64,000 bases of DNA from Candidatus Kaiserbacteria bacterium RIFCSPHIGHO2_01_FULL_58_22 (GTDB taxonomy: Bacteria > Patescibacteriota > Minisyncoccia > Phycocordibacterales > UBA2100): NCBI GenBank assembly GCA_001781445.1, contig MFLB01000034.1, forward strand, positions 17,793 through 81,792, read 5' to 3'. Of the stretch, positions 1 through 64,000 are shown piece after piece. Every line of letters begins with the position of its first letter. The stretch's first letter is position 1. The position numbers and the translations under genes are program-made. The notes below the pieces were generated by a model. That model had not been told where the DNA came from and ran no database searches. It saw only the letters and a program-made list of their open reading frames with translations.

Positions 1-47
1 TTTCGGCTCTTGACTGGCGGCGCGGATGCGCCATACTTTCCCGCATT

Positions 48-776
48 ATGAAAAGCACCTACGCGTGGGTCGTGGCATTAGCACTAATTCTTATCGGCGG
101 ATACTGGTTTATCAATCAGAGCAAAGCGGAAGACGCCGCGGGCGATCTCGGCTCGTACGTCTACCGGTGCGAAGGCGGCGCAGAGTTCACGATGACGCCG
201 GCTTCCGACGCCTCTTCCATTCGGCTTTCGCCCGGTGCGGGCGCGAGCTTCGCCGAGACGACGCTAGTGAAAACGGAGTCGACCGCAGGAGCGCGCTACG
301 AAGGCGGGGGCGTAGTCTTTATCGGCGCGGGCGAGGGTGTGACGCTCACGACGGACGGCACGACGCTCGTCTGCGAGCCGGCGCCGAGCGCGGACGTGGC
401 GCCCTGGAACTGGGGCGACGCGGGCGAGGGCGGCGGCGAGAAGCAGGACGTCGGGCTCATCGTGAGCGAATCAATAGTCGGTAAATGGCAGAGTGTCGAT
501 GACGAGAAATTCACGCGCGAATTCAAGGCCGACGGCACGGCGGTCGACCGGTATGACAACGAAAGCGCTTCGAGCGGCACGTGGAAGGTGTTCACGAAGG
601 AGGATCCGGCGGAGGTTTTGTTCCCGATAGCAGACGACGCGGTCTACATCCAGATGACGATGCAGGGCACGCAGGCCGACAAGCTGAACTTCAAGCTCGC
701 TAAACTCACGCCCGAGGAGCTTGAGCTCGTCTACATGGATCGCGGCGGCGTTCTTCGTTTCAGGCGCGTACAGTAA
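48..776 (+). CDS. hypothetical membrane-anchored/secreted protein (N-terminal TM helix, Gly/Thr-rich)
   Basis: 242-aa ORF with a hydrophobic N-terminus (MKSTYAWVVALALILIGGYWF). First gene of the metal locus. No confident family assignment. Confidence 0.5.
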   Translation: MKSTYAWVVALALILIGGYWFINQSKAEDAAGDLGSYVYRCEGGAEFTMTPASDASSIRLSPGAGASFAETTLVKTESTAGARYEGGGVVFIGAGEGVTLTTDGTTLVCEPAPSADVAPWNWGDAGEGGGEKQDVGLIVSESIVGKWQSVDDEKFTREFKADGTAVDRYDNESASSGTWKVFTKEDPAEVLFPIADDAVYIQMTMQGTQADKLNFKLAKLTPEELELVYMDRGGVLRFRRVQ

Positions 777-947
777 GGCGCTATGGCGAAACGCAGAAGT
801 CAGGACATCAGGCGGAAGAAGTCGCGCTCGAAGAAGACCAAGAAGCGCCTTGAGGCGAAGCGGCTGATGCTTGTTGCGAAGGCCGCTGGCAGGAGGGGAA
901 TGCGCTAGCCCGCCGCTTGCGCGCTATCCCCGCGGGCGCATTGCGCG

Positions 948-964
948 ATACCCCCTAGGGGTAT
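948..964. promoter_or_regulatory. GC-tract inverted repeat ATACCCC-cta-GGGGTAT (CsoR/RcnR-type operator-like) in the promoter region of the csoR-like gene
   Basis: Imperfect palindrome read directly from the sequence, 12 bp upstream of the ATG at 976. A near-identical perfect copy is present upstream of the P-type ATPase gene at 8147-8165. Confidence 0.5.
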
Positions 965-975
965 ACAATGGCGAT

Positions 976-1245
976 ATGTATGCGGGCATAAAAAAGAATG
1001 TGCTGAATCGCCTGAAGCGCCTCGAGGGGCAGGTGCGGGGATTGCAGGCAATGGTCGCTAAGGGCGCGTACTGCGTCGACGTCATCACGCAATCCTCCGC
1101 CGTGCGGAGCGCGCTCTCCTCGGTCGAGGATCTGATGCTGGAGAACCACCTCAAGGAGCATGTCGTGCATCAGATGCGCCGCCGGCAGGAAAAGCGCGCG
1201 ATCCGCGAGATACTCGGCGTCTTCAAGCGCGCGAAGCGGAAATAA
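976..1245 (+). CDS. CsoR/RcnR/FrmR-family (DUF156) metal-sensing transcriptional repressor
   Basis: NRLKRLEGQVRGLQAMV...YCVDVITQSSAVRSAL...LENHLKEHVVH matches the CsoR-family helix bundle. The sensory residues are Cys-His-His (no second Cys). In-frame ATG at 976 chosen over the upstream extension of ORF 871-1245. Confidence 0.8.
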   Translation: MYAGIKKNVLNRLKRLEGQVRGLQAMVAKGAYCVDVITQSSAVRSALSSVEDLMLENHLKEHVVHQMRRRQEKRAIREILGVFKRAKRK

Positions 1246-1253
1246 TAACGAAT

Positions 1254-1610
1254 ATGAACCCGCAAACCGGCAGAGTGATAAGCGTCGCGCTCCTCGTCGT
1301 TTTCGTCGTTCTCGCCTCGCTAGCGTGCGTGAGCGTCGTCGTGCCCATGGCGGAACCCTGCGGCGGATCGCACGCATCTCCAGTGTTCTGCGCCGCGATA
1401 ACCTTCCACCGGACCATCGTCGGCGCGCTCCCGGCGTTCCCGGCGCTCGCGCTCATTCTCGCGATCGCGGCGCTTTTCGTGCGTTTTGAGTTCGGCCGCG
1501 CCGGCAAACATGAGTACGCGAGTCGCGTGCGCCGGCGCGCGCAGGCGGCGAGCGAGCAGGCAGGCCCGTCGCCGTTCTTGGATTTTCAAGTGATGCCGCG
1601 CGCGCCCTAG
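1254..1610 (+). CDS. possible small membrane protein (uncertain)
   Basis: ORF with two hydrophobic segments. The C-terminal tail is Arg/Ala-rich and could be a frame artefact of high GC. Confidence 0.3.
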   Translation: MNPQTGRVISVALLVVFVVLASLACVSVVVPMAEPCGGSHASPVFCAAITFHRTIVGALPAFPALALILAIAALFVRFEFGRAGKHEYASRVRRRAQAASEQAGPSPFLDFQVMPRAP

Positions 1611-1650
1611 GCGCGAGCGTTCTCGTTTACCATTTTCACCGATTCTACCT

Positions 1651-2079
1651 ATGGAACAGAACAATAATGCGTTCATTATCGGAGCCGTTGCCGTTGTTGC
1701 GGCGCTCGTGATCGGCTACTGGTTCGGCGGCGCCGCGCTCGCATATCGCATGCCTTTCGGCGGCGCGGGATACGGTCCGGGCATGATGGGCGGCGGAGGC
1801 ATGATGGGCGGAGGCATGATGGGCTGGGGCGGCTCGTATGGCATGCCCTACGGCATGCGAGGCATGATGGGCGGCTGGGATGCCCGGGAGGCGGAGTACG
1901 ACCAGTCGTTCCTCGCCGCAATGATAATGCATCATCAGGGCGCGCTCCTCATGGCGCAAGACGCTCTCTCGGAAGCGAAGCACGAGGAGCTGAAACAGCT
2001 CGCGCGGGACATCATCGAGGCACAGACGAAAGAGATAGAGCAGATGCAGGCGTGGCAGAATGCGTGGGCAAGCGAATAG
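1651..2079 (+). CDS. DUF305 family protein with N-terminal TM helix and Gly/Met-rich tract
   Basis: The C-terminus has the DUF305 signature (AMIMHHQGALLMA...EIEQMQAW). The central tract MMGGGGMMGGGMMGWGGSYGMPYGMRGMMGG is Met-rich. Confidence 0.7.
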   Translation: MEQNNNAFIIGAVAVVAALVIGYWFGGAALAYRMPFGGAGYGPGMMGGGGMMGGGMMGWGGSYGMPYGMRGMMGGWDAREAEYDQSFLAAMIMHHQGALLMAQDALSEAKHEELKQLARDIIEAQTKEIEQMQAWQNAWASE

Positions 2080-2083
2080 GCCT

Positions 2084-2551
2084 ATGCGAACCACCCACAT
2101 TGCGGCAGGCATCGTCCTCGCCGCGGCCTTGGCGGGGGTCTTCGTTCTCGCCGGCGGCGATCCGCGCTCCGGCGCGCCGGAGAAAGCGGCGGTCGCGCTC
2201 CATAAATCCGCCGCTTGCGGCTGTTGCGGCGTCTACGGCAGTTACCTGCGGCGGGAGGGGTACGGCGTCGAGGTCCACAACACGAACGACCTTGCAGCGA
2301 AGAAGCGCGAACTCGGCGTGCCGCGCGAATTGGAAAGCTGCCACACGAGCGAGGTCGGCGGCTATGTCGTCGAGGGGCACGTGCCGGAGGAGGCGATCGC
2401 GAAACTCCTTCAAGAGAAGCCGGACATCGTGGGCATCGGGATGGGCGGCATGCCTTCCGGCTCGCCGGGTATGCCGGGGCCGAAGCAGGGGCCGTTCGTC
2501 ATCTACGAGATCGGGCGCGGCTCGCTGGGCGGCGTCTTCATGACGCTCTGA
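2084..2551 (+). CDS. DUF411 / CopG-like metal-binding protein (CxCC motif)
   Basis: SAACGCCGVYGSY and ESCHTSEVGGYVVEGHVP resemble DUF411 (CopG) proteins. Start taken at the ATG at 2084, just after the DUF305 stop. Confidence 0.7.
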   Translation: MRTTHIAAGIVLAAALAGVFVLAGGDPRSGAPEKAAVALHKSAACGCCGVYGSYLRREGYGVEVHNTNDLAAKKRELGVPRELESCHTSEVGGYVVEGHVPEEAIAKLLQEKPDIVGIGMGGMPSGSPGMPGPKQGPFVIYEIGRGSLGGVFMTL

Positions 2552-2559
2552 ACGGCTAT

Positions 2560-3081
2560 ATGAAGAAACTCGCATTCTTCTCGGCGCCGCTCGTCGCGCT
2601 CGCGCCGAAGACGGCGCTCGCGCATTGTCCCCTGTGTACCGTGGGAGCAGGCGCGCTCGCGCTCTTCGCGGCATACCTCGGCGTCTCCACGGTCGTTGTC
2701 GGCGTTCTCGTCGGCGCTTTCGCGCTCGCGCTCGCGCTCTGGCTCGCGCCTATGGTGAAGAAAGAGTACGTGCCGTATCAGAAGCCGCTTATCGCCACGC
2801 TTGTCTTTCTCTCGACAGTTCTGCCCGTCATGCCGCTCATCCGGGAGTACGGCCCTCTCTACGTCTCGCTCGGCGGGGAGTACGGCACGATCTTCCACAA
2901 CACCTACACCGTAAATCTTTTCGTCCTCGGCGCGGCTCTCGGCGCCGCGCTCGTCGCTCTCGCTCCCGTCTTCAGTCGCGCGCTGACGAGAGTGCGCGGC
3001 GGGCAGATGCCCTATCAGGGCATGGCGCTCACGCTCGGGCTCCTCATTGCCGCCTCGGTCATCATTCAGGTATGGCCGTAG
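2560..3081 (+). CDS. integral membrane protein with signal peptide followed by an HCPLC motif
   Basis: MKKLAFFSAPLVALAPKTALAHCPLCTV followed by four or five TM helices. In-frame ATG at 2560 within ORF 2215-3081. Confidence 0.5.
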   Translation: MKKLAFFSAPLVALAPKTALAHCPLCTVGAGALALFAAYLGVSTVVVGVLVGAFALALALWLAPMVKKEYVPYQKPLIATLVFLSTVLPVMPLIREYGPLYVSLGGEYGTIFHNTYTVNLFVLGAALGAALVALAPVFSRALTRVRGGQMPYQGMALTLGLLIAASVIIQVWP

Positions 3082-3512
3082 GACTCGCCGAAGTACTCCT
3101 CGCCGCCTCGGCGCTCTTCTTCGTATTCCTTGCCGCGCGCGCCTTCGGCTTCAAGGCGTGCGCGGCGTGCGCCGCCTTCGCATGCGCGTGGCTCGGGCTC
3201 CTCGCGCTCCGCTACTTCGGAGAAGACATAGACCCGGCGCTCATCGGGGTCCTGATGGGCGGGAGCGTCGTCGGCGTCATGTATCTCTTGCGGGAGAAAC
3301 TGCCGGAGGAGTACCGGCTCTTCACGTTTCCCTTTCTAGCGACCTTCTTCGCGCTCGCGTATCTCCTCCTTGCAGACGTCCCCATCAAGGGAAGCGCGTA
3401 CCTTCTTCTCGCAGCGCTCTGGCTCGGGTTCGGGATAATCTTTCTCGCGCGGAACAATGAGGCGGTGAAAGGCGCGGCACAAAAGCTTATCGAGTGCTGT
3501 AAAAATTGGTAA
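3072..3512 (+). CDS. integral membrane protein (four TM helices; CAACAAFAC and C-terminal CC)
   Basis: In-frame ATG at 3072 within ORF 2625-3512. Hydrophobic throughout and overlaps the previous gene by 10 bp. Confidence 0.45.
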   Translation: MAVGLAEVLLAASALFFVFLAARAFGFKACAACAAFACAWLGLLALRYFGEDIDPALIGVLMGGSVVGVMYLLREKLPEEYRLFTFPFLATFFALAYLLLADVPIKGSAYLLLAALWLGFGIIFLARNNEAVKGAAQKLIECCKNW

Positions 3513-4402
3513 CCATGGAAACACACATGAATTATTGGAAGCTCTCGACCATCGTGCTCGCGCTCGTCGTACTCGCTGGCGTTGAGAACGCGCTTCCCGG
3601 GCGCGCGGCGCCTCCGGACGCCGCGCGCCGAAGCGTCGACATCGAAAAGCTCGCAGAGAATGTCATTCCCGAAGATGGCGTCGCGCTTCCTATCCGTTGG
3701 GGCAACCTTGGGAAGCGCATGGTGGAGGCGGGCGTGATAGATACAGATGCATTCAACCAGCTCTACGCAGGGCGCGGCGGTTTGAGCGCGCAGGGGAGCG
3801 CGATGCTCGGAGGCGACCATGGGGAACCGGTAGTTATTGGCCGGGAGAACGCGGGAGAACTCCTAAATCTATTTTGGGCATTGGGGCTCGGTAATGCGAA
3901 TCCCATTCTTGCCGACGCCGAAGAAATGATGAACCCGGCGTATGGAGGCGCGGGCGGATTCGCCGCAACCGGCGGCTGGACCCTTGCGAACGGAGATCCC
4001 ATGAACCACTACAACGCTCATGCGCTGGTCTCGATCACGCCGGAGGAGCAATCCCTGGTGGAGCGCGTGAGCGAGAACATCCACCGCCCCTGTTGCGGGA
4101 ATTCTGCGCATTTTCCCGACTGCAATCACGGGATGGCGATGCTCGGTCTCCTCGAACTCCTTGCCGCGAACGGCGCGAGCGAGGAGGAGATGTACGAAAC
4201 AGCGCTCGCCGCGAACTCATACTGGTTTCCCGACACCTACCTCGTCATCGGGCAGTACCTCGCCGAGCAAGGAACCGCATGGGAGGACGCCGACCCGAAA
4301 GAAATCCTCGGCGTTGCCTATTCAAGCGCCGAGGGCTACCAGCGCATCATGAGCATGGTCGAGGGGCCCGTGCAGAACGGGGGAGGGAGCTGTGGTGCGT
4401 AG
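3506..4402 (+). CDS. secreted/membrane-anchored hypothetical protein (HRPCCGNSAHFPDCNHG motif); its 3' end is reconstituted by the left copy of a 37-bp direct repeat
   Basis: 298-aa ORF with an N-terminal TM/signal segment. Its last 11 codons lie inside the repeat 4371-4407. Confidence 0.55.
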   Translation: MVTMETHMNYWKLSTIVLALVVLAGVENALPGRAAPPDAARRSVDIEKLAENVIPEDGVALPIRWGNLGKRMVEAGVIDTDAFNQLYAGRGGLSAQGSAMLGGDHGEPVVIGRENAGELLNLFWALGLGNANPILADAEEMMNPAYGGAGGFAATGGWTLANGDPMNHYNAHALVSITPEEQSLVERVSENIHRPCCGNSAHFPDCNHGMAMLGLLELLAANGASEEEMYETALAANSYWFPDTYLVIGQYLAEQGTAWEDADPKEILGVAYSSAEGYQRIMSMVEGPVQNGGGSCGA

Positions 4403-4407
4403 GTATC
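4371..4407 (+). repeat. 37-bp perfect direct repeat, left copy (tgcagaacgggggagggagctgtggtgcgtaggtatc)
   Basis: Identical 37-mer at 7659-7695. A further shared gtcgag hexamer lies 7 bp upstream in copy 1 and 5 bp upstream in copy 2. Confidence 0.9.
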
Positions 4408-4455
4408 CTTACATGGCAAGTCGCCAGAGATGAACAATAAGTAACGAAAACAGTC

Positions 4456-5031
4456 ATGAGCACTAAACAATTACAGATCAGCGTAATAGCGGCGCTCCTC
4501 CTTATAGGAGGCGCGTACTACTTCAGTGCAACGCCTCGAACTCCGCTCCCGCGTATCACCGACGAAATTCTCGCGGCTAAGTTTGATGTCTTGAGCAAGC
4601 GTGGCAACTCGTCGTGTTCTGCCGCGTTCGCCGACTCGATAGACACGATGGCCGATACAGCGCGGTTTCAGGGCTCGTGTTGCAGTCCGATGGATACGCA
4701 TCGCTATGAAGAACAAATCACGGGACTCACAAAATTCAAAGATATTCCAGACATACCGACAGACCCGTATGACATTGATGCCGGCTTGGCAAAAATGTTT
4801 AAAGACTACTACGATGTAGAACTTACTCCCGAAGAACAGACGGCATATGACTACGCGATACGTAATTCAAACGAGAAGGGGCCGTGCTGTTGTAAGTGCT
4901 GGAGATGGTATGTTTACGGGGGCTTGGGAAAGTTACTCATTCAGAAATACGGGTTTACCGGCGAGCAAGTTACGCAGGTCTGGGACCTTTCAGACGGTTG
5001 TGGCGGCGAGGGTGAACACGTCAATCATTAG
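4456..5031 (+). CDS. Cys-rich secreted/membrane-anchored hypothetical protein (SCCSP, GPCCCKCW, DGCGG)
   Basis: 191-aa ORF with an N-terminal TM helix and 11 Cys. Intermediate GC (~50%) compared with the flanks. Confidence 0.5.
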   Translation: MSTKQLQISVIAALLLIGGAYYFSATPRTPLPRITDEILAAKFDVLSKRGNSSCSAAFADSIDTMADTARFQGSCCSPMDTHRYEEQITGLTKFKDIPDIPTDPYDIDAGLAKMFKDYYDVELTPEEQTAYDYAIRNSNEKGPCCCKCWRWYVYGGLGKLLIQKYGFTGEQVTQVWDLSDGCGGEGEHVNH

Positions 5032-5051
5032 CGGTCATCAATGCAAAATGT

Positions 5052-5528
5052 ATGAAATACTTCTTTATCGGCATCGGGGCGCTCGTCGCTCTCGCGCTCG
5101 GGGCGACGCTCTTCACCTCGCCTTCGGATCAGAGCGGCCCGAGTGATCCGAACATCCTCGCGGTCGGCGGCATGCACTGGCATCCGAGCATTCGCATCTT
5201 CGTCAAAGGTGAGGAGGTGGAAATACCCCAGAATGTCGGCATCGGGGCAGTGCATCAACCGATGCATACGCACGACGACCTTCCCATTATTCACCTTGAA
5301 TTCCCGGCAATCGTTCGCAAGGACGACATCCGGCTTGGCCGCTTCTTCGAAATATGGGGGCGCAATATGCGCTCGTTCGGGGAGGATATGCTCCCGAGCG
5401 ACGAGCGAGGCAGTACTGAAGCCAGTGGGCTGAATGTGCGCATGACGGTGAACGGCAAAGAAAACATCGAGCACGAGAACTACGTCATGCGCGACAAGGA
5501 CGTAATAGAATTACACTACGACTACTAA
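5052..5528 (+). CDS. secreted hypothetical protein, His-rich (GMHWHP, HQPMHTHDD)
   Basis: 158-aa ORF with a signal-peptide-like N-terminus and intermediate GC. Confidence 0.5.
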   Translation: MKYFFIGIGALVALALGATLFTSPSDQSGPSDPNILAVGGMHWHPSIRIFVKGEEVEIPQNVGIGAVHQPMHTHDDLPIIHLEFPAIVRKDDIRLGRFFEIWGRNMRSFGEDMLPSDERGSTEASGLNVRMTVNGKENIEHENYVMRDKDVIELHYDY

Positions 5529-5600
5529 TGACTGAAAACCTGCGAATACGAGTCTAAGTGAGCTCCGAGTCTGATGCCGAGGGATTGTGGGCGAGAGAGC

Positions 5601-5628
5601 TATAGCGCGTTACCTATAGCGCGTTACC
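5601..5628 (+). promoter_or_regulatory. tandem 14-bp direct repeat (TATAGCGCGTTACC x2) abutting the -35 of the AbiEi-like gene; putative autoregulatory operator
   Basis: Two perfect tandem copies read from the sequence immediately upstream of TTGACT at 5629. Confidence 0.4.
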
Positions 5629-5657
5629 TTGACTAGATATTTCAGATATGATACATT
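5629..5657 (+). promoter_or_regulatory. sigma70-like promoter TTGACT-17-TACATT for the AbiEi/AbiEii-like cassette
   Basis: -35 TTGACT (5629-5634), 17-nt spacer, -10 TACATT (5652-5657), 12 nt before the ATG at 5670. Confidence 0.5.
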
Positions 5658-5669
5658 ATTGTCATAGTT

Positions 5670-6287
5670 ATGAAAAGTAAGAAAAACCTGCTGGAACAGC
5701 TGAATAATTTGCCCCATTTCACCAAAAGCACAGTGTATCAGCTCGGTAGTCAGTTAGGGTTAAAAAACAGTACGCTGAATACCTACATCAGCCGCTTTGT
5801 GAAGCGCAAGGATATTTTGCCGCTGAAAAACGGCCTGTATATCTCTGCCAAATTTTTCGCAGACAATAGAAGCGATATCTCGTACTCTTTCTACCTCGCA
5901 AACATACTCCGTACGCCATCGTACGTAAGTTCGTGGACCGCACTCCAGTACTACAATTTCACTACCGAGGCGATACGCTCCATCACGTCAATTACGTCGA
6001 AAGTCACACGGGATTACGAGACGAAGGCCGGCGCTTTTTCATATCAGTCAATCAACAGAAAACTTTTTTCGGACTACTCGCTCGTCAAAGGAAAATTTGA
6101 TTTCTACATCGCCTCGCCGTCTAAGGCGTTGTTTGACTTGCTGTACTTTAGGACGCACCAGTTCCGAGGCGTCCGGTTTGAAGACATTATAAAAATGGTA
6201 GAAGAATTGCGGATAGATATTGACGAAATGGACGAGGCGGAACGAAGCAATTTCTATGAAAAAGTAAAAGCATATCTCCATGAGTGA
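5670..6287 (+). CDS. AbiEi-like protein (type IV TA antitoxin / transcriptional regulator family; N-terminal wHTH)
   Basis: 205-aa ORF in a ~38% GC segment. Size, N-terminal HTH-like region and the 8-bp overlap with a downstream DUF1814 nucleotidyltransferase gene match AbiEi-AbiEii organisation. Confidence 0.6.
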   Translation: MKSKKNLLEQLNNLPHFTKSTVYQLGSQLGLKNSTLNTYISRFVKRKDILPLKNGLYISAKFFADNRSDISYSFYLANILRTPSYVSSWTALQYYNFTTEAIRSITSITSKVTRDYETKAGAFSYQSINRKLFSDYSLVKGKFDFYIASPSKALFDLLYFRTHQFRGVRFEDIIKMVEELRIDIDEMDEAERSNFYEKVKAYLHE

Positions 6288-7593
6288 TCGTATTATTGCC
6301 ATCTTAAAGAAAGAACTCGATGAGCTTGCCGTCCATGGCGAGTTGAGAGCTGATGTCCGTCAGAACAAGCTCAAGGAAGCACTACAGTACCTTGTTCTTG
6401 ACTTTATCTATCACCACCCAGAATACAGCAAGTGGGTAATGTATGGTGGATCAGCGTTACGCATTATTCACGGGCTTGACCGTATGTCAGTAGATTTAGA
6501 TTTTGAAGTCGCACATGATGTAGACAAAACGTTCTTGGAAGAATTGAGGAAGGAGACTGAAACGCACTTCGCAAACACATATGGAACTACCGGCGATTTT
6601 TTTACACTAAAGATAATCTCGACCAGAAGCTTGCTTCTAAAATTCAACGTCGGAAATGTTCTAGACTTTGGACATACATCTAAGCAGGTGCATGTCAAAA
6701 TTGACCTCAATCATTTTGTTGCCCCAAAGACCGTAACGGAACGTAGGCCCATTAATCACGGTCAGACATCCTTCGTGATTTTGACCTACAACAAGGGCGC
6801 ACTTATGGCGAGTAAAATTGCTGCCATACTTCTGCGCGAAGAGCGGGGTGTTGGAAATAATACATACAATTACAAAGGTCGGGATATTTATGACCTGCTC
6901 TGGTACATGAAAGAAAAAACAACACCGGATTTCGACTACCTAAATGCGAAACTTACGGAAAGGAAAAAGGCAATACCGGATATACGGACACTATTCGACA
7001 CGCTTACGGTAGACATTCTAAATTACGAAAAAATGGACGATTGTCTGAAAGACGATCTCTCATATCTCTTTGAGAATCCGCATCAGTTTGATACATGGTC
7101 ACGGACTTGGCGGGACAGTTATCTGCGATATCTTAACGACTATAAAATTCGTATCATCACCAAACTTGATAAAATTCGTGTAAACCATTGGGTTCTAATA
7201 GGGAAAGCAGATGAGCATGATTTTGAATATTGGTATAAAACAACTGAGAATAGTCTTGGGCGGATTGTATATAGATTACACGAGGACTGCATTATCTATG
7301 GGGAACATGACGTATCTGTCGAAATCGACGAAGAACTAGAAGGTCTAATTGAATTCTCGAGCAACATCCTCTATTCCAGAACAGAAGCGGAAGAAAAGAA
7401 ACTCAAACGGTACGCAACACTCTTTCACAAGAAAACAGAGAACTATTTTAAGAAAACGAATCGCGTCATGCTCGGAGATGTCATTGCTACAAAAGTCATC
7501 CGAATGACAGCTGATAATCTCAATCCAAAGGAGCAGATTTTGCTCAATCGGTCGGCGCTGGAATCCCGTGAACTAGATGACTTCTTGAAGTAA
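6280..7593 (+). CDS. AbiEii/AbiGii-family nucleotidyltransferase (DUF1814) with an ~140-aa C-terminal extension
   Basis: MYGGSALRIIHGLDRMSVDLDFEV matches the GS...[DE]xD NTase core of AbiEii toxins. At 437 aa it is longer than typical members. AT-rich codon usage. Confidence 0.7.
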   Translation: MSDRIIAILKKELDELAVHGELRADVRQNKLKEALQYLVLDFIYHHPEYSKWVMYGGSALRIIHGLDRMSVDLDFEVAHDVDKTFLEELRKETETHFANTYGTTGDFFTLKIISTRSLLLKFNVGNVLDFGHTSKQVHVKIDLNHFVAPKTVTERRPINHGQTSFVILTYNKGALMASKIAAILLREERGVGNNTYNYKGRDIYDLLWYMKEKTTPDFDYLNAKLTERKKAIPDIRTLFDTLTVDILNYEKMDDCLKDDLSYLFENPHQFDTWSRTWRDSYLRYLNDYKIRIITKLDKIRVNHWVLIGKADEHDFEYWYKTTENSLGRIVYRLHEDCIIYGEHDVSVEIDEELEGLIEFSSNILYSRTEAEEKKLKRYATLFHKKTENYFKKTNRVMLGDVIATKVIRMTADNLNPKEQILLNRSALESRELDDFLK

Positions 7594-7658
7594 AGTGAAG
7601 CGTAAATCCATGAAAAAATCGCTGATTGAAGAACTACCAAAAATTGTCGTCGAGTTCG

Positions 7659-7695
7659 TGCAGAACGGGGGAGGGAGCTGTGGTGCGTAGGTATC
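7659..7695 (+). repeat. 37-bp perfect direct repeat, right copy
   Basis: Identical to 4371-4407. Preceded by an AT-rich 26-codon ORF remnant (7610-7690, MKKSLIEELPKIVVEFVQNGGGSCGA) that ends with the same 11 residues as gene 3506-4402. Confidence 0.9.
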
Positions 7696-7723
7696 AGAAA
7701 AGTGATACATTGGAAGCAATCAT

Positions 7724-8047
7724 ATGAAACTCGGCATAATCTTACAATCCAACAAGCCGGAACACGCGTGGAATACGTTCCGCCTTGGCATCGCCGCGCT
7801 TAAAGCCGATCATCACGCGGAGATTTTCCTGATGAGCGAGGGGTCGGAGCTGGACGACATCCCGGACAGCGAAGACTTTGACGTTTCCGCGAAAGTCGCG
7901 GAATTCAAGGAACTGAAAGGCGCGATATACGCGTGCGGCTCGTGTCTGAAAGTGCGCGGCAGGGAAAGCGGGACGTGTCCGGTCTCCACGATGTCCGACT
8001 TGCTCGCCATGGTCGAAAGTTCGGACAAAGTGCTGGTTTTCGGATAG
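7724..8047 (+). CDS. DsrE/DsrF-like family protein
   Basis: 107-aa ORF (MKLGIILQSNKPEHAWNTFRLGIAAL...IYACGSCLKVRG) resembling the DsrE/YchN-like fold. Confidence 0.6.
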   Translation: MKLGIILQSNKPEHAWNTFRLGIAALKADHHAEIFLMSEGSELDDIPDSEDFDVSAKVAEFKELKGAIYACGSCLKVRGRESGTCPVSTMSDLLAMVESSDKVLVFG

Positions 8048-8139
8048 TCGCACGAGTGATGTTCGACCCGCGAGGCCGAACGCACCCCGTGAAATAGGGA
8101 TAAGCGCGGTCGCATGACCGGATATGCGCGGCACGGCGA

Positions 8140-8167
8140 TTGACAGGATACCCCCTGGGGGTATCAT
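8140..8167 (+). promoter_or_regulatory. promoter TTGACA-16-TATCAT with an embedded perfect 19-bp palindrome GATACCCCC-T-GGGGGTATC (8147-8165; CsoR/RcnR-type operator)
   Basis: Read directly from the sequence. The palindrome fills the spacer. The ATG of the ATPase gene is at 8174, which would give a leaderless or near-leaderless transcript. Confidence 0.6.
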
Positions 8168-8173
8168 GGAAAT

Positions 8174-10345
8174 ATGAATCCGGGCACTCCCCATAGCGGC
8201 GAGCCGATGGACTGTTGTCACTCGGAAGCAGAGTCTGCCGCGTCGCAAAAAACGAGCGGTGGCGTTTCGTACGCGTGCCCCATGCATCCGGAGGTCATTC
8301 GTGAAAAGCCGGGGATGTGCCCGGAGTGCGGGATGGCACTGCTTCCGCAGAAGCACGAAACCCGAAGCACGAGGCCCGAAACCGGGAGAAGCGCTGACGA
8401 CAGGCACGAGGGACATAAAACGTCCTCGTTCCTGAAAAAGTTCTGGGTTGTCTCGGTCCTGACGGTGCCCATCGTCGCGTATTCCGATTTGCCGGAGCTT
8501 TTCTTCGGTTGGACGGCGCCGGCATTCCCGGGTTCCGAATATCTTCAGCTTGTACTCGGGTCCTTTGTTTTCTTTTACGGCGGGCTCGTGTTCCTGCGAG
8601 GCGCTGTGAGCGAACTTCGCGCGCGGCTCCCCGGAATGATGACGCTTATCGGGCTCGCGATAAGCGCCGCATACATATGGAGCGCGTACGCGGTCTTCGC
8701 GGGCGAAGAGCCGTTGTTCTGGGAGCTCGCGACCTTGATCGGCGTGATGCTTCTCGGTCACTGGGTCGAGATGCGCGCGGTGCGAAGCGCGAAGGGCGCA
8801 CTGCGCGAGCTTGCGAAGCTTCTCCCCGACAGCGTGGAAGTAGTGCGCGACGGCACGACGCGAACGGTGTCGCTTGCGGAGCTTCTAGAAGGCGACGTCG
8901 CTCTCGTGCGGCCGGGCGGGAAGATCCCGGCGGACGGCGTTGTGGGTGGGGGGGAGTCAGACGTGGACGAATCGCTCGTGACGGGCGAGTCGCGCCCGGT
9001 CGCAAAGCGCGCGGGTTCGGAAGTCATCGGCGGCTCGGTCAACGGCGACGGCGCGCTCCGCATCCGCATCGCAAAAGTCGGCGAGCGCACCTTTCTCGCG
9101 GGCGTCGTGCGCCTCGTTGCCGAAGCCGAGGCCTCGAAATCGCGCCTCCAGCTTCTCTCCGATCGCGCGGCGTTTTATCTCACCGTTCTCGCCGTCGGCG
9201 CGGGAGCCATCACGTTTGTCGCGTGGCTCGGCGTCGGAGAGAGCGTCGGCTTCTCGGTGGAGCGGCTCGTTGCCGTTCTTATCATCGCGTGTCCTCACGC
9301 GCTCGGCCTCGCGATACCGCTCGTCGCGTCGATTTCAACCACGATGGCCTCGCAACACGGCTTTTTTGTGAAGCGGCGGCTCGCGCTCGAAGCGGCGCGC
9401 AACGTGACAACGGTGCTTTTCGACAAGACGGGCACGCTCACCGAGGGGCGCTTCGGCGTCGTCGAGGTGCTCGGCGGCAATGAAACGCTCGCGCTCGCCG
9501 CCGCGGCCGACGCGAATTCCGAGCACCCCATCGGCCGCGCGATCGTCGCACATGCGAAGGAGAAGGGCGTCGCAATACGGCCCGTGTCGTCGTTCAGAAA
9601 TCTGCGCGGCATGGGCGTGCGGGTCACGCTCGACGCGGCGGAAGTATACGCGGGTTCATCAACGCTACTCGAAGAGCGCGGCGCCTCGGTGCCGCGCGAG
9701 CTCGAGGAAGCGGTGCGGATGCACGAGCGGGAGGGGAAGACCGTCGTTCATGTCATACGGAGAGGGGAGTGGGTGGGCGCTGTGGCGCTCGCAGATATCA
9801 TTCGCAACGGATCGCGCGAGGCCGTCGGCGCGCTCAAAGCGATGGGTCTCAAGGTGGCGATGCTCACGGGTGATGCGGAGGATGTTGCCGCATGGGTCTC
9901 GAAAGAGCTCGGCGTCGAGGAGTATTTCGCGCGCGTGCGCCCGGAGAAGAAAGCAGAGACCGTCAAAAAGCTCCGTCGGCGGGGCGAGCGCGTCGCGATG
10001 GTCGGGGACGGGGTGAACGACGCACCCGCGCTCGCGGAAGCCGATCTCGGCATTGCCGTCGGGGCCGGCACGAACGTCGCCATCGAATCGGCCGGCATCA
10101 TTTTGGTGCGCAACGATCCGCGCGACATCCCGAAGGTCGTCAAGCTCTCCCGGCTCACCTATACGAAGATGCTCCAGAACCTCTTTTGGGCGACGGGCTA
10201 CAATGTGGCGGCGCTCCCTTTGGCCGCGGGCGCGTTATTCGCCTATGGCATCGTCCTTCAGCCCGCCGTCGCCGCCGTCTTTATGTCCGCCTCCACCGTC
10301 ATCGTCGCCGCGAACGCCGCTCTCCTGCGCCACCGCACGCTGTGA
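8174..10345 (+). CDS. heavy-metal (copper) translocating P1B-type ATPase, CPH subtype, with N-terminal CPMHPE...CPECGM heavy-metal-binding domain
   Basis: Contains DKTGTLT, the transmembrane CPH motif (IIACPHALGLAIP), GDGVNDAPAL, and an N-terminal YACPMHPEV...PGMCPECGMAL domain. 723 aa. Confidence 0.9.
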   Translation: MNPGTPHSGEPMDCCHSEAESAASQKTSGGVSYACPMHPEVIREKPGMCPECGMALLPQKHETRSTRPETGRSADDRHEGHKTSSFLKKFWVVSVLTVPIVAYSDLPELFFGWTAPAFPGSEYLQLVLGSFVFFYGGLVFLRGAVSELRARLPGMMTLIGLAISAAYIWSAYAVFAGEEPLFWELATLIGVMLLGHWVEMRAVRSAKGALRELAKLLPDSVEVVRDGTTRTVSLAELLEGDVALVRPGGKIPADGVVGGGESDVDESLVTGESRPVAKRAGSEVIGGSVNGDGALRIRIAKVGERTFLAGVVRLVAEAEASKSRLQLLSDRAAFYLTVLAVGAGAITFVAWLGVGESVGFSVERLVAVLIIACPHALGLAIPLVASISTTMASQHGFFVKRRLALEAARNVTTVLFDKTGTLTEGRFGVVEVLGGNETLALAAAADANSEHPIGRAIVAHAKEKGVAIRPVSSFRNLRGMGVRVTLDAAEVYAGSSTLLEERGASVPRELEEAVRMHEREGKTVVHVIRRGEWVGAVALADIIRNGSREAVGALKAMGLKVAMLTGDAEDVAAWVSKELGVEEYFARVRPEKKAETVKKLRRRGERVAMVGDGVNDAPALAEADLGIAVGAGTNVAIESAGIILVRNDPRDIPKVVKLSRLTYTKMLQNLFWATGYNVAALPLAAGALFAYGIVLQPAVAAVFMSASTVIVAANAALLRHRTL

Positions 10346-10352
10346 AAATCGC

Positions 10353-10394
10353 ATATAACGCCAGCTCACGCGGCCGCGTGAGCTGGCGTTATAT
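10353..10394. terminator. 42-bp perfect palindrome (atataacgccagctcacgcggccgcgtgagctggcgttatat) downstream of the ATPase gene; likely bidirectional terminator hairpin
   Basis: Stem of about 19 bp read from the sequence. Flanking ATAT but no long T-run. Confidence 0.4.
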
Positions 10395-10458
10395 GTTCAT
10401 GGAGGCCCGCAGATATTCGACATGAGCCGATCATTCGTTTTGCGGGTATACTTGCGCT

Positions 10459-11052
10459 GTGGCAAGAACGGAATCACGCATACAGCTGAAGCAGGGAGAT
10501 GCCGCGCCGGCGTTTGCATTGCCCGGCATTGACGGACGCACGCACTCGCTCGCCGACTTCGGCGGAAAAGAAGGGCTCCTCGCGCTTTTTATGTGCAACC
10601 ACTGTCCGTACGTGAAAGCGCGGATGGAAGAGGTCGTCGCGCTTCACGAGGAGTTCGGGGAAACAATCGCGTTCGTCGGCATCAATTCGAGCGATCCCGA
10701 GTATCCGGGCGAGGGGATGGAGAACATGAAAAGATTCGCGAAGGAGTGGGGGATGGCGTTCCCGTATCTTCTGGATGAGGACGGCGCGGCGGCGAAAGCC
10801 TACGGCGCCACCTGCACGCCCGACCCGTTCCTCTTTGCCTCCGCTACTCGCGGCGGTGCCCCGAGCGAGCAAAGCGAGTCGAAAGGCGACTTTCGGCTCG
10901 TCTTCCACGGGCGCATCTCCGACGCGCTCGAGCCGGAAGACGCGCCGCAGGAATTCACGATGCGCGGCAATATGCAAAAGCTCCTCGCCGGAGAGCCTAT
11001 CGCACAGTGGTTCGAGCCCTCGCTCGGCTGTTCCATCAAATTCAAGATATAA
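10459..11052 (+). CDS. thioredoxin-fold redoxin (AhpC/TSA/TlpA-like, CxxC = CNHC)
   Basis: GKEGLLALFMCNHCPYV motif in the typical redoxin position. 197 aa. Confidence 0.65.
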   Translation: MARTESRIQLKQGDAAPAFALPGIDGRTHSLADFGGKEGLLALFMCNHCPYVKARMEEVVALHEEFGETIAFVGINSSDPEYPGEGMENMKRFAKEWGMAFPYLLDEDGAAAKAYGATCTPDPFLFASATRGGAPSEQSESKGDFRLVFHGRISDALEPEDAPQEFTMRGNMQKLLAGEPIAQWFEPSLGCSIKFKI

Positions 11053-11058
11053 AAGAAC

Positions 11059-11448
11059 ATGGCAATGTCTTTGGCGCAAAGGATGAAAGAGGCGGCGCGG
11101 CGCGCGGAGCGGAACATCCTCGTGCTCTATTTGGCGCGGAAGGATCCCCGCATCTCGCTTCTCGCCAAAATTTTTATCGTCATCGTCGTCGGCTACGCGC
11201 TCTCGCCGATAGATCTCATTCCCGATTTTATACCGGTTCTGGGCTACCTCGACGACCTCATCCTCCTGCCTATCGGCATTTATGTCTGCACGTTGCTCAT
11301 CCCGGAAGACATCCTCGAAGAGCTTCGCGCGAAGTCCGAACAGTTGAAGGACCTCGAACAAAGCATCGTCGGCGCGGCGATAGTCGTCGGCCTGTGGGTA
11401 ACCGTGATATTCATCATCGGCCTGTACCTCGTCAATTTCGCCGAATAG
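11059..11448 (+). CDS. DUF1232 (YkvA-like) membrane protein
   Basis: The DLIPDFIPVLGYLDDLILLPIGI signature is typical of DUF1232. Confidence 0.7.
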   Translation: MAMSLAQRMKEAARRAERNILVLYLARKDPRISLLAKIFIVIVVGYALSPIDLIPDFIPVLGYLDDLILLPIGIYVCTLLIPEDILEELRAKSEQLKDLEQSIVGAAIVVGLWVTVIFIIGLYLVNFAE

Positions 11449-11476
11449 CAAGAAGCGCTAAGACAAGGTTGACACT

Positions 11477-11505
11477 TTGACAAAATGTTTCGGAATTGAT
11501 AGGAT
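11477..11505 (+). promoter_or_regulatory. putative promoter TTGACA-17-TAGGAT upstream of the aspartokinase gene
   Basis: -35 at 11477-11482, -10 at 11500-11505, 12 nt before the ATG at 11518. Confidence 0.45.
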
Positions 11506-11517
11506 AGCCCCTTAAAT

Positions 11518-13989
11518 ATGGCTCAAAAAGGCGTCAAAGTCTTGAAATTCGGCGGGACTTCCATGGGAAGCGCCGAGGCGATGAATCAGGTCATCGCCAT
11601 CGTGCGAAAACCCCGGCGCGATGCGCGCATCGCCGCAGTCGTCGTTTCGGCGATGAGCGGCGTTACCGACGAGCTTATCAAGACGGTGCATGCCGCCGCG
11701 CTCGCCGACGGCTCTCACAAGCCGCTCCTGAAACACATCGAGCGGCGCCACCTCGCCGCCGTCGCGCAACTCGTCGGCCGAAAAAACAGGAAGAAGGCGG
11801 TCGCGAGCGTCCGCGCCTTGCTCGAACATCTTAAAGAGGTCGTGACGGGTGTGAGCCTGATACGACAATTCTCTCCCGGCGCTCTCGATTACGTCATGAG
11901 CTACGGCGAGCGCCTCTCGGCGCACGTCCTGTGCGACGCGCTCAATGATCGTGGCGTTTTGTGCGAGTATCTAAACGCGCGGAGCGTGGTCATTACCGAT
12001 GAAAATTTCGGCGAAGCGGCGGTGGATCTCGCGCGCACCAACCGGGCGATACGCGCCCGCTTCAAAGCTCATCCGAAACTGCAGATCGTTACGGGCTTCA
12101 TCGGCGCGTCGGCCGACAAAAAGACGACGACGCTGGGCAGAGGCGGGAGCGACTACACCGCCTCCATTTTCGGCGCGGCGCTCGGCGCGAAGGTGATAGA
12201 AATATGGACGGACGTCTCGGGGGTGATGACCGCCGATCCGCGAAAGGTGGAAGACGCGAAAGCGATTGCGGAAATGACGTACCAGGAAGCCGTCGAAATG
12301 TCCTACTTCGGCGCGAAGGTGATTCATCCGCCGACGATGCGCCCCGCGCAGGAAAAAGGGATTCCCATCGCCATCAAAAACACGTTCGCGCCCGAGGCGC
12401 CGGGCACCATGATCGCGCGCGCGGCGCGCAAGACCGACGACCTCGTGCGGGGCATTTCTTCTTTCGGCGGCATCGCGATGGTCCAAGTGCAGGGCGGCGG
12501 CATGCTCCGCACGCGCGGGGCTTCGGGCCGACTCTTCGGCGCCTTGGCGCGCGCGCGGGTCAACGTGCTCCTAATCACCCAGGCCTCTTCGCAAAACTCG
12601 ATCTCGTTTGCCGTTCGGGAGAAGGACGTGGCGCGCGCGCGCGAGGCGATCGAGGAAGAATTCGCGGCGGAACGCTCGGCCCGCCTCATCGACGATATCG
12701 GCGTTACGCGCGGTCTTTCCATTATCGCGATCGTGGGCGAGGGCATGCGCCACCGCGCCGGCATCTCGGCCCGCCTTTTCGGAACGCTCGGCCGCAACGG
12801 CGTCAACATCGTCGCCATCGCGCAGGGCTCCTCGGAGCTGAACATCTCCGTCGTCGTCGCGGCGAGCGACGAAACGAAAGCCCTGAACGCCGTCCACACC
12901 GGATTTTTCTTCCCGGAAACGAAACCCATCCACCTGTTTTTGCTCGGCACCGGTCTCATCGGCTCGACGCTCCTCTCGCAGGTCTCGCGGCAAAGGGCGG
13001 TCTTGAAGCGCGAGCAGGGCTTCGACATCCGGCTCGCGGGGATCGGCAACAGCGAGCGTATGCTCTTCGATCGCGGCGACATCGCGCCCGAGAAATGGAA
13101 GGAGCGGCTCGAACGCTCGAAGACCCGCATGAACCTCGCCGCGTTCATCGAGACGATGAAGCGCGCGCCGCTTCCCGGCCGCGTCTTCGTCGATTGCACG
13201 GCTTCGGAGGAGGTCGCCCGCGCGTACGCCGAAATACTTGCCGCGCACATTTCCGTCGTCACGCCCAACAAGCGCGCGAACTCGGGCCCGTACTCCTATT
13301 TCAAGAAGCTCGCCGAACTCGCCAAGGAGCCCGGCGTCTCGTTCCTCTACGAAACCAACGCCTGCGCGGCGCTCCCCATCATCAGCATGATCGACGATCT
13401 CATCTTGAGCGGTGATCGCATTACGAAGATCGAAGGTATTCTCTCGGGTACCATGAGCTACATCTTCAATCAGTTCGCGGCCGCGAAAACGTTCAGCGAA
13501 TCCGTCGCGGAGGCCAAGCGCTTGGGATACACCGAACCCGATCCGCGCGACGATCTCGGCGGCATGGACGTGGCGCGCAAGATCCTCATTCTCGCGAGAA
13601 AGGCGGGTTTCCCGCTTGAGTTTTCCGATGTGAAGGTGCAGAGCCTGCTCACGCCGAAGGCCGCGCGCGCCAAAACGGTAGCCGGCTTTTTCCGGGAACT
13701 CGAAATAGAGGACGCCGCGTGGGAGCGCAGGAAGAGGGCGGCGGAGAAGCGGGGGGAGCGCCTGCGCTACATCGCGACCCTGGAGAAGGGGAAGGCGTCC
13801 GTGCGCATCCGCGCCGTGGCGCTCCCGCATCCCTTCTATGAGATGTCGGGGAGCGACAACATCGTGACGATCTCAACCGATCGGTATTCGAAGACCCCGC
13901 TTCTCATACAGGGGCCTGGGGCGGGCGGGGAGGTGACGGCGGCTGGCGTTTTCGCCGACATACTGCGGGCCGCGCGCGACGCCGCCTAA
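11518..13989 (+). CDS. thrA: bifunctional aspartokinase / homoserine dehydrogenase (ThrA-like)
   Basis: N-terminus KVLKFGGTSMGSAEAM (amino-acid kinase), two ACT-like regions, and a C-terminal HSD (LLGTGLIGSTLL Rossmann segment). 823 aa. Confidence 0.9.
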   Translation: MAQKGVKVLKFGGTSMGSAEAMNQVIAIVRKPRRDARIAAVVVSAMSGVTDELIKTVHAAALADGSHKPLLKHIERRHLAAVAQLVGRKNRKKAVASVRALLEHLKEVVTGVSLIRQFSPGALDYVMSYGERLSAHVLCDALNDRGVLCEYLNARSVVITDENFGEAAVDLARTNRAIRARFKAHPKLQIVTGFIGASADKKTTTLGRGGSDYTASIFGAALGAKVIEIWTDVSGVMTADPRKVEDAKAIAEMTYQEAVEMSYFGAKVIHPPTMRPAQEKGIPIAIKNTFAPEAPGTMIARAARKTDDLVRGISSFGGIAMVQVQGGGMLRTRGASGRLFGALARARVNVLLITQASSQNSISFAVREKDVARAREAIEEEFAAERSARLIDDIGVTRGLSIIAIVGEGMRHRAGISARLFGTLGRNGVNIVAIAQGSSELNISVVVAASDETKALNAVHTGFFFPETKPIHLFLLGTGLIGSTLLSQVSRQRAVLKREQGFDIRLAGIGNSERMLFDRGDIAPEKWKERLERSKTRMNLAAFIETMKRAPLPGRVFVDCTASEEVARAYAEILAAHISVVTPNKRANSGPYSYFKKLAELAKEPGVSFLYETNACAALPIISMIDDLILSGDRITKIEGILSGTMSYIFNQFAAAKTFSESVAEAKRLGYTEPDPRDDLGGMDVARKILILARKAGFPLEFSDVKVQSLLTPKAARAKTVAGFFRELEIEDAAWERRKRAAEKRGERLRYIATLEKGKASVRIRAVALPHPFYEMSGSDNIVTISTDRYSKTPLLIQGPGAGGEVTAAGVFADILRAARDAA

Positions 13990-14070
13990 CGAAAAAGCGC
14001 GAAGCACGAAATCCGAAGCACGAAATGAATTCGTTTTCGCGATTTTTGTCCAGAATGATAAGATGATCCC

Positions 14071-15165
14071 ATGAGCAAGAAAATACCAGTCGGGATACTC
14101 GGCGCGACCGGCATGGTCGGCCAGCAGTACATACGGCTTTTGGAAAACCACCCGTGGTTCGAGGTGGCCTACGTCGCCGCTTCGCCGCAGTCCGCCGGTA
14201 AGAAATACAAAGACGCTTTGCGGAGCGGCTGGATCGTCGCGGGAGAGTTGCCCGCGCGCGTCGGCGGGATGACCGTGGAAGACGTGAGCGACGCCGCGAA
14301 AGCCGCCAAAAAATGCGCGTTCGTTTTTTCCGCGTTCGAAATACCGGAAAAAGACCTGATCCGGAAATACGAAGAAGACTACGCCGCCGCCGGCGTACCC
14401 GTCTTTTCCAACGCCTCGGCGCACCGGGCCACCTCCGACGTGCCGATGATCATCGCCGAGATCAATCCACACCATCTGGACATCATCCCCATCCAGCAAA
14501 AACAGCGCGGATGGAAAAAAGGTTTTATCGTCGTAAAGCCGAATTGCTCTCTGCAAAGCTACCTCACGCCGATCTTCGCGCTTCAAAAAGGAGGCTATCC
14601 CGTCGAAAGAATGATAATCACGACGCTTCAGGCGACCTCGGGCGCGGGATATCCGGGCGTGGCTTCGCTCGACATGGTGGACAACGTCGTTCCCTACATC
14701 GGCGGCGAGGAAGAAAAGAGCGAACAAGAGCCGCTGAAAATCCTCGGAGAAGCGAAAGGAGGGAAATTCGTTCCGTACAAAGGCCTCGCGATTTCCGCGC
14801 ACTGCAACCGCGTACCCGTTTCCGACGGGCACCTTGCGTGCGTGAACGTGCTCTTCGGGAAAAAGAAACCGGCGCGCGAAAAAATCCTCGACATTTGGAA
14901 GAAATTTCGCGCGGAGCCGCAACGATTGGACCTCCCTTTTGCGCCCAAACAGCCGATCATCTACCGCGATGAGCAAAACCGGCCCCAGCCGAAGCGGGAT
15001 CGCGACTCCGACAAAGGCATGGCTGTTACGGTGGGGCGACTGCGGCCGGACGCCATCTTCGACTTCAAGTTCGCCGCTCTCTCGCACAACACAATCCGCG
15101 GCGCCGCCGGCGGCGGCATTCTGAACGCGGAGTTGGCCTACAAAAAGGGCTTTCTTAAGGCATAA
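14071..15165 (+). CDS. asd: aspartate-semialdehyde dehydrogenase
   Basis: IPVGILGATGMVGQ NAD(P)-binding N-terminus and the KPNCS active-site region. 364 aa. Confidence 0.9.
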   Translation: MSKKIPVGILGATGMVGQQYIRLLENHPWFEVAYVAASPQSAGKKYKDALRSGWIVAGELPARVGGMTVEDVSDAAKAAKKCAFVFSAFEIPEKDLIRKYEEDYAAAGVPVFSNASAHRATSDVPMIIAEINPHHLDIIPIQQKQRGWKKGFIVVKPNCSLQSYLTPIFALQKGGYPVERMIITTLQATSGAGYPGVASLDMVDNVVPYIGGEEEKSEQEPLKILGEAKGGKFVPYKGLAISAHCNRVPVSDGHLACVNVLFGKKKPAREKILDIWKKFRAEPQRLDLPFAPKQPIIYRDEQNRPQPKRDRDSDKGMAVTVGRLRPDAIFDFKFAALSHNTIRGAAGGGILNAELAYKKGFLKA

Positions 15166-15223
15166 AACGGCTTCTCCCACCTCCTCCCGCACCGACCGGG
15201 AAACGTACGCTACAATACTTATT

Positions 15224-16771
15224 ATGCTTTCAGAGTCCATACGGGAGCTGATAGGGAAGATCGAGGCCACCGAAGAAGCCGAACGTACGGCGGCGCCGGG
15301 CCAGCAGGCGCTCGAGGGCAATACGATCGTCGCGAAGGCCGCCTCGCTCTACGAAAAACTCCGATACCTCGTGGATTATCGCGAGGAGCATACGATACGA
15401 CGCGCCGCGCTCGAGCGGATACTGAAGCGGCGCGTCTTCATCGAGCAGAAGGCCGAAAGCGGCCTCGTGCTCCTTCAGGAGCTCGTCGACGGCAAGTACA
15501 TACCGAAGGAGGCGGCGACCGAGGAGGCGGCGCGCGACATCGACACGATAGTCAATAAGTTCCTCCAGCTTTCACGCCTCGCGAGCGCGAACGGCGCCGT
15601 CGTGCGTCGGCTCATCAGCTTCGCCGCGACCGAGATCGACGCCCGGATCTCGCCGCTCGAGTACGCGACCGACCATGAAAGCGCCGAGGCGCTCTACAAG
15701 ACGCTCCGGGGCCGGGTGAGCGCGTACGGATACTCGGAGGAGGAAACGAACGCCCAGCTCTATTGCGCGTGCTGGAGGTCCCTCCTCGGCGCCGACGACG
15801 ACCGTCTCGCCCATGCGCTCTGGCTCCTCTATGTGCCCGGGTGGCGCGCGGGGAGCGCGGATCTGCAGGAGGTGGCGGGAAAGCTTCCCGCGCTCGTCGC
15901 CAACATCCGCGACACGGTGCGCGGCTCGCTCCAGTGGCAGATCGCGCCGAAGATAAAGAACGAGAGCATCTACTTCCGAATCATCCGCGAGGCGTTCGCC
16001 TCCAAGCGCGGCGCGGCCGGGCGCATTTTGGAAAATCCGACCCAGCTGGACCAGTTCACGAGGGACTTTCTCGAAAAGACGTACGAACAGGAGAAAGAGC
16101 GGATACAAAAAAGCGGCATCCGCGCCGTCGTCTATCTTTTCGTCACGAAGATGGCCGTCGCGCTCGTCGCCGAGCTTCCGTATGAGATCTTCGTCCTCGG
16201 GGGGGTCCACTACGTGCCGCTCACTATCAACATCCTTTTTCATCCGGCCCTGCTCTTCGCCCTCACGCGCAACGCTGGCGCTCTCGGCGAAGCGAACACG
16301 AACGCGATCGTCGAAGGCATCCACGGCGTTCTTTACGAGGGAAAGGCGCGGAGCGTGCGCGTGCGGAGCGGCTATTCGCGCTTCACGCTCGCGTTCGCGC
16401 TCGCATACCTCTTTCTCTTTATCACCGTGTTCGGCAGTGTCATCGGATTTCTCGAGTTGCTTTCCTTCAATCCCGTTTCCATCACGCTCTTCCTCTTTTT
16501 CCTCGCGCTCGTCTCCTACTTCGCGTTCCGCATCCGCTATCGCGCGCGCCGCTGGAAGGTGGTCCGCGAAGAGGGTACGCTCTCCATCATCGCGGGCGTA
16601 CTCGCGGTGCCGATCGTGCGCGCCGGCGAATGGCTCTCGCGCACATTCTCCTCCATCAATGTCTTCGTCATGATAATGGATTTCATCATCGAGACGCCCT
16701 TCAAGCGGCTCCTTAATTTCTCAAATCAATTCCTGCTGTATCTCCGAGAAAAAGGTGAAGAAATCAGGTAA
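15224..16771 (+). CDS. hypothetical protein with C-terminal multi-TM region
   Basis: 515-aa ORF with consistent codon usage. No family recognised. Confidence 0.5.
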   Translation: MLSESIRELIGKIEATEEAERTAAPGQQALEGNTIVAKAASLYEKLRYLVDYREEHTIRRAALERILKRRVFIEQKAESGLVLLQELVDGKYIPKEAATEEAARDIDTIVNKFLQLSRLASANGAVVRRLISFAATEIDARISPLEYATDHESAEALYKTLRGRVSAYGYSEEETNAQLYCACWRSLLGADDDRLAHALWLLYVPGWRAGSADLQEVAGKLPALVANIRDTVRGSLQWQIAPKIKNESIYFRIIREAFASKRGAAGRILENPTQLDQFTRDFLEKTYEQEKERIQKSGIRAVVYLFVTKMAVALVAELPYEIFVLGGVHYVPLTINILFHPALLFALTRNAGALGEANTNAIVEGIHGVLYEGKARSVRVRSGYSRFTLAFALAYLFLFITVFGSVIGFLELLSFNPVSITLFLFFLALVSYFAFRIRYRARRWKVVREEGTLSIIAGVLAVPIVRAGEWLSRTFSSINVFVMIMDFIIETPFKRLLNFSNQFLLYLREKGEEIR

Positions 16772-16814
16772 GAAGACTTGCGCATCCGAGGTAAGACGTT
16801 AGAATCCCAGGATT

Positions 16815-18086
16815 ATGGAAAATAATCCGTGGGAGAGAGCGCGCGCGCAGATGCATGCGGCGGCATCGCATCTTTCGCTCCCGCCGGCGTTCATCGAACG
16901 CATGGAAAAGCCGGATCACGTTATCGAGGTCTCCATGCATGTGCCGATGGACGACGGGCGCACGGAGGTTTTTCACGGCTATCGCGTCCAGCACAACAAC
17001 CTCCGCGGCCCCTACAAAGGCGGTCTTCGATATCATCCGAAAGTAGACATGGACGAGGTAAAGGCGCTCGCGTTCTGGATGACCGTGAAAAACGCCGTCA
17101 TCGATGTCCCGTTTGGCGGCGGGAAGGGAGGCATTACGGTCGACCCGAAGAAGCTCTCGGAGGGCGAGCTTGAGCGCCTGACGCGCGCATTCGCGCGGGA
17201 GCTCGCGCCGTACATCGGCCCGGAGATAGACGTGCCCGCGCCCGACGTGAACACCACGCCGAAGATCATGTCGTGGATCCGCGACGAATACGGCAAGGCG
17301 GTTGGCAAGGATACGCCAGCGGTCGTTACTGGAAAGCCTGTCGGCGCGGGCGGCTCGGAAGGAAGAACGGAAGCGACGGGCCTCGGCGGTTTTTACGCGC
17401 TCATGGAGATCGTGCGGCTTTCGGGGAGAGGACACAGCGGCTTGAAGGCCGCGATACAGGGTTTCGGCAACGTGGGCAGTTTCCTTGCCGGATACATGAA
17501 GGAGGCGGGGTTTCGCGTCGTCGCGCTTTCCGATTCGAAAGGCGGTCTCTATATCCCGAAGGGCATAGACGATCTGAAGGCGGTCGCGGAGTGCAAAGAG
17601 CGAAGCGGCACGCTCGCCGGATGCTACTGCGTCGGGAGCGTGTGCGATCTTTCCAACATGGAGCTTTTGGGAGGCCGCGATATTTCCCCGAAGGAGGTCT
17701 TGACGCTTCCAGTGGACATCGTCGCGCCTTCGGCCCTCGAAAATGCCATCACGAAAGAGAACGCCGCCGCGATCCAAGCTGGCATTGTTCTCGAAATGGC
17801 CAATGGTCCGACAACGCTCGAAGCCGACGAGATCCTGCGGAAGAAGGGTGCGATGGTCATACCGGATATTCTCGCCAATGCCGGCGGCGTTGCGGTTTCC
17901 TACTTCGAGTGGTATCAGAACATGCACGGCGAGACATGGAAAAAGCAAGATGTGTTCGCTAAGCTCAAGGAGAAGATTGATGCCGCGGCACGTGCCGTCT
18001 TTGCCGCCTCGGAGGAATACTCGGTTTCCCTGCGTGAAGCGGCCTACATCGTGGCGCTCAAGCGCCTCTCCGACGCCGCCTACTGA
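16815..18086 (+). CDS. gdhA: glutamate dehydrogenase
   Basis: DVPFGGGKGGITVDPKK and GFGNVGS motifs. 423 aa. Confidence 0.9.
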   Translation: MENNPWERARAQMHAAASHLSLPPAFIERMEKPDHVIEVSMHVPMDDGRTEVFHGYRVQHNNLRGPYKGGLRYHPKVDMDEVKALAFWMTVKNAVIDVPFGGGKGGITVDPKKLSEGELERLTRAFARELAPYIGPEIDVPAPDVNTTPKIMSWIRDEYGKAVGKDTPAVVTGKPVGAGGSEGRTEATGLGGFYALMEIVRLSGRGHSGLKAAIQGFGNVGSFLAGYMKEAGFRVVALSDSKGGLYIPKGIDDLKAVAECKERSGTLAGCYCVGSVCDLSNMELLGGRDISPKEVLTLPVDIVAPSALENAITKENAAAIQAGIVLEMANGPTTLEADEILRKKGAMVIPDILANAGGVAVSYFEWYQNMHGETWKKQDVFAKLKEKIDAAARAVFAASEEYSVSLREAAYIVALKRLSDAAY

Positions 18087-18156
18087 CAAACACACAACTC
18101 CCTAGCGGATTTAATGACAGTTCAGGAACTGGATGTATCGAATGGAGTTCAACTTA

Positions 18157-18170
18157 TGAACATATGTTCA
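18157..18170. promoter_or_regulatory. 14-bp perfect palindrome TGAACATATGTTCA (resembles the Gram-positive LexA/Cheo-box core GAACATATGTTC) upstream of doxX
   Basis: Read from the sequence. It sits between TTCAAC (18148-53) and CATATT (18171-76), i.e. it fills a 17-nt promoter-like spacer. Confidence 0.4.
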
Positions 18171-18231
18171 CATATTGAAACATTGAGCGCCATAGCATAG
18201 AGAGTGCGGATGGGGATAGTGGGCGTTTCGT

Positions 18232-18636
18232 TTGCTATCATGTATCGCCATGACGAGAAATCATCTGGACAAATACGCCGCTCCAGTGCTCCGCTTCGGG
18301 CTCGTCATGCTCTTTTTGTGGTTCGGGCTCTCGCAGATCATAAGCCCGGGAGATTGGGTTGCGTGGGTTCCCGAGTTGGCAAGCGCTCTTATGCCTGCGC
18401 ATACCATCATACTTTTGAACGGCGCATTCGAGACCATTCTAGGCCTTGCGCTTGCGGCGGGTTTCTACACGCGCATCGCGGCGCTCCTTCTCTCACTCCA
18501 CCTCTTTTTCATCGCGTGGGAGATCGGCTACAACGACGTCGGTGTCCGCGATTTCGCGCTCGCTGTTTGCGCGCTCTCGCTCGCTCTTTTTTCACCTGAT
18601 CAGTACACGCTTGATAAACGTCTACGAAAAGAGTAA
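18232..18636 (+). CDS. DoxX family membrane protein
   Basis: Small four-TM protein (LVMLFLWFGLSQIISP...) typical of DoxX. The start could be the internal Met at 18253. Confidence 0.7.
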   Translation: MLSCIAMTRNHLDKYAAPVLRFGLVMLFLWFGLSQIISPGDWVAWVPELASALMPAHTIILLNGAFETILGLALAAGFYTRIAALLLSLHLFFIAWEIGYNDVGVRDFALAVCALSLALFSPDQYTLDKRLRKE

Positions 18637-18645
18637 GGTCTCGCA

Positions 18646-19413
18646 ATGGAGAGATTCATCCAGCGCATCGCCAAAAAAGCCGGCGACGCCGTACTCGAGA
18701 AATTCGGCAAATTTGGCGTTCACTATTTGAAATCGGAACACCGCGGAGATGCAGTGACAAAAGCAGACCTTATCGCTGATAAAATTATAACGAGCGCGAT
18801 CAAGAAGACCTATCCCTCTCATGGGATTATCTCGGAGGAAAGCGGAAGGACGCGCGAAGACGCTGAATATGTATGGATCACCGACCCTATAGACGGAACT
18901 TTCAATTTTGCGACAAGCGTGCCCCTCTTCGGGGTGATGGTCGCGCTAGCACGCAAGGGAATTGTTGAACTTTCCGCGATCTATTTGCCGACGACAAAGG
19001 AATTCTTTTTTGCGAAGCGTGGCAAAGGATCATTCTTGAACGGGAAGAAAATACATTGTTCTCGTGTCACGGACTTCACTGTGTCCGCTGGGATAGGGCC
19101 AACATGGCTTCGACCACGGGCAATAAAATTCATGTCAAGACTCCTGAAACATTCCGAGAATATGAACGTGATGTTCAATGGCTACGGGAGTATCGCGGTC
19201 GACGCTGCGTATATGGCGGCAGGTCGAAGGGATTGGTTTGTCGGTTTTGGTGCTCATGTGCACGACTACGCACCCATATCGCTTCTCATGAAAGAATCAG
19301 GTTGCAGGATATCGAACGCGAAAGGTAGACCGTGGACCATCCTAGACACCGAGATTGTCGCCGCAAATCCCACTCTGCACAAACAGCTTTTGAAGCTCAC
19401 GAAGAACGTATAA
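18646..19413 (+). CDS. inositol monophosphatase family protein (SuhB-like)
   Basis: WITDPIDGTFNF and the other IMPase motifs. 255 aa. Confidence 0.85.
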   Translation: MERFIQRIAKKAGDAVLEKFGKFGVHYLKSEHRGDAVTKADLIADKIITSAIKKTYPSHGIISEESGRTREDAEYVWITDPIDGTFNFATSVPLFGVMVALARKGIVELSAIYLPTTKEFFFAKRGKGSFLNGKKIHCSRVTDFTVSAGIGPTWLRPRAIKFMSRLLKHSENMNVMFNGYGSIAVDAAYMAAGRRDWFVGFGAHVHDYAPISLLMKESGCRISNAKGRPWTILDTEIVAANPTLHKQLLKLTKNV

Positions 19414-19431
19414 GTGGCAGTGCCACTACAC

Positions 19432-19460
19432 TTGACTAAAGCACTGTAGTTTGCTAAAGT
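19432..19460 (+). promoter_or_regulatory. promoter TTGACT-17-TAAAGT immediately upstream of yerC-like gene (transcript would be leaderless)
   Basis: -35 at 19432-37, -10 at 19455-60, ATG at 19467. Confidence 0.5.
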
Positions 19461-19466
19461 ATCAGG

Positions 19467-19748
19467 ATGAACTGGAGTAGTCCGGCAAATACGGCCTTGA
19501 TCAAGGCTTTTCTGGCACTCAAGAGTGCGCGGGAGGCGCGCTCCTTTTTGCGCGACCTTCTCACCGAAACAGAGCTAGAAGAATTTGCAAAACGCCTCAA
19601 GACGGCGTCTCTGCTTGCCAAGAAAGTCCCGTACTCGACGATCGAGGCGGAGACCGGACTTAGTTCGACGACAATCGCGCGCGTCGCTCATTGGCTCCAT
19701 CGCGGCATGGGTGGGTATCGCTTGGTGCTTAAGCGTCTTAAACAGTAA
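19467..19748 (+). CDS. YerC/YecD-family TrpR-like protein
   Basis: 93-aa protein (SFLRDLLTETELEEFAKRL...STIARVAHWL) typical of the Trp-repressor-like YerC family. 55 bp upstream of hisG. Confidence 0.7.
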   Translation: MNWSSPANTALIKAFLALKSAREARSFLRDLLTETELEEFAKRLKTASLLAKKVPYSTIEAETGLSSTTIARVAHWLHRGMGGYRLVLKRLKQ

Positions 19749-19803
19749 AAAATACATAACACCAGCGAACCCGCCTCCAAGGGGTGGTTTTCTCAAAACA
19801 ATT

Positions 19804-20427
19804 ATGATGCATCTCATATACAACCAAGAACGACTGCGCATCGCGGTGCAAAAGAAGGGCAGGCTCCACGAAGCGAGCATGAAATACCTCTCTTCGCGCG
19901 GACTCTCGTTCCCACAAAACGGCAAATCGCTCATTCAGTCATCCGAGGATTCCGATGTCGATGTTCTCTACTTGCGGGACGATGACATCCCGGAATATGT
20001 CATGCGAGGTGTTGCAGATCTCGGTATCGTCGGGGAAAATGTACTCGCCGAACGGGATAAGCAACTCTCCATCGTCGCGAAACTGGGCTTCGGAGAATGC
20101 AAACTCATAATCGCGGTGCCGAAGAATTCGAGGATGAAGGTTCCGGCGGACCTGCGGGGCAAACGCATTGCAACGTCATACCCAAACTTGCTCAGCGCTT
20201 TCCTCAAGAAAGAAGGCGTTGAAGCCGAAATCGTGTCTATTTCCGGTTCGGCGGAAATTACGGTCGAACTCGATCTTGCCGACGCGGTCTGCGACATCAC
20301 GCAGACGGGCGCTACGCTCGCGGCGCACGAGCTTGTGCCAATCGTTACCATAATGGAATCTCAAGCGGTACTCATCGAAAGTGCCGGGAAGAGCATGCGG
20401 AAACAGGATTTTTTAAAAGGGTTATGA
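19804..20427 (+). CDS. hisG: ATP phosphoribosyltransferase, short form (HisGs)
   Basis: LRIAVQKKGRLHE...MRGVADLGIVGEN. 208 aa, the short-form length. In-frame ATG at 19804 within ORF 19585-20427. Confidence 0.85.
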   Translation: MMHLIYNQERLRIAVQKKGRLHEASMKYLSSRGLSFPQNGKSLIQSSEDSDVDVLYLRDDDIPEYVMRGVADLGIVGENVLAERDKQLSIVAKLGFGECKLIIAVPKNSRMKVPADLRGKRIATSYPNLLSAFLKKEGVEAEIVSISGSAEITVELDLADAVCDITQTGATLAAHELVPIVTIMESQAVLIESAGKSMRKQDFLKGL

Positions 20428-21707
20428 AAACACTCTCAACCAAAAAAGAATCCATCACTGCGCTCATAAAGCGCCTCCGGCGCGCGCGAAGCAAACGGAG
20501 CGACGTGGAAGATTCGGTACGGCGAATTGTCGATGACGTGCGGCGAAGAGGCGATCGCGCGCTTATCGATCTTACGAAGAAATTCGATGGCGTCGCTCTG
20601 AAGCGCTTGCGGGTGTCTGAAGCGGAAATACGCACGGCGTACCGCATTGAATCGAGAGACGTTGTCCGAGCGCTCAAGAGCGCCCGCGCCGCCATTGCAA
20701 AATTCCACGCGCAAAACGTGAAAAGGGAGAAAGCGGTCGAAACGCAGAAAGGCGTGCGGGTATGGCGCGAATTCCGGCCCATCGAGAACGTCGGCCTCTA
20801 TGTGCCGGGAGGCAAGGCCGCGTATCCGTCTACCGTTTTGATGCTTGGCGTTCCGGCGAAACTGGCTGGATGCAAAGAGGTGGTGCTCTGCGTCCCGCCG
20901 GATAGGAGTGGCAAAGTCCCGAGTGCGGTGCTCGTGGCGGCAGATCTGTGCGGCATCTCGAAGATTTTCAAAGTGGGCGGCGCGCAGGCAATCGCGGCCC
21001 TTGCATACGGCACGAAGACCATCCCGAAAGTTTCAAAGATATTCGGGCCGGGGAACCAGTACGTGACGACTGCCAAGATGCAAGTCTTCGGAGAAGTCGA
21101 CATCGACATGCCCGCCGGGCCCTCGGAGGTACTCGTGCTCGCGGATGCGAGCGCGAATCCCGCATGGGTCGCCGCAGACCTACTCTCCCAGCTCGAACAC
21201 GGGGAAGATTCGCAAGCCATTCTCGTCACCCCTGATGCGAAGTTTGCCGCAGACGTCGTGAAGAACGTCAATGAGCAGGTCAAAACGCTGAGCCGCGGAG
21301 CGATCATCGGGAAATCCCTCAAGCGGAGCTTTGCCGTTGTCGTGAAATCGATTGACGAAGCGTGCCGCTTTATCAATGAGTATGCGCCGGAGCACTTGGA
21401 AATCGTGCTCAAAAAGAATGAAGCAAAGGTTCTGAAGAAAATCGAGAATGCCGGCTCCATCTTCCTTGGCCCGTACGCGTCCGAACCGTTGGGTGATTAC
21501 GCAACAGGCGCGAACCACACGTTGCCGACATCGGGATTCGCGAAGATGTTTTCAGCCCTCTCGGTCGAATCATTTGGCAAGAAGATGCAAATACAGCGCG
21601 TCTCAAAGCGCGGGATCGCGAATCTCCGCAAAACAGTCGAAACGCTGGCAGATCGGGAGGGCCTTGATGCTCACAAGAGGGCTGTCGGTATCCGCTTCAA
21701 AAAATAA
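20424..21707 (+). CDS. hisD: histidinol dehydrogenase
   Basis: 427 aa with typical HisD sequence. Overlaps hisG by 4 bp. Confidence 0.9.
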   Translation: MKTLSTKKESITALIKRLRRARSKRSDVEDSVRRIVDDVRRRGDRALIDLTKKFDGVALKRLRVSEAEIRTAYRIESRDVVRALKSARAAIAKFHAQNVKREKAVETQKGVRVWREFRPIENVGLYVPGGKAAYPSTVLMLGVPAKLAGCKEVVLCVPPDRSGKVPSAVLVAADLCGISKIFKVGGAQAIAALAYGTKTIPKVSKIFGPGNQYVTTAKMQVFGEVDIDMPAGPSEVLVLADASANPAWVAADLLSQLEHGEDSQAILVTPDAKFAADVVKNVNEQVKTLSRGAIIGKSLKRSFAVVVKSIDEACRFINEYAPEHLEIVLKKNEAKVLKKIENAGSIFLGPYASEPLGDYATGANHTLPTSGFAKMFSALSVESFGKKMQIQRVSKRGIANLRKTVETLADREGLDAHKRAVGIRFKK

Positions 21708-21708
21708 T

Positions 21709-22746
21709 ATGATCGATAACCTCGTCAGGAAAAATGTAAAAAACCTGAAGCCGTATGCCTCGGCGCGCTCTCTTTACCAGGAGGGGGTCTTCTTCGATGC
21801 CAATGAAAACGCGCTCGGAAGCACTGTTACGGTCCCGGATGTTCCGGACCTGAACCGCTATCCCGATCCGAAATCCGCCGATCTGCGGAAAGCCATCGCG
21901 GCATACGTTGGAGTCGATCCGGCGCAGGTGTTCGTGGGGAACGGCTCCGACGAGGCAATCGATCTTCTCATCCGCGTGTTTGTCGAGCCGAATGAAGCCG
22001 TCATAATCGTTGAGCCGACATATGGCATGTACAAGGTAGCGGCCGAGACAGCAGGGGTGGAAATACGTCCGTGGCCTCTCACCGGTTCCTTCCAGCTCGA
22101 CCTCTCATCTCTCGGTACTGTCTCCGCGGGGGCAAAACTCATCTTTTCCTGCTCGCCCAACAATCCGACAGGAAATCTGCTCCCCATCGAGGATGTGCGG
22201 GGGCTCTGCTCGAAATTCAAGGGCATTGTCGTCCTTGATGAAGCATACATAGAATTTGCCTCTCAGCCTTCATTGGCGGAAAAAGTCCGTGAGATTGAAA
22301 ATCTCGTCGTACTTCGGACGTTCTCCAAGGCGTGGGGGCTGGCGGGGATTCGCGTCGGCTATGCGATCGCACATCCGAAGGTAATAGGGTATATGGACAG
22401 AATAAAGGCGCCTTACAACCTCGGCCGCGTGAGCGCCGCGCTTGCGCAGAGGGCGCTCAAGAATAAAGATGATATGCTTCGCATGCGGGAGCGCATCCTC
22501 GCCGAGCGCTTGCGCGTCGCGAGGGAGCTCAAGGAGGTGAATTTCAACGTATTCGAAAGCGAGGCGAATTTTCTCTTGGTGCAGTATCCCGGTATGTCAA
22601 AAATCGCAACAATACTCGCCGAAGAATACGGGCTCATTATCCGGGATTTTAGCGGGAGGGAACGGCTCGAAGATTGCGCGCGCATCACCATCGGGACGCC
22701 GGAGCAAAACGACCGATTAGTAGAGACTCTAAAGAAGATCGTATGA
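21709..22746 (+). CDS. hisC: histidinol-phosphate aminotransferase
   Basis: LKPYASARS N-terminus and the TFSKAWGLAGIRVGY PLP-lysine motif. In-frame ATG at 21709. Confidence 0.85.
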   Translation: MIDNLVRKNVKNLKPYASARSLYQEGVFFDANENALGSTVTVPDVPDLNRYPDPKSADLRKAIAAYVGVDPAQVFVGNGSDEAIDLLIRVFVEPNEAVIIVEPTYGMYKVAAETAGVEIRPWPLTGSFQLDLSSLGTVSAGAKLIFSCSPNNPTGNLLPIEDVRGLCSKFKGIVVLDEAYIEFASQPSLAEKVREIENLVVLRTFSKAWGLAGIRVGYAIAHPKVIGYMDRIKAPYNLGRVSAALAQRALKNKDDMLRMRERILAERLRVARELKEVNFNVFESEANFLLVQYPGMSKIATILAEEYGLIIRDFSGRERLEDCARITIGTPEQNDRLVETLKKIV

Positions 22747-23810
22747 AAAAGCAACAGAAGAAATCTCCGATGAAAGTCGCGTTTCTCGATCGCGATGGCA
22801 CTCTCATTTTCGAGCCGCCGGTGACTGAACAAGTGAACGGACCCGAGCAGTTGCGCATTTTGCCGGGTGTTGTCGAGGGGCTGAAAAAGCTCATCGCCGA
22901 AGGGTTTGCGTTGGTTATGGTTACGAATCAGGACGGACTTGGTAGCCGTTCATATCCCCAGAAGAATTTCGACGCGGTTCAGGGCGCGCTGTTCAAGCGC
23001 TTGAAAAAAGAGGGGGTTCAGTTTTATCGGATTTTCATTTGTCCGCACTTCCCGAAGGAAAAGTGTGCATGCCGCAAGCCGAAAGTCGGCCTCCTGAAGG
23101 GTTTTCTCAAGAAAGCATCCGTTGATCGCGGAGCATCTATAGTCGTGGGAGATCACGATTCGGACGAAGAATTCGCAAAAAATATCGGCATTCGATTCTA
23201 CCGAATGGAAACGAATGGCGCGTTTCCGCGCTTTGCGTCTCTCAAGCGAGAGACGAAAGAAACCGCCATTTTGGCAGAGTGTAATCTCGACGGCACCGGC
23301 GCTTTCAGCATCAGTACGGGGTTACGTTTTTTCGACCACATGCTAGAGCAATTTTCGAAGCACTCCCTCATAGACCTTCGAATCAAGGCGAAGGGGGATT
23401 TGGATATAGACGACCACCACACGATCGAAGACGTCGGTCTCGCTCTCGGGGAAACGCTGAAGAATGCCCTCGGCGAGCGCCGCGGCATCAAGCGGTACGG
23501 CTTTCTCCTGCCCATGGACGACGTGCTCGTGGAGTGCGCCGTCGATCTCGGCGGGCGCCCGTATTTGGCGTTTAATGCGTCGTTCAAGCGCGAGAAGGTC
23601 GGCGATCTTCCGACCGAGATGGTAGAGCACTTCTTCCGGTCGGTAGCCGAAACCTTGAAAGCGAACATCCACATCAATGTGAAATACGGCACGAATGAGC
23701 ACCACAAGATTGAAGCGATCTTCAAGGCGTTCGCTAAGGCAATGAAGGATGCCGTTGCCTTGGATCCTCGCCGGAAGAATGAACTTCCCACGACCAAGGG
23801 GGTTCTATGA
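22743..23810 (+). CDS. hisB: bifunctional histidinol-phosphatase (HAD) / imidazoleglycerol-phosphate dehydratase
   Basis: N-terminal HAD motif FLDRDGTLI plus C-terminal IGPD (DHHTIEDVGLALGE). ATGA overlap with hisC. Confidence 0.85.
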   Translation: MKKQQKKSPMKVAFLDRDGTLIFEPPVTEQVNGPEQLRILPGVVEGLKKLIAEGFALVMVTNQDGLGSRSYPQKNFDAVQGALFKRLKKEGVQFYRIFICPHFPKEKCACRKPKVGLLKGFLKKASVDRGASIVVGDHDSDEEFAKNIGIRFYRMETNGAFPRFASLKRETKETAILAECNLDGTGAFSISTGLRFFDHMLEQFSKHSLIDLRIKAKGDLDIDDHHTIEDVGLALGETLKNALGERRGIKRYGFLLPMDDVLVECAVDLGGRPYLAFNASFKREKVGDLPTEMVEHFFRSVAETLKANIHINVKYGTNEHHKIEAIFKAFAKAMKDAVALDPRRKNELPTTKGVL

Positions 23811-24397
23811 ACATCTCGGTCATAGACTATGGGGCGAGCAATTTGCAGAGCGTCGGCAATGCGCTCGAGAAGTTGGGAGTATCGTTCGACGTCATCACGA
23901 CGCCGGAAGGATTGAAAGGCACCGACAAGGTCATTCTGCCCGGCGTGGGCGCCGCCGGAAGCGCGATGCAAGCGCTCATGGCGCGCGGATTTGCCGCCGC
24001 CTTGCCGAATCTCACGGTCCCCATACTCGGAGTGTGTCTTGGTCTGCAGCTTTTCGCACGCATGAGTGAGGAGGACAATACGACATGCCTCGGCATTCTC
24101 CCGGGCGATGTGAAGCGTCTTCGCACCGAGCTAAAAGTGCCGCACATGGGATGGAATCGCGTTCGCTTGCTCAAGGATTCACCGCTCACAAAAGGAATTC
24201 CAGATGGCAGTTTCTTCTATTTCGTAAACTCCTACTATCTACCTGTCGGCGAATTCACAACGGGAGAAACGATATACGATGTGCCACTTACCGCGATAGC
24301 GCAAAGGGGAAATTTCTACGGCACGCAGTTCCACCCCGAAAAATCGGCGGAGTGGGGCATGAAGATACTCGATAACTTCTGCCGCCTATCCCGGTAG
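23807..24397 (+). CDS. hisH: imidazole glycerol phosphate synthase, glutamine amidotransferase subunit
   Basis: Class-I GATase (GVCLGLQLF, catalytic H/E near the C-terminus). 196 aa. Confidence 0.9.
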   Translation: MNISVIDYGASNLQSVGNALEKLGVSFDVITTPEGLKGTDKVILPGVGAAGSAMQALMARGFAAALPNLTVPILGVCLGLQLFARMSEEDNTTCLGILPGDVKRLRTELKVPHMGWNRVRLLKDSPLTKGIPDGSFFYFVNSYYLPVGEFTTGETIYDVPLTAIAQRGNFYGTQFHPEKSAEWGMKILDNFCRLSR

Positions 24398-24536
24398 TGA
24401 AATGTGCCTTAGGCTTACACAAATCTATGGAAACAAATAACGAATGTATCCAAAGTGCAACACGCGAGAGTTCATGGTTCACGCCGCGCCAAGACGGCGT
24501 GCCGCTTGGCGCAAAGGCACATTCTACCAACCGGGT

Positions 24537-26009
24537 ATGCTGATAATTCCGGCAATAGACATCCTCGACGGGAAATGCGTGCGGCTTACGCGCGGCGAAT
24601 ACGTTACGCAAAAGATATACGGCGATCCGCTGAAGTTCGCGAAACAGCTCGAAAGCGACGGCGCGCGCATGCTCCACGTCGTTGATCTCAACGGCGCGCG
24701 CGACGGCGCGCCCGCGAACCGCGAGCTCATCATGCGGATATGCTCGGCGGTTTCCATTCCCGTCGAGGTCGGGGGAGGCATACGAAAAGCGGAGACGGCG
24801 CGGGCGTATCTCGCCGCGGAAGCGGCGCGCGTCGTAACAGGCACGAGGGCCATGGACGACATGGACTTCGTCGGTGAGCTCATACGCGAGTTCGGCGCTT
24901 CACGCATCGTCGTCGCGCTGGAAATAAAGGGCGGGAAGGTCGCCGTCAAGGGATGGCAGTCCACGGTGCACAAGGACTATCGCGAGCTCGCGCGCGAGCT
25001 CAAGGCCCGCGGCGTTACCGAGCTCCTCTTTACCGACGTCGAGCGGGACGGCACGCTGACGGAGCCCAACTTCGAAGTGGTGCGGGAACTCGCCGCTCTC
25101 GGGTTCAACGTCATCGCCTCGGGGGGCGTTTCGGACGTGCAAGCGATACGAAAACTTCGGGAGCTCGGCGCCGCAAGCGCGATAATCGGCAAAGCGCTCT
25201 ACGAGGAGAAGATGACGCTCGGAGAGGCCGAGGAAGCCGCGCGGCCGCTTTCCGGATTGGCGAAGCGCATCGTTCCGTGTCTCGACGTCAAGGACGGGAA
25301 GGTGGTGAAGGGAATTTCGTTCGAGAATCTTCAAATCGTTGGCGATCCGGCGGCGCTCGGCAAGAAATATTCCGCGGAAGGAGCCGATGAACTCGTTTTT
25401 CTCGATATCTCCGCATCGAAGGAAGGAAGGGAAACGATGTTCAGCGTTGTCGAGCAGGTTGCGAAGGAAGTCTTCATTCCTTTCACCGTCGGCGGCGGCA
25501 TCTCGAGCGTGGAGCAGATGCGGCGGCTTCTCCACCTCGGAGCCGAAAAGGTTTCAATCAATACAGCGGCCGTCAAAGACCCTTCTCTCATCACGGCAGG
25601 TTCGAAGGCTTTCGGCTCACAAGCTATCGTCGTTGCAATAGACGCGAAGCGCGTAGGAACAGGATGGAAAGTGTTTTTGAGAGGCGGCTCTGAAGAAACA
25701 CAGCTCGACGCGATAGCGTGGGCGAAAGAAGCAGAAACACGAGGCGCAGGAGAAATACTGCTTACTTCGATGGACAAAGATGGGCAGAAATCCGGATACG
25801 ATATCGAGCTTTTGCGACGAGTCTCGGAGGCAGTGCGCATTCCCGTCGTCGCTTCCGGCGGGGCCGGTTCGCTCGAAGACCTGAAACGCGCGCTTACCGA
25901 CGGCTCGGCCGATGCGGCGCTCGTCGCGAGCCTTTTCCACTACGGGGAGTATAGTATTACAGACGCCAAGGAATACCTCGCGAAAGAGGGTATTTCGATG
26001 CGCACATAA
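24537..26009 (+). CDS. hisAF: fused HisA (ProFAR isomerase) - HisF (IGP synthase cyclase subunit) in one ORF
   Basis: The N-terminal ~240 aa read [17 protein letters not shown]...[13 protein letters not shown] (HisA). After a short linker, [16 protein letters not shown]...GGGISSV...[12 protein letters not shown] (HisF). No stop codon between them in the six-frame track. A start at 24474 is an alternative. Confidence 0.8.
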
Positions 26010-26012
26010 GAT

Positions 26013-26612
26013 ATGACAAAAAAACTCAACATTGATTGGAAGAAGGGAGGGGGTTTCGTGCCAGCCATTGTGCAAGATGCCGAAACGCGGGCCGTCTTGA
26101 TGCTCGGTTATATGAACAAAGCGGCGCTCACGAAGACACTCAAGACGAAGAAGGTTTGGTTTTGGAGCAGAAGCAAGAAGCGTCTCTGGATGAAAGGGGA
26201 GTTCAGCCGGAACATCCTGCAATTCACGGGTTATGAAATTGATTGCGACGGAGACGCGCTCCTCGTGAAAGCCCGACCCGCGGGGCCCACCTGCCACACG
26301 GGCGACTATTCCTGTTTCGGCGAGAAGAAGGCGAGAGATGTGTTCGCCGAACTTGCCGCCGTCATCGCGGAGCGCAAAAAGAAAATGCCCGTCGGCTCCT
26401 ACACCACCTCGCTTTTCAAGGCAGGAGTGGGGAAAATAACGGCAAAAGTAAAGGAGGAAGCACTCGAGGTCGTTAAAGCCGCCAAAAAGGAAACCAAAAA
26501 ACGCCTGACTGAAGAAACTGTCGACCTCGTCTACCACCTCCTCGTCCTTCTCGCGGAGAAGAACGTCTCGTTTTCCGAGATAGGCAAAGAAATCCGAAAG
26601 CGCCGCGCGTGA
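26013..26612 (+). CDS. hisIE: bifunctional phosphoribosyl-AMP cyclohydrolase / phosphoribosyl-ATP pyrophosphatase
   Basis: HisI core (DCDGDALL...CHTGDYSCF) followed by a HisE-like C-terminus. 199 aa. Confidence 0.85.
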   Translation: MTKKLNIDWKKGGGFVPAIVQDAETRAVLMLGYMNKAALTKTLKTKKVWFWSRSKKRLWMKGEFSRNILQFTGYEIDCDGDALLVKARPAGPTCHTGDYSCFGEKKARDVFAELAAVIAERKKKMPVGSYTTSLFKAGVGKITAKVKEEALEVVKAAKKETKKRLTEETVDLVYHLLVLLAEKNVSFSEIGKEIRKRRA

Positions 26613-26659
26613 TCCGGGAGCCGTTCACGAAAAGCACACGCGCATCGTGGACAATGAGC

Positions 26660-26782
26660 GCGTATGCTCAAACTGCTTCTCGCCCTGTTCGTATTCTTTT
26701 TTCTGGTCGAGCTCGCAACCGCGATCCTCACGCTCCTCTCGCGACCGGACATCGGCGGAAGCCGGGAACAACCCATTGCGGG
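26660..26782 (+). CDS. candidate small hydrophobic peptide (40 aa; MLKLLLALFVFFFLVELATAILTLLSRPDIGGSREQPIAG)
   Basis: Below the ORF-track cutoff. Found by manual translation. GC-rich third positions are consistent with the genome. Confidence 0.2.
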
Positions 26783-26944
26783 ATAGGACCGCGCAAACGT
26801 TGTCCCCACCGTTCGCGATACGCGCTTGACGCGAAGGCGAGGGCGTATAGAATCAGGCGAATGAAATCCCGATCAATGTGTCGCCTCTGCTGTCTGCAGG
26901 CCCCTTTTGAGGTCGGGTGTTAAATTTTCTTTTTTTGAAAATTA

Positions 26945-26980
26945 GCGAACGGCCTCGAAGGGGGCCGTTCGCGCTTTTAT
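26945..26980 (+). terminator. rho-independent terminator-like hairpin (GCGAACGGCC-loop-GGCCGTTCGC followed by TTTT)
   Basis: Perfect 10-bp GC-rich stem, 8-nt loop, T-run at 26975-26978. Confidence 0.55.
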
Positions 26981-27006
26981 CGCTTTCACCGATCCTAACA
27001 CAAAAC

Positions 27007-27129
27007 CATGTACCACCTCGCCACGCTCTTCATCGCCGGACTCGTCATCGCGCTTATCGTTACCGCCCTCATCGCCTTCGCCACCTCGCCGCACGGCCTC
27101 GAGCCGAAAAAAGAAAAGCCGAAACCCTG
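27007..27129 (+). CDS. candidate small membrane peptide (40 aa; MYHLATLFIAGLVIALIVTALIAFATSPHGLEPKKEKPKP), TM helix plus Lys-rich tail
   Basis: Found by manual translation. The architecture resembles type I toxin-like peptides. No SD, but SDs are generally absent here. Confidence 0.25.
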
Positions 27130-27200
27130 ACAGTTCTTGTACATAAGAACGTGTCTGGAAACCTCTCCCACCGGGAGTCCAAACATGCTCCAGTGTCGTC

Positions 27201-27230
27201 ACAGTTCTCGTACATATGTACAAGAACTGT
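27201..27230. promoter_or_regulatory. 30-bp near-perfect palindrome ACAGTTCTcGTACATA|TATGTACAaGAACTGT (core GTACATATGTAC), with a third copy of the half-site at 27130-27145
   Basis: Read from the sequence. Lies 5 bp from the cysS stop and after the small ORF. No T-run. Confidence 0.4.
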
Positions 27231-27235
27231 CATGG

Positions 27236-28723
27236 CTACGTCTTTTTGAAAAGACGCGGGCCCTCGGAAGTGTCTTCGACGATATAGTCCAATTTCCGGA
27301 GTTCGGCGCGCAATGAATCCGCGTGTTGCCAGTTCTTCTCTTTTCGGGCCGCCTCGCGCGCCTCGAGGAGCGTGCGCACGCGCCCGGGGATAGCATTGCT
27401 TTCCACCGGAGCGCCGAAGGTTTTTCGGCAGAGCGCTTCCGCCGCCGCGTCAGGTTTTGCAAGTCCGAGTCCCAATATCCGGTCGGCGTCGAGCACGCCG
27501 GCGCGGATGTTCTCGCGGGAAAGGCCGCGCTCTTTTACCATCTCCCACAAGAGCGCCAGCGCCCCGGGAGTGTCCAGATCGTCGTTGAATCGCTCGTGCA
27601 GTTTCTTCCGCCACGGCTCGGGCGCGGCCCCCGCCTTCTTTTCCGTGTCGACGAGCCGGCGAAGGCGCAAAAAGGCGGTTTGCGCGGCATCGAGCGCGTT
27701 CCACGTGAAGTTGGAATGGGTGCGGTAGTGCGAGCTCAAAAAAAGGTAGCGGAGCGCCATCGGATGGAAGCCTCTCCCGACGACTTCCGAAAGGCGGACG
27801 ACGGCACCTTCGCGCTTGGCGATCTTTTCCCCCTCGATCTGGATGTGCGCGCGATGCATCCAGAAGCGCGCGAGGGGCCTCTTGCCCGTCGCGGCCTCCG
27901 ATTGCGCGATCTCGTTGTTGTGATGTATCGGAATGTGCTCGACGCCTCCCGTGTGTATGTCTATCTGCTTTCCGAGGCAGGCGTTTATCATCGCGGAGCA
28001 TTCGATATGCCAGCCCGGGAAGCCCTTTCCCCAGGGCGAATCCCAGCCTATCGCGTCTTTGCCGGAGGAGAATTTCCAGAGCGCGAAGTCGGTCGGGTTG
28101 CGCTTCGTCGCCTTCGTTTCTATGCGGGCCCGCTCTTTCAGATCCGCGAGGTTAGCGCCGCCGAGTACGCCATAGGCGGTAAGGCGGGACGTATCGAAGT
28201 ACACTCCGTCTTCCGCCCGGTACGCGTACCCTTTTTCTTCGAGCGTTTGCACCATCGCGATCTGCGCGGGGACATAGTCGCTCGCGCGCGGAAAAACGAT
28301 GCGCTCCGTGTCGACGTTGAGCGTCCGCACGTCTTCGAGAAAGCGCCGGGCGTAGCGCTCCGCCATCGTCTTCATGTTCTCAAGTGTAGGCGCAAGGCCC
28401 TCCCGGCGGAGGCCCGTGCTCATCTTGTCCTCTCCCTCGTCGGCGTCGGAAGAGAGGTGGCCGACATCGGTGATGTTGACGACCTGCTTGACGGCGTAGC
28501 CGTTGTATTCGAGGGTGCGCCGCAGTACGTCGGCAAAGACGTAGGCGGAGAGATTCCCGATATGCTGGACGTCGTAGACGGTCGGGCCGCAGTTGTACAT
28601 GCGCACCTCGCGCGCGCGGGAGGGAAGCGTGAATTCCTGTTTCGATTTGCCGAGCGTGTTGAAGAAGAAGAGAGGAGGGCGCTTGGGCTTTCGGAATAGG
28701 AAATCGAACCACATGGCGGTCAT
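27236..28723 (-). CDS. cysS: cysteinyl-tRNA synthetase (degenerate KMSKS: GEKIAKREG)
   Basis: MYNCGPTVYDVQHIGN (HIGH motif), GFPGWHIECSAM, HHNNEIAQSEA and a C-terminal anticodon-binding region. The KMSKS position reads KIAKR. Confidence 0.85.
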   Translation of the reverse strand: MTAMWFDFLFRKPKRPPLFFFNTLGKSKQEFTLPSRAREVRMYNCGPTVYDVQHIGNLSAYVFADVLRRTLEYNGYAVKQVVNITDVGHLSSDADEGEDKMSTGLRREGLAPTLENMKTMAERYARRFLEDVRTLNVDTERIVFPRASDYVPAQIAMVQTLEEKGYAYRAEDGVYFDTSRLTAYGVLGGANLADLKERARIETKATKRNPTDFALWKFSSGKDAIGWDSPWGKGFPGWHIECSAMINACLGKQIDIHTGGVEHIPIHHNNEIAQSEAATGKRPLARFWMHRAHIQIEGEKIAKREGAVVRLSEVVGRGFHPMALRYLFLSSHYRTHSNFTWNALDAAQTAFLRLRRLVDTEKKAGAAPEPWRKKLHERFNDDLDTPGALALLWEMVKERGLSRENIRAGVLDADRILGLGLAKPDAAAEALCRKTFGAPVESNAIPGRVRTLLEAREAARKEKNWQHADSLRAELRKLDYIVEDTSEGPRLFKKT

Positions 28724-28752
28724 GATATCATGGTGGTTCGAACACGCGCCGC

Positions 28753-30462
28753 ATGGAATTATTCACCGAACTTAGCCTCATCATAGGGATCGCGACCGGC
28801 GTTGCCGCCTTGATGCGCCTCTTGCGGCAGCCGCTCATCATCGGGCACATTCTGACGGGCCTCATCGCCGGCCCCCTGCTTCTCGACCTCATCGGTTCCA
28901 CGGAGACGCTCGCCCTGATGGGAGAGATCGGCGTCGCCATCCTCCTCTTTACCGTCGGACTGCATTTGAGTCCCGACATCATCCGCACGTTCGGGAAAGT
29001 CTCCTTCATCACGGGGGTCGGGCAGGTTCTCTTTACCTCGATCGTCGGATACTTCATCGCGGCCATGCTCGGCTTTTCCCCCGCCGAGGCGTTCTATATT
29101 TCCGTCGCGCTCGCGTTCTCGAGCACCATCATCATCATGAAGCTCATCGCTGACAAGCGGGAGCTCGACGTGCTGTACGCGAAGATCGCCATCGGATTCC
29201 TCCTCGTGCAGGACCTTATCGCGGTGCTTCTTCTCCTCGGCATACCCCTGTTTTCCGCTAGCTCTTTCTCTTTTGCGGAAGTCGCGCGGTTCATTACGAC
29301 CGGGGCCGTTCTCATCGGCTTCGTCGCGCTTACGTCGCGTTTCTTCGTCTCGAAAGCAAACCGCTTTTTGGCGCAGTCGCAGGAATTCCTTTTTCTTTTC
29401 GCGATCGCGTGGGGAATAGGGATCGCGGCGCTTTTCAAGGGGCTGGGGTTCTCGCTCGAAAGCGGCGCTCTCATAGCGGGCGTGACGCTCGCGGCGCTTC
29501 CGGTGCGCCACGAGATCAGCGCGCGCCTCTCGCCCCTGCGGGATTTTTTCATCGTGATGTTCTTCGTCCTCCTCGGCTCGCAAATGCAGTTTGCCGATAT
29601 CGGCGGGAGTTTGCCAGCCGCGATCACGCTCTCGCTCCTCGTCCTCGTCGGCAATCCGCTGATACTGATGATGCTCATGGGCATTCTGGGCTACCGCAAA
29701 AAGACGAGTTTCCAAACGGGTCTCATCGTCGCGCAGATAAGCGAATTCTCCCTCATCCTCGTCGCGCTCGGAGTCTCCCTCGGGCATCTCGACCGCTCGA
29801 TCCTTTCGCTCGTAACACTCGTCGGCCTTATTACCATCTTCGGCTGTACGTACCTCGTGCTGTATTCCGATCGGCTCTTTCACGCGCTCGCCCCGTTCTT
29901 GGGCATGTTCGAGCGCGCGAACGCGTTCGAACCTCGCGCGCGCCGGAGCGGCCATGCCGTCGTTCTCTTCGGATGCAATCGCATCGGGCAGGATTTTCTC
30001 GAATCGCTGAAGGAGCTCGACCGGCGTTTTCTCGTCGTCGATCACGACCCCGATACCATAGCGTCGCTCGAGCGAAAGGGGATAGCGGCGGAATACGGCG
30101 ATGCGGGGGATATCGATTTTCTCGAGTCGATCGACGTGTCCAGGCTCGAGCTCGCTATCTCGACAGTCCCGGATCCCGAGACGAACCTTCTCATCACCCG
30201 GAGCATACGCTCGCGCAACCCGGATGCCGTCGTCATCGTCATCGCGCACCGCGTGGGTGACGCCCTTTCGCATTACGAGGAGGGGGTCGACTACGTCATC
30301 CTTCCGCACTTTCTCGGAGGCAAGTACGCCTCGGAGATCGTCGTGAAGTTCGGGACCGACAAGTCGAAGTACTCAACCCTGCGCTCGCGGCATATCGAGC
30401 ATCTCAAGGTCCGCATCGCCGCGGGGCACGAGCATCCGTATCCTTCCGCCGTCAAGCTGTAG
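28753..30462 (+). CDS. Kef-type (CPA2) cation:proton antiporter with C-terminal RCK/TrkA-N domain
   Basis: About 12 TM helices, then a GCNRIGQDFLESL Rossmann motif. 569 aa. Confidence 0.85.
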   Translation: MELFTELSLIIGIATGVAALMRLLRQPLIIGHILTGLIAGPLLLDLIGSTETLALMGEIGVAILLFTVGLHLSPDIIRTFGKVSFITGVGQVLFTSIVGYFIAAMLGFSPAEAFYISVALAFSSTIIIMKLIADKRELDVLYAKIAIGFLLVQDLIAVLLLLGIPLFSASSFSFAEVARFITTGAVLIGFVALTSRFFVSKANRFLAQSQEFLFLFAIAWGIGIAALFKGLGFSLESGALIAGVTLAALPVRHEISARLSPLRDFFIVMFFVLLGSQMQFADIGGSLPAAITLSLLVLVGNPLILMMLMGILGYRKKTSFQTGLIVAQISEFSLILVALGVSLGHLDRSILSLVTLVGLITIFGCTYLVLYSDRLFHALAPFLGMFERANAFEPRARRSGHAVVLFGCNRIGQDFLESLKELDRRFLVVDHDPDTIASLERKGIAAEYGDAGDIDFLESIDVSRLELAISTVPDPETNLLITRSIRSRNPDAVVIVIAHRVGDALSHYEEGVDYVILPHFLGGKYASEIVVKFGTDKSKYSTLRSRHIEHLKVRIAAGHEHPYPSAVKL

Positions 30463-30499
30463 TTTCGCGTGTTCCGCTACGCTATAATGGCCCCTCGAT

Positions 30500-31789
30500 A
30501 TGCCGGAAGAAGATAAAGAAGGCCGCCCCGTCCATCCTCGCCCAACAGGGGCATTGCCGTTCAGGGATGAGTGGCGCATCCCGGCGCGCCTTGCGATCGC
30601 AGGGGGATGCATCGCGCTCGCCGTCGGTTTTGTTCTTGGAGTGGCGCTCGTTTCAGGCAAGGGAGCGGCGGCGCAACTTTCGGGCCCGCCCGAGGGCGTG
30701 GATTTCGATCCCGTGTGGAAGGCGTGGCGCATCATAGACGAGAAGTTCGTGCCGGCCGCTGTCGCGACCTCGACGCGGGTCGCTTCCTCGACCGAGGAGA
30801 GGAACGAAGCGCGCGTCTGGGGAATGATACAGGGGCTCGCGGAGTCGCTCGGCGACCCGTACACCTTCTTCCTTCCGCCCAAGGAGAACGAGATATTCGC
30901 GGAGGACATCAGCGGCGCCTTCGAGGGCGTCGGGATGGAAATCGCGGTGCGCGATCAGGTCCTCACCGTTGTTTCGCCGCTTAAGGGGACGCCCGCGGAG
31001 CGTGCGGGCATCAGGAGCGGCGATAGGATCCTCGAGATCGACGGCGTCGAGACGCGCGGCATGGACATCTCGACCGCGGTCTCGCGCATCCGCGGGCCGC
31101 GGGGGACGCAGGTCAGGCTTCTTGTCATGCGCGAAGGGTTCCCGGAGCCGCGCGAATTCGAAGTAACCCGCGAGGTCATCAACGTGCCTATCGTCGCGAC
31201 GGAAGCGCGTTCCGGCGTATTCGTCATAGAACTCCAGAGCTTCACGGCGAATTCGCCGGAGCTCTTCAGGCGCGCGCTCCGGGAGTTCGTCGAGTCGGGC
31301 AGTCGCAATCTCGTTCTCGACCTTCGCGGAAATCCGGGCGGCTATCTGGAGGCGGCGGTCGACATGGCGAGCTGGTTCCTGCCCTCGGGTAGGGTCGTCG
31401 TCACAGAGGATTACGCCGGGAACGCCGAAAGCGTCGTGCATCGCTCGCGCGGTTACGATGTGTTCAACGAGAACCTGCGCATGGTCATTCTCGTCGACCG
31501 CGGCAGCGCCTCGGCTTCCGAGATTCTTGCCGGCGCGCTTCAGCACTACGGTATCGCTACAATGGTGGGGGACAGGACCTTCGGGAAGGGCTCGGTGCAG
31601 GAACTTGTGGAGATAACCGACGATACGTCGCTCAAGCTCACCGTCGCGCGCTGGGTGGGGCCGGGAGGCGAGCCGATACCGCTGGAAGGACTCGTCCCGG
31701 ATGTGCAGGTGAACATGACCGAAGAGGACCGGGAGGCGGGGAGAGACCCGCAGATGGAAAAAGCCGTTGAGGTAGTCAGTAGTCAGTAG
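30500..31789 (+). CDS. ctpA: carboxyl-terminal processing protease (S41 family, PDZ domain)
   Basis: LDLRGNPGGYLEAAVDMASWF and the S41 catalytic region. 429 aa. Confidence 0.85.
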   Translation: MPEEDKEGRPVHPRPTGALPFRDEWRIPARLAIAGGCIALAVGFVLGVALVSGKGAAAQLSGPPEGVDFDPVWKAWRIIDEKFVPAAVATSTRVASSTEERNEARVWGMIQGLAESLGDPYTFFLPPKENEIFAEDISGAFEGVGMEIAVRDQVLTVVSPLKGTPAERAGIRSGDRILEIDGVETRGMDISTAVSRIRGPRGTQVRLLVMREGFPEPREFEVTREVINVPIVATEARSGVFVIELQSFTANSPELFRRALREFVESGSRNLVLDLRGNPGGYLEAAVDMASWFLPSGRVVVTEDYAGNAESVVHRSRGYDVFNENLRMVILVDRGSASASEILAGALQHYGIATMVGDRTFGKGSVQELVEITDDTSLKLTVARWVGPGGEPIPLEGLVPDVQVNMTEEDREAGRDPQMEKAVEVVSSQ

Positions 31790-31803
31790 TCTGTAGTTAG
31801 TAG
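31772..31803 (+). repeat. heptamer tandem repeat (GTAGTCA x3, GTAGTCT, GTAGTTA...) overlapping ctpA stop; inverted counterpart CTAACGA/CTAACTA... at 31838-31869 running into rplI start
   Basis: 7-bp periodicity read directly from the sequence. The 14-mer TCTGTAGTTAGTAG recurs at 32595-32608. Confidence 0.7.
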
Positions 31804-31872
31804 AAAATAGTGACGAGAAAAAGAATTCAGGACCACTAACGACTAACTACTTTCTACCAACTATCTACTGTT

Positions 31873-32316
31873 ATGAAAGTGATTTTCTTGAAAGATGTGG
31901 GTGGGGTCGGCAGGGCGGGGGAGGTGAAGGATATCGCCGACGGGTACGCGCTTAATTTTTTGATACCGCGGGGGCTTGCAAAACAGGCGACCACGGAGGC
32001 GCTTGCCGAGCATGCAAAGGTCCAGGCGGCGTTGGCGGCAGAAAAAGAAAGGCGCGAAGCAGATCTCAAGGAGGCGATCCAACGGCTCCGCGGCGCGCGG
32101 ATCGAGCTCAAAGTCAGGGCGACTGAAAAAGGAGGATTATTCAAAGCGATCGGCCCGAAGGAAATAGCGGATGCGCTTCATCAGCAAAAGAGCGTTTCCA
32201 TCCCGGAGGAGGGGATCGCGCCGCTGGAGCCCGTCAAAACGACGGGCGATCACATAATAAAAATTTCCGCCTTGGGAGCGGAAACGGAGATACTGCTGAA
32301 GATCGTCGCTGTTTAG
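31873..32316 (+). CDS. rplI: 50S ribosomal protein L9
   Basis: [36 protein letters not shown] is the L9 N-domain. Confidence 0.85.
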
Positions 32317-32585
32317 AGGACGTCGACGATGGGGCGGCGGGCGGAGCGGCCGTCGAAGTCGGTCTTTCTTTTGTTGCGGAAGCGCACCGTGCCCGCAACG
32401 CGCGCGAAGAGCGTGTAGTCGCTTCCGACGCCGATGTTCCGGCCCGGCAATATCTTCGTGCCGCGCTGGCGCACGACTATCTCGCCAATGGCCACTTTTT
32501 GCCCGTCGGCGCGCTTGACCCCCAAATACTTGGGATTCGAATCGCGGAGATTTTTCGCTGTTCCGCCCGCTTTGGTCGTTGCCAT
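32313..32585 (-). CDS. rpmA: 50S ribosomal protein L27
   Basis: [24 protein letters not shown]...[14 protein letters not shown]. 90 aa. Confidence 0.9.
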
Positions 32586-32597
32586 AGAAAATAGTCT

Positions 32598-32625
32598 GTA
32601 GTTAGTAGCACGTAGTTAGTAGTTG
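32598..32625 (+). repeat. heptamer tandem repeat (GTAGTTA GTAGCAC GTAGTTA GTAGTTG)
   Basis: Four 7-bp units in the divergent rpmA / 32657 intergenic region. Confidence 0.7.
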
Positions 32626-32656
32626 AAAACAATACCAAGCCCCGTATCATGGAGCG

Positions 32657-33040
32657 GTGGTAAAGATACAGGAAAGTTGGCAGAAAATCAAGAATGCCTT
32701 GGAGGACGGGGTCGGGGAGTGGGGGGTTATCGCCATCGTGGTTTTGGTCGGATTTTCCTCGTTCGGTCTCGGGCGCCTTTCCGCGCTCGAGGGCGCAAAA
32801 CCGGCTGTTTCGATACGGGAAGCGCAGACGGGAGCCGCCGCGCGCGCGCTTCCTCTCGGCGGCCTTGTCGTCGCTTCTCGGAAGGGGAGCGCGTACCACT
32901 ATCCGTGGTGCTCGGGCGCTGAAAGTATCGCCGAGCAGAACAAGATCTGGTTCAAAAGCGAAGAAGCGGCTCGCAAAGCGGGATACACACCTGCCAAGAA
33001 TTGTAAAGGACTCGGACAGCCGGCAGCTAGTAGCCAGTAG
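32657..33040 (+). CDS. membrane-anchored hypothetical protein with C-terminal Cys-containing domain (YHYPWCSG...NCKG)
   Basis: 127-aa ORF with one TM helix. Family uncertain. Confidence 0.5.
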   Translation: MVKIQESWQKIKNALEDGVGEWGVIAIVVLVGFSSFGLGRLSALEGAKPAVSIREAQTGAAARALPLGGLVVASRKGSAYHYPWCSGAESIAEQNKIWFKSEEAARKAGYTPAKNCKGLGQPAASSQ

Positions 33041-33076
33041 CCTGCGGCCATGAGAAAATGCGCGCTATGCATCCGT

Positions 33077-33110
33077 GCTACAGGCTACCAGCTATAAGCT
33101 ACAGGCTATG
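33077..33110 (+). repeat. heptamer tandem repeat (GCTACAG GCTACCA GCTATAA GCTACAG GCTATG) ending in the ATG of the exonuclease gene
   Basis: 7-bp periodicity. A related GCTAGTA GCCAGTA GCCTGCG run at 33026-33046 overlaps the stop of the upstream gene. Confidence 0.6.
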
Positions 33111-33713
33111 CTAATCGTTGACGTTGAAGCCTCCGGAGTGGAGTATCGCACGCACTCCATCGTTTCGGTGGGAGCGCTCGATTTTGCCAACCCGCGGAAC
33201 CGTTTTTACGAAGAGTGCCGCGTGTGGGACGGAGCGCACGTCATGGACGAAGCGCTCGCGGTCAACGGCTTCACGAAAGAGCAGGTGATAGATCCGAAGA
33301 AGCAGAGCGAGGCCGATCTCATCCACGCGTTCCTAGACTGGAGCGACGGGGTCGCGGAGCGGACGCTCGCCGCGCAGAACGTTTCCTTCGACCGGGACTT
33401 TCTCAAGGCCGCGGCGGAGAGGGCGGGACACACGGAGTGGCCGTTCTCGTACCGCACCATAGACACGCACACGCTCGCCTACATGCACATGGTAACGAGG
33501 GGGCTTCAGCCGCCAGTGGACTCCGTCAAAAAACATTCCGCGCTCGATCTCGACGCGACGCTCGAATACTGCGGAATCCCGAGCGAGCCGGCGCCGCACA
33601 ACGCGCTCACGGGCGCGCTTTCGCACGCCGAGGTGATATCGCGTCTTCTGTACGGAAGAAAGCTCCTGCCGGAGTTCGACGAGTTTGAAATACCCTGGCG
33701 AAATGTTTTTTGA
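33108..33713 (+). CDS. DEDD-family 3'-5' exonuclease (DnaQ-like)
   Basis: MLIVDVEASGVEY (Exo I), HNALTGALSHAEV (Exo III-like). 201 aa. Confidence 0.7.
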   Translation: MLIVDVEASGVEYRTHSIVSVGALDFANPRNRFYEECRVWDGAHVMDEALAVNGFTKEQVIDPKKQSEADLIHAFLDWSDGVAERTLAAQNVSFDRDFLKAAAERAGHTEWPFSYRTIDTHTLAYMHMVTRGLQPPVDSVKKHSALDLDATLEYCGIPSEPAPHNALTGALSHAEVISRLLYGRKLLPEFDEFEIPWRNVF

Positions 33714-33729
33714 AGGTCGTTGGAACGAT

Positions 33730-34230
33730 ATGCGATACATTCGACGCCTTCTTACGTGGCTCTCGCTTTCTCTTATCGGGGTCGTGCATGTAATTCGGTA
33801 TTGGCTCTCACGCTTTGCGGGAGCAGGGGAAGTGCAGGGAGTACGCATTATCCTCGTTCAGGAGCGCAGAGTGGTCCTAGTATCACACTGGTACGCGCCA
33901 TGGGCGTGGACATTGCCGGGCGGCGGCGTCGAGCGCGGAGAAACACCGGAGCAAGCGGCGATACGCGAGGCACGCGAAGAAACCGGATTTGAGGTAAAGA
34001 CTATTGCCGGCGAGATTGGCACCTACACCGGCTCGATGGGGAAGAGAGACAAGATAACGGTCTTCTACACGGGAGACTTCGAAGGCTCTCTCGCCCTCCG
34101 TCCTACCATCGAGATAATGGCGCGGAGCTGGTTCGACATAGACGCTCTTCCTGCCGAAGTGTCGCCCGCGAACCGCCGGCGCATCGAAGCCTACCGGGCG
34201 GGCGGGCGGGGAGAGCAGGGGCGGTGGTAG
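33730..34230 (+). CDS. NUDIX hydrolase
   Basis: Nudix box GGGVERGETPEQAAIREAREETG. Start chosen at 33730 to avoid overlap. Confidence 0.75.
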   Translation: MRYIRRLLTWLSLSLIGVVHVIRYWLSRFAGAGEVQGVRIILVQERRVVLVSHWYAPWAWTLPGGGVERGETPEQAAIREAREETGFEVKTIAGEIGTYTGSMGKRDKITVFYTGDFEGSLALRPTIEIMARSWFDIDALPAEVSPANRRRIEAYRAGGRGEQGRW

Positions 34231-34239
34231 TTGCGGTAG

Positions 34240-35259
34240 TTATCGGTCGTCCATCTCTTTTCCGCCGTGGAACTTTTCATGTATGTCGCGCAGGCGTTTA
34301 TTGGTGACATGCGTATAGATTTGCGTGGTCGCGACGTTCTTGTGGCCGAGAAGCTCCTGCACGCTCCGCAGGTCCGCTCCGTGAGAGAGAAGATCCGTCG
34401 CGTAGGTATGCCGGAGCGTGTGGGGCGTTACCTTTTTCGCGAGGCCGGCGAGAACCGCGCATTTCGAGATCATCATTTGTATGTAGCGGGGCGAGAGGCG
34501 CCTGTTTTCGGTTTTTTTCGACCGGTGGTTGATGAAGAGCGGATCGTGGACGTCGCGGCGGGTCGCGAGGTATGCACGCAGCCACTTGGCCGCGCGGGGG
34601 GAGATGAACACCGTTCTGACATATTTTCCTTTGCCCACGATGGAAAGCTCGAACGTCCGCGCGCCGTCCTCCTGCTTGAGGAAAGAGACGCGATCGGCGT
34701 CGAGCGCGGTGAGTTCCGAAATGCGCATTCCCGAAGAGAAAAAAAGTTCCATGATCGCGCGGTCGCGCAATCCGTTCTGCGTCGAGACGTCCGGTATCTT
34801 CAGCATGCGCTCCATATCCCGCGTGTCCAAGAAGGAGATTGTCTCGTCGGACTTCTGTTTGGCAAGCTTGATCTTCGACGAAGGAAGAGACTCGATGTCG
34901 CGGTCGGCGAAATAAGCAAGAAGGGCCCGCAGGGCGATGAGGTAGTAGTTCTGGGACTTTTTGCTCAAGGAGGCGCCCACGGGCGTTTTGTGCCCGCGGG
35001 CGAGGTAGAGGCGGTAGTCCCAAATATGCCGGGCGGTAAGCTCGCGGGGAAGCAGAGACTCTTGTCCGGTTTTGCGGAGCCACGTCGTGAACAGCTTCAG
35101 ATACTGTCCGTAATTTTTCTGTGTATTGTTCGAAAGCCCTTTCTCGATCTCGCAGTAATCAAGGAACGGCGTTACGTACGATGAGATTTTCTTTTGCGTC
35201 GCGGGGGAGGTGGGGGACATGAGGTATGACTGTGACGTTACTATTATTTTATACGGCAA
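34240..35259 (-). CDS. tyrosine site-specific recombinase (XerC/XerD-like)
   Basis: C-terminal HTLRHTYATDLLSHGADLRSVQELLGHKNVATTQIYTHV (R-H-R-Y catalytic region) and an N-terminal SAM-like domain. 339 aa. Confidence 0.85.
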   Translation of the reverse strand: MPYKIIVTSQSYLMSPTSPATQKKISSYVTPFLDYCEIEKGLSNNTQKNYGQYLKLFTTWLRKTGQESLLPRELTARHIWDYRLYLARGHKTPVGASLSKKSQNYYLIALRALLAYFADRDIESLPSSKIKLAKQKSDETISFLDTRDMERMLKIPDVSTQNGLRDRAIMELFFSSGMRISELTALDADRVSFLKQEDGARTFELSIVGKGKYVRTVFISPRAAKWLRAYLATRRDVHDPLFINHRSKKTENRRLSPRYIQMMISKCAVLAGLAKKVTPHTLRHTYATDLLSHGADLRSVQELLGHKNVATTQIYTHVTNKRLRDIHEKFHGGKEMDDR

Positions 35260-35261
35260 GT

Positions 35262-36053
35262 ATGGCAGATACCATTATTCGCACAATATATGTAAAGCGA
35301 AATACGGGGATAAAGCCGCGCTCCAACTATTCTGACGCCTCTGACACCCAAACACTCTCCGCGTTGTTCAGGTACACTGCAGAGATGTCAACGTCATATC
35401 GCGATCGAATAAAACGGCTTTTGACTCCCCCCGAGCGCCGCATGTTCCAAACTCTCGCGACGCCGCAGAAGGTCCAAGACTATCTGGATACCCTTCCCAT
35501 CAATTTCGAGGCTTCGGGGGAGACCTACATGGCTCCGAGACGCGTTTTGCGGGCCAAAACGGCCCATTGCTTCGAAGGGGCGCTTTTGGCCGCCGCCGCG
35601 CTCGCGTACCACGGGCAAAAGCCCCTATTGCTCGATTTCAGGACGATTCCCGACGATGAAGACCATGTGGTGGCGCTTTTCCGGCAAAACGGCTACTGGG
35701 GCGCGATAAGCAAGACCAATCACGCCATCCTGCGCTATCGCGAACCGGCATACCGAAGCCCGCGCGAGCTCGCCATATCATTCTTCCACGAGTACCTGAT
35801 GTGGGATGGCCGTAAATCACTGCGGGCGTATTCAAGGCCGTTTGACCTCTCGAAATTCGCGCCAGAGCGGTGGGTCACGGCCGATAAGGAGTTGTTCTGG
35901 CTTGTAGAAGCGCTTGATAAGACCCGCCACTTCCCTACCGTTCCGAAAAAAAATCTCCGCACGCTCCGCAAGGCATACAAAATCGAATTGCGCGCGATGA
36001 AGCTCGTCGAATGGAAGCGCAAAAAACGCCTACCCCGCAGTCGTCAGAGATAG
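35262..36053 (+). CDS. hypothetical protein with transglutaminase-like Cys-His-Asp motif (tentative)
   Basis: KTAHCFEGALLAAAALAYHG...DEDHVVALF resembles the transglutaminase-like cysteine peptidase core. Weak assignment. Confidence 0.45.
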   Translation: MADTIIRTIYVKRNTGIKPRSNYSDASDTQTLSALFRYTAEMSTSYRDRIKRLLTPPERRMFQTLATPQKVQDYLDTLPINFEASGETYMAPRRVLRAKTAHCFEGALLAAAALAYHGQKPLLLDFRTIPDDEDHVVALFRQNGYWGAISKTNHAILRYREPAYRSPRELAISFFHEYLMWDGRKSLRAYSRPFDLSKFAPERWVTADKELFWLVEALDKTRHFPTVPKKNLRTLRKAYKIELRAMKLVEWKRKKRLPRSRQR

Positions 36054-37330
36054 TCGGCAGGATTGAGGTATCCGGATAAGGGGGCGACCGGCATCACGGC
36101 GTTCGCGCACGCCGTCTTTTTGTTGGTCGCGTCGCCGAGCCTGATTATCTGGACGGCAGAGGCGACGTACACGCCGAAGTGGAGGTGCGGGCCGGTCGCA
36201 TAGCCGGTCGAACCGCTGTAGCCGATGAGCTGTCCCGTCCGCACGGAGTCGCCCGTACTCACGCCGGATTGCGAGAGGTGCGCGTACAGGGTGGAGAGGC
36301 CGTTGCCGTGCTTGACCATCACCCACCGGCCGTAGGAATAGCATCCGCGGACGGCGTCGGTGTTCCCTGTTCCGATGACGGTGCCCGAGAGCGCCGCCTT
36401 TATCGGCGTGCCGATGGAGGCCCGAAAGTCGATGCCGTTGTGGCCATTGCCCGCATAAGCGCCCGAGCGCGCGAATGCGGTGTTGCCGAAGTATTGCGTT
36501 ACCTTCACGTTGTCCACCGGGTAACGCAAAATCCCCTTCCCTGCAGGGGGAATGGAAGAAGGATCGATGGTGTATTGGAGCCTGCTCTGCAGATCGGCGA
36601 GGGCGGCCTCGAAGCTCGCTTTCGCCGCCTGTTTTTCGGCGAGGATAGCCTGGAAGGTCGATTCCTGCGATTTCGTCTGCGCCAGGAGGTCGTTTTGCGC
36701 CCTGCGAGTGGCGTCGAGCGAGCCCTGCTCGGCGAGGAGGTTGTTCCGCTGTTTGACGAGTTCCGCGCGCTTCTGCTCTGTCGCCGCCTTCGTCTCGGAG
36801 AGCGACTGCTTCTGGACGGAAAGCTCCGCGATGTCTTCCCGCATCGCTGATTGGAGCGAAAAGCTCGCATCCATGTCGCTCCACAGGCTCGTGAGATCTC
36901 CCGAGGAGAGCACTGCGGCGGCGAAGGTCATCCGCTCCGTCTCGTTGAGGCGCCGGAGCGTTTCCGCGAGCCCCGCTTCCTGGACGCGGATGGAGCCCTG
37001 TTTGCCTTCGATGTTCCGGGAAAGAGACTGTATCTCGAGCTGGAGCGCGCCTATCCGGTTTTTGGTCACGCTGATGGAGGCGGCGAGCTTCTTGCGCTGG
37101 ATGTCGAGCTGGGCAAGCGTGTTTTGGAGCGTCTGCTTCTTCGCGCCGACCTCCGAGAGCTGTTTCTCGTACGCCGCTATTTCCTTGTTCAGGGCCTCTA
37201 TCTGGGCGTTGTGCTCGCCGATCTCCGAGCGTATCTCGTCGGCCGTCTGGCTTTGCGCGGCAAGCGGGACGGCGGCAAGAACGAGCGCCGCAAGCGTGAG
37301 CGTGAGCGATGTCCTCAATGCAGGCGTCAT
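36044..37330 (-). CDS. M23-family metallopeptidase with N-terminal coiled-coil (EnvC-like)
   Basis: Signal peptide, long coiled-coil, and a C-terminal GNGHNGIDFRASIGTPIKA...HLHFGVY M23 motif. The ATG at 37330 overlaps the gltX stop. Confidence 0.8.
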   Translation of the reverse strand: MTPALRTSLTLTLAALVLAAVPLAAQSQTADEIRSEIGEHNAQIEALNKEIAAYEKQLSEVGAKKQTLQNTLAQLDIQRKKLAASISVTKNRIGALQLEIQSLSRNIEGKQGSIRVQEAGLAETLRRLNETERMTFAAAVLSSGDLTSLWSDMDASFSLQSAMREDIAELSVQKQSLSETKAATEQKRAELVKQRNNLLAEQGSLDATRRAQNDLLAQTKSQESTFQAILAEKQAAKASFEAALADLQSRLQYTIDPSSIPPAGKGILRYPVDNVKVTQYFGNTAFARSGAYAGNGHNGIDFRASIGTPIKAALSGTVIGTGNTDAVRGCYSYGRWVMVKHGNGLSTLYAHLSQSGVSTGDSVRTGQLIGYSGSTGYATGPHLHFGVYVASAVQIIRLGDATNKKTACANAVMPVAPLSGYLNPADYL

Positions 37331-38634
37331 GAGGCCTTCAGGAGGGCGAGCGCCGTCTGGACGCGCGAGAGCGTCTTTTCTTTTCCCAGACTGCTCGCGA
37401 TGAGAAAAGGATCGGGGCTTTTTTCCCTGCCCGAGAGGGCGTATCGGAGCGGCCACAGCACCGCTCCCCTGCCCTCCGCCGTCGCGTACCCCCATACGAT
37501 GTTCTTTATTGTATCGGGATCCGAAAAATCATCCACGGCGGCCTTCATGAACATCTCATGGAGCGTTTGCAAATGGCGCGAGGCGGATGTGGCGTCGCTT
37601 CCCTTTCCAGACACCTTGGCCGGATCGAGCTTCGGTTCGGCGGAAAAGTAGTCGAACTCCTCCGCAAGCGCGCCGAGATCGCGCCATACGCCGACGCGCT
37701 CCCGCAGGAGCGGGGCGAGTTTCGCGGCCGTGCGCTCGTCCCAGACGGGCGCGCGGCGCGTTACTTCCTTTACGAAGATGTCGTCGGGCATCTCGCGCAG
37801 GTATTCCTTATTGAGCCACTCCAGTTTCCGGGCGTCGAAGATCGCGCCGCTCTTGTGGACGGCGCCGATGTCGAATGCGGCGATCATCTCGCCGAGGGAA
37901 AATTTCTCTTTTTCCGGCGGCGTCCAGCCGAGGAGCGCGAGATAATTGACGAGCGCCTCCGGAAGATATCCCTCCCGCTTGTACTCGTTGACCGAGACGG
38001 CCCCGTGGCGTTTCGAGAGCTTGTTGCGGTCGGGCGCGAGAATGAGTGGCATGTGGGCGTAGCGCGGCCGCTCGAAGCCGAGCGCTTCCATGATGAGTAT
38101 CTGCCGCTGGGTGTTAGAGAGGTGGTCCTCGCCGCGTATGACGTGCGTTATTCCCATGTCGTGGTCGTCGGCGACGACGGCGAGGTGGTAGAGCGGGTCG
38201 TCGGCGTTGCGCGCGATGATGAAATCCTTGAGCTCTGCGGTATCGAATCCCATCTCGCCGCGGATCAGATCGGAGAACGTGACGCGCGTATTCGGATTTC
38301 TGAAGCGGATGACCTTCCCGCCCGCCAGTCCCTCCTCCGCTTCGTACGCGGCCCCCGTTTTGATGAGCGCGTGGAGGTAGACGCGGTAGTTCTCCACGCG
38401 TTCCGACTGCCGTAGCGGCGCGGCCGGTGTGAAGGGAATCCCGAGCCACGCAAGGCCCGCGAGAATGTCATCCTCATACTCTTTCTTGCTCCGTTCCTTG
38501 TCGGTGTCCTCGAACCGCAGATACATCACGCCTCCCTCTTTGGCGGCGAACACGTAGTTGAAGAGCGCCGTGCGCGCGCTCCCGATATGGAAGTAGCCGG
38601 TCGGCGACGGCGGGAATCGAGTAACAACGTGCAT
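37327..38634 (-). CDS. gltX: glutamyl-tRNA synthetase (short form)
   Basis: RFPPSPTGYFHIGSARTALFNY (HIGH motif) and the class I catalytic core. 435 aa. Confidence 0.9.
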   Translation of the reverse strand: MHVVTRFPPSPTGYFHIGSARTALFNYVFAAKEGGVMYLRFEDTDKERSKKEYEDDILAGLAWLGIPFTPAAPLRQSERVENYRVYLHALIKTGAAYEAEEGLAGGKVIRFRNPNTRVTFSDLIRGEMGFDTAELKDFIIARNADDPLYHLAVVADDHDMGITHVIRGEDHLSNTQRQILIMEALGFERPRYAHMPLILAPDRNKLSKRHGAVSVNEYKREGYLPEALVNYLALLGWTPPEKEKFSLGEMIAAFDIGAVHKSGAIFDARKLEWLNKEYLREMPDDIFVKEVTRRAPVWDERTAAKLAPLLRERVGVWRDLGALAEEFDYFSAEPKLDPAKVSGKGSDATSASRHLQTLHEMFMKAAVDDFSDPDTIKNIVWGYATAEGRGAVLWPLRYALSGREKSPDPFLIASSLGKEKTLSRVQTALALLKAS

Positions 38635-38669
38635 AGTTTGCAGTTTACAGATGACAGTTGACGGTTAAA
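38635..38669 (+). repeat. heptamer tandem repeat (AGTTTGC AGTTTAC AGATGAC AGTTGAC GGTTAAA) abutting the gltX start codon
   Basis: 7-bp periodicity. About 21/24 identical to the repeat at 55993-56020. Confidence 0.6.
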
Positions 38670-38703
38670 AGAAAGGATTCAGTTGACTGTACACTTTTTA
38701 CTG

Positions 38704-39846
38704 TCAACTACTTGCATGCTCGAGCGCTGTTTCCACGATGATACTTGCTATCTTTTGCGCCGCTTGCGGGCGGGCGAAGGCCTTCGCCGCCGCGGCCATC
38801 GAGGCGCGCAGGCTCTCGTCGCCCATGATGCGGTCTATCTCGGCGGCGAGCAGGTGCGGCGTGAGGTTTTTTTGCTCGAGGACCGCGGCGGCGCCCGCGC
38901 GCGCGTAGGAGAAGGCGTTCTCCGTCTGGTCGTGCGATATCTCGGTGGGTATCGGAATGAGTATGGACGGTATTCCCCACGAGGCGATCTCGAAAATGGT
39001 GCCGCTCCCAGCGCGGGAGACGACGAGCGAGGAGATGCCCGCCGTCATGCGGAGCGCGAGCGTGTTCAGGAGCCCGAAGCTCCGATAGCGGTCGCCGAAC
39101 CGGGAATTTTTGAGAATGACGCCCGAGATGCCGCTCACTTCCTCGAGGTTCGCGCTTCCGGTCTGATGCACGACGTTGTAGCGCTCGACGAGCGCCGGGA
39201 GCGCGTCGAGGACGACCTCGTTCATCGCGGATGCTCCCGACGAGCCTCCCATGACGAAGACGGTCGGCACGGCCGCATCGAGCGTGAGGAATTCATGCCC
39301 GCCCTCTTTCGCGGGAGCCTCTATTTCCTTGCGGATCGGGTGTCCCGTGCGCGCTATCTTTTCCAGGTACGCTTCTGGGAACTGCGTGGCGGCGTCGGGG
39401 TGCGCGAGGGCGATCCAGCGCGCGAAGCGCGCCGACCACAGCGACACGCGGCCGGGTTTCGCGTCGGCGTCGTAGATGACGACGGGAAGAGCGAGGAGGC
39501 GCGCGGCGTAAAGCGTGGGGAACGCGGCGTAGCCGCCCGTTGAGAATATGACGTCGGGATAGAGGCTGAAGAGCTGGAATATCGAACGCGCGACGCCGAG
39601 CGCGGTCTTGAAGAGGTCGAACACGTTCAGCAGGCTCGGGTATCGCCGCAGTTTTCCGGCCGGGCTCGGCCGGTATTCTATCTCGTGCTCGAGGAGCGCC
39701 GCGGGGTCGAACGGCTCGGGGCCGATGTAAAAGAGTTCCGGCTCGATCAGTTTTTTTTCTTTGGAGATATCTTCGAGCGCCTCTGCAACGGCAATGAGGG
39801 GATAAAAGTGTCCCCCGCTCCCCCCGCCTGCCAGCACGATCTTCAT
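38704..39846 (-). CDS. murG: UDP-N-acetylglucosamine--N-acetylmuramyl-(pentapeptide) pyrophosphoryl-undecaprenol N-acetylglucosamine transferase
   Basis: MKIVLAGGGSGGHFYPLIAVAEAL and the GT28 C-terminal domain. Confidence 0.9.
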   Translation of the reverse strand: MKIVLAGGGSGGHFYPLIAVAEALEDISKEKKLIEPELFYIGPEPFDPAALLEHEIEYRPSPAGKLRRYPSLLNVFDLFKTALGVARSIFQLFSLYPDVIFSTGGYAAFPTLYAARLLALPVVIYDADAKPGRVSLWSARFARWIALAHPDAATQFPEAYLEKIARTGHPIRKEIEAPAKEGGHEFLTLDAAVPTVFVMGGSSGASAMNEVVLDALPALVERYNVVHQTGSANLEEVSGISGVILKNSRFGDRYRSFGLLNTLALRMTAGISSLVVSRAGSGTIFEIASWGIPSILIPIPTEISHDQTENAFSYARAGAAAVLEQKNLTPHLLAAEIDRIMGDESLRASMAAAAKAFARPQAAQKIASIIVETALEHASS

Positions 39847-39872
39847 AATGAGAGTTTTATTTTACCATTTTG

Positions 39873-40979
39873 TCACCGCTTCGCCGCGCGGCGCGAGACC
39901 GAAAGAAGGATGCCCGCGCTCCCGAGCGCGGCGAGCATCGCGCTTCCGCCCTGGCTTATAAACGTGAGCGGGATGCCGGTGAGAGGCGCGACCCCGAGCA
40001 TCGCGCCGATATTGATGAACGCTTCGGCGGCGAGGTAGGTCGAGATGCCGATGGCAAGGAGCGCGCCGAAGTGATCCGGCGCGCGCGCGCCGATGCCAAA
40101 GCCCCGCAGGGCGAGCGCGAGGAAGAGCCCGATGAGAACCACGCCGCCGATAAAGCCGAACTCTTCGCCGAGGACGGCGAAGATGGAATCCCCCATCGGC
40201 TCCGGGAGGTACGTGAATTTCTGCACGCTCTGTCCGAAGCCCCGCCCGGCGAGCCCGCCGGAGCCGATGGCGATCAGGGATTGGCGTATCTGGTAGCCTT
40301 CCGCCTGCGGCGCGCGTGAGGGATCGAAGAAGACCTCGATGCGCTCGAGCACGTATGGGCGCGCGTAGGCGAGAACCGCGATCGCGGCGACGCTGATGCA
40401 AAGCATAACGAGAAGATCGCGGAGGCGCGCGCCCGCCGCGAAAAATATCGCGACGACCGACGCAAGTATCACGCCGAGCGTCCCGAGATCGGGCTGGGCG
40501 AGCAGTATGAGGACGGGACCGGCGAGGATAAGGAAGAGGCCGCCGAGGCCCCAGCGCAGAGTCTGCACGCGCGCGCGGATCGCCGAAAAGTAGGCGGCGG
40601 CCATGACGATCGAGGCGATCTTCAGGAATTCGGCGGGCTGTATCGAAAATCCGCTTATGGAGAGCCATCGCCGCCCTCCGCCGTGCTCGAAGCCGATCTG
40701 CGGGATGAAGACCGCCGCGGTGAGTGCGAGCGCGGAAACGAAGAGGTGCGGCGCGAAGCGCCGCCAGTAGGAATACGGTATCCTGCTCGCGACGAAGAGC
40801 GCGACGAGCCCTGCGCCGATGCCGAGTACCGCGTGGTTGAAGACGACGGACGACATGTTCGGCGCGCCGCGCGCGAGGAGTCCGAATACCGCCGAGGCGA
40901 AAATAAATCCGCCGCCTACGACGAGAATGGCGATCAAGAATGCGAGCGGTTTGTCTATGCGGGCGGAGCTTCTCGACAT
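39873..40979 (-). CDS. ftsW: FtsW/RodA/SpoVE-family peptidoglycan glycosyltransferase (cell division)
   Basis: Ten-TM SEDS protein. 368 aa. Confidence 0.85.
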   Translation of the reverse strand: MSRSSARIDKPLAFLIAILVVGGGFIFASAVFGLLARGAPNMSSVVFNHAVLGIGAGLVALFVASRIPYSYWRRFAPHLFVSALALTAAVFIPQIGFEHGGGRRWLSISGFSIQPAEFLKIASIVMAAAYFSAIRARVQTLRWGLGGLFLILAGPVLILLAQPDLGTLGVILASVVAIFFAAGARLRDLLVMLCISVAAIAVLAYARPYVLERIEVFFDPSRAPQAEGYQIRQSLIAIGSGGLAGRGFGQSVQKFTYLPEPMGDSIFAVLGEEFGFIGGVVLIGLFLALALRGFGIGARAPDHFGALLAIGISTYLAAEAFINIGAMLGVAPLTGIPLTFISQGGSAMLAALGSAGILLSVSRRAAKR

Positions 40980-40983
40980 GCGT

Positions 40984-42054
40984 TTATGCGGCCGCGAGCG
41001 CGATGATAACGCCGAGGAACGCGAAGACGACAGAAAGCACCCAGTAGCGCATCACGACCTTGTAGCCCGGCCAGCCTATCGCCTCAAGGTGGTGATGCAG
41101 GGGCGCGATGCGCAGGAGCTTCATGCCGAAATATTTTTTCGAGACGACTTGCGCGATATTGGAAGCGACGGTTGCGGCGAGGAGCGCTCCGATGACGGGC
41201 AAAACCGCTATTCCCACTCCCCCGCCGAGATCGTCTGTCATGAACGCGATGGTCGCGATGGTGAGCGTGAGCGCCATGGTGCCGGTGTCGCTCATATAGA
41301 AGCGCGCGGGCGGGATGTTGTACCAGAGGAAGGCGAGAAGGCCTCCGACGATCGCCGCGGAAAAAGCGGCGAGGTCGATCTGGTTCTGCGCGAAGGCGAT
41401 GATCGAGTATGAGGCGAACACGGAGCCGAAGATGCCGCCGGAGAGCCCGTCGATCCCGTCTATCACGCCGGAAGCGTAGAGCGCGAGCGAAACGAGGACG
41501 AAGAGCGGCGCGATGAGCCAGCCGATCTCGAGCGGCGGGCCGAACGGGATGCCGATCGCCGTTACGTCCAGTTTCGCCCAAAACCACATGCCGATGAACG
41601 ACGAGAGGAGGACGACGATGAGGAGGCGGTACGAGAGGCGCAAGCCCTCTCCGCCGGGGCGGATGACGTAGAGGTCGTCCACGAGGCCGACGAACGCGCC
41701 CACGAGCAGGGTCGCGAGAGGTATCCAAGTCTGGTTGCGGCTCAAAAAGTCGAGTTTCAGTATCGCCGCATCGGGGACGAAACGCGCGACGAGCGCGATG
41801 CCGAGTATGGTGATAAGCACGCTCCCCCAAATGACGATGCCTCCCATGCGGGGGGCCCGCACTTCGTGGCCGTTGTGCAACTGGTTGAAGCCGTGCGCCG
41901 GCGCGCCGTCGAGTGCCGTTTTCCCCGGGGTTTTTTTCCACGCCTTGTATTTATACAGATAATGCGTAAGGGCCGGCGTCAAAGCCATTCCGACGACGAA
42001 CGAAGCGAATGCCGGGGCGAGAACCCGGACGATATCGGATAAATCCTCGACCAT
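40984..42054 (-). CDS. mraY: phospho-N-acetylmuramoyl-pentapeptide transferase
   Basis: PRMGG, DD...D, VIDGIDGL and HHH motifs. Start at the internal Met (MVEDL) of ORF 40984-42123. Confidence 0.9.
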   Translation of the reverse strand: MVEDLSDIVRVLAPAFASFVVGMALTPALTHYLYKYKAWKKTPGKTALDGAPAHGFNQLHNGHEVRAPRMGGIVIWGSVLITILGIALVARFVPDAAILKLDFLSRNQTWIPLATLLVGAFVGLVDDLYVIRPGGEGLRLSYRLLIVVLLSSFIGMWFWAKLDVTAIGIPFGPPLEIGWLIAPLFVLVSLALYASGVIDGIDGLSGGIFGSVFASYSIIAFAQNQIDLAAFSAAIVGGLLAFLWYNIPPARFYMSDTGTMALTLTIATIAFMTDDLGGGVGIAVLPVIGALLAATVASNIAQVVSKKYFGMKLLRIAPLHHHLEAIGWPGYKVVMRYWVLSVVFAFLGVIIALAAA

Positions 42055-42224
42055 GGCGCCATTGTACCCGGTCAGTACAATTTGGCATAATTTAGGCCGC
42101 AGAATGGTCGCATGTATATACATAAAAAGATTTGTCCGACAGACTTATGAACAGAACGGAAGCCACAGTCAAGGCGATGCCAAATTGTCCTACCGGGTGT
42201 ACCCTACTCCCCTCCCCCTGATGC

Positions 42225-43136
42225 CTATTGGGTAAGCGCCTTTCGGGCGGCGGCGATCAGCTTCTCCATGTCCTCGAACCTGCCGTTTTCCGTCGAGCCC
42301 AAGACGACCGCGACGACGGGGTGCGCGAGACCGAGGTCGAAGACGACCCCGAGATTGCCTCCGGCAAGGTCGGTGAGCCCGGTTTTGCCCATGATAAGGC
42401 CCGGAATGCTTCCCTGCGCGCTGTTCGTATTGGAGGCGGTCGTATTCCTGTTCCCGTCGAGATCGCTCAAAAGGACGCCGCCGCGCGCCGTACCGGCGAA
42501 AAGCGAAGGCTCGGCAGAGACCGCATAGGCGAAGAGTGCGGCCATGTCGCGCGCGGAGCCGTAACTTCCGGCCTGCGTCGCAGAAAGATCGAGCCCGCTC
42601 ACATTAAGAAAATACGTGCTTGTGAGCCCGAGCTCCCGCGCGAGATCGTTCATGCGGAAGAGCGCGGCGGCGCCCGCCGGAGATTCCGGATAGCGCTCGC
42701 GGAGCGCCGGCTCCGCGGCTGACGCGAGTATGCCGGCGCCGTTGTTGGAGGACGTTATGAGTGTGAAATCGACGACGTCTTGCACGCGCCACCGCTCGCC
42801 CTTCCCGAGGTGCTCCTCCCCGGCCGAGCCTCCCGCGTAGTATGGAATGACGATTATCGAATCGGGCGGGAGCGCTTCGGCGACGACGAGGGCGAGCATG
42901 ACTTTCGTCAGCGACGCGAGCGGAAGCGCCGCATCCGGATTCTTTTCATACAGCGTCTTTCCGCTCGGTATGTCGATGACGACGGCGGCTTTTCCGGCTA
43001 TCTCGATGCCGGCGAAGGGATCGGCCGCCGGAGCCGCGGCTGTCTGGCTTTCCGAGGGGACCCTTCCCGCGAGGGCGAGTGCGCCGGAGACGATAAGGGC
43101 AAGCGCGATAAGCGCGAGTACGGAGGCTCCCGCCAT
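42225..43136 (-). CDS. D-alanyl-D-alanine carboxypeptidase (S11, PBP5/6-like)
   Basis: Signal peptide MAGASVLALIALAL and SxxK motif ASLTKVM. Start chosen at 43136 to clear the scpB stop. Confidence 0.75.
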   Translation of the reverse strand: MAGASVLALIALALIVSGALALAGRVPSESQTAAAPAADPFAGIEIAGKAAVVIDIPSGKTLYEKNPDAALPLASLTKVMLALVVAEALPPDSIIVIPYYAGGSAGEEHLGKGERWRVQDVVDFTLITSSNNGAGILASAAEPALRERYPESPAGAAALFRMNDLARELGLTSTYFLNVSGLDLSATQAGSYGSARDMAALFAYAVSAEPSLFAGTARGGVLLSDLDGNRNTTASNTNSAQGSIPGLIMGKTGLTDLAGGNLGVVFDLGLAHPVVAVVLGSTENGRFEDMEKLIAAARKALTQ

Positions 43137-43149
43137 GCGCGCTCGTTCG

Positions 43150-43725
43150 TTATGTATCGGTGCTGACTCCATTTTCAGGGCGTGGTCCGTTCGCCTGTTC
43201 GAACGCGGCGAGTTCGGCGGCGATTGTAGCATACTCGGGCAGTTCTTTCCCGTTCTTGATGCCGAGGTGCGCGAGAAGCTCGATCGCGGGGCGGTAGAGG
43301 TATTCGCGCGCGTCTTCCGGATTCTCCGTGCGTTCGAGGAGGCCGCGCGAGAGCAGGGTGCGCAGGGTCGAGGAAGTGTTGACGCCGCGGATGTAGTCTA
43401 TGCGCGCGCGCGTCGAGGGGCCCAGGTAGAGTACGATGGCGAGGACTTCGAGCCCGGCGTCGCCGATGTCGCGCTCAAGTTCGCGTTTTTGGGCCAGCCG
43501 CACGGCTTCGCTCGTCTCCTTCGAGATCGCGAGGCTTGCGGCCGTATCCGTCCGCACGAGCGCGACGCCGCTCCCCTCCAGGCGCTCCGAGAGCGCGTCG
43601 AGCGCCGCCCCGAGCTCTTCTTCTTTGCATTCGAGGAGCAAAGCGAGTTTTTTATGCGTCAGTTCCCCTCCCTCGCTGAAGAGGAAGGCATGCGCGCGCG
43701 CGGCGATGTCGTTTCGTGCCGGCAT
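43150..43725 (-). CDS. scpB: segregation and condensation protein B
   Basis: LEVLAIVLYLGPSTRARIDYIRGVNTSSTLRTLLSRGLL tandem wHTH. Start at the internal Met (43725) adjacent to the scpA stop. Confidence 0.8.
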   Translation of the reverse strand: MPARNDIAARAHAFLFSEGGELTHKKLALLLECKEEELGAALDALSERLEGSGVALVRTDTAASLAISKETSEAVRLAQKRELERDIGDAGLEVLAIVLYLGPSTRARIDYIRGVNTSSTLRTLLSRGLLERTENPEDAREYLYRPAIELLAHLGIKNGKELPEYATIAAELAAFEQANGPRPENGVSTDT

Positions 43726-43726
43726 A

Positions 43727-44446
43727 TTATCCGAATCGCGGAACGCCCGCATGCTCTGCTTCGAGGAAGATATCGGCAAAGAGCTTGTCCTGCGTCGCCG
43801 AAAGCGAGCCGGAGCGCACGAGTTCGAGCGTCGCAAGGAAGTAGACGATGGTTTCGTGCTTGTCGCGCGCGCGCGTGAGTTCCGAGAACCGGGCCTTGAA
43901 GGCGGAAGAAAGGCGGGCTTTCAGGCTCCGTATCACGTCTTCGAGCGCGAGGACCGGCGCGACGGCCGCTTTCGCGAGCGCCTCGGGCTTCGGCAGGATG
44001 CTCGCGAGCCGCCGGATTACGGCCGATAGCGCGTCTGCAGAAACCTCCGCGGGCGCAAAGACGGGCGCCCGCTCCGGCACGCGTTTCGCGAGAATGAGCG
44101 GCTCTCTCCCCCACTCCCGCCGCAGAGCGCGCGCGGCTTTGCGGATGAGAGCGTAGCGCGCAAGCCGCCGCTCGAGCTCTTGCACGCTCTCGCGCTCGTC
44201 GTCGGAAAGAGTGAGCGTGGGAAGCAGAGTGCGCGATTTTATGAGGAGGAGCGTCGAGGCGACGAGAATGAACTGCGCCGTCTCGCCGAGCGGAAGCCCC
44301 GGTAATTTTTCAACGTATGCAAGATATGCATCCGTCACCTCTGCGAGACTGACCTCCGATATCGCGAGCTTTCTATCCTCGATCAGATTCAAAAGCGCCT
44401 CCAAAGGCCCCGAAAACGCTTCAGTCTCAACCGAAAATCGCTCCAT
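43727..44446 (-). CDS. scpA: segregation and condensation protein A
   Basis: FSGPLEALLNLIEDRKLAISEVSLAEVTDAYLAY is the kleisin N-domain. 239 aa. Confidence 0.85.
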   Translation of the reverse strand: MERFSVETEAFSGPLEALLNLIEDRKLAISEVSLAEVTDAYLAYVEKLPGLPLGETAQFILVASTLLLIKSRTLLPTLTLSDDERESVQELERRLARYALIRKAARALRREWGREPLILAKRVPERAPVFAPAEVSADALSAVIRRLASILPKPEALAKAAVAPVLALEDVIRSLKARLSSAFKARFSELTRARDKHETIVYFLATLELVRSGSLSATQDKLFADIFLEAEHAGVPRFG

Positions 44447-45240
44447 AATTAGTTAATGGGGATACGTTAATGGGGTTAATGGGGATACGTCCGTTATTTT
44501 GCACAACTTTGTTGCATAATATCATTGCTGTTTCGGTCTTCCGGGCCCTCTCATGGTACCTTCCATATCATACTCCTCAATCATCCATGTGGTCCATGCG
44601 GTCGACCCATACGGCGCTCCTTTTTTAACGGAGGTGCGAATAGATTCCAGCGCTTCCTTGTTGACGGTGTTCACCAGCGAGAGGTAATCGCGGGGTAACG
44701 CAATGGGAAGCGGCGCGAGCAGTTTCTTGTCCTCGTTGTTCCCTCTCCTGCGTCGATACAGACTCGAGTAAGGCCAACGCTCCGCGCGAGTGACGAGGCG
44801 CGCGCGGAGAGGATTCTGCTCCACGTAGTGTATCACGGTGACGAGATGCTGATCTTCTTGTATCGGAAAAGACTTGTACGACCCCTGGTAGAGGTGGCCG
44901 CCGCCGACGGTTTTGGTGCGCACGCGGCGCTGTCGCACGTGCGTCGTCGTGACCCAGCGCATGAATTCGCTCATGTCTCGGTCGCGCTTTGGATGCAGAA
45001 CGAGGTGCCAATGGTTAGGCATGATGCAGTACGCAAGGATGCGCATGTCGATCAGTTCGACACCTTCTTTGAGTAGCGCCTCGAAGTGCCGATAGTCTTT
45101 TTCATCGTGGAAAATCCTTGCGCGCCCGTTCGCGCGGTTGAGCACATGATACGGCATGTTACCGACGGCAACGCGCGCTAGTCGCGGCATGAACAATACT
45201 ATGCCATGAAAAGAGGCGATATATCGGACTTATCCCCATT
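44447..45240 (-). mobile_element. IS200-like element (Y1/HUH transposase) with terminal inverted AATGGGGATA(c/a)GT motifs; left end carries three tandem TTAATGGGG(ATACG) units
   Basis: Left end 44453-44492 (ttaatggggatacg ttaatgggg ttaatggggatacgtcc). Right end ACTTATCCCCATT at 45228-45240. A second, internally deleted copy with the same ends is at 47896-48335. Confidence 0.7.
44522..45190 (-). CDS. Y1 (HUH) transposase, IS200/RAYT-like long form
   Basis: [15 protein letters not shown]...[17 protein letters not shown] (HuH) and a C-terminal WPYSSLY motif. ATG at 45190 (the track uses a TTG two codons upstream). Confidence 0.8.
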
Positions 45241-45977
45241 CTCTCGCCTGTGTGCGTATGCCCGCCAATCTTTTTCACAAAGACCGAGTCGCCCGTTTTC
45301 AAGATGCCGCCGTAGGCACGCACTATTGCCAAGCGGCCGAGGAAATTATCATAGCCGAGATTAAAGGGCTGTAATTGTGCAGGCTTGGTAAGAGCCTCCG
45401 GGCTCGATGCGGCTGGGACATGTTTTAGTATCGTTTCCAAAAGCGGTGTGAGGTCGGTGGACTCATCGGCCAATTGAATCTTGGCGATTCCCTGCCGGCC
45501 GATAGAATAGACGACTGGAAAATCTGCTTGTTCGTCGGAGGCGCCGAGCTCGAGAAAGAGTTCGAGTACCTGCTCTTCCGTGCGCGCAGGGTCGGCCGCC
45601 GGCTTATCTATCTTGTTGATGACAACGATTGGCTTGATGCCGAGCTCGAGCGACTTCTTCAAGACGAAACGCGTCTGTGGCATGGGGCCTTCCTGCGCGT
45701 CCACCACGAGCAGAACTGAATCGATGGAGCGGAGCACGCGTTCGACCTCGCTTCCGAAATCGGCGTGGCCGGGGGTGTCCACGATATTTATCTTCGTATT
45801 CTTATAGTAGACCGCCGCGTTCTTGGAATAGATGGTGATGCCGCGCTCGCGTTCGAGCGCGTTGGAATCCATCGAGACCCCCTCTTCGGCCACACCCATC
45901 TGCCGCAACAGCGCATCGGTCAAAGTAGTCTTGCCGTGGTCCACATGCGCGATAATTGCGATATTACGGATTTCCAT
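45159..45977 (-). pseudogene. typA: truncated translational GTPase TypA/BipA (N-terminal G domain + part of domain II only); 3' part replaced by the IS element
   Basis: [24 protein letters not shown]...NKIDKP is the TypA G domain. The ORF is 272 aa, against ~600 for an intact TypA. Its last ~25 codons run into the IS right end and the transposase start. Confidence 0.7.
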
Positions 45978-46173
45978 ACTGTTTAAAGCAAAGTGCCTCG
46001 TTGCCGAGGCACCGTGGCTCCATTGTGCCTTATTTCGAGGTTTGCGTCAAGAAAAATACTGTGTAGATTGCGGAGGTCAATTAGTTAGTCAGTTGGTGAA
46101 TAACGGCTCAGCGTAACAAGTTCAAGTCTTTCTCCGCGGCAGTACATTGGTGCTGCACGAGGCGCGCTCGAAA

Positions 46174-46842
46174 CTACTTTGTGAATTTTAAAGTAGTGAG
46201 AATGGTCTCAAAGTCTTTCACGCAGTTGCTGCTTATCGTCGGACGATTTGCCGAAGTGCTTTTATAGGTAGAATAGGTAGACTTGACTAGCTCGTTGGAA
46301 AGTGAGAGTAAATTGAGCGGGACATCATAAATTCCGTCGGAAAGAATGATGTTGGGGAGACCTAGAAAAACTCCACCGTCACTGTAATTAACATATCTGA
46401 TTGTTTGTGATTTGCCACTCGTCATCACGACCGATTTGTTGCTTTGAGTAAAATGACCGCCCAGACCCACTCCCAGCACAGGTCCTATGTAGCAACCGTT
46501 CTGGGTATCGATCAGTTCAAAGAAATCGTAGCCATCTCGATAAGGACTTTGCGTTACCCATAATTCATTTGACGCCGTGTTCAGAAAAAAATTCGACGGA
46601 TATTTAAACTCTATGCCCCACTTATCACTTCGGTACGTTTTCCAATTTGCCGTTCCTGCCGTTGGAGATGGCGAGGTCGGTTGCGTCGGCAAGGGCTGGA
46701 GAATATCTAAATTATCTTCTGACGAGCTTTGTGAAGGCGGTTGCTGCTGCAGAACAAAGTACGCCCCACCCCCAACTACAATGACGCCCAGTATGATCGC
46801 CAGTAAGATGCCCATTGAGACAACGCCCCTTTGAGTGTTCAT
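46174..46842 (-). CDS. hypothetical secreted/membrane-anchored protein (lower GC, Ser/Thr/Pro-rich linker)
   Basis: 222-aa ORF with an N-terminal TM helix and AT-richer composition than the flanks. Confidence 0.45.
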   Translation of the reverse strand: MNTQRGVVSMGILLAIILGVIVVGGGAYFVLQQQPPSQSSSEDNLDILQPLPTQPTSPSPTAGTANWKTYRSDKWGIEFKYPSNFFLNTASNELWVTQSPYRDGYDFFELIDTQNGCYIGPVLGVGLGGHFTQSNKSVVMTSGKSQTIRYVNYSDGGVFLGLPNIILSDGIYDVPLNLLSLSNELVKSTYSTYKSTSANRPTISSNCVKDFETILTTLKFTK

Positions 46843-46877
46843 GCAACAAACAATACCACATCTATAAAGACGAGTAA

Positions 46878-47624
46878 TTAAAGCTGCGGGTCGATGGCGG
46901 CTTTGAAACTCGCGAGTTCGGCGGCGCCGGGGATGAGGACCTTGCCTGTGATAAAGCCTGGAGTGCCGTTGATGCCGAAGCTCGTGCCTTCCGCACGATC
47001 GGCGTTGAGCTTCTTTTGATACCCCGCTTTGTTCGCCGCGACGTCCGCTTTTACTTTGTCCGCATCCATGCCAGAAATTTTCTTGATGAGGACAAGGATG
47101 CTCGCCTCATCACCGAATCCGCCATGCTCTTCGTCTTGCGACTTATACATAGCCTCGCGCCATTCGAAGTATTTTGCAGGATAGAGAGCCCACACGGCGC
47201 GACCGTAGAGTCCTGCCGTGGTGGAATCGTCGCTGAGGAACTGGTAATCCTTGAACACGATCTTGAGCTTGCCCGTATCTACGTAATCGCGTATCAAGAC
47301 CGGAAGCGCCGGCTGTATGGGGATCTGCGGGTGACCCATCTCTACCGCCTTGCAGTACGGACACTGGTAGTCGGACCAGTACGCGAGCACGACCTTGGCG
47401 TCGGCTTTCCCGATGTAGGGGTCTCCTTCCGTCTTCACATCTTTGATGTCCACGGCGACCGGCTGCGCACTGTCCGCCACTCCCAAGCCGCCGCTCTGCG
47501 AGAGGCCGAGATACAATCCTGCGGCAACGATGAGCGCCGCGATAACGATGGAAGCCGGAATGAAAAGCGTGGAATAATCGCGGGGCGTTTGTGCGGTCGG
47601 TGGCATAGTTGGTCTATTGTACAC
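46878..47624 (-). CDS. DsbA-like thiol:disulfide oxidoreductase (CPYC)
   Basis: WSDYQCPYCKAVE thioredoxin active site and an N-terminal TM anchor. 248 aa. Confidence 0.75.
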   Translation of the reverse strand: MYNRPTMPPTAQTPRDYSTLFIPASIVIAALIVAAGLYLGLSQSGGLGVADSAQPVAVDIKDVKTEGDPYIGKADAKVVLAYWSDYQCPYCKAVEMGHPQIPIQPALPVLIRDYVDTGKLKIVFKDYQFLSDDSTTAGLYGRAVWALYPAKYFEWREAMYKSQDEEHGGFGDEASILVLIKKISGMDADKVKADVAANKAGYQKKLNADRAEGTSFGINGTPGFITGKVLIPGAAELASFKAAIDPQL

Positions 47625-47733
47625 GAATCCGCTGATTGCATCTAATGGAATCAGTGGATTCGCGGGCGAACGAGTACATTCGGGTCTCGGGCCATGCTTT
47701 TTCCAAAACGCTCCCTGTAACCAAAGACTTGTT

Positions 47734-47895
47734 TCACTTCTTCACCCCCTGAAGCACGTTCCAGATATTCGGGTCCTGCCCGCCATCGAGCTTGAAGATC
47801 GAGATACCGCGCACGCCCAGCTTTTTCGCGAGGTCTATCTTCTGCTGTACTGAGACCGCATCCGGCCAATCAATGAGACGGAAATCGAGATGTAG
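47734..47895 (-). pseudogene. C-terminal fragment of a GH18-like (chitinase-family) gene lacking its 5' portion
   Basis: Manual translation gives ...RLIDWPDAVSVQQKIDLAKKLGVRGISIFKLDGGQDPNIWNVLQGVKK*, which resembles GH18 C-termini. It is bounded upstream by the degenerate IS copy. Assignment tentative. Confidence 0.3.
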
Positions 47896-48335
47896 GGATA
47901 TTGGGGTCAGTCCCCATATTATTAATATTCTCGTGGTCTAATATTCCTTCGGCCTTCGGGCTCGCGGAGCGTGTGCGCAAGGTTGTGCCGCCCGACCATC
48001 CGGCTTCGCCACGACTCCCTGCCATATGGTATCCCCTTCCGGATAGATTCGCGAATGTCCGCAAGCTCTTCGGGAGAATCTGGTGTATTGATCCATGTGC
48101 GGTAATTGCGCGGCAAATCGAGTGGTAATTCGGCGAGAAGTTTCTTCTCTTTGAGCGTTCCGTTGATTCTTTGGTATGCGCTACCCCATCGCCATACTTC
48201 AGCCTGCTTCGCGAGTCGGGATAATGGGGATACGTCCAATATTCTTAATAATTATGTGTCATGATGTTTTTCACGGTCATGGAAATACTATGCCATGAAA
48301 AGCGCTGATAAATCAGACTTATCCCCATTTCCCCC
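47896..48335 (-). mobile_element. internally deleted second copy of the IS200-like element (transposase C-terminal 105-aa remnant 47922-48239; conserved 5' flank and ACTTATCCCCATT end at 48318-48330)
   Basis: The remnant ORF is homologous to the C-terminus of the 44522-45190 transposase (WRWGSAY / LPLDLPRNY / IRKGIPYGRESW). The 48283-48330 flank is ~85% identical to 45196-45240. The junction carries AATGGGGATACGTCC. A hairpin ATATTGGGG-tcagt-CCCCATAT lies at 47898-47919. Confidence 0.55.
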
Positions 48336-48341
48336 ATTTCT

Positions 48342-49658
48342 TTATTGCGACAATCGGGTGTCGATGCGGGTCATGTCGCGCGGGAAGGCGCTTGCCTCTT
48401 TCACGTTGGGGAGCTCCAGCATCCGCGCGGTGAAGCGCTCGAGGCCGGTGGAGCAACCGCCGTGCGGCGGGAGGCCGTACTTGAAGGCCTGCAGGTAGAA
48501 GGAGAATTTCTCCGGGTCCAATCCCCTCTCCTTCATGCGCGTGATGAGTGCGTCGTAGTCGTGTATGCGCTGACTGCCGCTGTTTATCTCGAGCCCTCGG
48601 AAGAGGAGGTCGAAACCGCGCGAGTACGGCGCTTCAGAAGGATCCTCGTACGTATAGAAAGCGCGCTTCTTGGTCGGAAACTTTGTGATGAAAACAAAAT
48701 CACTCCCCTTCTCTTTTTTCGCCCACTCACAGATCTCACGCTCATCCTCCGGTTCCATGTCGGGTGCCTCCTTTTTGCCGAGCTGTTGCAACGCTTCCTT
48801 TAGTGTAAGTATCGGGATTTCTGCGGACAGTAAGGGCGCAGTGGTGTTAAAGTGGGCGAACATATCGCTGTGTTCACGCGAGACGTACTCCACGACGTAA
48901 CGGATCGTGGTTTCAAGTTCGCGCATCGGTTCACGCTCGTCTGCTATAAATCCCATCTCGAAGTCCATTTGCGTGAGCTCGGAGAGATGGCGTGTCGTTG
49001 CGCTCTTTTCGGCGCGGAATATTTTGGCGATAGTAAAGACCCGCTCAAAAGGCCCGACCATTATCTGTTTATAAAATTGTGGCGAGGTAGCGAGAAAGGC
49101 TGTGGTGTCGTTGTAGTATTCCACCTTGAACGCCGCGGCGCCGCCTTCGGCGTCGCCGCCGACGAGTGCTGGGGCGATGAACTCGGTAAATCCCTGCTTG
49201 CGCAATGAAGATCGATATGCGCCGAGGATAGACGCCTGCATGGTAAAGATGTCGCGGCTTCGCTTGTTCCTCAAAGTAAGTGGCAGGTGGTCGAAGTGCG
49301 TGTCTATGTTCACTTCCGTGCCGAGCTCGAAGGGCAGTTCCGCCGCTTCCGCAAGCACACGTATCTTTTGCGCGGCGAGCTCGACGCCTCCAAGGGGTCC
49401 TTCGCCCTTCATGCTCTCCGGCCGCGCTTTCACTTCGCCTTCGATCTCCACCACCCATTGCGCCCGCAATCTTTTCGCGGTATCGAGCGCTTCGGCCGCT
49501 TTCGGGGTTACGACCGCCTGCACGATGCCGCTCCTGTCGCGCACATCGAGAAAAATCAACTTGCCGTGATCGCGACGCGTATCCACCCAGCCGGCGATTC
49601 GCACGGTCTTTCCCACGGCCTCCGGCAATTTTTTGTTCAGTGTTCGTTCCATATGCAT
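48342..49658 (-). CDS. aspS: class IIb aminoacyl-tRNA synthetase, archaeal/eukaryal-type AspRS (or AsnRS)
   Basis: N-terminal OB fold, FRAEKSATTRHLSELTQMDFE (motif 2) and GGCSTGLERF (motif 3). 438 aa, the short-type length. Confidence 0.8.
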   Translation of the reverse strand: MHMERTLNKKLPEAVGKTVRIAGWVDTRRDHGKLIFLDVRDRSGIVQAVVTPKAAEALDTAKRLRAQWVVEIEGEVKARPESMKGEGPLGGVELAAQKIRVLAEAAELPFELGTEVNIDTHFDHLPLTLRNKRSRDIFTMQASILGAYRSSLRKQGFTEFIAPALVGGDAEGGAAAFKVEYYNDTTAFLATSPQFYKQIMVGPFERVFTIAKIFRAEKSATTRHLSELTQMDFEMGFIADEREPMRELETTIRYVVEYVSREHSDMFAHFNTTAPLLSAEIPILTLKEALQQLGKKEAPDMEPEDEREICEWAKKEKGSDFVFITKFPTKKRAFYTYEDPSEAPYSRGFDLLFRGLEINSGSQRIHDYDALITRMKERGLDPEKFSFYLQAFKYGLPPHGGCSTGLERFTARMLELPNVKEASAFPRDMTRIDTRLSQ

Positions 49659-49675
49659 AACGACATCGTAAGTCG

Positions 49676-50611
49676 TTATAGGCTCACGCCAATTTTTTTC
49701 CTCACGTCGGCCATCTTCGAGGAGGCGCGCGCGCGGGCTTTCTCGCTCCCCTCTTTCAAGACGGCCTTCGCGTCCGCATCTGAAATGGAATCACGTAGCG
49801 AGCGCATTGGCGCAACGAGCGCTTCGATGTCTTCTATAAGCGCTTCCTTGAGGACTTTGTACTTCCCTTTGTTGTCCTTGTAGAGTTCGGAGAGATCATC
49901 TCTCTCTTTCAGAAGCGCGTGAATGGCGTACACGTTCTCGGGGCTTTCGGCTTTCGAATCCGTTATAATGCTCATCACCGCTTTCGCGATCTCGTCTTTT
50001 GTGCCGAAGAGCGGGATAGTATTGCCGTAGCTCTTGCTCATTTTTTTACCGTCAATCCCCGGCACAACGGCGACGCCTTTCAGTACGTGTTCTTTTGGTG
50101 GCTTGAACGTCTCGCCGTACGCGTTGTTGAATTTCGCCGCGATGTCGCGCGCGTACTCTACGTGCTGGCGCTGATCCTCGCCCACCGGCACGACGTCGGT
50201 GTCGTAGAGCAGAATGTCGGCCGCCATGAGCATCGGATATGCGAAGAGCCCCGCGTTGGCCTCAAGTCCCTTCGCCACCTTGTCTTTGTACGCGTGTGAA
50301 CGTTCGAGGAACGGCACTGTCACAAGACACTGAAAAATCCATGCGAGTTCCGTGTGTTCGGGCACATCGGATTGCTTGAAAATAATGGACTTCTGCGGGT
50401 CAATGCCAGCGGCAATGTAATCCTTGGCGACGCTCACGATGTTCTGCCGCAACTCCCTCGGATTCCGGAGCGACGTAAGCGCATGGTAGTCGGCTATCAT
50501 AAGCGTACTTTCATACTCATACGCAAGCTCGACGAAAGGCTTGAGCGCCCCGAAGTAGTTGCCGATATGGAGGGCGCCGGATGGCTGGAGGCCGGTCAGA
50601 AGCTTCTGCAT
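49676..50611 (-). CDS. trpS: tryptophanyl-tRNA synthetase
   Basis: LTGLQPSGALHIGNY (HIGH) and KMSKSYGN. Confidence 0.9.
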   Translation of the reverse strand: MQKLLTGLQPSGALHIGNYFGALKPFVELAYEYESTLMIADYHALTSLRNPRELRQNIVSVAKDYIAAGIDPQKSIIFKQSDVPEHTELAWIFQCLVTVPFLERSHAYKDKVAKGLEANAGLFAYPMLMAADILLYDTDVVPVGEDQRQHVEYARDIAAKFNNAYGETFKPPKEHVLKGVAVVPGIDGKKMSKSYGNTIPLFGTKDEIAKAVMSIITDSKAESPENVYAIHALLKERDDLSELYKDNKGKYKVLKEALIEDIEALVAPMRSLRDSISDADAKAVLKEGSEKARARASSKMADVRKKIGVSL

Positions 50612-50632
50612 AGCGGTAAATATAGCGGGCGC

Positions 50633-51049
50633 CTACTTCGACTTGAAAACGGCAAGAAGCTCCTCAATATCTCCCAAGTGCTTCACGAGGTATTCCGCGA
50701 CCTTCGCGTCATCGAGCGTACCGTAGGCGTGCACGAGACGGTTGCGGAACCCATACATGCGCATGAATCTGTCCGCGAGATCGTCCGAAATAATCTTTTC
50801 CCGCGCAAGTAGCGCCGCGATGTTGTCTTGCCCAGTTGCGCGTTTCCCTTTGCTCGCGAGCACGATCTGGCTCGCGTCAAAAATAGACTCGATAGCCGTT
50901 ATAAATCGGTAACATGCCGCGTAATACTCGCGGGGATTCGCGCGCAGATACTCGAGTCCGCCGCTCGCGCGAATGCCTTTCAGATCGGCGAGAGAGAGCT
51001 CGCATTGGGATATCTTCTCTTCGAGCACCGATTTTGCAAATTCGTTCAT
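50633..51049 (-). CDS. hepT: HepT-like (DUF86) RNase toxin
   Basis: Rx4HxY motif RNRLVHAY. 138 aa. 4-bp overlap with the upstream nucleotidyltransferase gene. Confidence 0.75.
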   Translation of the reverse strand: MNEFAKSVLEEKISQCELSLADLKGIRASGGLEYLRANPREYYAACYRFITAIESIFDASQIVLASKGKRATGQDNIAALLAREKIISDDLADRFMRMYGFRNRLVHAYGTLDDAKVAEYLVKHLGDIEELLAVFKSK

Positions 51050-51492
51050 GCAGAAAGATGTTCGTGCAACGCTTCGCGCCCGAGCCGTACGAAATGTTTC
51101 GCATATTCGTATTCGTGCATGGTGCGCAGTTCGAATCTCAATCTGTCGTCGTGTGAGCGCTCATACAGGAGCATACCTGTCGAAGCGACGATCTGCTTTA
51201 GGAGAGGGCTTGCCTCATTCAAGATGGCAACATCCAGCTCTCGACTAGGCACAAGCCCGTGCAAGGTTTCGATGATGTCGGCGGTCGCCCCTATCGGGTC
51301 TTTTGGAGCACGTTCGAAAAGAACGGCAACATCGGCATCGCTGTTTTTGTGTGCGGTGCCGAGCGCAACGGAACCATGCAGGTAGCAAAGGACTACCCCG
51401 GCGTCCCGAAGCGCCGTAGTTTGGTGATCATCGAGCTTAAGCACTGACCTTTCCATTCTGTCAGGATAGCACGGCGGAATGTTCTTTTCCAC
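51046..51492 (-). CDS. mntA: MntA-like minimal nucleotidyltransferase antitoxin
   Basis: GSVALGTAHKNSDADVAVL (GSx9-10DxD). The start may be the internal Met at 51456. Confidence 0.7.
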   Translation of the reverse strand: MEKNIPPCYPDRMERSVLKLDDHQTTALRDAGVVLCYLHGSVALGTAHKNSDADVAVLFERAPKDPIGATADIIETLHGLVPSRELDVAILNEASPLLKQIVASTGMLLYERSHDDRLRFELRTMHEYEYAKHFVRLGREALHEHLSA

Positions 51493-51514
51493 GATCGATC
51501 GCGGGGTTGGCGTC

Positions 51515-53146
51515 TTATCGCGCAGTGAACTCGACGATGAAGATGGAACCTTTTCCTTCTCCCTTCGATTCCGCCCAGATACGCCCGCCGTGGGCTTCGA
51601 CGACCTGTTTGGCGATAAAGAGGCCGTAGCCGGTGGAGTGGACGTTGACCTTTATCGAATCCTTGCCGTGGCCACCCGCGGTGAAGAGCTTCGGCATGTC
51701 GTCCGTCGCGATGCCGACGCCGCTGTCCTCCACGGAAAACCGGATGACCGCGCCGTCGGAGAGTCCGACCTTGACGCTACCGGAGGGCGTATACCGTATC
51801 GCGTTGTCGATGAGGTTGCGCAAGACATGCCGCCGGATCTTGTCTTCGTCGCCCTCGAACAAAAACGCTCCCTCGCCGATCCGGAGTTCGATTGCAAGGC
51901 GCTTTTCGTCCGCGGTCGGCTTCAGCTCTCGCACGATCTCCCGTATCGCCGTGCGAAAATCGAACTTCTTCTTCGCGTACGCAACCGTTCCCTTCTTAAG
52001 ATTCGAGGCGTCGAGAATGTCCATGACGGTGGCGACGCCTCGGCGCACGCTCGAAAGCGCCTTTGCCGACATCGTTCTCACAGCTTCCGGCACGGCGCCG
52101 AAATCTCCCTCGACGATGGAGGCGAAGCCGGCCTGACTCTCCGTGAGGTAGCCCTTGATCTCGTGGCTGATGAAGTGCAGGAGGCTTTCCTGCTGTTGGT
52201 TGACTATCTCGAGTTCTTTCTCCTGTTTCTCGATAAGCTGGCGTTGCTGTATTTCTTTTTTGACGTTTTTTATCAGCACGTAGCCCATTACACAGACAAG
52301 TAGGAACGTTATCGCCGCGACGATACGAACGTTTTGAATTTCCTGCAGTGCAACGAGCGACACGACTGCTATCGCAAGCGCGACAACGAGGAGTTCGGTG
52401 GTGAGTACCTTTGCATTGAAGGCATTAAATCGCGCGATGCTGTACGCGATGAATGTGGCAAATACCGGCATGCCGAAGAGTCCGTATTGGCTCGGGATCC
52501 AATCTTCAGTCAGACTTCCGATGATCGTTCCGGAAGAGAACGCGAGCAGAAATGTGATAAGCCCGAAGGCGAAGAAAAATGTAATAAAACGTTCGCGACG
52601 AGTCGCGCGCTTTGGCATCTCTCTCGCCGCCATAATAGCGACGGTGAGTATGAGCGTGCCATTAACAATGTGCGTATAGTACGCCGCCAGGAACCCTTCG
52701 GCGGCTTCGCACGAGGAGAGATAGAGTTCCTGAAGGTTCACTTCTGTATGGAGGAAGGAGACAATAGGAAGGAGAAGCAGTGCAACGAGGACGTTGGTTC
52801 GGAAGCTCGGCCACGCATTGTGAAGAAAGTAATAGAACATGTAGAAAGCCACGCCATAGGTCAGGGGTTCAAAGAGGATTTGCAGTGACCACGAGAACAT
52901 GACTACATCAGGACGATTGGTCGCCCACAAGATAACGTCCAATATGGTCCATGTACTGAAGAAGCCGACCATCAAAAGGAAGAGTCGCGAGACGACTGCC
53001 TTCGGATCGCCAAAAAACACGTACAGACCTATCGTCACCGCGGCAACAATAGCGATGAGGTGTGAGTAATGCACGAGCGGCGGCACATTCTCCGAGAAAA
53101 ATACGTATACGGACGGTTCCCACGGGCACAAAATCATTTGTTCCAT
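51515..53146 (-). CDS. sensor histidine kinase with multi-TM N-terminal sensor domain (no cognate response regulator adjacent)
   Basis: HisKA (FISHEIKGYL) and HATPase_c (GYGLFIAKQVVEAHGGRIWAES) after about 7 TM helices. 543 aa. Confidence 0.8.
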   Translation of the reverse strand: MEQMILCPWEPSVYVFFSENVPPLVHYSHLIAIVAAVTIGLYVFFGDPKAVVSRLFLLMVGFFSTWTILDVILWATNRPDVVMFSWSLQILFEPLTYGVAFYMFYYFLHNAWPSFRTNVLVALLLLPIVSFLHTEVNLQELYLSSCEAAEGFLAAYYTHIVNGTLILTVAIMAAREMPKRATRRERFITFFFAFGLITFLLAFSSGTIIGSLTEDWIPSQYGLFGMPVFATFIAYSIARFNAFNAKVLTTELLVVALAIAVVSLVALQEIQNVRIVAAITFLLVCVMGYVLIKNVKKEIQQRQLIEKQEKELEIVNQQQESLLHFISHEIKGYLTESQAGFASIVEGDFGAVPEAVRTMSAKALSSVRRGVATVMDILDASNLKKGTVAYAKKKFDFRTAIREIVRELKPTADEKRLAIELRIGEGAFLFEGDEDKIRRHVLRNLIDNAIRYTPSGSVKVGLSDGAVIRFSVEDSGVGIATDDMPKLFTAGGHGKDSIKVNVHSTGYGLFIAKQVVEAHGGRIWAESKGEGKGSIFIVEFTAR

Positions 53147-53387
53147 AAATATTTAGAGCGATTCTTCCCCGATATCCTCCTCTTCAAGGTCATTAACGAT
53201 CGTAAAGTCATGCACAACCATCGTTCTCCAGTATGTGAACATAACGGCAAGAACCGCGAGGGCTACGAAAAGGGAAAGGAGATAACGAGAAGGATTGTTC
53301 ATACGCAATGCATCCGTTGACGGCCCTACAGAGTCCACGGTATTATCTCCAGCATACAGCAATATAGCCCTCCTGTAAGCGCTATCT

Positions 53388-54521
53388 GTGGATTTTTATT
53401 ATGAGACTCTCCCTGTTCGCATGAGCCCTAAGGTTGCTGGGCATAAAACTGCCACTAGGCAGATCGTCTGCTCGTACAACGAGTGGGACCCGCTTGAGGA
53501 AGTCGTTGTGGGTGTTGTCGAAGGAGCCACAGTACCGCCATGGGACTGGATAGCCAAAGCGACGATGCCGGACCATGCCGCGTGGTTTTTCAAGAAGCAC
53601 GGGGGAAAACCGTTCCCGAAAAAGATGATAGAGAAAGCAGCAGAGGAGCTGAACGGTCTTGCCGCTCTCATGAAAAAACTCGGCATCACCGTCCGTCGCC
53701 CCGAGAAAATGGATTTTTCGAAAGAGTACCGGACCCCATGGTGGAAAAGCCGCGGCCTCTACGCGGCGATGCCCCGCGATGTATTCATGGTCGTCGGCGA
53801 GACTATTGTCGAGGCCCCGATGGCATGGCGCACCCGTTACTTTGAGGGACAGGCGTATCGCGAACTGATGGTCGAGTATTTCAGAGATGGCGCGAAGTGG
53901 TTGCCTGCACCGAAGCCCTCGATGGACAAACACTTCTACAGCAAGACGTATGACACCGATACACCGTACGTGAAGGGCAAGAAGCAGTTTCCAATCACGA
54001 ATCACGAGATCGCATTCGATGCAGCCGACTTTGTGCGCTTCGGCCGCGACATTTTAGTGCAAAAAAGCCATGTGACGAACGAGCTTGGCATCGAGTGGGT
54101 ACGCCGCCACATCGGGCCGGATTATCGAGTGCACGAGGTCGAATTCGACGACCCTCACCCTATGCATATAGATACGACTATCGTCCCGCTAGCGCCCGGA
54201 AAAATACTCATCAATCCGTCGTGGGTGAAAAAGCTCCCCGGCATGTTCAAGTCGTGGGACGTCCTTCCCGCGCCGGAACCCGCGAATTCTTTCGATTCGG
54301 CGCTGTACTTTTCAAGCGACTGGCTTTCCATCAATATTTTGAGTCTTGACGAAAAGCGTGTCATTGTTGAAGAGAAGGAAGAACCGTTGATACGGGCCCT
54401 CAAGCAGTGGGGATTTGAACCCATTCCGATCGCATTTAGGAATTTCTACCCATTCGGTGGCTCCGTCCACTGTGCGACGCTCGACGTTCGCCGCCGGGGA
54501 GAACTTGCGTCCTACTTTTAA
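53388..54521 (+). CDS. amidinotransferase-family protein (glycine/inosamine amidinotransferase-like)
   Basis: The C-terminal FGGSVHCATLDV matches the catalytic Cys region of PF02274 amidinotransferases. 377 aa. Confidence 0.75.
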   Translation: MDFYYETLPVRMSPKVAGHKTATRQIVCSYNEWDPLEEVVVGVVEGATVPPWDWIAKATMPDHAAWFFKKHGGKPFPKKMIEKAAEELNGLAALMKKLGITVRRPEKMDFSKEYRTPWWKSRGLYAAMPRDVFMVVGETIVEAPMAWRTRYFEGQAYRELMVEYFRDGAKWLPAPKPSMDKHFYSKTYDTDTPYVKGKKQFPITNHEIAFDAADFVRFGRDILVQKSHVTNELGIEWVRRHIGPDYRVHEVEFDDPHPMHIDTTIVPLAPGKILINPSWVKKLPGMFKSWDVLPAPEPANSFDSALYFSSDWLSINILSLDEKRVIVEEKEEPLIRALKQWGFEPIPIAFRNFYPFGGSVHCATLDVRRRGELASYF

Positions 54522-54557
54522 CATGCACTCGCTCGACCGATCCTAGTCGAGTCTCCT

Positions 54558-55481
54558 ATGTCCTGGTTATTCGTTGCACTCCTCGCACCGGCGCTATCAG
54601 CGCTCGGCAGTTACACCGACAAGTATCTCCTTGTCCACCACGAAAAGACCGGCGGTATCGGGAGTGTAATGATCTTTTCCTCTCTCTTTGGGGCGCTTGT
54701 TATTCCGCTCGCCCTTTTTCTCAAAGCGGATATATGGAGCGTGCCGTCGTTTGAGGCGGTCATTCTTATCCTCAATGGATGCATAACGGTCGGCACGCTT
54801 GCGGCGTATCTCTACGCCATCAAAGAATCCGACATCGTATCCGTAGTCCCCGTTCTGCAGACAATCCCCGTTTTCGGTTTCGTGTTTGGCTATATCCTCC
54901 TCGGCGAAACACTGGAACTGCATGAAATAGGCGGCTCCGTAATCATCATTTTGAGCGCCATGCTTCTCTCGCTTGAGATCGAGGAAGATGCGAAGGTGCG
55001 GTTCAGAAAAAAAAGTTTCTTCTTAGCCGTTCTTTCGTCGTTCCTTTTTGCACTTTCGGGCATCATATTCAAGCTCATCGCGATTGAGCGCGGTTACTGG
55101 GAGACGCAATTCTGGGAGTACATCGGTATCAGCGCGCTCGGTGTCATCTTATTTTTTCTCGTCGCGCCGTATCGTCGAAGTTTCCTTGAAGTTGTGCGTC
55201 ACCGACGCATCGGGGTCGCCGGACTGAACCTTGTGACCGAGGTGCTTACTGTCTCCGCAGACCTGCTTTTGAATTTCGCGACATTGCTCGCCCCGATAGC
55301 GCTCGTCTATACCATCAACGGATTTCAGCCTGCGTTCCTTCTGACGTTCGCTCTCGTCGGTTCGTTCTTCGTGCCACAACTCATGCATCGGCTTGCCTTT
55401 TTACGTAAACACGTTGTCTTGAAGGCGCTCGCTATCGCGATAATGATAGTCGGTACCGTCGTCATCAATACGCCACAGTGA
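54558..55481 (+). CDS. EamA/DMT-family transporter
   Basis: Ten-TM protein with duplicated EamA-like halves. 307 aa. Confidence 0.7.
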   Translation: MSWLFVALLAPALSALGSYTDKYLLVHHEKTGGIGSVMIFSSLFGALVIPLALFLKADIWSVPSFEAVILILNGCITVGTLAAYLYAIKESDIVSVVPVLQTIPVFGFVFGYILLGETLELHEIGGSVIIILSAMLLSLEIEEDAKVRFRKKSFFLAVLSSFLFALSGIIFKLIAIERGYWETQFWEYIGISALGVILFFLVAPYRRSFLEVVRHRRIGVAGLNLVTEVLTVSADLLLNFATLLAPIALVYTINGFQPAFLLTFALVGSFFVPQLMHRLAFLRKHVVLKALAIAIMIVGTVVINTPQ

Positions 55482-55496
55482 TGCCGCTACGTGTCA

Positions 55497-55991
55497 TCAT
55501 CCGTTGCGTACGAACGCCAAAACCGCGTAGGAGCCGAGGAGCCACCAGAAGCGGTAGGCTTCTCCGAAGACCGCTTGCGCGTCGGGGCCGAAGCGCCAGA
55601 GCGCGTCGAGGGCGGGCGTCGCGAGCCAGAAGGTCGTGAGGATGGCCGTGAGCGCGACGCCGCCGAGCGCCGCCTGTATCGTCTGCCCCGACTCCCCGCC
55701 CCACGAAAGCCCGATGCGCCCTATGAGAACGTACGAGACTACGACGAGAATGCCGAGAAGGACGGCTTCCAGGATGGGCGTCGAGAACTGCTCGGTGATG
55801 CCGCCGAGGAACGCCGCTTTTTTCGACGCGGAGAAGAGCAGGAGCGCGATGGGTAGCGCGAGCGCGAGCGTGCACGCGCGGCGCGCGCCGGAGCGCAGGC
55901 AGTCGAATGCCGCGAATATCGCGAAAGCCCCCAAGATCATCCAGTCGGTCGGAACCGCGTTATAGAGAGAAGCCACCGGGTCAAAATTCAT
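55497..55991 (-). CDS. CvpA-like small membrane protein (tentative)
   Basis: 164 aa with four TM helices. Architecture is similar to CvpA. Confidence 0.4.
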   Translation of the reverse strand: MNFDPVASLYNAVPTDWMILGAFAIFAAFDCLRSGARRACTLALALPIALLLFSASKKAAFLGGITEQFSTPILEAVLLGILVVVSYVLIGRIGLSWGGESGQTIQAALGGVALTAILTTFWLATPALDALWRFGPDAQAVFGEAYRFWWLLGSYAVLAFVRNG

Positions 55992-55992
55992 A

Positions 55993-56070
55993 GCTGACAG
56001 TTTACAGATTACAGTTTACGGCAAAATACGGCGATATTGACTGTTCACTGTTAACTGTTCACTGTTAACT
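55993..56070 (+). repeat. two heptamer tandem-repeat runs (AGCTGAC AGTTTAC AGATTAC AGTTTAC ...; TGACTGT TCACTGT TAACTGT TCACTGT TAACT)
   Basis: 7-bp periodicity in the dnaJ-cvpA spacer, immediately upstream of the CvpA-like start codon (minus strand). Confidence 0.6.
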
Positions 56071-56074
56071 TTCT

Positions 56075-57178
56075 CTACAGCCCTTCTTCGCTCCGGAGCT
56101 TTTCGACGAGATCGCGGGCGCCTTTTGAAAGTTTCTTCGGGAATTCTATCTCGATCCGCACGAGAAAGTCTCCCCGCGCTCCCCTGCCGTAGGGCACGCC
56201 CTTGCTCCGGATGCGCAGGGTCTCTCCGTGCGAGACGCCCGCCGGCACCTTCAGCATCTCTTCGCCGTCGAGCGTGTGGAGGCGGTATTCGCCGCCGAGG
56301 AGCGCGTCGGTGAGCTTAATGGGAAGAATGGTCAGGATATTATTTCCCTCGCGCGAAAAATTCACGTCGGGCTTCACGTGGAGCTTCACGTACAGATCGC
56401 CCGGATTGCCGCCGGGCGCCGCTTCGCCACGTCCGGGCATGCGGATCATTTCTCCGTCGGAGACGCCCGCCGGTATGGAAATGCGTATCTCTTCTTCGCG
56501 CTTCGCGACGCCTTCGCCGCGGCATGCTTCGCACGGCGTTTCCGGCGTCTCGCCCTTGCCGCGGCAGTGCGGGCAGACGCGTGTCGAAGTGAAGGTGCCG
56601 AAGAAGGAATTGCGCGTCTCGCGGATGTCACCCTTGCCGTTGCAGGCCATGCAGGCAACGATCTTCGAGCCTTTCTGCGCGCCCGTGCCGCCACAGACCG
56701 TACATGCGGCAACCTTCGCGATGAGAACGCGGCGTTCGGAACCGAAAATAGCCTCGCGGAACGGCAATTCGATGTCTATCGAAATGTCGCGCCCTCTCGC
56801 GCGGCCCCGTGGCGAGCCGCCGAAAAACTCGCCGAACACGTCTCCGAGATCGAACTCGAACGCCTGTCCGCCGCCGAAGCCGAAACCTTGCCCTCCGAAG
56901 GAGGGTCCGCCTCCGGCGGAGAAATTGGAAAAGTCGAAACCGCCGAAGCCGGGGCCCTGCGCCCCGCCGCCCGCGAAGGTGCGGCCGTAGGTGTCGTATT
57001 CGGCGCGTCGCTTCTTGTCGGAGAGCACGGCGTACGCCTCGCTCACCTCCTTGAACTTCTTCTCGTCGCCTCCCTTCTTGTCGGGATGGTACTTGTGCGC
57101 GAGCTTCCTGAACGCGCTCTTGATGTCTTCCTCGCTTGCTCCTTTCTGAACGCCGAGGACCTGGTAGTAGTCTTTCAT
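56075..57178 (-). CDS. dnaJ: molecular chaperone DnaJ
   Basis: J-domain (HPD), G/F-rich region and four CxxCxGxG repeats. Confidence 0.9.
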
Positions 57179-57267
57179 ACGCTACATTATATGGGTACTG
57201 CATGATTACGCAAATCATTCTTTCTCGCGCTGTATGAAGATGTGCACAGCTGAACAAATATTCATAC

Positions 57268-57294
57268 AGGCAAAATGCCTGCCTTATATGGCAG
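57268..57294 (-). terminator. overlapping alternative hairpins CAGGCAaaaTGCCTG / CCTGCCttatatGGCAGG plus direct repeat AGGTTAAACCTACT x2 (57293-57325) in the dnaK-dnaJ spacer
   Basis: Read from the sequence. The function (attenuator, processing site or partial terminator) is not determinable here. Confidence 0.35.
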
Positions 57295-57320
57295 GTTAAA
57301 CCTACTAGGAGAGGTTAAAC

Positions 57321-59198
57321 CTACTGGGATTTAGGCGGTTCCTCGGGAGGTGTTTGCTTGTTTCCCGGTTGGTCGCTGGGAGGCGGAGTCTGTTGCTGGT
57401 TTTGTGACATCGCCTGCCCTATCGCGCTCATCGCGGTTGAAAGCGCTTCGGAAGCGGATTTAATCGCGGCGGCGTCCGTGCCGTTTCTTGAAGATTTGAG
57501 AGCGTCTATTTTTTCCTGCACGTTCTTCTTTATGTCCTCGCTCACTTTGTCGCCATGTTCTTTGAGCGCCTTTTCTGCGGCATAGGCAAGCTGGTCGGCG
57601 GCGTTCTGCGCTTCCACGAGCTCTTTCTTCCGCTTGTCGGATTCCGCGTTCGCCTCCGCGTCCTTTTTCATCTTCTCCACTTCCGCCTCCGAAAGGCCGG
57701 AGCGCGCCTCGATGCGGATGGATTGCTCCTTGCCGCTCGTTTTGTCTTTGGCTTTCACGCTCAAAATGCCGTTGGCATCGATGTCGAAGGAGACCTCGAC
57801 TTGCGGCACGCCGCGCGGCGCGGGCGGGATGCCGTCGAGGTTGAAGCGGCCGAGCGATTTGTTGTCGGATGCCATGGGCCGCTCGCCCTGCACGACGTGT
57901 ATCTCGACGGACGGCTGGTTGTCGGAGGCTGTCGAGAAGAGCTGGGAGCGGGAGGTCGGTATCGTCGTGTTGCGCTCGATGAGATGCGTCGCGACGCCGC
58001 CGAGGGTCTCGATGCCCAAGCTCAACGGGATGACATCGAGAAGAAGTACGTCCTTCACGTCGCCACGCAGGATGCCGCCCTGTATCGCCGCGCCGATCGC
58101 TACGACCTCGTCGGGGTTCACGCCCATGTGCGGCTTCTTGCCGAAGAGTTTTTCGACCGCCTGCTGGATGGCTGGCATGCGGGTCTGGCCGCCGACGAGC
58201 ACGACCTCGTTGATGTCGCCCGTCTTGAAGGGAGAGGCTTCCATCGCGCGCTTCGCGATCGCCATCGCGCGCTCGATGAACTCGGAAGAGAGCTCCTCGA
58301 GCTTCGCGCGGCTCATCTTGAGGAGCAGGTGGCGCGGGCCAGAAGAGTCGGAAGTGATGAACGGGACGTTTATCTCGGTGTCGACGGCCGTCGAGAGCTC
58401 TATCTTCGCTTTTTCGGCCGCTTCGTCGAGGCGCTGGCGCGCGAGAGGGTCGTTGAGGACGTCGATGCCGGATTCTTTTTTGAACTCTCCGGCTATCCAC
58501 GCCATGATCTTCTGATCGAGATCCTTGCCGCCGAGGTGCGCGTCGCCGTCGGTCGAGCGGACCTCAATGACGTCGTCGCCGACCTCCAATACCGATATGT
58601 CGAACGTGCCGCCGCCGAAGTCGAAAACGGCTATCTTTTCGTTCTTCTTTTTGTTGAACCCGTACGCGAGCGCCGCCGCCGTCGGCTCGTTGATGATGCG
58701 CTTCACGTCGAGGCCCGCGATCTTTCCCGCGTCTTTCGTTGCCTGCCGCTGGGAGTCGTTGAAGTAGGCCGGGACGGTGATGACCGCCTCCGTGATAGTC
58801 TCGCCGAGGCGCGCTTCCGCGTCGGCTTTTAATTTCTGCAGTATCATCGCGGAGATCTCCTCCGGGCGGTGCCATGTTTCGCCCATCTTCACCTCGATGC
58901 CGCCGTTCGCGCTTTTTTGCGTTTCGAAAGGCACCGCCGCGCGGTCTTTCGCGACGGCGGGTTCGTCGAAGGTATGGCCGATGAACCGCTTTATCTGGTA
59001 GACCGTGTTCTTCGGGTTCGTGACGGCCTGCCGCTTCGCGAGGAGTCCCACAAGGCGCTCCCCCGTTTTCGAGACGGCGACGACGGAAGGCGTCGTACGC
59101 GCGCCTTCGGCGTTCTCTATGATCTCCGGCTCTCCGGCCATAACGGCCGCCATCGCGGAGTTGGTCGTTCCGAGGTCTATTCCGAGGATTTTTGACAT
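57321..59198 (-). CDS. dnaK: molecular chaperone DnaK (Hsp70)
   Basis: [25 protein letters not shown] and other Hsp70 signatures. 625 aa. Confidence 0.95.
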
Positions 59199-59220
59199 AC
59201 CATTTAGAGAAAATTAGCGG

Positions 59221-59769
59221 TTAATGCGGGGAAGATTTTAATACAACCTGCGCGGGACGCAAGACCCGCGCCTTTGTGCGGTATCCGTAGCGCAATATAC
59301 GCACGACGGAGTTCGGCTCTCCTGGAACGTCATCGACGCCTTGAACCGCCTCGTGAATTTTGGCGTCGAACATCTCTCCTACCTTTCCGTAGCGTTCTAT
59401 CCCGTGCTGGCGGAGAGCCTCGATGAGCTGGTCGCGCACATGCTCCATGCCGCTCTTCCAGCCGTCGGAGACCTCCGCCCACACCTCGCTTCCAGCCGCC
59501 ATGTCGAAGCCATCGAGCGCGGGGATGATGTCGTGCACCAGCGCCTCGCGTAAAAGTTCCGCGCTCCGCGCTGCCCGCGTTTCCGCATCCTTCTTCGCGT
59601 TTATCGCGTCGGCCTTGCACCTCTGCCAGCCGTCGAGGTATTCCTGCCGTTCTTTCTTCACTTTCTCAAGCTCGTCGCGAAGTTTCTTTAGCTTCGCCTG
59701 CGCGGCGCCGAGGTCGCCAAGCTCCTCCTCGGGCTCAAACTGCACGTCGTCTTCTTGAGCATCGTTCAT
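59221..59769 (-). CDS. grpE: nucleotide exchange factor GrpE
   Basis: Coiled-coil N-terminus and GrpE C-domain. 182 aa. Confidence 0.85.
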   Translation of the reverse strand: MNDAQEDDVQFEPEEELGDLGAAQAKLKKLRDELEKVKKERQEYLDGWQRCKADAINAKKDAETRAARSAELLREALVHDIIPALDGFDMAAGSEVWAEVSDGWKSGMEHVRDQLIEALRQHGIERYGKVGEMFDAKIHEAVQGVDDVPGEPNSVVRILRYGYRTKARVLRPAQVVLKSSPH

Positions 59770-59833
59770 GACGAGAGCGAGTGTATCACACTCGCGACAT
59801 CAAAAAAAGAATCGGAAATCAGAATCGGAAATC

Positions 59834-60154
59834 CTATTTCGCGTCCGTGTCGGGAACCAGAGTATCGAGTAATTTCAGATCTTCGTCAGTAAGATATTCT
59901 CCAGTCACGTATTTATTGAGCAGATCGAGTTCTTCGATAGTTAACATCCTTCCTTTCGGGTCGCCGATATTGTAGAGCGCACGCGTCACGTAGAGGTGTC
60001 GAATCCTCGGATTCTCGATCTTCAGCGACTCTTCTCGTATGAGAGCGTAAGGATTTTCAACTTCTTTATCCAAAAAATTGTATTCAAGCCTGTCTGCGCT
60101 GACTGACAATCCTTTCTGGGATCGTACTGGTCCTTCGTTGGGCTTTTCTTTCAT
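59834..60154 (-). CDS. hypothetical protein (lower GC)
   Basis: 106-aa ORF upstream of grpE. No family recognised. Confidence 0.4.
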   Translation of the reverse strand: MKEKPNEGPVRSQKGLSVSADRLEYNFLDKEVENPYALIREESLKIENPRIRHLYVTRALYNIGDPKGRMLTIEELDLLNKYVTGEYLTDEDLKLLDTLVPDTDAK

Positions 60155-60190
60155 ATGCGGATATCGGGACGCATTATTTTTAACGGAGGG

Positions 60191-60589
60191 CTAGCGTTTG
60201 CTCCACTGCGGAGCGCGACGCGCCGCTTTGAGGCCGAACTTCTTGCGCTCTTTCCCGCGCGGGTCGCGCTTGAGGAAACCGCGCACTTTGAGGTCTTTTC
60301 GCTGTTCGGGAACGACTTCCGCCATCGCGCGGGAAAGCCCCATGCGTATCGCCTCGGCCTGTGCCTTGAGGCCGCCGCCGCGGACTTTCGCCGAAACGGC
60401 GTAGTGTGCGCCTAGCGCCGAGAGAGGCGCGTAGGCGGTCTGTACCATATCCTGAAGCGGAAAATACGCGTCGGCGGACTTGCCGTTGACTATCATGGAC
60501 GCGCTTTTGGCCGCCTCGATGCGCACGCGCGCGGTCGCGGTTTTCCTCCGTCCAATTGCTTCCGTATATCGCTCTGGTTTTGTTACCAT
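60191..60589 (-). CDS. rpsI: 30S ribosomal protein S9
   Basis: GRRKTATARV...GGGLKAQAEAIRMGLSRAM...FLKRDPRGKERKK. Confidence 0.9.
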   Translation of the reverse strand: MVTKPERYTEAIGRRKTATARVRIEAAKSASMIVNGKSADAYFPLQDMVQTAYAPLSALGAHYAVSAKVRGGGLKAQAEAIRMGLSRAMAEVVPEQRKDLKVRGFLKRDPRGKERKKFGLKAARRAPQWSKR

Positions 60590-60612
60590 GATTCTTTTTT
60601 AGAAGCCGGCGG

Positions 60613-60960
60613 TCAGTCGCTGATTATAAGATTTTTCATACGAGAAGTACGGAATGTATTGCGAGGAAGCATACGTTCTACCGCTCGGCGAAGCGGCATT
60701 CCAGGCCCCCGGCGCTTCGAGAGCATCGTGAAGCTCTCTTTGCGCTGGCCGCTCGGGTAGCCCGAGTATGTCTTATATATTTTTTGCGTACGCTTTTTTT
60801 CAGGCATGGAGAGCTTGGCGGCGTTGGTTATTCTCACCTGCACGTCTGAGCGTATGTGCGGCGTGTAGTCGGGAGAAGTCTTGCCCATGAGCGCTTTGGC
60901 CGCTTCCGAGGCGACTCTGCCGAGGCTTTTCCCCGATGCGTCAATGGTGTATTCAGACAT
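60613..60960 (-). CDS. rplM: 50S ribosomal protein L13 (short)
   Basis: IDASGKSLGRVASEAAKALMGK...YTPH...YSGYPSG. Confidence 0.85.
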   Translation of the reverse strand: MSEYTIDASGKSLGRVASEAAKALMGKTSPDYTPHIRSDVQVRITNAAKLSMPEKKRTQKIYKTYSGYPSGQRKESFTMLSKRRGPGMPLRRAVERMLPRNTFRTSRMKNLIISD

Positions 60961-60978
60961 AAAACTATTGACCGTAGG

Positions 60979-61332
60979 CTATTTGATGAATTCGATTCGA
61001 GCCATTTCCCCCACGCGCTTCCCTACTCGGCCTAGTCGGACGATGCGCGTATACCCTCCCGCGCGTTTGGTGTAGCGGGTCGCGAGCTCTCGTAGCTTTC
61101 GCTCTGTGTCCAGGGCTCCACCGAGCCGCTCGACTACAATGTGACTTGCGGCGAGGGTTCCCTTTTTGCTTGTCGTAATCAGGCGCTCCACATACGGACG
61201 AAGCGCTTTCGCCTTGGCGGTCGTCGTCGTGATGCCTTCGGAGAGAACGAGCGAGCGGGCGAGAGAGCGCAAGAGCGCGGTCCGTTGGCCCTTTTCGCGT
61301 CCGAGTTTTCTGTTGCGATCGTGATGCCGCAT
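60979..61332 (-). CDS. rplQ: 50S ribosomal protein L17
   Basis: MRHHDRNRKLGREKGQRTALLRSLARSL...TTTAKAKALRPYVERLIT. Confidence 0.9.
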   Translation of the reverse strand: MRHHDRNRKLGREKGQRTALLRSLARSLVLSEGITTTTAKAKALRPYVERLITTSKKGTLAASHIVVERLGGALDTERKLRELATRYTKRAGGYTRIVRLGRVGKRVGEMARIEFIK

Positions 61333-61333
61333 G

Positions 61334-62305
61334 TTATTGCCTGAGCGTCAGTCCGAGATTCGAGAGCGCGCGCTTGATGTCCTGCAGGCCCTTCTGGCCG
61401 AGGCCTTCGATGGAGAGAAGATCATCCTCGCGTTTGCGAACGAGGCCGCCGACGGTGCGGATGGACGCGTTGTCGAGCGCGGCTTCGACGCGCTGGGGAA
61501 GCGCGAGTTCCGTGATGCGCGTCTTCAGCATCTCGGCGTCGACGGCGGCTCCCTTCTCGTGGCGGGCGCTCGCGAGCGAGGGCTCCGTGGCGTCTCCCGC
61601 CTCGGCGCTCTCTTCTTCCTTGAAGCCGACGATCGCCTTGAGCTGGTGGATCATCGTTTCTATCGCCCGTTCGAGCGCTTCGCGGGGCTCCATGGTGCCG
61701 TCGGTCTCGATGAGGATGCGGAGGCGGTTGAAATCGGTCCGGTCGCCGACGCGCATGTTCTCCACTTCGTAGTTGACGCGGCGTATCGGACTGAATATCG
61801 CGTCGAGCGCGATGGTGCCGACCTCGACGCGGTCTTTCTGGTGCGATTCCTTCGGGATGTAGCCGAGGCCCTTCTCGGCCCGCATCTCAAGTTCGAGCGA
61901 CGCTTTTCCTGTCATCTCCGCGATGTGGCTCTCCGGATTCAGTATCTCCACTTGCCCCGGCGCCTTGAGATCGGCGGCGGTAACGGCGCGCGGGCCTTTC
62001 GCGGAGAGAGTGATGGTCTGGGCCTCGTCGGTCGCGATCTTGAGTCGGATCTTGCGGATGTTCAGCAAAATGGTCACGACGTCTTCCTTCACGCCCTCGA
62101 TGGTCGAGAATTCGTGCGAAACGCCGGGGATCTTCACGTGCGTTATCGCGGCGCCGGGAAGCGAGGAGAGGATAATGCGCCGCAGGGAGTTGCCCAGCGT
62201 GTAGCCGTAGCCGGGATAGAGGCCGTCTATCTCGTACGTGCCGCTGTGTCCCGACTCCGAGACGACGCGCGGCTTGGAGGGAAGGGCTATGTGATAATCG
62301 GACAT
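61334..62305 (-). CDS. rpoA: DNA-directed RNA polymerase subunit alpha
   Basis: GYGYTLGNSLRRIILSSLPG N-terminal domain and alpha-CTD. Start at the internal Met (62305). Confidence 0.9.
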   Translation of the reverse strand: MSDYHIALPSKPRVVSESGHSGTYEIDGLYPGYGYTLGNSLRRIILSSLPGAAITHVKIPGVSHEFSTIEGVKEDVVTILLNIRKIRLKIATDEAQTITLSAKGPRAVTAADLKAPGQVEILNPESHIAEMTGKASLELEMRAEKGLGYIPKESHQKDRVEVGTIALDAIFSPIRRVNYEVENMRVGDRTDFNRLRILIETDGTMEPREALERAIETMIHQLKAIVGFKEEESAEAGDATEPSLASARHEKGAAVDAEMLKTRITELALPQRVEAALDNASIRTVGGLVRKREDDLLSIEGLGQKGLQDIKRALSNLGLTLRQ

Positions 62306-62378
62306 ATGTTCATGTGCGGACCTATTGGTAATTGAACACAAAAAACGCGTAAAAACGCTCGCGAGTATACACCAGATC

Positions 62379-62990
62379 TTATCTGCTGTAAAACTCGAAC
62401 AGCGTCGGGTAATCCAGCGCGGTCTCGGCCGGAACGTACGACGGCTCTCCTCCGACTTCGATCGTCAGGGCTCCGGGGTCGTACGAAAGCCACTGCGGCG
62501 CGGCGCGCGAAGCCTCCTGCCCTTCCTCCGTGAGCCGCGCGAAGAGCGGGCTCCGCTTGCTTCCCTCGCGGATAGAGATCGTGTCGCCTTTCTTCGCTCG
62601 GTGCGAGGGCGTCGTTGTGCGCTTTCCGTTGATGAGCACGTGGCCGTGGGAGACGAGCTGGCGCGCCGCCCGCCGCGTGGGTGCGATGCCGGCGCGGTAT
62701 ATCACGCTGTCGAGGCGCATTTCGAGCATCCGATGGAGGCTCCCGGAAGGGTCCGCCGCCCGGTACGCCTCCTTGGCGTAGTTTCCGAGCTGGCGCTCGG
62801 AGATGCCGTACGTGTAGCGCACGCGCTGTTTTTCGAGAAGCTGGCGGCCGTAGTCGCCCCCGCCGCGTCCGCCGCGCCTGACCTTCTTGACGCGCGCTTC
62901 CGAAAGCGCGAACTTTTGGGTCTGCGTCTGCTCGAAGATGCCGGCGCCGAGGCGCTTCGCTATTTTGTATTTGGATTTTACGGGCAACAT
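62379..62990 (-). CDS. rpsD: 30S ribosomal protein S4
   Basis: KRLGAGIFEQ..., the S4 domain LEMRLDSVIYRAGIAPTRRAARQLVSHGHVLINGKR. Confidence 0.9.
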   Translation of the reverse strand: MLPVKSKYKIAKRLGAGIFEQTQTQKFALSEARVKKVRRGGRGGGDYGRQLLEKQRVRYTYGISERQLGNYAKEAYRAADPSGSLHRMLEMRLDSVIYRAGIAPTRRAARQLVSHGHVLINGKRTTTPSHRAKKGDTISIREGSKRSPLFARLTEEGQEASRAAPQWLSYDPGALTIEVGGEPSYVPAETALDYPTLFEFYSR

Positions 62991-62999
62991 ATCAGACAG

Positions 63000-63028
63000 G
63001 CGAATAGCGAACAGCGAATAGCGAATAG
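63000..63028 (+). repeat. heptamer tandem repeat (GCGAATA GCGAACA GCGAATA GCGAATA), ending 9 nt upstream of the rpsD start codon
   Basis: 7-bp periodicity read from the sequence. Confidence 0.6.
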
Positions 63029-63092
63029 ATCTCCTGAATTGACCACTTAATTTTAGTTTTCATACTATTCACTTTTCGCTTTTCTCTATTAA

Positions 63093-63527
63093 CTAGACCC
63101 GACGTGGTTTAGGCGGACGCGGGCCGTTGTGCGGCACCGGGGTTTCGTCCGCGATGCGGGTTACCTCGATGCCCTTTCCCGCGAATCCGCGGAGCGCTGA
63201 TTCGCGGCCCGCGCCGACTCCGCGGATGACGACGTCGACTTCCTTGACGCCGATGATCGCCGCCTTGTCGCCCACGAGCTCCCCCACTTTGGCGGCCGCG
63301 AACGGCGTGCCCTTCTTCGCTCCCGAAAATCCGAGCGCGCCGGAGGAAGACCATGCGACGGCGTTCCCCTCCTTGTCCGCGAGCAGGACCTTGGTGTTGT
63401 TGTAGGTCGCATGGATGTGGAGGGTTCCCGACAGGATGTTTTTTTTCGCGACGCGGGCCAACGACCTCGACTTGAGCCCTTGGTCGACCGTACCGCCCGA
63501 TTTGCGTATTATGCGCTTTTTTCCCAT
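63093..63527 (-). CDS. rpsK: 30S ribosomal protein S11
   Basis: GTLHIHATYNNTKVLLADKEGNAVAWSSSG...VDVVIRGVGAGRESALRGFA. Start at the internal Met. Confidence 0.9.
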   Translation of the reverse strand: MGKKRIIRKSGGTVDQGLKSRSLARVAKKNILSGTLHIHATYNNTKVLLADKEGNAVAWSSSGALGFSGAKKGTPFAAAKVGELVGDKAAIIGVKEVDVVIRGVGAGRESALRGFAGKGIEVTRIADETPVPHNGPRPPKPRRV

Positions 63528-63571
63528 GTTAGTTTTTCTTAACGAATGAAATGAGTTTAGAAACAACTTGC

Positions 63572-63622
63572 ACCCAGCCCCAGTTTTGGGTAAGTTTCAA
63601 TTCATCAAAACTGGGGCTGGGT
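63572..63622. promoter_or_regulatory. hairpin with perfect 16-bp arms (ACCCAGCCCCAGTTTT ... AAAACTGGGGCTGGGT, 19-nt loop) in the rpsM-rpsK spacer
   Basis: Read from the sequence. Sits within an r-protein operon. Confidence 0.4.
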
Positions 63623-63659
63623 TAAGAATATGTAATTCGCTTCGCTCATAACATCTTTT

Positions 63660-64000
63660 TTATGTTTTCTCCAACTTCCTGCGACCCGATGTCATCGTTT
63701 TTCGCACATTGCCGCGCACCGTGCGCGAGTTGGTCTTGGTGCGCTGGCCGCGAGCCGGCAATTTCTTCGCGTGCCGGACGCCGCGATGAGACTTGATGTC
63801 CTTGAGGCGCCGTATGTTGCCGCTCACCTCGCGGCGCAATTCCCCTTCTATCTTGTGCTTCTCGATCGCCTCCCGGAGCGCGGTCTCTTCCGATGCGGAA
63901 AGCTCGTTCGGACGCTTGCCGGGCTCTATGCCGAGCGTCGAGAGTACGGCGAGCGCGCGCGGCCTCCCCACGCCGTAGATCGAAGTAAGCGCTATCTCAA
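63660..64000 (-). CDS. rpsM: 30S ribosomal protein S13 (5' end beyond window)
   Basis: ...EIALTSIYGVGRPRALAVL...HRGVRHAKKLPARGQRTKTNSRT. The ORF runs off the window edge. Confidence 0.85.
   Translation of the reverse strand, partial: EIALTSIYGVGRPRALAVLSTLGIEPGKRPNELSASEETALREAIEKHKIEGELRREVSGNIRRLKDIKSHRGVRHAKKLPARGQRTKTNSRTVRGNVRKTMTSGRRKLEKT

Follow-up and report, generated by a model that had tools for sequence, protein, structure and literature searches.

What role is played by the tandem heptamers that fill gene spacers of this ultra-small groundwater bacterium and run up to its start codons? In this uncultivated member of Candidatus Kaiserbacteria (Parcubacteria, CPR) and in related genomes, roughly one in eight gene spacers is made of 7-base tandem repeats. 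The 64-kb stretch of DNA analysed here (the window) holds the following loci.

31772-31803, forward strand: 5' arm of hairpin A, GTAGTCA GTAGTCA GTAGTCT GTAGTTA GTAG, overlapping the last codons (..VVSSQ) and TAG stop (31787-31789) of an S41 peptidase gene (30500-31789)
31834-31872, forward strand: 3' arm of hairpin A and leader of rplI (ATG at 31873), CACTAAC GACTAAC TACTTTC TACCAAC TATCTAC TGTT; loop at 31804-31833
32592-32625, reverse strand: array B, single-armed, CAACTA CTAACTA CGTGCTA CTAACTA CAGACTA, leader of rpmA (L27; start codon 32583-32585)
33026-33044, forward strand: 5' arm of hairpin C, GCTAGTA GCCAGTA GCCTG, almost wholly inside the last codons (..ASSQ) and TAG stop (33038-33040) of a hypothetical gene (32657-33040)
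33077-33110, forward strand: 3' arm of hairpin C, GCTACAG GCTACCA GCTATAA GCTACAG GCT-ATG, in phase with the ATG (33108-33110) of an RNase T-like exonuclease gene
38635-38712, reverse strand: module D, between murG (stop 38704-38706) and gltX (start codon 38632-38634), with leader array CAACTGT CATCTGT AAACTGC AAACT-ATG (38635-38668)
55992-56074, reverse strand: hairpin E, between dnaJ (56075-57178) and a hypothetical gene (55497-55991), with 5' arm GTTAACA GTGAACA GTTAACA GTGAACA GTC (about 56037-56067) and leader GTAAACT GTAATCT GTAAACT GTCAGCT-ATG (55992-56022)
62991-63092, reverse strand: hairpin F, in the alpha operon between rpsK (S11, 63093-63527) and rpsD (S4, 62379-62990), with 5' arm AATAGAG AAAAGCG AAAAGTG AATAG (63063-63090) and leader CTATTCG CTATTCG CTGTTCG CTATTCG (63000-63028)
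13993-14050, forward strand: possible extra member, four NNNCGAA units (13995-14026) after the thrA stop, beyond the range covered in the preliminary description

Extent of the heptamer periodicity

The periodicity is genuine and well past chance. In the spacers of the window 5 period-7 segments were counted, where dinucleotide shuffles gave 0.01 (shuffle maximum 1); the corresponding figures for relatives' spacers are 62 and 0.3. A self-match scan with a 21-nt window and at least 16 matches returned 7 segments at period 7 and 0-1 at periods 5, 8, 10, 11 and 13; 859 kb of relatives gave 60 period-7 segments versus 0-3 for other periods, and an independent 377 kb gave 28 versus 0-1. Across 1.29 Mb of related Candidatus Kaiserbacteria and Parcubacteria DNA, period 7 was, multiples of 3 aside, the sole enriched period. 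Lag-7 identity was 0.46-0.56 in five window spacers and 0.17-0.33 in all others of at least 35 nt, a cut-off that the spacer of hairpin C missed only through the gene caller's choice of GTG 33075 as start; values of at least 0.45 were reached in 39 of 383 spacers, compared with 1-5 for lags 4-12. Despite 89% coding DNA, 71 of 95 arrays lie mostly outside called genes.

The excess over chance holds against shuffles, other periods and relatives' DNA, and every array listed in the preliminary description was recovered in place. Tandem Repeats Finder reported period-7 arrays at 31772-31803, 32598-32624, 33077-33108, 55997-56019, 56040-56070 and 63000-63028. The units are, as had been described, locus-specific, rich in TAG and TAA, and adjacent to start codons. 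Both shared words were also found, a 14-mer (TCTGTAGTTAGTAG, at 31790 and 32595) and a longer one of about 20 nt (at 38640 and 55997), with 0 expected by chance in either case. For the genome-wide scope that had been claimed, the data are one 64-kb window and the DNA of relatives, in which the pattern does recur.

Paired arrays form a stop-to-start hairpin

Pairing, previously noted at a single locus, is the general case: A, C, E and F have an inverted partner array, as does D more weakly. Our analysis shows that at same-strand junctions two complementary arrays can fold into an imperfect hairpin of 60-100 nt that connects the stop codon of one gene with the start codon of the next. The start-proximal array is G-poor, has 3-5 units that are most often CTANNNN-like, and lies directly 5' of the start codon, with which it is in register at these junctions (C at -2, T at -1, then the A of ATG). 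Its upstream partner, for which an NNNNTAG-like unit is the commonest type, starts within the final codons of the preceding gene and keeps the register of the stop codon there, which is preferentially TAG.

Window hairpins scored z values from -1.7 to -3.9 against dinucleotide shuffles. Predicted folds reached -29.8 kcal/mol for A (z -2.4), -41.7 kcal/mol for C (z -1.9) and -30.1 kcal/mol for F (z -3.9); E had a z of -2.3, and D, with an upstream partner that extends into the 3' end of murG (..AGT AGT TGA), was the weakest of the set (z -1.7). Array B is predicted to be unstructured (z -0.4); on the forward strand it runs up to TTGAAA, the -35 hexamer of the divergent gene at 32657-33040. In 23 of 41 heptamer spacers, versus 53 of 213 others (p = 1e-4), nucleotides close to the AUG are paired with the 3' end of the preceding coding sequence; pairing of the stop codon to a position no more than 25 nt from the AUG occurs in 23 of 41 versus 31 of 213 (p = 6e-8). 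The clearest family comprises four orthologous ctpA-rplI spacers, with a consensus of five 5-bp helices with 2x2 internal loops; averaged over all hairpins, stem-interruption periodicity is weak (mean z 0.71), and the TAG/CTA core is present in only about half of the arrays. Neither fold stability, which is equal for sense and antisense strands (17 versus 15 hairpins), nor G-U pairs (99 sense versus 81 antisense) show a sign of sense-strand selection at the RNA level, so the complementarity could be purely a product at the DNA level. No orthologous family showed compensatory change on both sides of a stem.

Could an oligomeric protein that binds RNA or DNA recognize the arrays, one short core at every 7-nt step? 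Such a protein, for instance a HutP- or TRAP-like ring, S1 of the ribosome or a member of the cold-shock family, would then control initiation or hairpin formation. The recognition pattern of B. subtilis HutP, (UAG N4)n, counts in favour of this reading, as do a conserved core of 3-5 nt followed by about 2 adjacent variable positions in 29 of 46 arrays (p = 4e-5), a higher sharing of units between spacers of one genome (12.7%) than across genomes (3%), and the fact that S1, Csp and CsrA were likewise proposed for TAACTGA repeats. It is nonetheless improbable. Cores differ between loci of one genome (GTAGT, GCTAC, ACAGT and GCGAA in the window), so one sequence-specific protein cannot read all arrays; moreover, no conserved motif was found among the hairpin loops, and no candidate protein appeared among the 20 window proteins scanned with Pfam.

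Arrays are tied to gene starts

The region from -35 to -1 is periodic at 57 of 1203 gene starts, versus 0-4 for other lags. In these heptamer leaders C peaks at -2, -9, -16, -23 and -30 and T at -1, -8, -15, -22 and -29, while G content is 11.5% versus 21% in other leaders; C exceeds G in 43 leaders versus 12 with the opposite orientation. At same-strand junctions 75 of 131 CT dinucleotides fall in phase 0 (registration to the ATG, p = 4e-41), and the single-armed arrays of divergent spacers are only weakly phase-locked to the ATG. ATG, GTG and TTG are absent from 39 of the 57 heptamer leaders, whereas 28% of all genes have leaders free of NTG. Array spacers comprise 42 same-strand, 26 divergent and 4 convergent cases versus 300, 139 and 90 for all spacers, a fourfold depletion in convergent spacers (p = 0.004), and in divergent spacers the start-proximal array stands alone.

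Of the four functions put forward in the preliminary description, a translation-initiation element fits best, given the phase-locking to ATG, the G-poor sense strand, the scarcity of NTG, the link to gene starts and the convergent depletion. The reported lack of SD motifs is borne out as well, since an SD-like 4-mer at -18 to -4 occurs in 3 of 70 window genes versus 11 of 70 in a control window, and the heptamer arrays may stand in for the missing ribosome-binding sites. Other genes show a -10 box at -12 to -7, a position that points to leaderless-type starts, which are common in the clade; the box is rarer in heptamer leaders (23% versus 35% of other spaced genes). This paucity of -10 boxes, together with the location of hairpin F inside the conserved rpsK-rpsD-rpoA-rplQ operon, leaves the idea of a promoter-UP-like element unsupported.

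The long imperfect stems between cistrons could also suggest transcription terminators or RNase III-type processing sites, and in the latter version a cut at CU^AUG would yield a leaderless mRNA beginning with AUG, consistent with the frequency of leaderless-type starts in the clade and with the exact register between the stem base and the A of AUG. We regard this as very unlikely. The stems are followed by no U tract, ordinary perfect GC-rich hairpins are found elsewhere in the window, and F is internal to the alpha operon. Arrays are confined to the start-proximal side in divergent spacers and almost absent from convergent ones, where terminators concentrate, and are therefore not terminators. 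The hairpin at 13993-14050 (z -1.4), where a short arm of complementary sequence and a run of T are present, looks terminator-like; a -10-like TAAGAT box lies there 6 nt ahead of the asd ATG.

The reading that we tentatively prefer, at somewhat less than an even chance, is that the arrays were born by slippage, seeded by stop codons and sometimes copied, and are kept as leaders free of start codons and, where paired, as stop-to-start clamps that couple translation. The start-proximal array would supply an internal or leadered cistron with an unstructured, stop-rich leader devoid of start codons. A complementary arm would hold this leader paired until the ribosome finishing the upstream gene melts the stem; once freed beside the exposed AUG, that ribosome could bring about translational coupling or re-initiation by structure melting. 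Coupling cannot account for the single-armed arrays in divergent spacers.

Origin and turnover of the units

Judging from the sequences, 7-nt replication slippage may reiterate a local heptamer that contains a stop codon, the second arm would be produced by inverted copying, and whole modules may now and then be copied between spacers of one genome. Slippage, which had been suggested as a property of these spacers, finds support as an origin in the units themselves, which carry on the sequence at the 3' end of the upstream gene, stop codon included. Periodicity is still present over the 14 nt that end the upstream gene (0.40 versus about 0.25) and does not enter the downstream one; TAG serves as the upstream stop in 22 of 41 heptamer spacers versus 71 of 227 others (p = 0.007), and 50 of 58 extra TAGs are in phase with it. 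The C-terminus of the S41 peptidase is conserved in length, yet its last codons already bear the locus-specific unit. Present-day hypervariability is the part of the suggestion that is not supported, because none of 8 arrays compared between strains 95-99.6% identical had changed in copy number.

Array-bearing orthologues number 14-29 of 70 for rpmA, 11-17 of 55 for the exonuclease, 8-9 of 81 for rplI and 0 of 78 for the S41 peptidase. At the ctpA-rplI junction, complementary arms derive from at least 6 different unit families. In most relatives this junction spans 0-15 nt or overlaps and lacks the module, which is thus dispensable.

These data bear on a rival view, that arrays and hairpins are functionless and tolerated by-products of heptanucleotide slippage and template-switch or quasipalindrome copying, and that their biases in orientation, phase and location mark merely harmless places, with no upstream start codons and with immediate stops. 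Heptamers are reported as the most abundant class of long simple sequence repeats in prokaryotes, with polymerase slippage as the rationale, and seeding from local sequence, the lack of asymmetry between sense and antisense, the many orthologous junctions without a module and a mild variation of array density among genomes all agree with it, as does the wholesale replacement of a spacer in one strain pair with flanks 95% identical. We nevertheless think it unlikely, though a serious contender. The rpmA, exonuclease and rplI genes bear arrays in many genomes even though the units change, five units are kept in the orthologous leaders of L005, L066 and L068, and copy number is stable between strains. 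Registration to the ATG and to the stop codon is very strong, and neutral DNA should be tolerated equally in the convergent spacers, where arrays are depleted.

Modules D and E align over their full length of about 85 nt at 79% identity, although they lie 17 kb apart between unrelated gene pairs, which would agree with small hairpin elements, mobile or recombining in the manner of REP/REPIN or MITE, that become inserted at the borders between genes and may stabilize upstream mRNA as a REP-like side effect. The 14-mer shared by A and B, the elevated sharing of units within genomes and the wholesale spacer replacement point the same way, and several units contain GTAG, the conserved 5' tetranucleotide of REP sequences. 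Most loci, however, have their own unit continuing the local coding end; target-site duplications are absent, as is a homogeneous family across the genome, none of the window proteins scanned is a transposase or RAYT, and an internal 7-nt periodicity is foreign to REPIN and MITE. A mobile origin thus seems hardly probable.

Comparison with known systems

Two known systems come closest, the TAACTGA repeats of Beggiatoaceae and the cyanobacterial STRR. The former occur in marine Beggiatoaceae and some Cyanobacteria and Bacteroidetes as 2-6 tandem heptamers, mostly intergenic and "forward", most frequently stopping 1 nt short of a start codon (MacGregor 2015, PMC4679880). A ribosome-binding site is rarely present, stops occur in all frames, some copies overlap the upstream ORF end, and the repeats precede ribosomal-protein genes including S4 (rpsD) and lie within r-protein operons; a translational role was put forward as a proposal (PMC4679880). 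The arrays described here share the position next to starts, the lack of a ribosome-binding site, the abundance of stops, the rpsD and r-protein operon location and the overlap with upstream ORFs. They differ in belonging to a CPR lineage and in that TAACTGA is one unit genome-wide, with only one inverted repeat in 170 sets (PMC4679880), whereas our units are locus- and genome-specific, continue the local coding end and have, at same-strand junctions, a complementary second array that forms the stop-to-start hairpin. AACTGA-like units occur in only a few related loci (L037, L088 and L103).

Heptanucleotide STRR (short tandemly repeated repetitive) sequences were reportedly described in Calothrix, Anabaena and Nostoc by Mazel et al. 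in 1990 (a paper cited in PMC4692102). Each genome is said to have a small set of invariant unit families, CCCCAGT among them, of about 100 copies. They resemble the present arrays as tandem heptanucleotides at many non-coding loci; we know of no stop-to-start hairpin among them.

Period 7 is given as the favoured non-coding repeat length in prokaryotes (Mrazek et al. 2007, as cited in PMC4679880 and PMC4692102), with polymerase slippage as the proposed origin of long heptanucleotide repeats. In Xanthomonas, intergenic GGGAATC repeats occupy the same gene pairs in related genomes with varying length and sequence. Our arrays are likewise intergenic, of period 7 and recurrent at certain gene pairs. 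The pairing of inverted arrays, the register with stop and start codons and the G-poor orientation toward the downstream gene are not described for that class, and close strains show no length polymorphism here.

Translational coupling by melting of an inhibitory intercistronic structure is known from MS2 coat-replicase and E. coli rpmI-rplT, which involve unique sequences and SD-dependent initiation. There, as here, the downstream initiation region is paired with sequence in or at the end of the upstream cistron, so an upstream ribosome would open it; the stems in our case consist of tandem heptamers, recur at many junctions and lack SD motifs, and the mechanism is one that we infer. REP/BIME and REPIN elements are similar as imperfect palindromes or doublet hairpins in intercistronic spacers just past stop codons, with some copying within genomes, but REP families are homogeneous per genome, RAYT-dependent and devoid of internal 7-nt periodicity, none of which was observed here. 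What is new relative to the known, and unexplained, class of heptamer repeats is the mirror-image pairing of arrays and the stop-to-start hairpin that it builds.

Results

Heptamer arrays in the spacers of the window and its relatives

All heptamer runs listed in the preliminary description are present in the window, and Tandem Repeats Finder (TRF) reported period-7 arrays of 3.3-4.6 copies each, including a further one beyond the range which that description had covered.

Heptamer spacers of the window (genes named from Pfam; period-7 arrays from TRF)
A, 31772-31872, forward strand: between the S41 peptidase gene ("ctpA", 30500-31789) and rplI; hairpin; array at 31772-31803
B, 32592-32625, reverse strand: divergent spacer between rpmA and a hypothetical gene; single-armed; array at 32598-32624
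C, 33026-33110, forward strand: from a hypothetical gene to an RNase T-like exonuclease gene, ATG 33108; hairpin; array at 33077-33108
D, 38635-38712, reverse strand: from murG to gltX; hairpin
E, 55992-56074, reverse strand: from dnaJ to a hypothetical gene; hairpin; arrays at 55997-56019 and 56040-56070
F, 62991-63092, reverse strand: from rpsK to rpsD, then rpoA and rplQ; hairpin; array at 63000-63028
Further array, 13995-14024

A self-match scan of the window (21-nt window, at least 16 matches) yielded 7 segments for period 7 and 0-1 for periods 5, 8, 10, 11 and 13. The excess over composition was borne out, with 5 segments in window spacers, defined on a self-trained gene map, against 0.01 in dinucleotide-preserving shuffles, and with 62 segments against 0.3 in the spacers of relatives. 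Lag-7 identity reached 0.46-0.56 in five window spacers and 0.17-0.33 in all other window spacers of at least 35 nt; spacer C fell under this cut-off because the gene caller took GTG 33075 as the start. Four unrelated unit families (GTAGTCA, GCTACAG, ACAGTTT and GCGAATA) coexist in these 64 kb. The 14-mer said to be shared by A and B was recovered, and so was the word shared by D and E, as a ~20-mer.

The repeat at 8346-8385 (AGCACGA AACCCGA AGCACGA GGCCCGA, with 7/14-nt periodicity) was rejected as part of the phenomenon, as it lies inside the coding N-terminal region of a heavy-metal-ATPase-like ORF (MHPEVIREKPGMCPECGMALLP...); it has GAAGCACGAAA in common with the intergenic array at 14000-14026. 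Elsewhere in the window, 3 exact copies of the motif GTATCCCCATTA and several degenerate ones were counted (8, with 1.75 expected; 44454-44488, 45230, 48222 and 48319). These flank a low-GC (~0.51) segment at 45978-48341 with two gaps of 900 and 735 nt that hold no confident gene call, and the segment may be foreign or decayed DNA.

Relatives were collected with the S41 peptidase as query. One genome per species gave 55 related loci (best 79% protein identity), and those among the closest with informative names are mostly Candidatus Kaiserbacteria (Parcubacteria, CPR), many others having generic or evidently wrong MAG labels. A metagenome scan gave 80 more (best 82%), and after removal of duplicates the data set consisted of the window and 95 loci, with a total of 1.29 Mb. 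Neither the species-representative nor the metagenome contigs held the window's own genome or strain variants, the best relative having 82% protein identity. Periodicity analysis of these relatives showed that period 7 stands out and that the pattern is clade-wide: 859 kb contained 60 period-7 segments against 0-3 at periods 4, 5, 8, 10, 11 and 13, and an independent 377 kb contained 28 against 0-1 at other periods. Lag-7 identity of at least 0.45 was found in 39/383 spacers of 40-300 nt; the other lags between 4 and 12 gave 1-5 each. Most of the length of 71/95 arrays falls outside called genes (with 89% of the DNA coding), and array density varies only mildly between genomes.

Association with gene starts

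Heptamer spacers are depleted between convergent genes. The 72 that we classified comprise 42 same-strand, 26 divergent and 4 convergent spacers, compared with 300, 139 and 90 among all spacers (convergent, 4/72 against 86/457 others, p = 0.004), and the arrays therefore belong to gene starts, not to gene ends. Spacer F, flanked by rpsK, rpsD, rpoA and rplQ, thus lies inside the conserved alpha operon. The convergent ribosomal protein genes rplI and rpmA have leaders (31834-31872 and 32592-32625) of one unit family, which therefore form a large inverted repeat around this 750-bp gene pair; the related locus L029 has the same arrangement.

Intrinsic terminators have a GC-rich stem and a U tract and are enriched at gene ends, including convergent ones. 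The heptamer stems are AT-rich and interrupted and have no T run, which together with their association with starts and depletion at convergent spacers rules out ordinary terminators. The window also contains perfect GC-rich, terminator-like hairpins of up to 21 bp (10354-10399, 27131-27235, 26930-26990 and 63563-63620), of which one sits between convergent genes; in structure they differ from the heptamer hairpins.

Units seeded by the upstream stop codon

At same-strand junctions the 5' array runs over the stop codon of the upstream gene. This stop is TAG in 22/41 heptamer junctions against 71/227 others (p = 0.007), and further TAGs stand in phase with it in 50 of 58 cases. Periodicity is present in the final 14 nt of the gene upstream (0.40 against ~0.25) and does not enter the one downstream. 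The S41 peptidase has a C-terminus of equal length in all relatives, yet its last codons already spell the unit of each locus:

End of the S41 peptidase gene
Window: GAG GTA GTC AGT AGT CAG TAG
L029: CTA GTA CGT AGT CTG TAG
L016: AGT ATG TAG, then GTATNTG units
L015: AAC AGT CTA CAG TGA, then ACAGTNN units

Registration to the stop, periodicity of the coding end and these gene ends thus indicate that the units reiterate a local heptamer bearing the stop codon, which accounts for their being both specific to the locus and rich in TAG.

Local seeding bears on the possibility that the modules are REPIN-like mobile hairpins, which it weakens. REP/REPIN elements form a homogeneous multi-copy palindrome family with an associated RAYT (Y1 transposase) gene. 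The window, which is part of the genome, has two related module pairs (A/B and D/E) alongside four unrelated unit families in its 64 kb, and sharing of units within genomes is raised; no RAYT gene was found among the 20 window proteins scanned. The suggestion that the arrays bind a protein loses weight through the variety of units found in a single genome. Operators of the HutP/TRAP type consist of NAG triplets at fixed short spacing in a leader. The pattern (TAG N4)n is frequent in the 5' arms. A TAG/CTA core is absent from about half of the arrays, and the start-proximal arm bears the complement CTA; no HutP or TRAP match was found among the Pfam-scanned window proteins.

Hairpin anatomy and stop-to-start pairing

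The preliminary description had noted an inverted partner at one locus, but complementary pairs, in which a 5' array and an inverted 3' array form imperfect hairpins of 60-100 nt, occur at A, C, E, F and, in weaker form, D. Fold z values against dinucleotide shuffles were -2.4 (A), -1.9 (C), -2.3 (E), -3.9 (F) and -1.7 (D); for B, which occupies a divergent spacer and lacks a partner, no structure is predicted. With 30 nt of the upstream gene included, in-silico folds paired the AUG-proximal region (-12 to +3) with the end of the upstream gene at 23/41 heptamer junctions against 53/213 others (p = 1e-4), and placed the paired stop codon within 25 nt of the AUG at 23/41 against 31/213 (p = 6e-8).

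The consensus of four orthologous ctpA-rplI spacers (loci L029, L068, L085 and L101) has five 5-bp helices, in which (C/U)GUAG pairs with CUAC(G), and 2x2 internal loops between them; in the predicted fold of L085 a CGU codon of the upstream gene is the partner of the AUG itself. The two most variable unit positions are adjacent in 29/46 arrays (p = 4e-5), and in this family they are the loop positions. Its helices are invariant and no pair has changed on both sides, unit-level co-variation being seen only between families. Among 33 hairpins, sense and antisense folds are equally stable (17 vs 15), with no sense-strand excess of G-U pairs (99 vs 81); this symmetry is a real weakness of the functional reading and leaves selection at the RNA level unsupported. 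Stem interruptions are weakly periodic when averaged over all hairpins (mean z 0.71 at period 7), with z > 2 in 17% of hairpins against 6% of controls, and mismatches are not concentrated by unit phase above a multinomial null (z -0.5); among these unit-phase measures, significance was reached by the adjacency of the variable positions alone. Because of this strand symmetry, the missing two-sided compensation within a family, the weak averaged periodicity and the fact that the module is dispensable in many relatives, a purely mutational by-product is a serious rival explanation, albeit one that we judge rather unlikely.

The loop motif AATTCAGGA, common to A and F, is not enriched across 41 hairpins. 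The 64-kb window has no Rfam match at gathering score; animal microRNA precursors (mir-2114 and mir-879) score sub-threshold at the region of hairpin C (33012-33113; ~32 bits against gathering scores of 90-94), look-alikes that arise only from the long imperfect stem. No tRNA gene was found in the window (1-64000). Putative processing sites could also lie at the hairpins.

Registration to the start codon and translation context

Strong 7-nt periodicity of the 35 nt before the start codon (-35 to -1) marks 57 of 1203 gene starts, other lags giving 0-4. Within these 57 the maxima of C (~0.5) stand at -2, -9, -16, -23 and -30 and those of T (~0.57) at -1, -8, -15, -22 and -29, so that the A of the ATG completes a CTA unit. 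CT dinucleotides fall in phase 0 in 75/131 cases at same-strand junctions and 29/106 in divergent spacers, where the lock is weak. Heptamer leaders contain 11.5% G against 21% in other leaders, the strand facing the gene has C>G (G-poor) in 43 leaders against 12 (p = 3e-5), and 39/57 leaders are free of ATG, GTG and TTG over 35 nt, compared with 28% of all genes.

The reported lack of SD motifs was corroborated: SD-like 4-mers precede 3 of 70 window genes, and across all data 115 stand upstream of starts against 105 in a control window, showing no enrichment. Other genes bear, clade-wide, a -10 box (T at -12, A at -11, T at -7) at a distance of 6 nt from the ATG, which is the signature of leaderless mRNAs; position -1 strongly prefers T, with G nearly absent there. 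Judged from sequence, first cistrons of these Kaiserbacteria appear to be translated mainly from leaderless mRNAs. Among other spaced genes 35% have the -10 box, as do 23% of the heptamer-led and 14% of the tightly coupled ones. Heptamer-led genes therefore resemble leadered or internal cistrons, and the earlier reading of the repeats as promoter or UP-like elements is disfavoured, -10 boxes being rarer in heptamer leaders than in other spaced genes. A consensus promoter scan gave a sole match (TTGAAA-16-TATCAT-6-GTG, 32623-32659), a leaderless-type example adjoining B.

Two copies of an 18-bp palindrome, GATACCCCCT(A/G)GGGGTAT, were observed in the window (0.03 expected). The copy at 947-964 overlaps TACAAT, a -10-like box ending 6 nt before the ATG of the gene at 976-1245. 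That at 8147-8164 overlaps a second such box, TATCAT, which in turn extends over an ATG at 8166; this ATG precedes by about 8 nt the start of the heavy-metal-ATPase-like ORF (taken here as 8174; the gene caller chose ATG 8282). The palindrome is probably a repressor operator on leaderless promoters.

Turnover, recurrence and copying

Most relatives have a 0-15-nt or overlapping spacer at the ctpA-rplI junction. A 60-130-nt heptamer spacer is found there in the window and in L005, L012, L017, L023, L024, L026, L029 and L036, in at least six unit families and mostly with two complementary arms; L017 and L036 have one clear arm only. By orthologue, arrays precede rpmA in 14-29 of 70 cases, the exonuclease gene in 11-17 of 55 and rplI in 8-9 of 81; none was found at the 78 orthologues of the S41 peptidase gene.

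The proposal that the repeats are slippage-prone spacers stood in part. Their units do reiterate a local stop heptamer, but in strain pairs 95-99.6% identical the arrays were identical in 8 comparisons, a small sample, with no change of +/-7 nt; many "duplicate" loci were the same assembly in two collections. The strain comparisons also revealed one indel of a length other than 7 nt and one spacer replaced wholesale, that upstream of rpmA in L071 and L076 (5755-5824 in L076). Here flanks of 95% nucleotide identity enclose ~70-nt spacers that are entirely different, a hairpin of GGTATNN/NNATACC in one strain and an array of CTAGNNN type in the other, a difference that points to replacement of a cassette, not to point mutation. 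Unrelated junctions share units in 12.7% of cases within a genome against 3% between genomes, and D and E align along their full length with 79% identity; modules are therefore sometimes copied.

Discussion

The anatomy of the arrays, their registration at both ends, their location, their local seeding and their recurrence at the same positions are established properties of these spacers. We propose that arrays would be born by 7-nt slippage combined with inverted and ectopic copying, and that the start-proximal array could provide SD-independent initiation with an unstructured leader that lacks start codons. At same-strand junctions the complementary arm would hide this leader until the terminating upstream ribosome melts the stem beside the freed AUG. 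We put forward this functional reading, a leader whose stem is melted by the upstream ribosome, tentatively, its chances falling just short of even. A more elaborate version, for SD-less, leaderless-favouring Kaiserbacteria and related Parcubacteria, is a self-renewing stop-AUG clamp of complementary heptamer arrays in which UAG would pair, exactly in register, with CUA|UG, the ribosome being handed on or a nuclease cut at the stem base leaving a leaderless 5'-AUG, while slippage and inverted copying renew units at the same junctions; as a whole, this version is doubtful.

To our knowledge, start-codon choice without SD pairing in ultra-small CPR bacteria is essentially unstudied, and no report of heptamer repeats or SD usage in CPR was found in the literature searched. 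The stop-to-start module offers a recognisable candidate for initiation or coupling at internal cistrons where starts are selected without SD. It also illustrates how structured spacer DNA can be made de novo from a local stop codon in streamlined genomes, with structure kept while sequence turns over. Arrays can mark true starts, as for the exonuclease gene (ATG 33108, not GTG 33075), and so aid annotation of CPR MAGs. Even neutral arrays would be a clean record, left by nature, of slippage in 7-nt steps and of template switching that forms hairpins.

Of the systems described before, the TAACTGA repeats of Beggiatoaceae (MacGregor 2015) come closest: they end 1 nt before start codons, have no RBS, in some cases extend over the end of the ORF upstream and precede ribosomal protein genes including that of S4 (PMC4679880). 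The arrays described here resemble them in having one orientation toward, and ending near, an RBS-less start codon. The Beggiatoaceae repeats, however, are a single unit genome-wide and essentially direct repeats only (PMC4679880), whereas here AACTGA-like units were found only at L037, L088 and L103 and complementary arrays form hairpins at same-strand junctions. The broader class is that of heptamer simple-sequence repeats in general, together with the Calothrix STRR, and two reports describe 7-nt slippage as a known prokaryotic bias (PMC4679880, PMC4692102). Like prokaryotic heptanucleotide repeats, our arrays consist of head-to-tail 7-nt units beyond composition and are mostly non-coding; unlike them, they showed no copy-number polymorphism among 8 arrays in close strain pairs. 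In their in-silico folds, where the downstream initiation region is paired with the end of the upstream cistron, they are also like translational coupling by melting of structure. The module links the long-unexplained heptamer repeats of Beggiatoaceae and cyanobacteria to a proposed mechanism. New in comparison with these systems are the pairing of the arrays, their registration to both stop and start codons, the local seeding from the stop codon and the CPR, leaderless context.

Follow-up and report, generated by a model that had tools for sequence, protein, structure and literature searches.

How did the first part of one gene and the tail of another come to lie, with two further genes, between two pieces of transposable element in the spacer separating aspS from scpA? 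The locus belongs to a 64,000-nucleotide stretch of DNA (hereafter the window; positions are counted from its first letter) from Candidatus Kaiserbacteria bacterium RIFCSPHIGHO2_01_FULL_58_22 (GCA_001781445.1 MFLB01000034.1:17793-81792). An earlier note on this DNA had described two same-orientation copies of an IS200-like element, one intact (copy 1) and one internally deleted (copy 2), around a lower-GC passenger segment. We suggest that the whole interval is probably a mobile composite, formed with elements of the TIRtron family, which moved by means of its outer terminal inverted repeats (TIRs) into the aspS–scpA spacer. The features are collected in Table 1, and the sequences compared with the window carry L numbers.

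Table 1. Features of the insertion between scpA and aspS, in window coordinates.
Feature	Position	Strand	Details
Insertion in the aspS–scpA spacer, whole; putative composite	44447..48341	-	3,895 bp; collinearity with L227
Outer 3' terminus, partly repeated in tandem ('stutter')	44452..44477	-	GTTAATGGGGATACG, then TTAATGGGG
3' TIR, autonomous element	44478..44500	-	+ strand AATGGGGATACGTCCGTTATTTT; transposase orientation ...AAAATAACGGACGTATCCCCATT
TIRYT gene (RAYT-like Y1/HUH tyrosine transposase)	44522..45190	-	222 aa; Pfam Y1_Tnp and NCBIfam profile scores
Candidate extended -10 promoter element	45197..45205	-	minus strand reads TGGCATAGT; 6-7 nt before the ATG
5' TIR, autonomous element	45221..45240	-	AATGGGGATAAGTCCGATAT in transposase orientation; adjoins last native typA codon
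typA/bipA fragment	45243..45977	-	native codons 1-245 of about 600; TIGR01394 profile
Hypothetical gene	46174..46842	-	222 aa; hydrophobic segment at the N terminus; sits in the variable slot X of GH18-dsbA-X-typA
DsbA-like thioredoxin-fold gene	46878..47624	-	Pfam Thioredoxin_4 75.7 bits, DSBA 41.5 bits
GH18 tail	47734..47892	-	last ~52 codons and stop; 5' part of the gene missing; tblastx to relatives
Diverged second TIRYT element, 3' remnant	47896..48222	-	~residues 132-218 of copy 1
Miniature (MITE/REPIN-like) derivative	48223..48329	-	107 bp; repeats D2 (89%), D3 (75%), I6
Outer stutter and 3 nt spacer	48330..48341	-	AAATGGGGG; directly past the aspS stop codon (48342-48344)

Results

The transposase gene of copy 1 is intact, as the earlier note had stated, with an open reading frame of 222–224 aa on the minus strand (44522-45190/45196). 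The protein scores 64 bits against Pfam Y1_Tnp, and its fold is that of TnpA_REP, as in RAYTs and REPtrons. The NCBIfam profile REP_Tyr_transpos gives 69.6 bits, which falls below its cut-off of 80, and the IS200 profile gives 24.4 bits, likewise under its own cut-off. By BLASTP the protein aligns over its full length with two published TIR-associated tyrosine transposases (TIRYTs) taken from Additional file 5 of PMC3733652: rba2408 (44% identity over 222 aa, E 9e-68) and gbm2474 (42% identity, E 3e-63). With E. coli TnpA_REP, it shares 23% identity over 99 aa. TIRYTs and the elements that carry them, TIRtrons, were described by Di Nocera et al. (2013, PMC3733652) and correspond to TnpA_Y1 subclass 2.1 (Quentin et al. 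2018, PMC6006769) and to RAYT Group 1 (Bertels et al. 2017, PMC5581495). Members of subclass 2.1 have a Y---NP motif, a HuH motif of the NH[VYF]H type, about 238 aa, and an HTH-like C-terminal tail (Bac_DnaA_C / HTH_23 / HTH_28) (PMC6006769). The motifs NHWH and YVEQNP, the latter with the catalytic Tyr, and the length of 222 aa fit this description. The AF2 model shows the C-terminal ~95 aa as helical; they end in GRPK, and no Pfam match to an HTH was found in this domain at E<=1 in any of 50 family members. From these comparisons, we assign the protein as a TIRYT, a RAYT-like tyrosine transposase encoded between terminal inverted repeats, and copy 1 as a TIRtron. An IS200-type identity, which the earlier note had proposed, was ruled out, the protein being of the RAYT/TIRYT class and TIRs standing in place of subterminal hairpins.

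The autonomous TIRtron occupies 44478-45240 on the minus strand; elements of the family are ~770 bp long with TIRs of ~20 bp. The inverted motifs previously noted at its two ends are the arms of repeat I1 (44478-44522 and 45196-45240), and the TIR core here is GGGGATA(A/C)GTCC. The triple tandem at the left end is also present (44452-44492), and 8 nt separate the 3'-terminal stutter from the start codon of scpA (44446). Of 54 family loci, at least 14 have comparable stutter at a terminus, and L001, L002, and other members throughout the family share the 3' TIR of the window element. A 9-nt tandem duplication, GAGAATGGG, lies exactly at the 5' terminus on the 45240 side in three contigs that are independent of one another (L011, L014, and L017); this duplication is polymorphic in the population, and we count it as activity at the terminus. 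Exact AATGGGGATA occurs five times in the 64-kb window, always at element ends (44455, 44478, and 48223, and on the minus strand 45231 and 48320), and with one mismatch allowed there are 10 matches vs 1.57 expected. The TIR, AATGGGGATA(A/C)GTCC, lacks GTAG/GTGG, and its self-complementary stretch is just 3 bp. In folding, the hairpins at the ends of copy 1 are not better than those of shuffled sequences (z -0.3 to -1.5).

For copy 1, no strong end hairpins of the kind on which IS608 or TnpA_REP rely are predicted, and we count this against our preferred explanation. Upstream of the gene, comparison of the family's upstream sequences shows TGGYMTAAT conserved at the position of the candidate -10 element in the Parcubacteria subfamily. 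A generic promoter scan made no call at that element, so that we infer a promoter here rather than observe one.

What is the second unit? It shares the ends of copy 1, as the earlier note had it, with a 46-nt 5' end at 89% and a 48-nt 3'-end-like stretch at 75% identity, but there is no other nucleotide resemblance. Its 107 bp contain, in order, a 5' TIR, a promoter-like region, an ATG with a few codons, a 3' UTR of the family type, and a 3' TIR. As single-stranded DNA, it is predicted to form a TIR-closed hairpin (z about -2). The 105-aa transposase remnant, formerly taken as part of a duplicate of copy 1, lies outside the miniature; it has 42% aa identity to copy 1 over 88 aa (BLASTP, E 2e-21), 44–60% at best to the family members compared, and its own degenerate 3' end, GGGGACTGACCCCAAT, at 47899-47916. 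An internally deleted copy 1 was rejected. Copy 2 is a complete miniature element lying next to what is left of the 3' part of another, older member of the family. Pairs of TIRs resembling the miniature, 71–187 nt long, are present in L032, L068, L113, L170, L171, L178, and L221, making eight loci with the window. Since the 5' end of the miniature is just 89% identical to that of copy 1, the two are not recent siblings, and this too is listed against the explanation that we prefer.

The cargo between the two units is a ~2.65-kb piece consisting of the GH18 tail, dsbA, the hypothetical gene, and typA codons 1-245. The typA fragment matches positions 1-242 of the 594 of TIGR01394, and its tblastx homology to L144, L145, and L146 ends exactly at 45243; typA is indeed cut after ~245 codons at the right end of copy 1, while the open reading frame runs on past the native codons into the element, up to 45159. 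The tail at copy 2 that had been called GH18-like, at 47737-47892 in this comparison, corresponds to the end of the GH18 domain of Pfam-annotated genes in L144 (75.5% aa identity over 49 aa) and L145 (54.7% over 53 aa). Both truncation points coincide with element ends. The hypothetical gene has no Pfam or NCBIfam match, and its GC content of 0.43-0.49 is lower than that of its neighbours, as had been observed before.

In L144, the gene order is GDH-ABC-ABC2-GH18-DsbA-X-typA-msrB, a neighbourhood unlike that of the window. The window dsbA has 58-77% aa identity to the syntenic gene of L144, and slot X holds a PG_binding/PKD gene there, unrelated to our hypothetical gene. The cargo is a truncated version of a block that this relative keeps in synteny at another place, the host's own kind of chromosome. 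A foreign, low-GC passenger was rejected. The composite-transposon-like passenger segment of the earlier note is supported, with the aspS–scpA site empty in L227 and L228. The donor locus, with the 5' part of GH18 and the 3' part of typA, was not found among the sequences compared, and this we set against our preferred explanation.

The insertion site can be seen in L227, L228, and L229, in which aspS and scpA are adjacent and collinearity with the window extends to either side. Both L227 (about 75% nt identity) and L228/L229 keep trpS-aspS-scpA-scpB-dacC-mraY without a break, aspS and scpA being separated by 30 nt in L227 and by 17 nt in L228. Positions 5689-7970 of L227 correspond to window 50626-48342, and 8001-9254 to window 44446-43196. 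Because the two genes are only 17–30 bp apart in related lineages, the interval between them in the window is an insertion relative to these two outgroups. It is bounded outward by the 5' TIR at 48329 and the 3' TIR at 44478/44455, with the units co-oriented, and no target duplication was seen at the insertion.

The earlier note had also considered deletions in place, by which the block would be native between aspS and scpA and would have lost the remaining GH18 and typA to IS-mediated deletions or rearrangements at its two ends. Both truncations do fall exactly at element ends, and another junction of an element with a truncated gene, a dnaJ tail, is found in L001 and L010. However, the uninterrupted order in L227 and L228/L229, with 17–30 nt between aspS and scpA, and the different neighbourhood of GH18-dsbA-X-typA in L144 make such a history very improbable. 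Nor does the structure look like an assembly chimera, in which different loci joined through the repeated element would yield truncated genes. In some populations the element is repeated with permuted flanks, and L010 is a strain mosaic, but 20 contigs, assembled independently from many independent samples, agree in the 4.2-kb structure at 99.8–100% identity, with three assembler styles and two GenBank MAGs among them. It is therefore not a one-off misassembly, and we find a chimera scarcely credible.

In 59 non-redundant metagenome loci of the family, the flanks on the 5' and 3' sides are inverted repeats of each other with a median length of 25 nt, compared with a median of 9 and a maximum of 13 nt in the shuffled control. 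The inner TIR varies between lineages yet agrees at both ends of each element (e.g. GGGGACAGGGACAATTG, GGGGAGGCGTCCG, and GGGACGCTCACG). The previous suggestion that AATGGGGATA(A/C)G may be the sequence recognised by the transposase fits this family-wide conservation and end-to-end covariation. The TIR core was absent from 59 kb of clean related loci, and within the 64-kb window it was found at elements only, so that it is not a general genomic REP.

In another population, a 767-774 bp family element is 100% identical in six contigs that have four different upstream and four different downstream flanks. The window element is 96.6% identical to that of L001, which lies in another context, and the flanking housekeeping DNA of L001 is just 82-92% identical. 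Could the transposase nevertheless be a domesticated, immobile housekeeping gene of the RAYT type, with REP-like repeats of regulatory or structural function and unrelated rearrangements around it? Genes of RAYT Group 1 and subclass 2.1 are described as low-copy, without IS features, and housekeeping-like (PMC5581495, PMC6006769). The gene here is under purifying selection, with 17 synonymous and 4 non-synonymous codon differences between the window and L001, a ratio that we also count in favour of mobility. The exact window protein is found in one genomic context only in this species, so that current activity in this genome is putative. Domestication is nonetheless difficult to reconcile with identical copies in at least four contexts in another population, a near-identical element in a different context in the sister lineage, a TIR motif missing from the clean DNA of relatives, and a 3.9-kb insertion bounded precisely by TIRs, and we regard it as quite improbable.

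Discussion

We infer that the cargo was mobilised in a single, transposase-mediated step. The donor locus would have had the native order GH18-dsbA-X-typA, with an old element inserted in GH18, the miniature element nested within that old element, and the autonomous element inserted in typA. The transposase could then have paired the 5' TIR of the miniature with the 3' TIR of the autonomous element as ends, and all of the DNA between these TIRs would have moved as one unit into the 17–30 bp aspS–scpA spacer. Judging from the fold class, the enzyme would cleave single-stranded DNA and transfer strands by HUH/Tyr chemistry. Such strand-specific chemistry fits the need for co-oriented ends, and no target duplication would be expected from it. 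In the literature searched, we found no experimental demonstration of transposition for any TIRYT.

A circle with one element and GH18'-dsbA-X-typA' might instead have been excised at the native locus, through recombination of two elements there, and integrated by RecA-type homologous recombination into an element resident in the spacer. In the closest sister lineage, L001, an element likewise lies a short way downstream of aspS, which suggests that the site was occupied before the split. Furthermore, L001 resembles window 56270-48337 circularly permuted, with the element at the join, as a recombination circle or tandem repeat would, and flanks are shuffled around identical element copies in another population. 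However, the assembler may have produced the L001 pattern by its path through the repeat, and recombination needs several steps where one suffices. The miniature and the remnant share so little with copy 1 (46 nt at 89%; 42% in protein) that they would offer little substrate for homologous recombination today. We consider recombination unlikely, although sequence alone does not separate a one-step event from recombination-based routes. If the composite moved in one step, a TIRtron and its 107-bp relative carrying host chromosome would be natural evidence that this little-studied class is mobile.

Comparison with known systems

With IS200/IS605 elements (IS608, ISDra2, IS200), the window element shares the HUH/Y1 catalytic core, co-oriented ends compatible with a strand-specific single-stranded-DNA mechanism, and the lack of a visible target-site duplication. 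It differs in the size of its transposase (222 aa vs about 130-150 aa), in having Y---NP rather than Y---Q and TIRs rather than distinct left-end and right-end subterminal hairpins, in an NCBIfam IS200 score below the cut-off, and in having no tnpB partner.

REPtrons (TnpA_REP/RAYT with REP/REPIN; E. coli, PDB 4ER8; Pseudomonas REPINs) are similar in that inverted cognate repeats flank the gene, miniature doublets of ~100 bp fold into hairpins as REPINs do, and each enzyme lineage has its own co-evolving repeat. Here, however, the repeats are not individually palindromic and have no GT[AG]G foot, copies number a handful rather than tens to hundreds, the gene travels together with its repeats rather than being single-copy and non-duplicating, and the identity to TnpA_REP is low and partial.

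As in DDE composite transposons and MITE-flanked mobilisable units, cognate and correctly oriented ends from separate copies bracket a passenger at a new site, here a site (aspS|scpA) that is empty in L227 and L228, and the passenger genes are cut at the inner ends. The enzyme is a tyrosine HUH nuclease in place of a DDE transposase, one flank is a miniature, and no target duplication is seen. We found no description of such a composite for RAYT/TIRYT-class elements in the literature searched.

The closest likeness is to TIRtrons themselves: full-length homology to rba2408 and gbm2474, including a C-terminal domain ending in GRPxK; the class-2 Y---NP motif; long TIRs that start with a GGGG motif at a fixed distance from the gene; and TIR dimers away from the gene, in the window and at the seven other loci. 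The host is different, a CPR bacterium (Kaiserbacteria), and no paper linking RAYTs or TIRYTs with CPR was found in the literature searched. The core GGGGATAA fits only 6 of the 8 positions of the published GGGGWSAS, while GGGGACAG of L178 fits fully, and there is no C-terminal HTH Pfam signal. Published accounts describe the class as low-copy and without IS features, whereas here there are identical multi-copy elements, miniatures, a composite with host genes, and stuttered termini. The window element is a further member of the known but barely studied TIRtron/TIRYT kind, with a putative mechanism of mobilisation.

Results

The window belongs to a population of Candidatus Kaiserbacteria from groundwater at Rifle. 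Identical sequences of its aspS protein and transposase recur in GCA_001004985.1 (LCSD01000010.1, Kaiserbacteria GW2011_GWA2_58_9), in GCA_001783445.1 (MFMF01000018.1) and also on numerous contigs of ENA and JGI. In 20 of these contigs, the 4.2 kb that run from the aspS end to the scpA start have 99.8-100% identity, and MFMF01000018.1 is 100% identical over this stretch. Misassembly as the origin of the structure is contradicted by the agreement of 20 contigs at this level of identity, so the arrangement is not the product of a single faulty assembly.

The nearest lineages with clean loci, the contigs L227 (ScpA 83% identity) and L228/L229 (79%), have the order trpS-aspS-scpA-scpB-dacC-mraY-ftsW-murG-gltX, with an aspS-scpA gap of 30 nt (L227) or 17 nt (L228/L229). 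Because aspS and scpA are adjacent in these relatives, and the collinearity of L227 with the window reaches 48342 and resumes at 44446, the intervening 3,895 bp is an insertion into the aspS-scpA spacer. Its outer boundary on the aspS side, 3 nt from the aspS stop, is the 5' terminal inverted repeat (TIR) of a miniature element with its stutter, short tandem copies of the outermost nucleotides; on the scpA side, 8 nt from the scpA start, it is the copy-1 3' TIR with its stutter. The earlier note had also considered IS-mediated deletion in situ, by which a block native to this place would have been truncated where it stood; the outgroup synteny contradicts this. No target duplication is visible at the element junctions read. 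The scpAB and downstream cell-wall genes, formerly behind aspS, are now directly behind the transposase gene, and for their transcription they probably rely on read-through from the element.

The empty spacers contain a C-run like the element-terminal CCCCATT, which may be a hint, from two cases only, of a target preference. Directly upstream of trpS, the window has a HepT-like/nucleotidyltransferase (MNT) toxin-antitoxin-type pair that is missing in L227 and L228 and has PemK-type genes in its place in L001, a contig of the sister lineage; this is thus a variable slot. The composition profile of the window also shows a separate low-GC island.

Positions of the features discussed, in the window or on the contig named
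Feature	Contig	Position	Comment
Low-GC island	window	5000-8500	0.44-0.47, against about 0.60-0.64 around it
GDH gene	window	16815-18086	
Insertion	window	44447-48341	
Copy 1	window	44478-45240 (-)	autonomous element
Exact AATGGGGATA	window	44455, 44478, 45231(-), 48223, 48320(-)	
Transposase ATG	window	45190 (-)	
Extra GAGAATGGG unit	L011	4701-4760	about window 45236-45244
End of typA homology	window	45243	
GH18 tail	window	47737-47892	52 codons
Stretch like copy-1 3' end	window	48218-48265	48 nt, 75% identity
Miniature element	window	48223-48329	107 bp, read in transposase orientation; complete unit from both end-like stretches
Stretch like copy-1 5' end	window	48284-48329	46 nt, 89% identity
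HepT/MNT pair	window	50633-51492	
Empty spacer	L227	7971-8000	C-run TTCCCCG
Empty spacer	L228	7984-8000	C-run CCATTTTCC
Split typA	L144	6001-7785	
Split typA	L145	6001-7814	
Split typA	L146	6001-7795	
243-aa ORF	L146	5127-5858	
TIRYT genes	L178	170-841, 2501-3178	
Miniature element	L178	3618-3748	131 nt
Possible TIR-bounded unit	L032	3104-4029	TIR at 3104, inverted TIR 4015-4029, third TIR 3911
Element-dnaJ fusion	L001, L010	1-7258, 1-400	junction = window 56273
dnaJ...aspS segment	window	56270-48337	circularly permuted in L001
143-nt dnaJ deletion	L009	2540-2580	window 56370-56510

The intact Y1 transposase reported for copy 1 was confirmed as a minus-strand ORF of 222 aa from its ATG (224 aa from a TTG), which scores 64 bits against Pfam Y1_Tnp. 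The label 'IS200-like' given to it has to be withdrawn. Its NCBIfam scores are 69.6 bits for REP-associated tyrosine transposase, below the cut-off of 80, and 24.4 bits for IS200/IS605, below the cut-off of 55. The sole PDB sequence match is E. coli TnpA_REP (4ER8), at 23% identity across 99 residues. RAYT-like genes with long flanking TIRs and a GGGGWSAS motif have been described (Quentin et al. 2018, PMC6006769; Di Nocera et al. 2013, PMC3733652); they are named TIRYTs and their elements TIRtrons, and they correspond to subclass 2.1 (PMC3733652, PMC6006769). Compared with the TIRYT reference sequences in Additional file 5 of Di Nocera (PMC3733652), the window protein has 44% identity with rba2408 over all 222 residues (E 9e-68) and 42% with gbm2474 (E 3e-63). 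It carries the motifs NHWH and YVEQNP, the latter being the 'Y---NP' signature that Quentin et al. 2018 (PMC6006769) give for class 2. These matches, scores and motifs therefore identify the element as a TIRtron, not an IS200-type IS. The transposase has more than 4,300 homologues, nearly all of 220-225 aa, with 60-70% identity in Parcubacteria; H60, H62, Y122 and E124-Q125-N126 are invariant in 50 aligned homologues. A Pfam search of 50 family members found no HTH in the C-terminal domain.

The repeated end motif pointed out in the earlier note occurs exactly, as AATGGGGATA, five times in 64 kb and only at the positions tabulated; with one mismatch there are 10 matches against 1.57 expected, a number reached by no shuffle. 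The triple tandem at the left end of copy 1 is likewise present and reads GTTAATGGGGATACG TTAATGGGG TTAATGGGGATACGTCC. In 59 non-redundant metagenome loci, the 5' and 3' gene flanks form an inverted repeat with a median of 25 nt, compared with a median of 9 and a maximum of 13 nt in the shuffled control. The family 5' TIR begins 50-60 nt upstream of the ATG, and the TIR core GGGGATAAGTCC is common across the family. Inner TIR variants change at both ends together, GGGGACAGGGACAATTG with CAATTGTCCCTGTCCCC in contig L178, with other co-varying sequences in L156 (GGGGAGGCGTCCG) and L186 (GGGACGCTCACG). Since the inner differences are shared by both ends, this covariation shows that the ends are read as matched partners. 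A TGGYMTAAT motif, read from upstream sequences, is found 7-10 nt upstream of the ATG in the Parcubacteria subfamily; a generic promoter/terminator scan gave nothing informative. IS608/REP-type hairpins at the copy-1 ends were rejected, as folding was no better than for shuffles, and Rfam gave no relevant match in 43500-49000.

At many loci, the outermost 7-9 nt (AAATGGGG and variants) recur as tandem copies beyond one TIR or both, and the stutter is marked in at least 14 of 54 family loci. Contigs from three independent samples of the window's population (L011, L014 and L017) have an extra GAGAATGGG unit, a 9-nt tandem duplication, exactly at the copy-1 5' terminus, which extends the truncated typA ORF from 272 to 275 aa. 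This extra unit shows that the stutter arises in place.

What, then, is the second copy? The earlier note had described 47896-48335 as an internally deleted copy of the same element. The two end-like stretches are there, and it has no further copy-1-like stretch, but it is not a deleted form of copy 1; a miniature element and a different, older element lie side by side. The miniature element has, in order, a 5' TIR AATGGGGATAAGTC, a promoter-like TGGCATAGT, an ATG with a short run of codons, a family-type 3' UTR (CACATAATT...AATATT) and a 3' TIR GGACGTATCCCCATT. As single-stranded DNA it folds into a TIR-closed hairpin, with z about -2; the copy-1 ends have no such fold. The unit is a MITE/REPIN-like internal-deletion derivative. 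The 105-aa transposase remnant is outside the 107-bp unit, has 42% identity with copy 1 and closes with its own degenerate 3' end (GGGGACTGACCCCAAT), and for these reasons it is the 3' half of the older element. Its identity with any fetched family member is 44-60%, and Pfam and NCBIfam gave no match to it.

Gene-less TIR pairs of 71-187 nt were found at eight loci; the TIR core was not found in 59 kb of clean relative DNA. A scan of 596 Gb of genome contigs with the 15-mer AATGGGGATAMGTCC gave mostly chance matches, and among the matches listed only L032, L053, L068/L103 and L113 are genuine. L178 has, within 3.6 kb, a miniature element and two TIRYT genes with about 61-62% identity to that of the window, each flanked by a distinct, matched pair of TIRs of its own. 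In the Nomurabacteria contig L032, an ORF of 166 aa lies between TIRs, on the opposite strand; it has no Pfam match and is not a transposase. This may be a TIR-bounded unit with a different cargo.

The cargo genes are much as the earlier note had them. The truncated typA ORF covers TIGR01394 positions 1-242 of 594, and tblastx homology to the typA of three relatives ends just beyond copy 1. The GH18 tail matches the end of the GH18 domain in relatives' Pfam-annotated genes (75.5% of 49 aa in L144 and 54.7% of 53 aa in L145); neither it nor the hypothetical gene has a Pfam or NCBIfam match, and its identity as GH18 rests on tblastx to these relatives. The DsbA-like gene and the lower-GC hypothetical gene were found as described. 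L144, the closest typA relative, has the order GDH-ABC-ABC2-GH18(510 aa)-DsbA-X-typA-msrB, where X is a variable hypothetical gene, and L145 likewise has GH18 upstream of typA. Given these gene orders, the cargo is a truncated copy of a block native elsewhere; variation is confined to its middle gene, and this accounts for the lower GC there. A native GH18...typA locus beside the window's GDH gene, as in L144, was looked for and rejected, an inositol monophosphatase and the his operon being there instead.

On the long contigs L144, L145 and L146, typA is broken into two ORFs, at a different point on each contig, by an in-frame TAG inside the conserved RERL*RELE stretch in L144 and by frameshifts in L145 and L146. 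The best 120 database matches to the window TypA N-terminus are all of at most 430 aa, against about 600 aa for full-length TypA. Either typA may be repeatedly decaying in this clade, or assembly or gene calling may be systematically broken. A second typA/Y1 association is seen in L146, an unrelated Parcubacteria contig, where the ORF immediately upstream of typA has a weak Y1_Tnp match (32.5 bits, to the C-terminal part of the domain only).

Comparison of copies gives evidence that the elements move. On six contigs, a family member of 767-774 nt has 100% identity, whereas its upstream flanks are of four kinds and its downstream flanks likewise of four. Copy 1 and the L001 element, which lies between aspS and a truncated dnaJ tail, have 96.6% identity; shared housekeeping DNA has 82-92%. 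The two transposases differ by 17 synonymous and 4 non-synonymous codon changes, which indicates purifying selection, as judged from these counts. Within the window's species, the exact window protein was seen in a single genomic context.

The composite-transposon-like segment proposed earlier is borne out in form: because the outer ends are co-oriented, cognate and from two units, the passenger is cut exactly at the inner ends and the site is empty in relatives, the locus has the form of a composite transposon. We suggest that, at a donor locus, an old element would have been resident in GH18 with the miniature element nested within it, and the autonomous element in typA. The TIRYT would then have mobilised everything from the 5' TIR of the miniature element to its own 3' TIR; co-oriented ends would be a requirement of a strand-specific HUH mechanism. 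The main rival is recombination, in which a circle with one element and the block integrates into an element already in the spacer. The L001 element beside aspS gives this some support, as does the circular-permutation pattern of L001.

In the sister lineage, the element 3' end is fused to the last 65 or so codons of dnaJ, at a junction of CCCCATTACCCTGTATCC with GACGGCGAAGAG. The L001 order, aspS-element-dnaJ tail-...-trpS, is a circular permutation of the window dnaJ...aspS segment, and could reflect another composite, a circle, a tandem repeat or the route that an assembler took through a repeat. As independent proof of the dnaJ junction, L010 is weakened, its first 960 nt or so being L001-type (97.7%) on a contig that is a strain mosaic. 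In L009 (GCA_001004985.1), a deletion splits dnaJ into ORFs of 231 and 60 aa; it is confined to the 2015 MAG and is probably an artefact of assembly or strain. As an excision footprint it was rejected, being about 100 nt off the L001 element junction and in an old assembly.

Discussion

We propose, and consider evenly balanced between right and wrong, that TIRYT-class enzymes, at least in Parcubacteria, drive autonomous IS-like transposition of TIR-bounded units, including miniatures and kilobase-scale host DNA between cognate ends. Stutter would be a by-product of repeated terminal nicking and rejoining, and the locus the first natural before/after example for the class. Such elements can reshuffle and truncate core genes (typA and GH18; dnaJ in the sister lineage) in very small CPR genomes, and can put a transposase gene that probably has a promoter of its own immediately ahead of scpAB and the cell-wall operon. 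As the basis for a transposition or cleavage assay, the locus supplies ends that are defined, a miniature element cognate to them, relatives with the site empty and a passenger of host DNA.

No report in the literature searched ties RAYT/TIRYT to CPR bacteria. As far as we have found, the CPR subfamily with the GGGGATAAGTCC TIR, comparative evidence for IS-like mobility, a composite that carries host genes and a terminal stutter that is polymorphic are new. TIRtrons are an already described kind, sparse in that literature, and the locus is a useful case rather than a new category, with a mechanism that we infer. The usual description of RAYT/TIRYT-class HUH enzymes is of domesticated, single-copy proteins whose function is unknown, and published accounts have the class as low-copy, without IS features and housekeeping-like (PMC6006769, PMC5581495). 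If our proposal is true, TIRYT-class (RAYT-like) transposases are more than domesticated relics.
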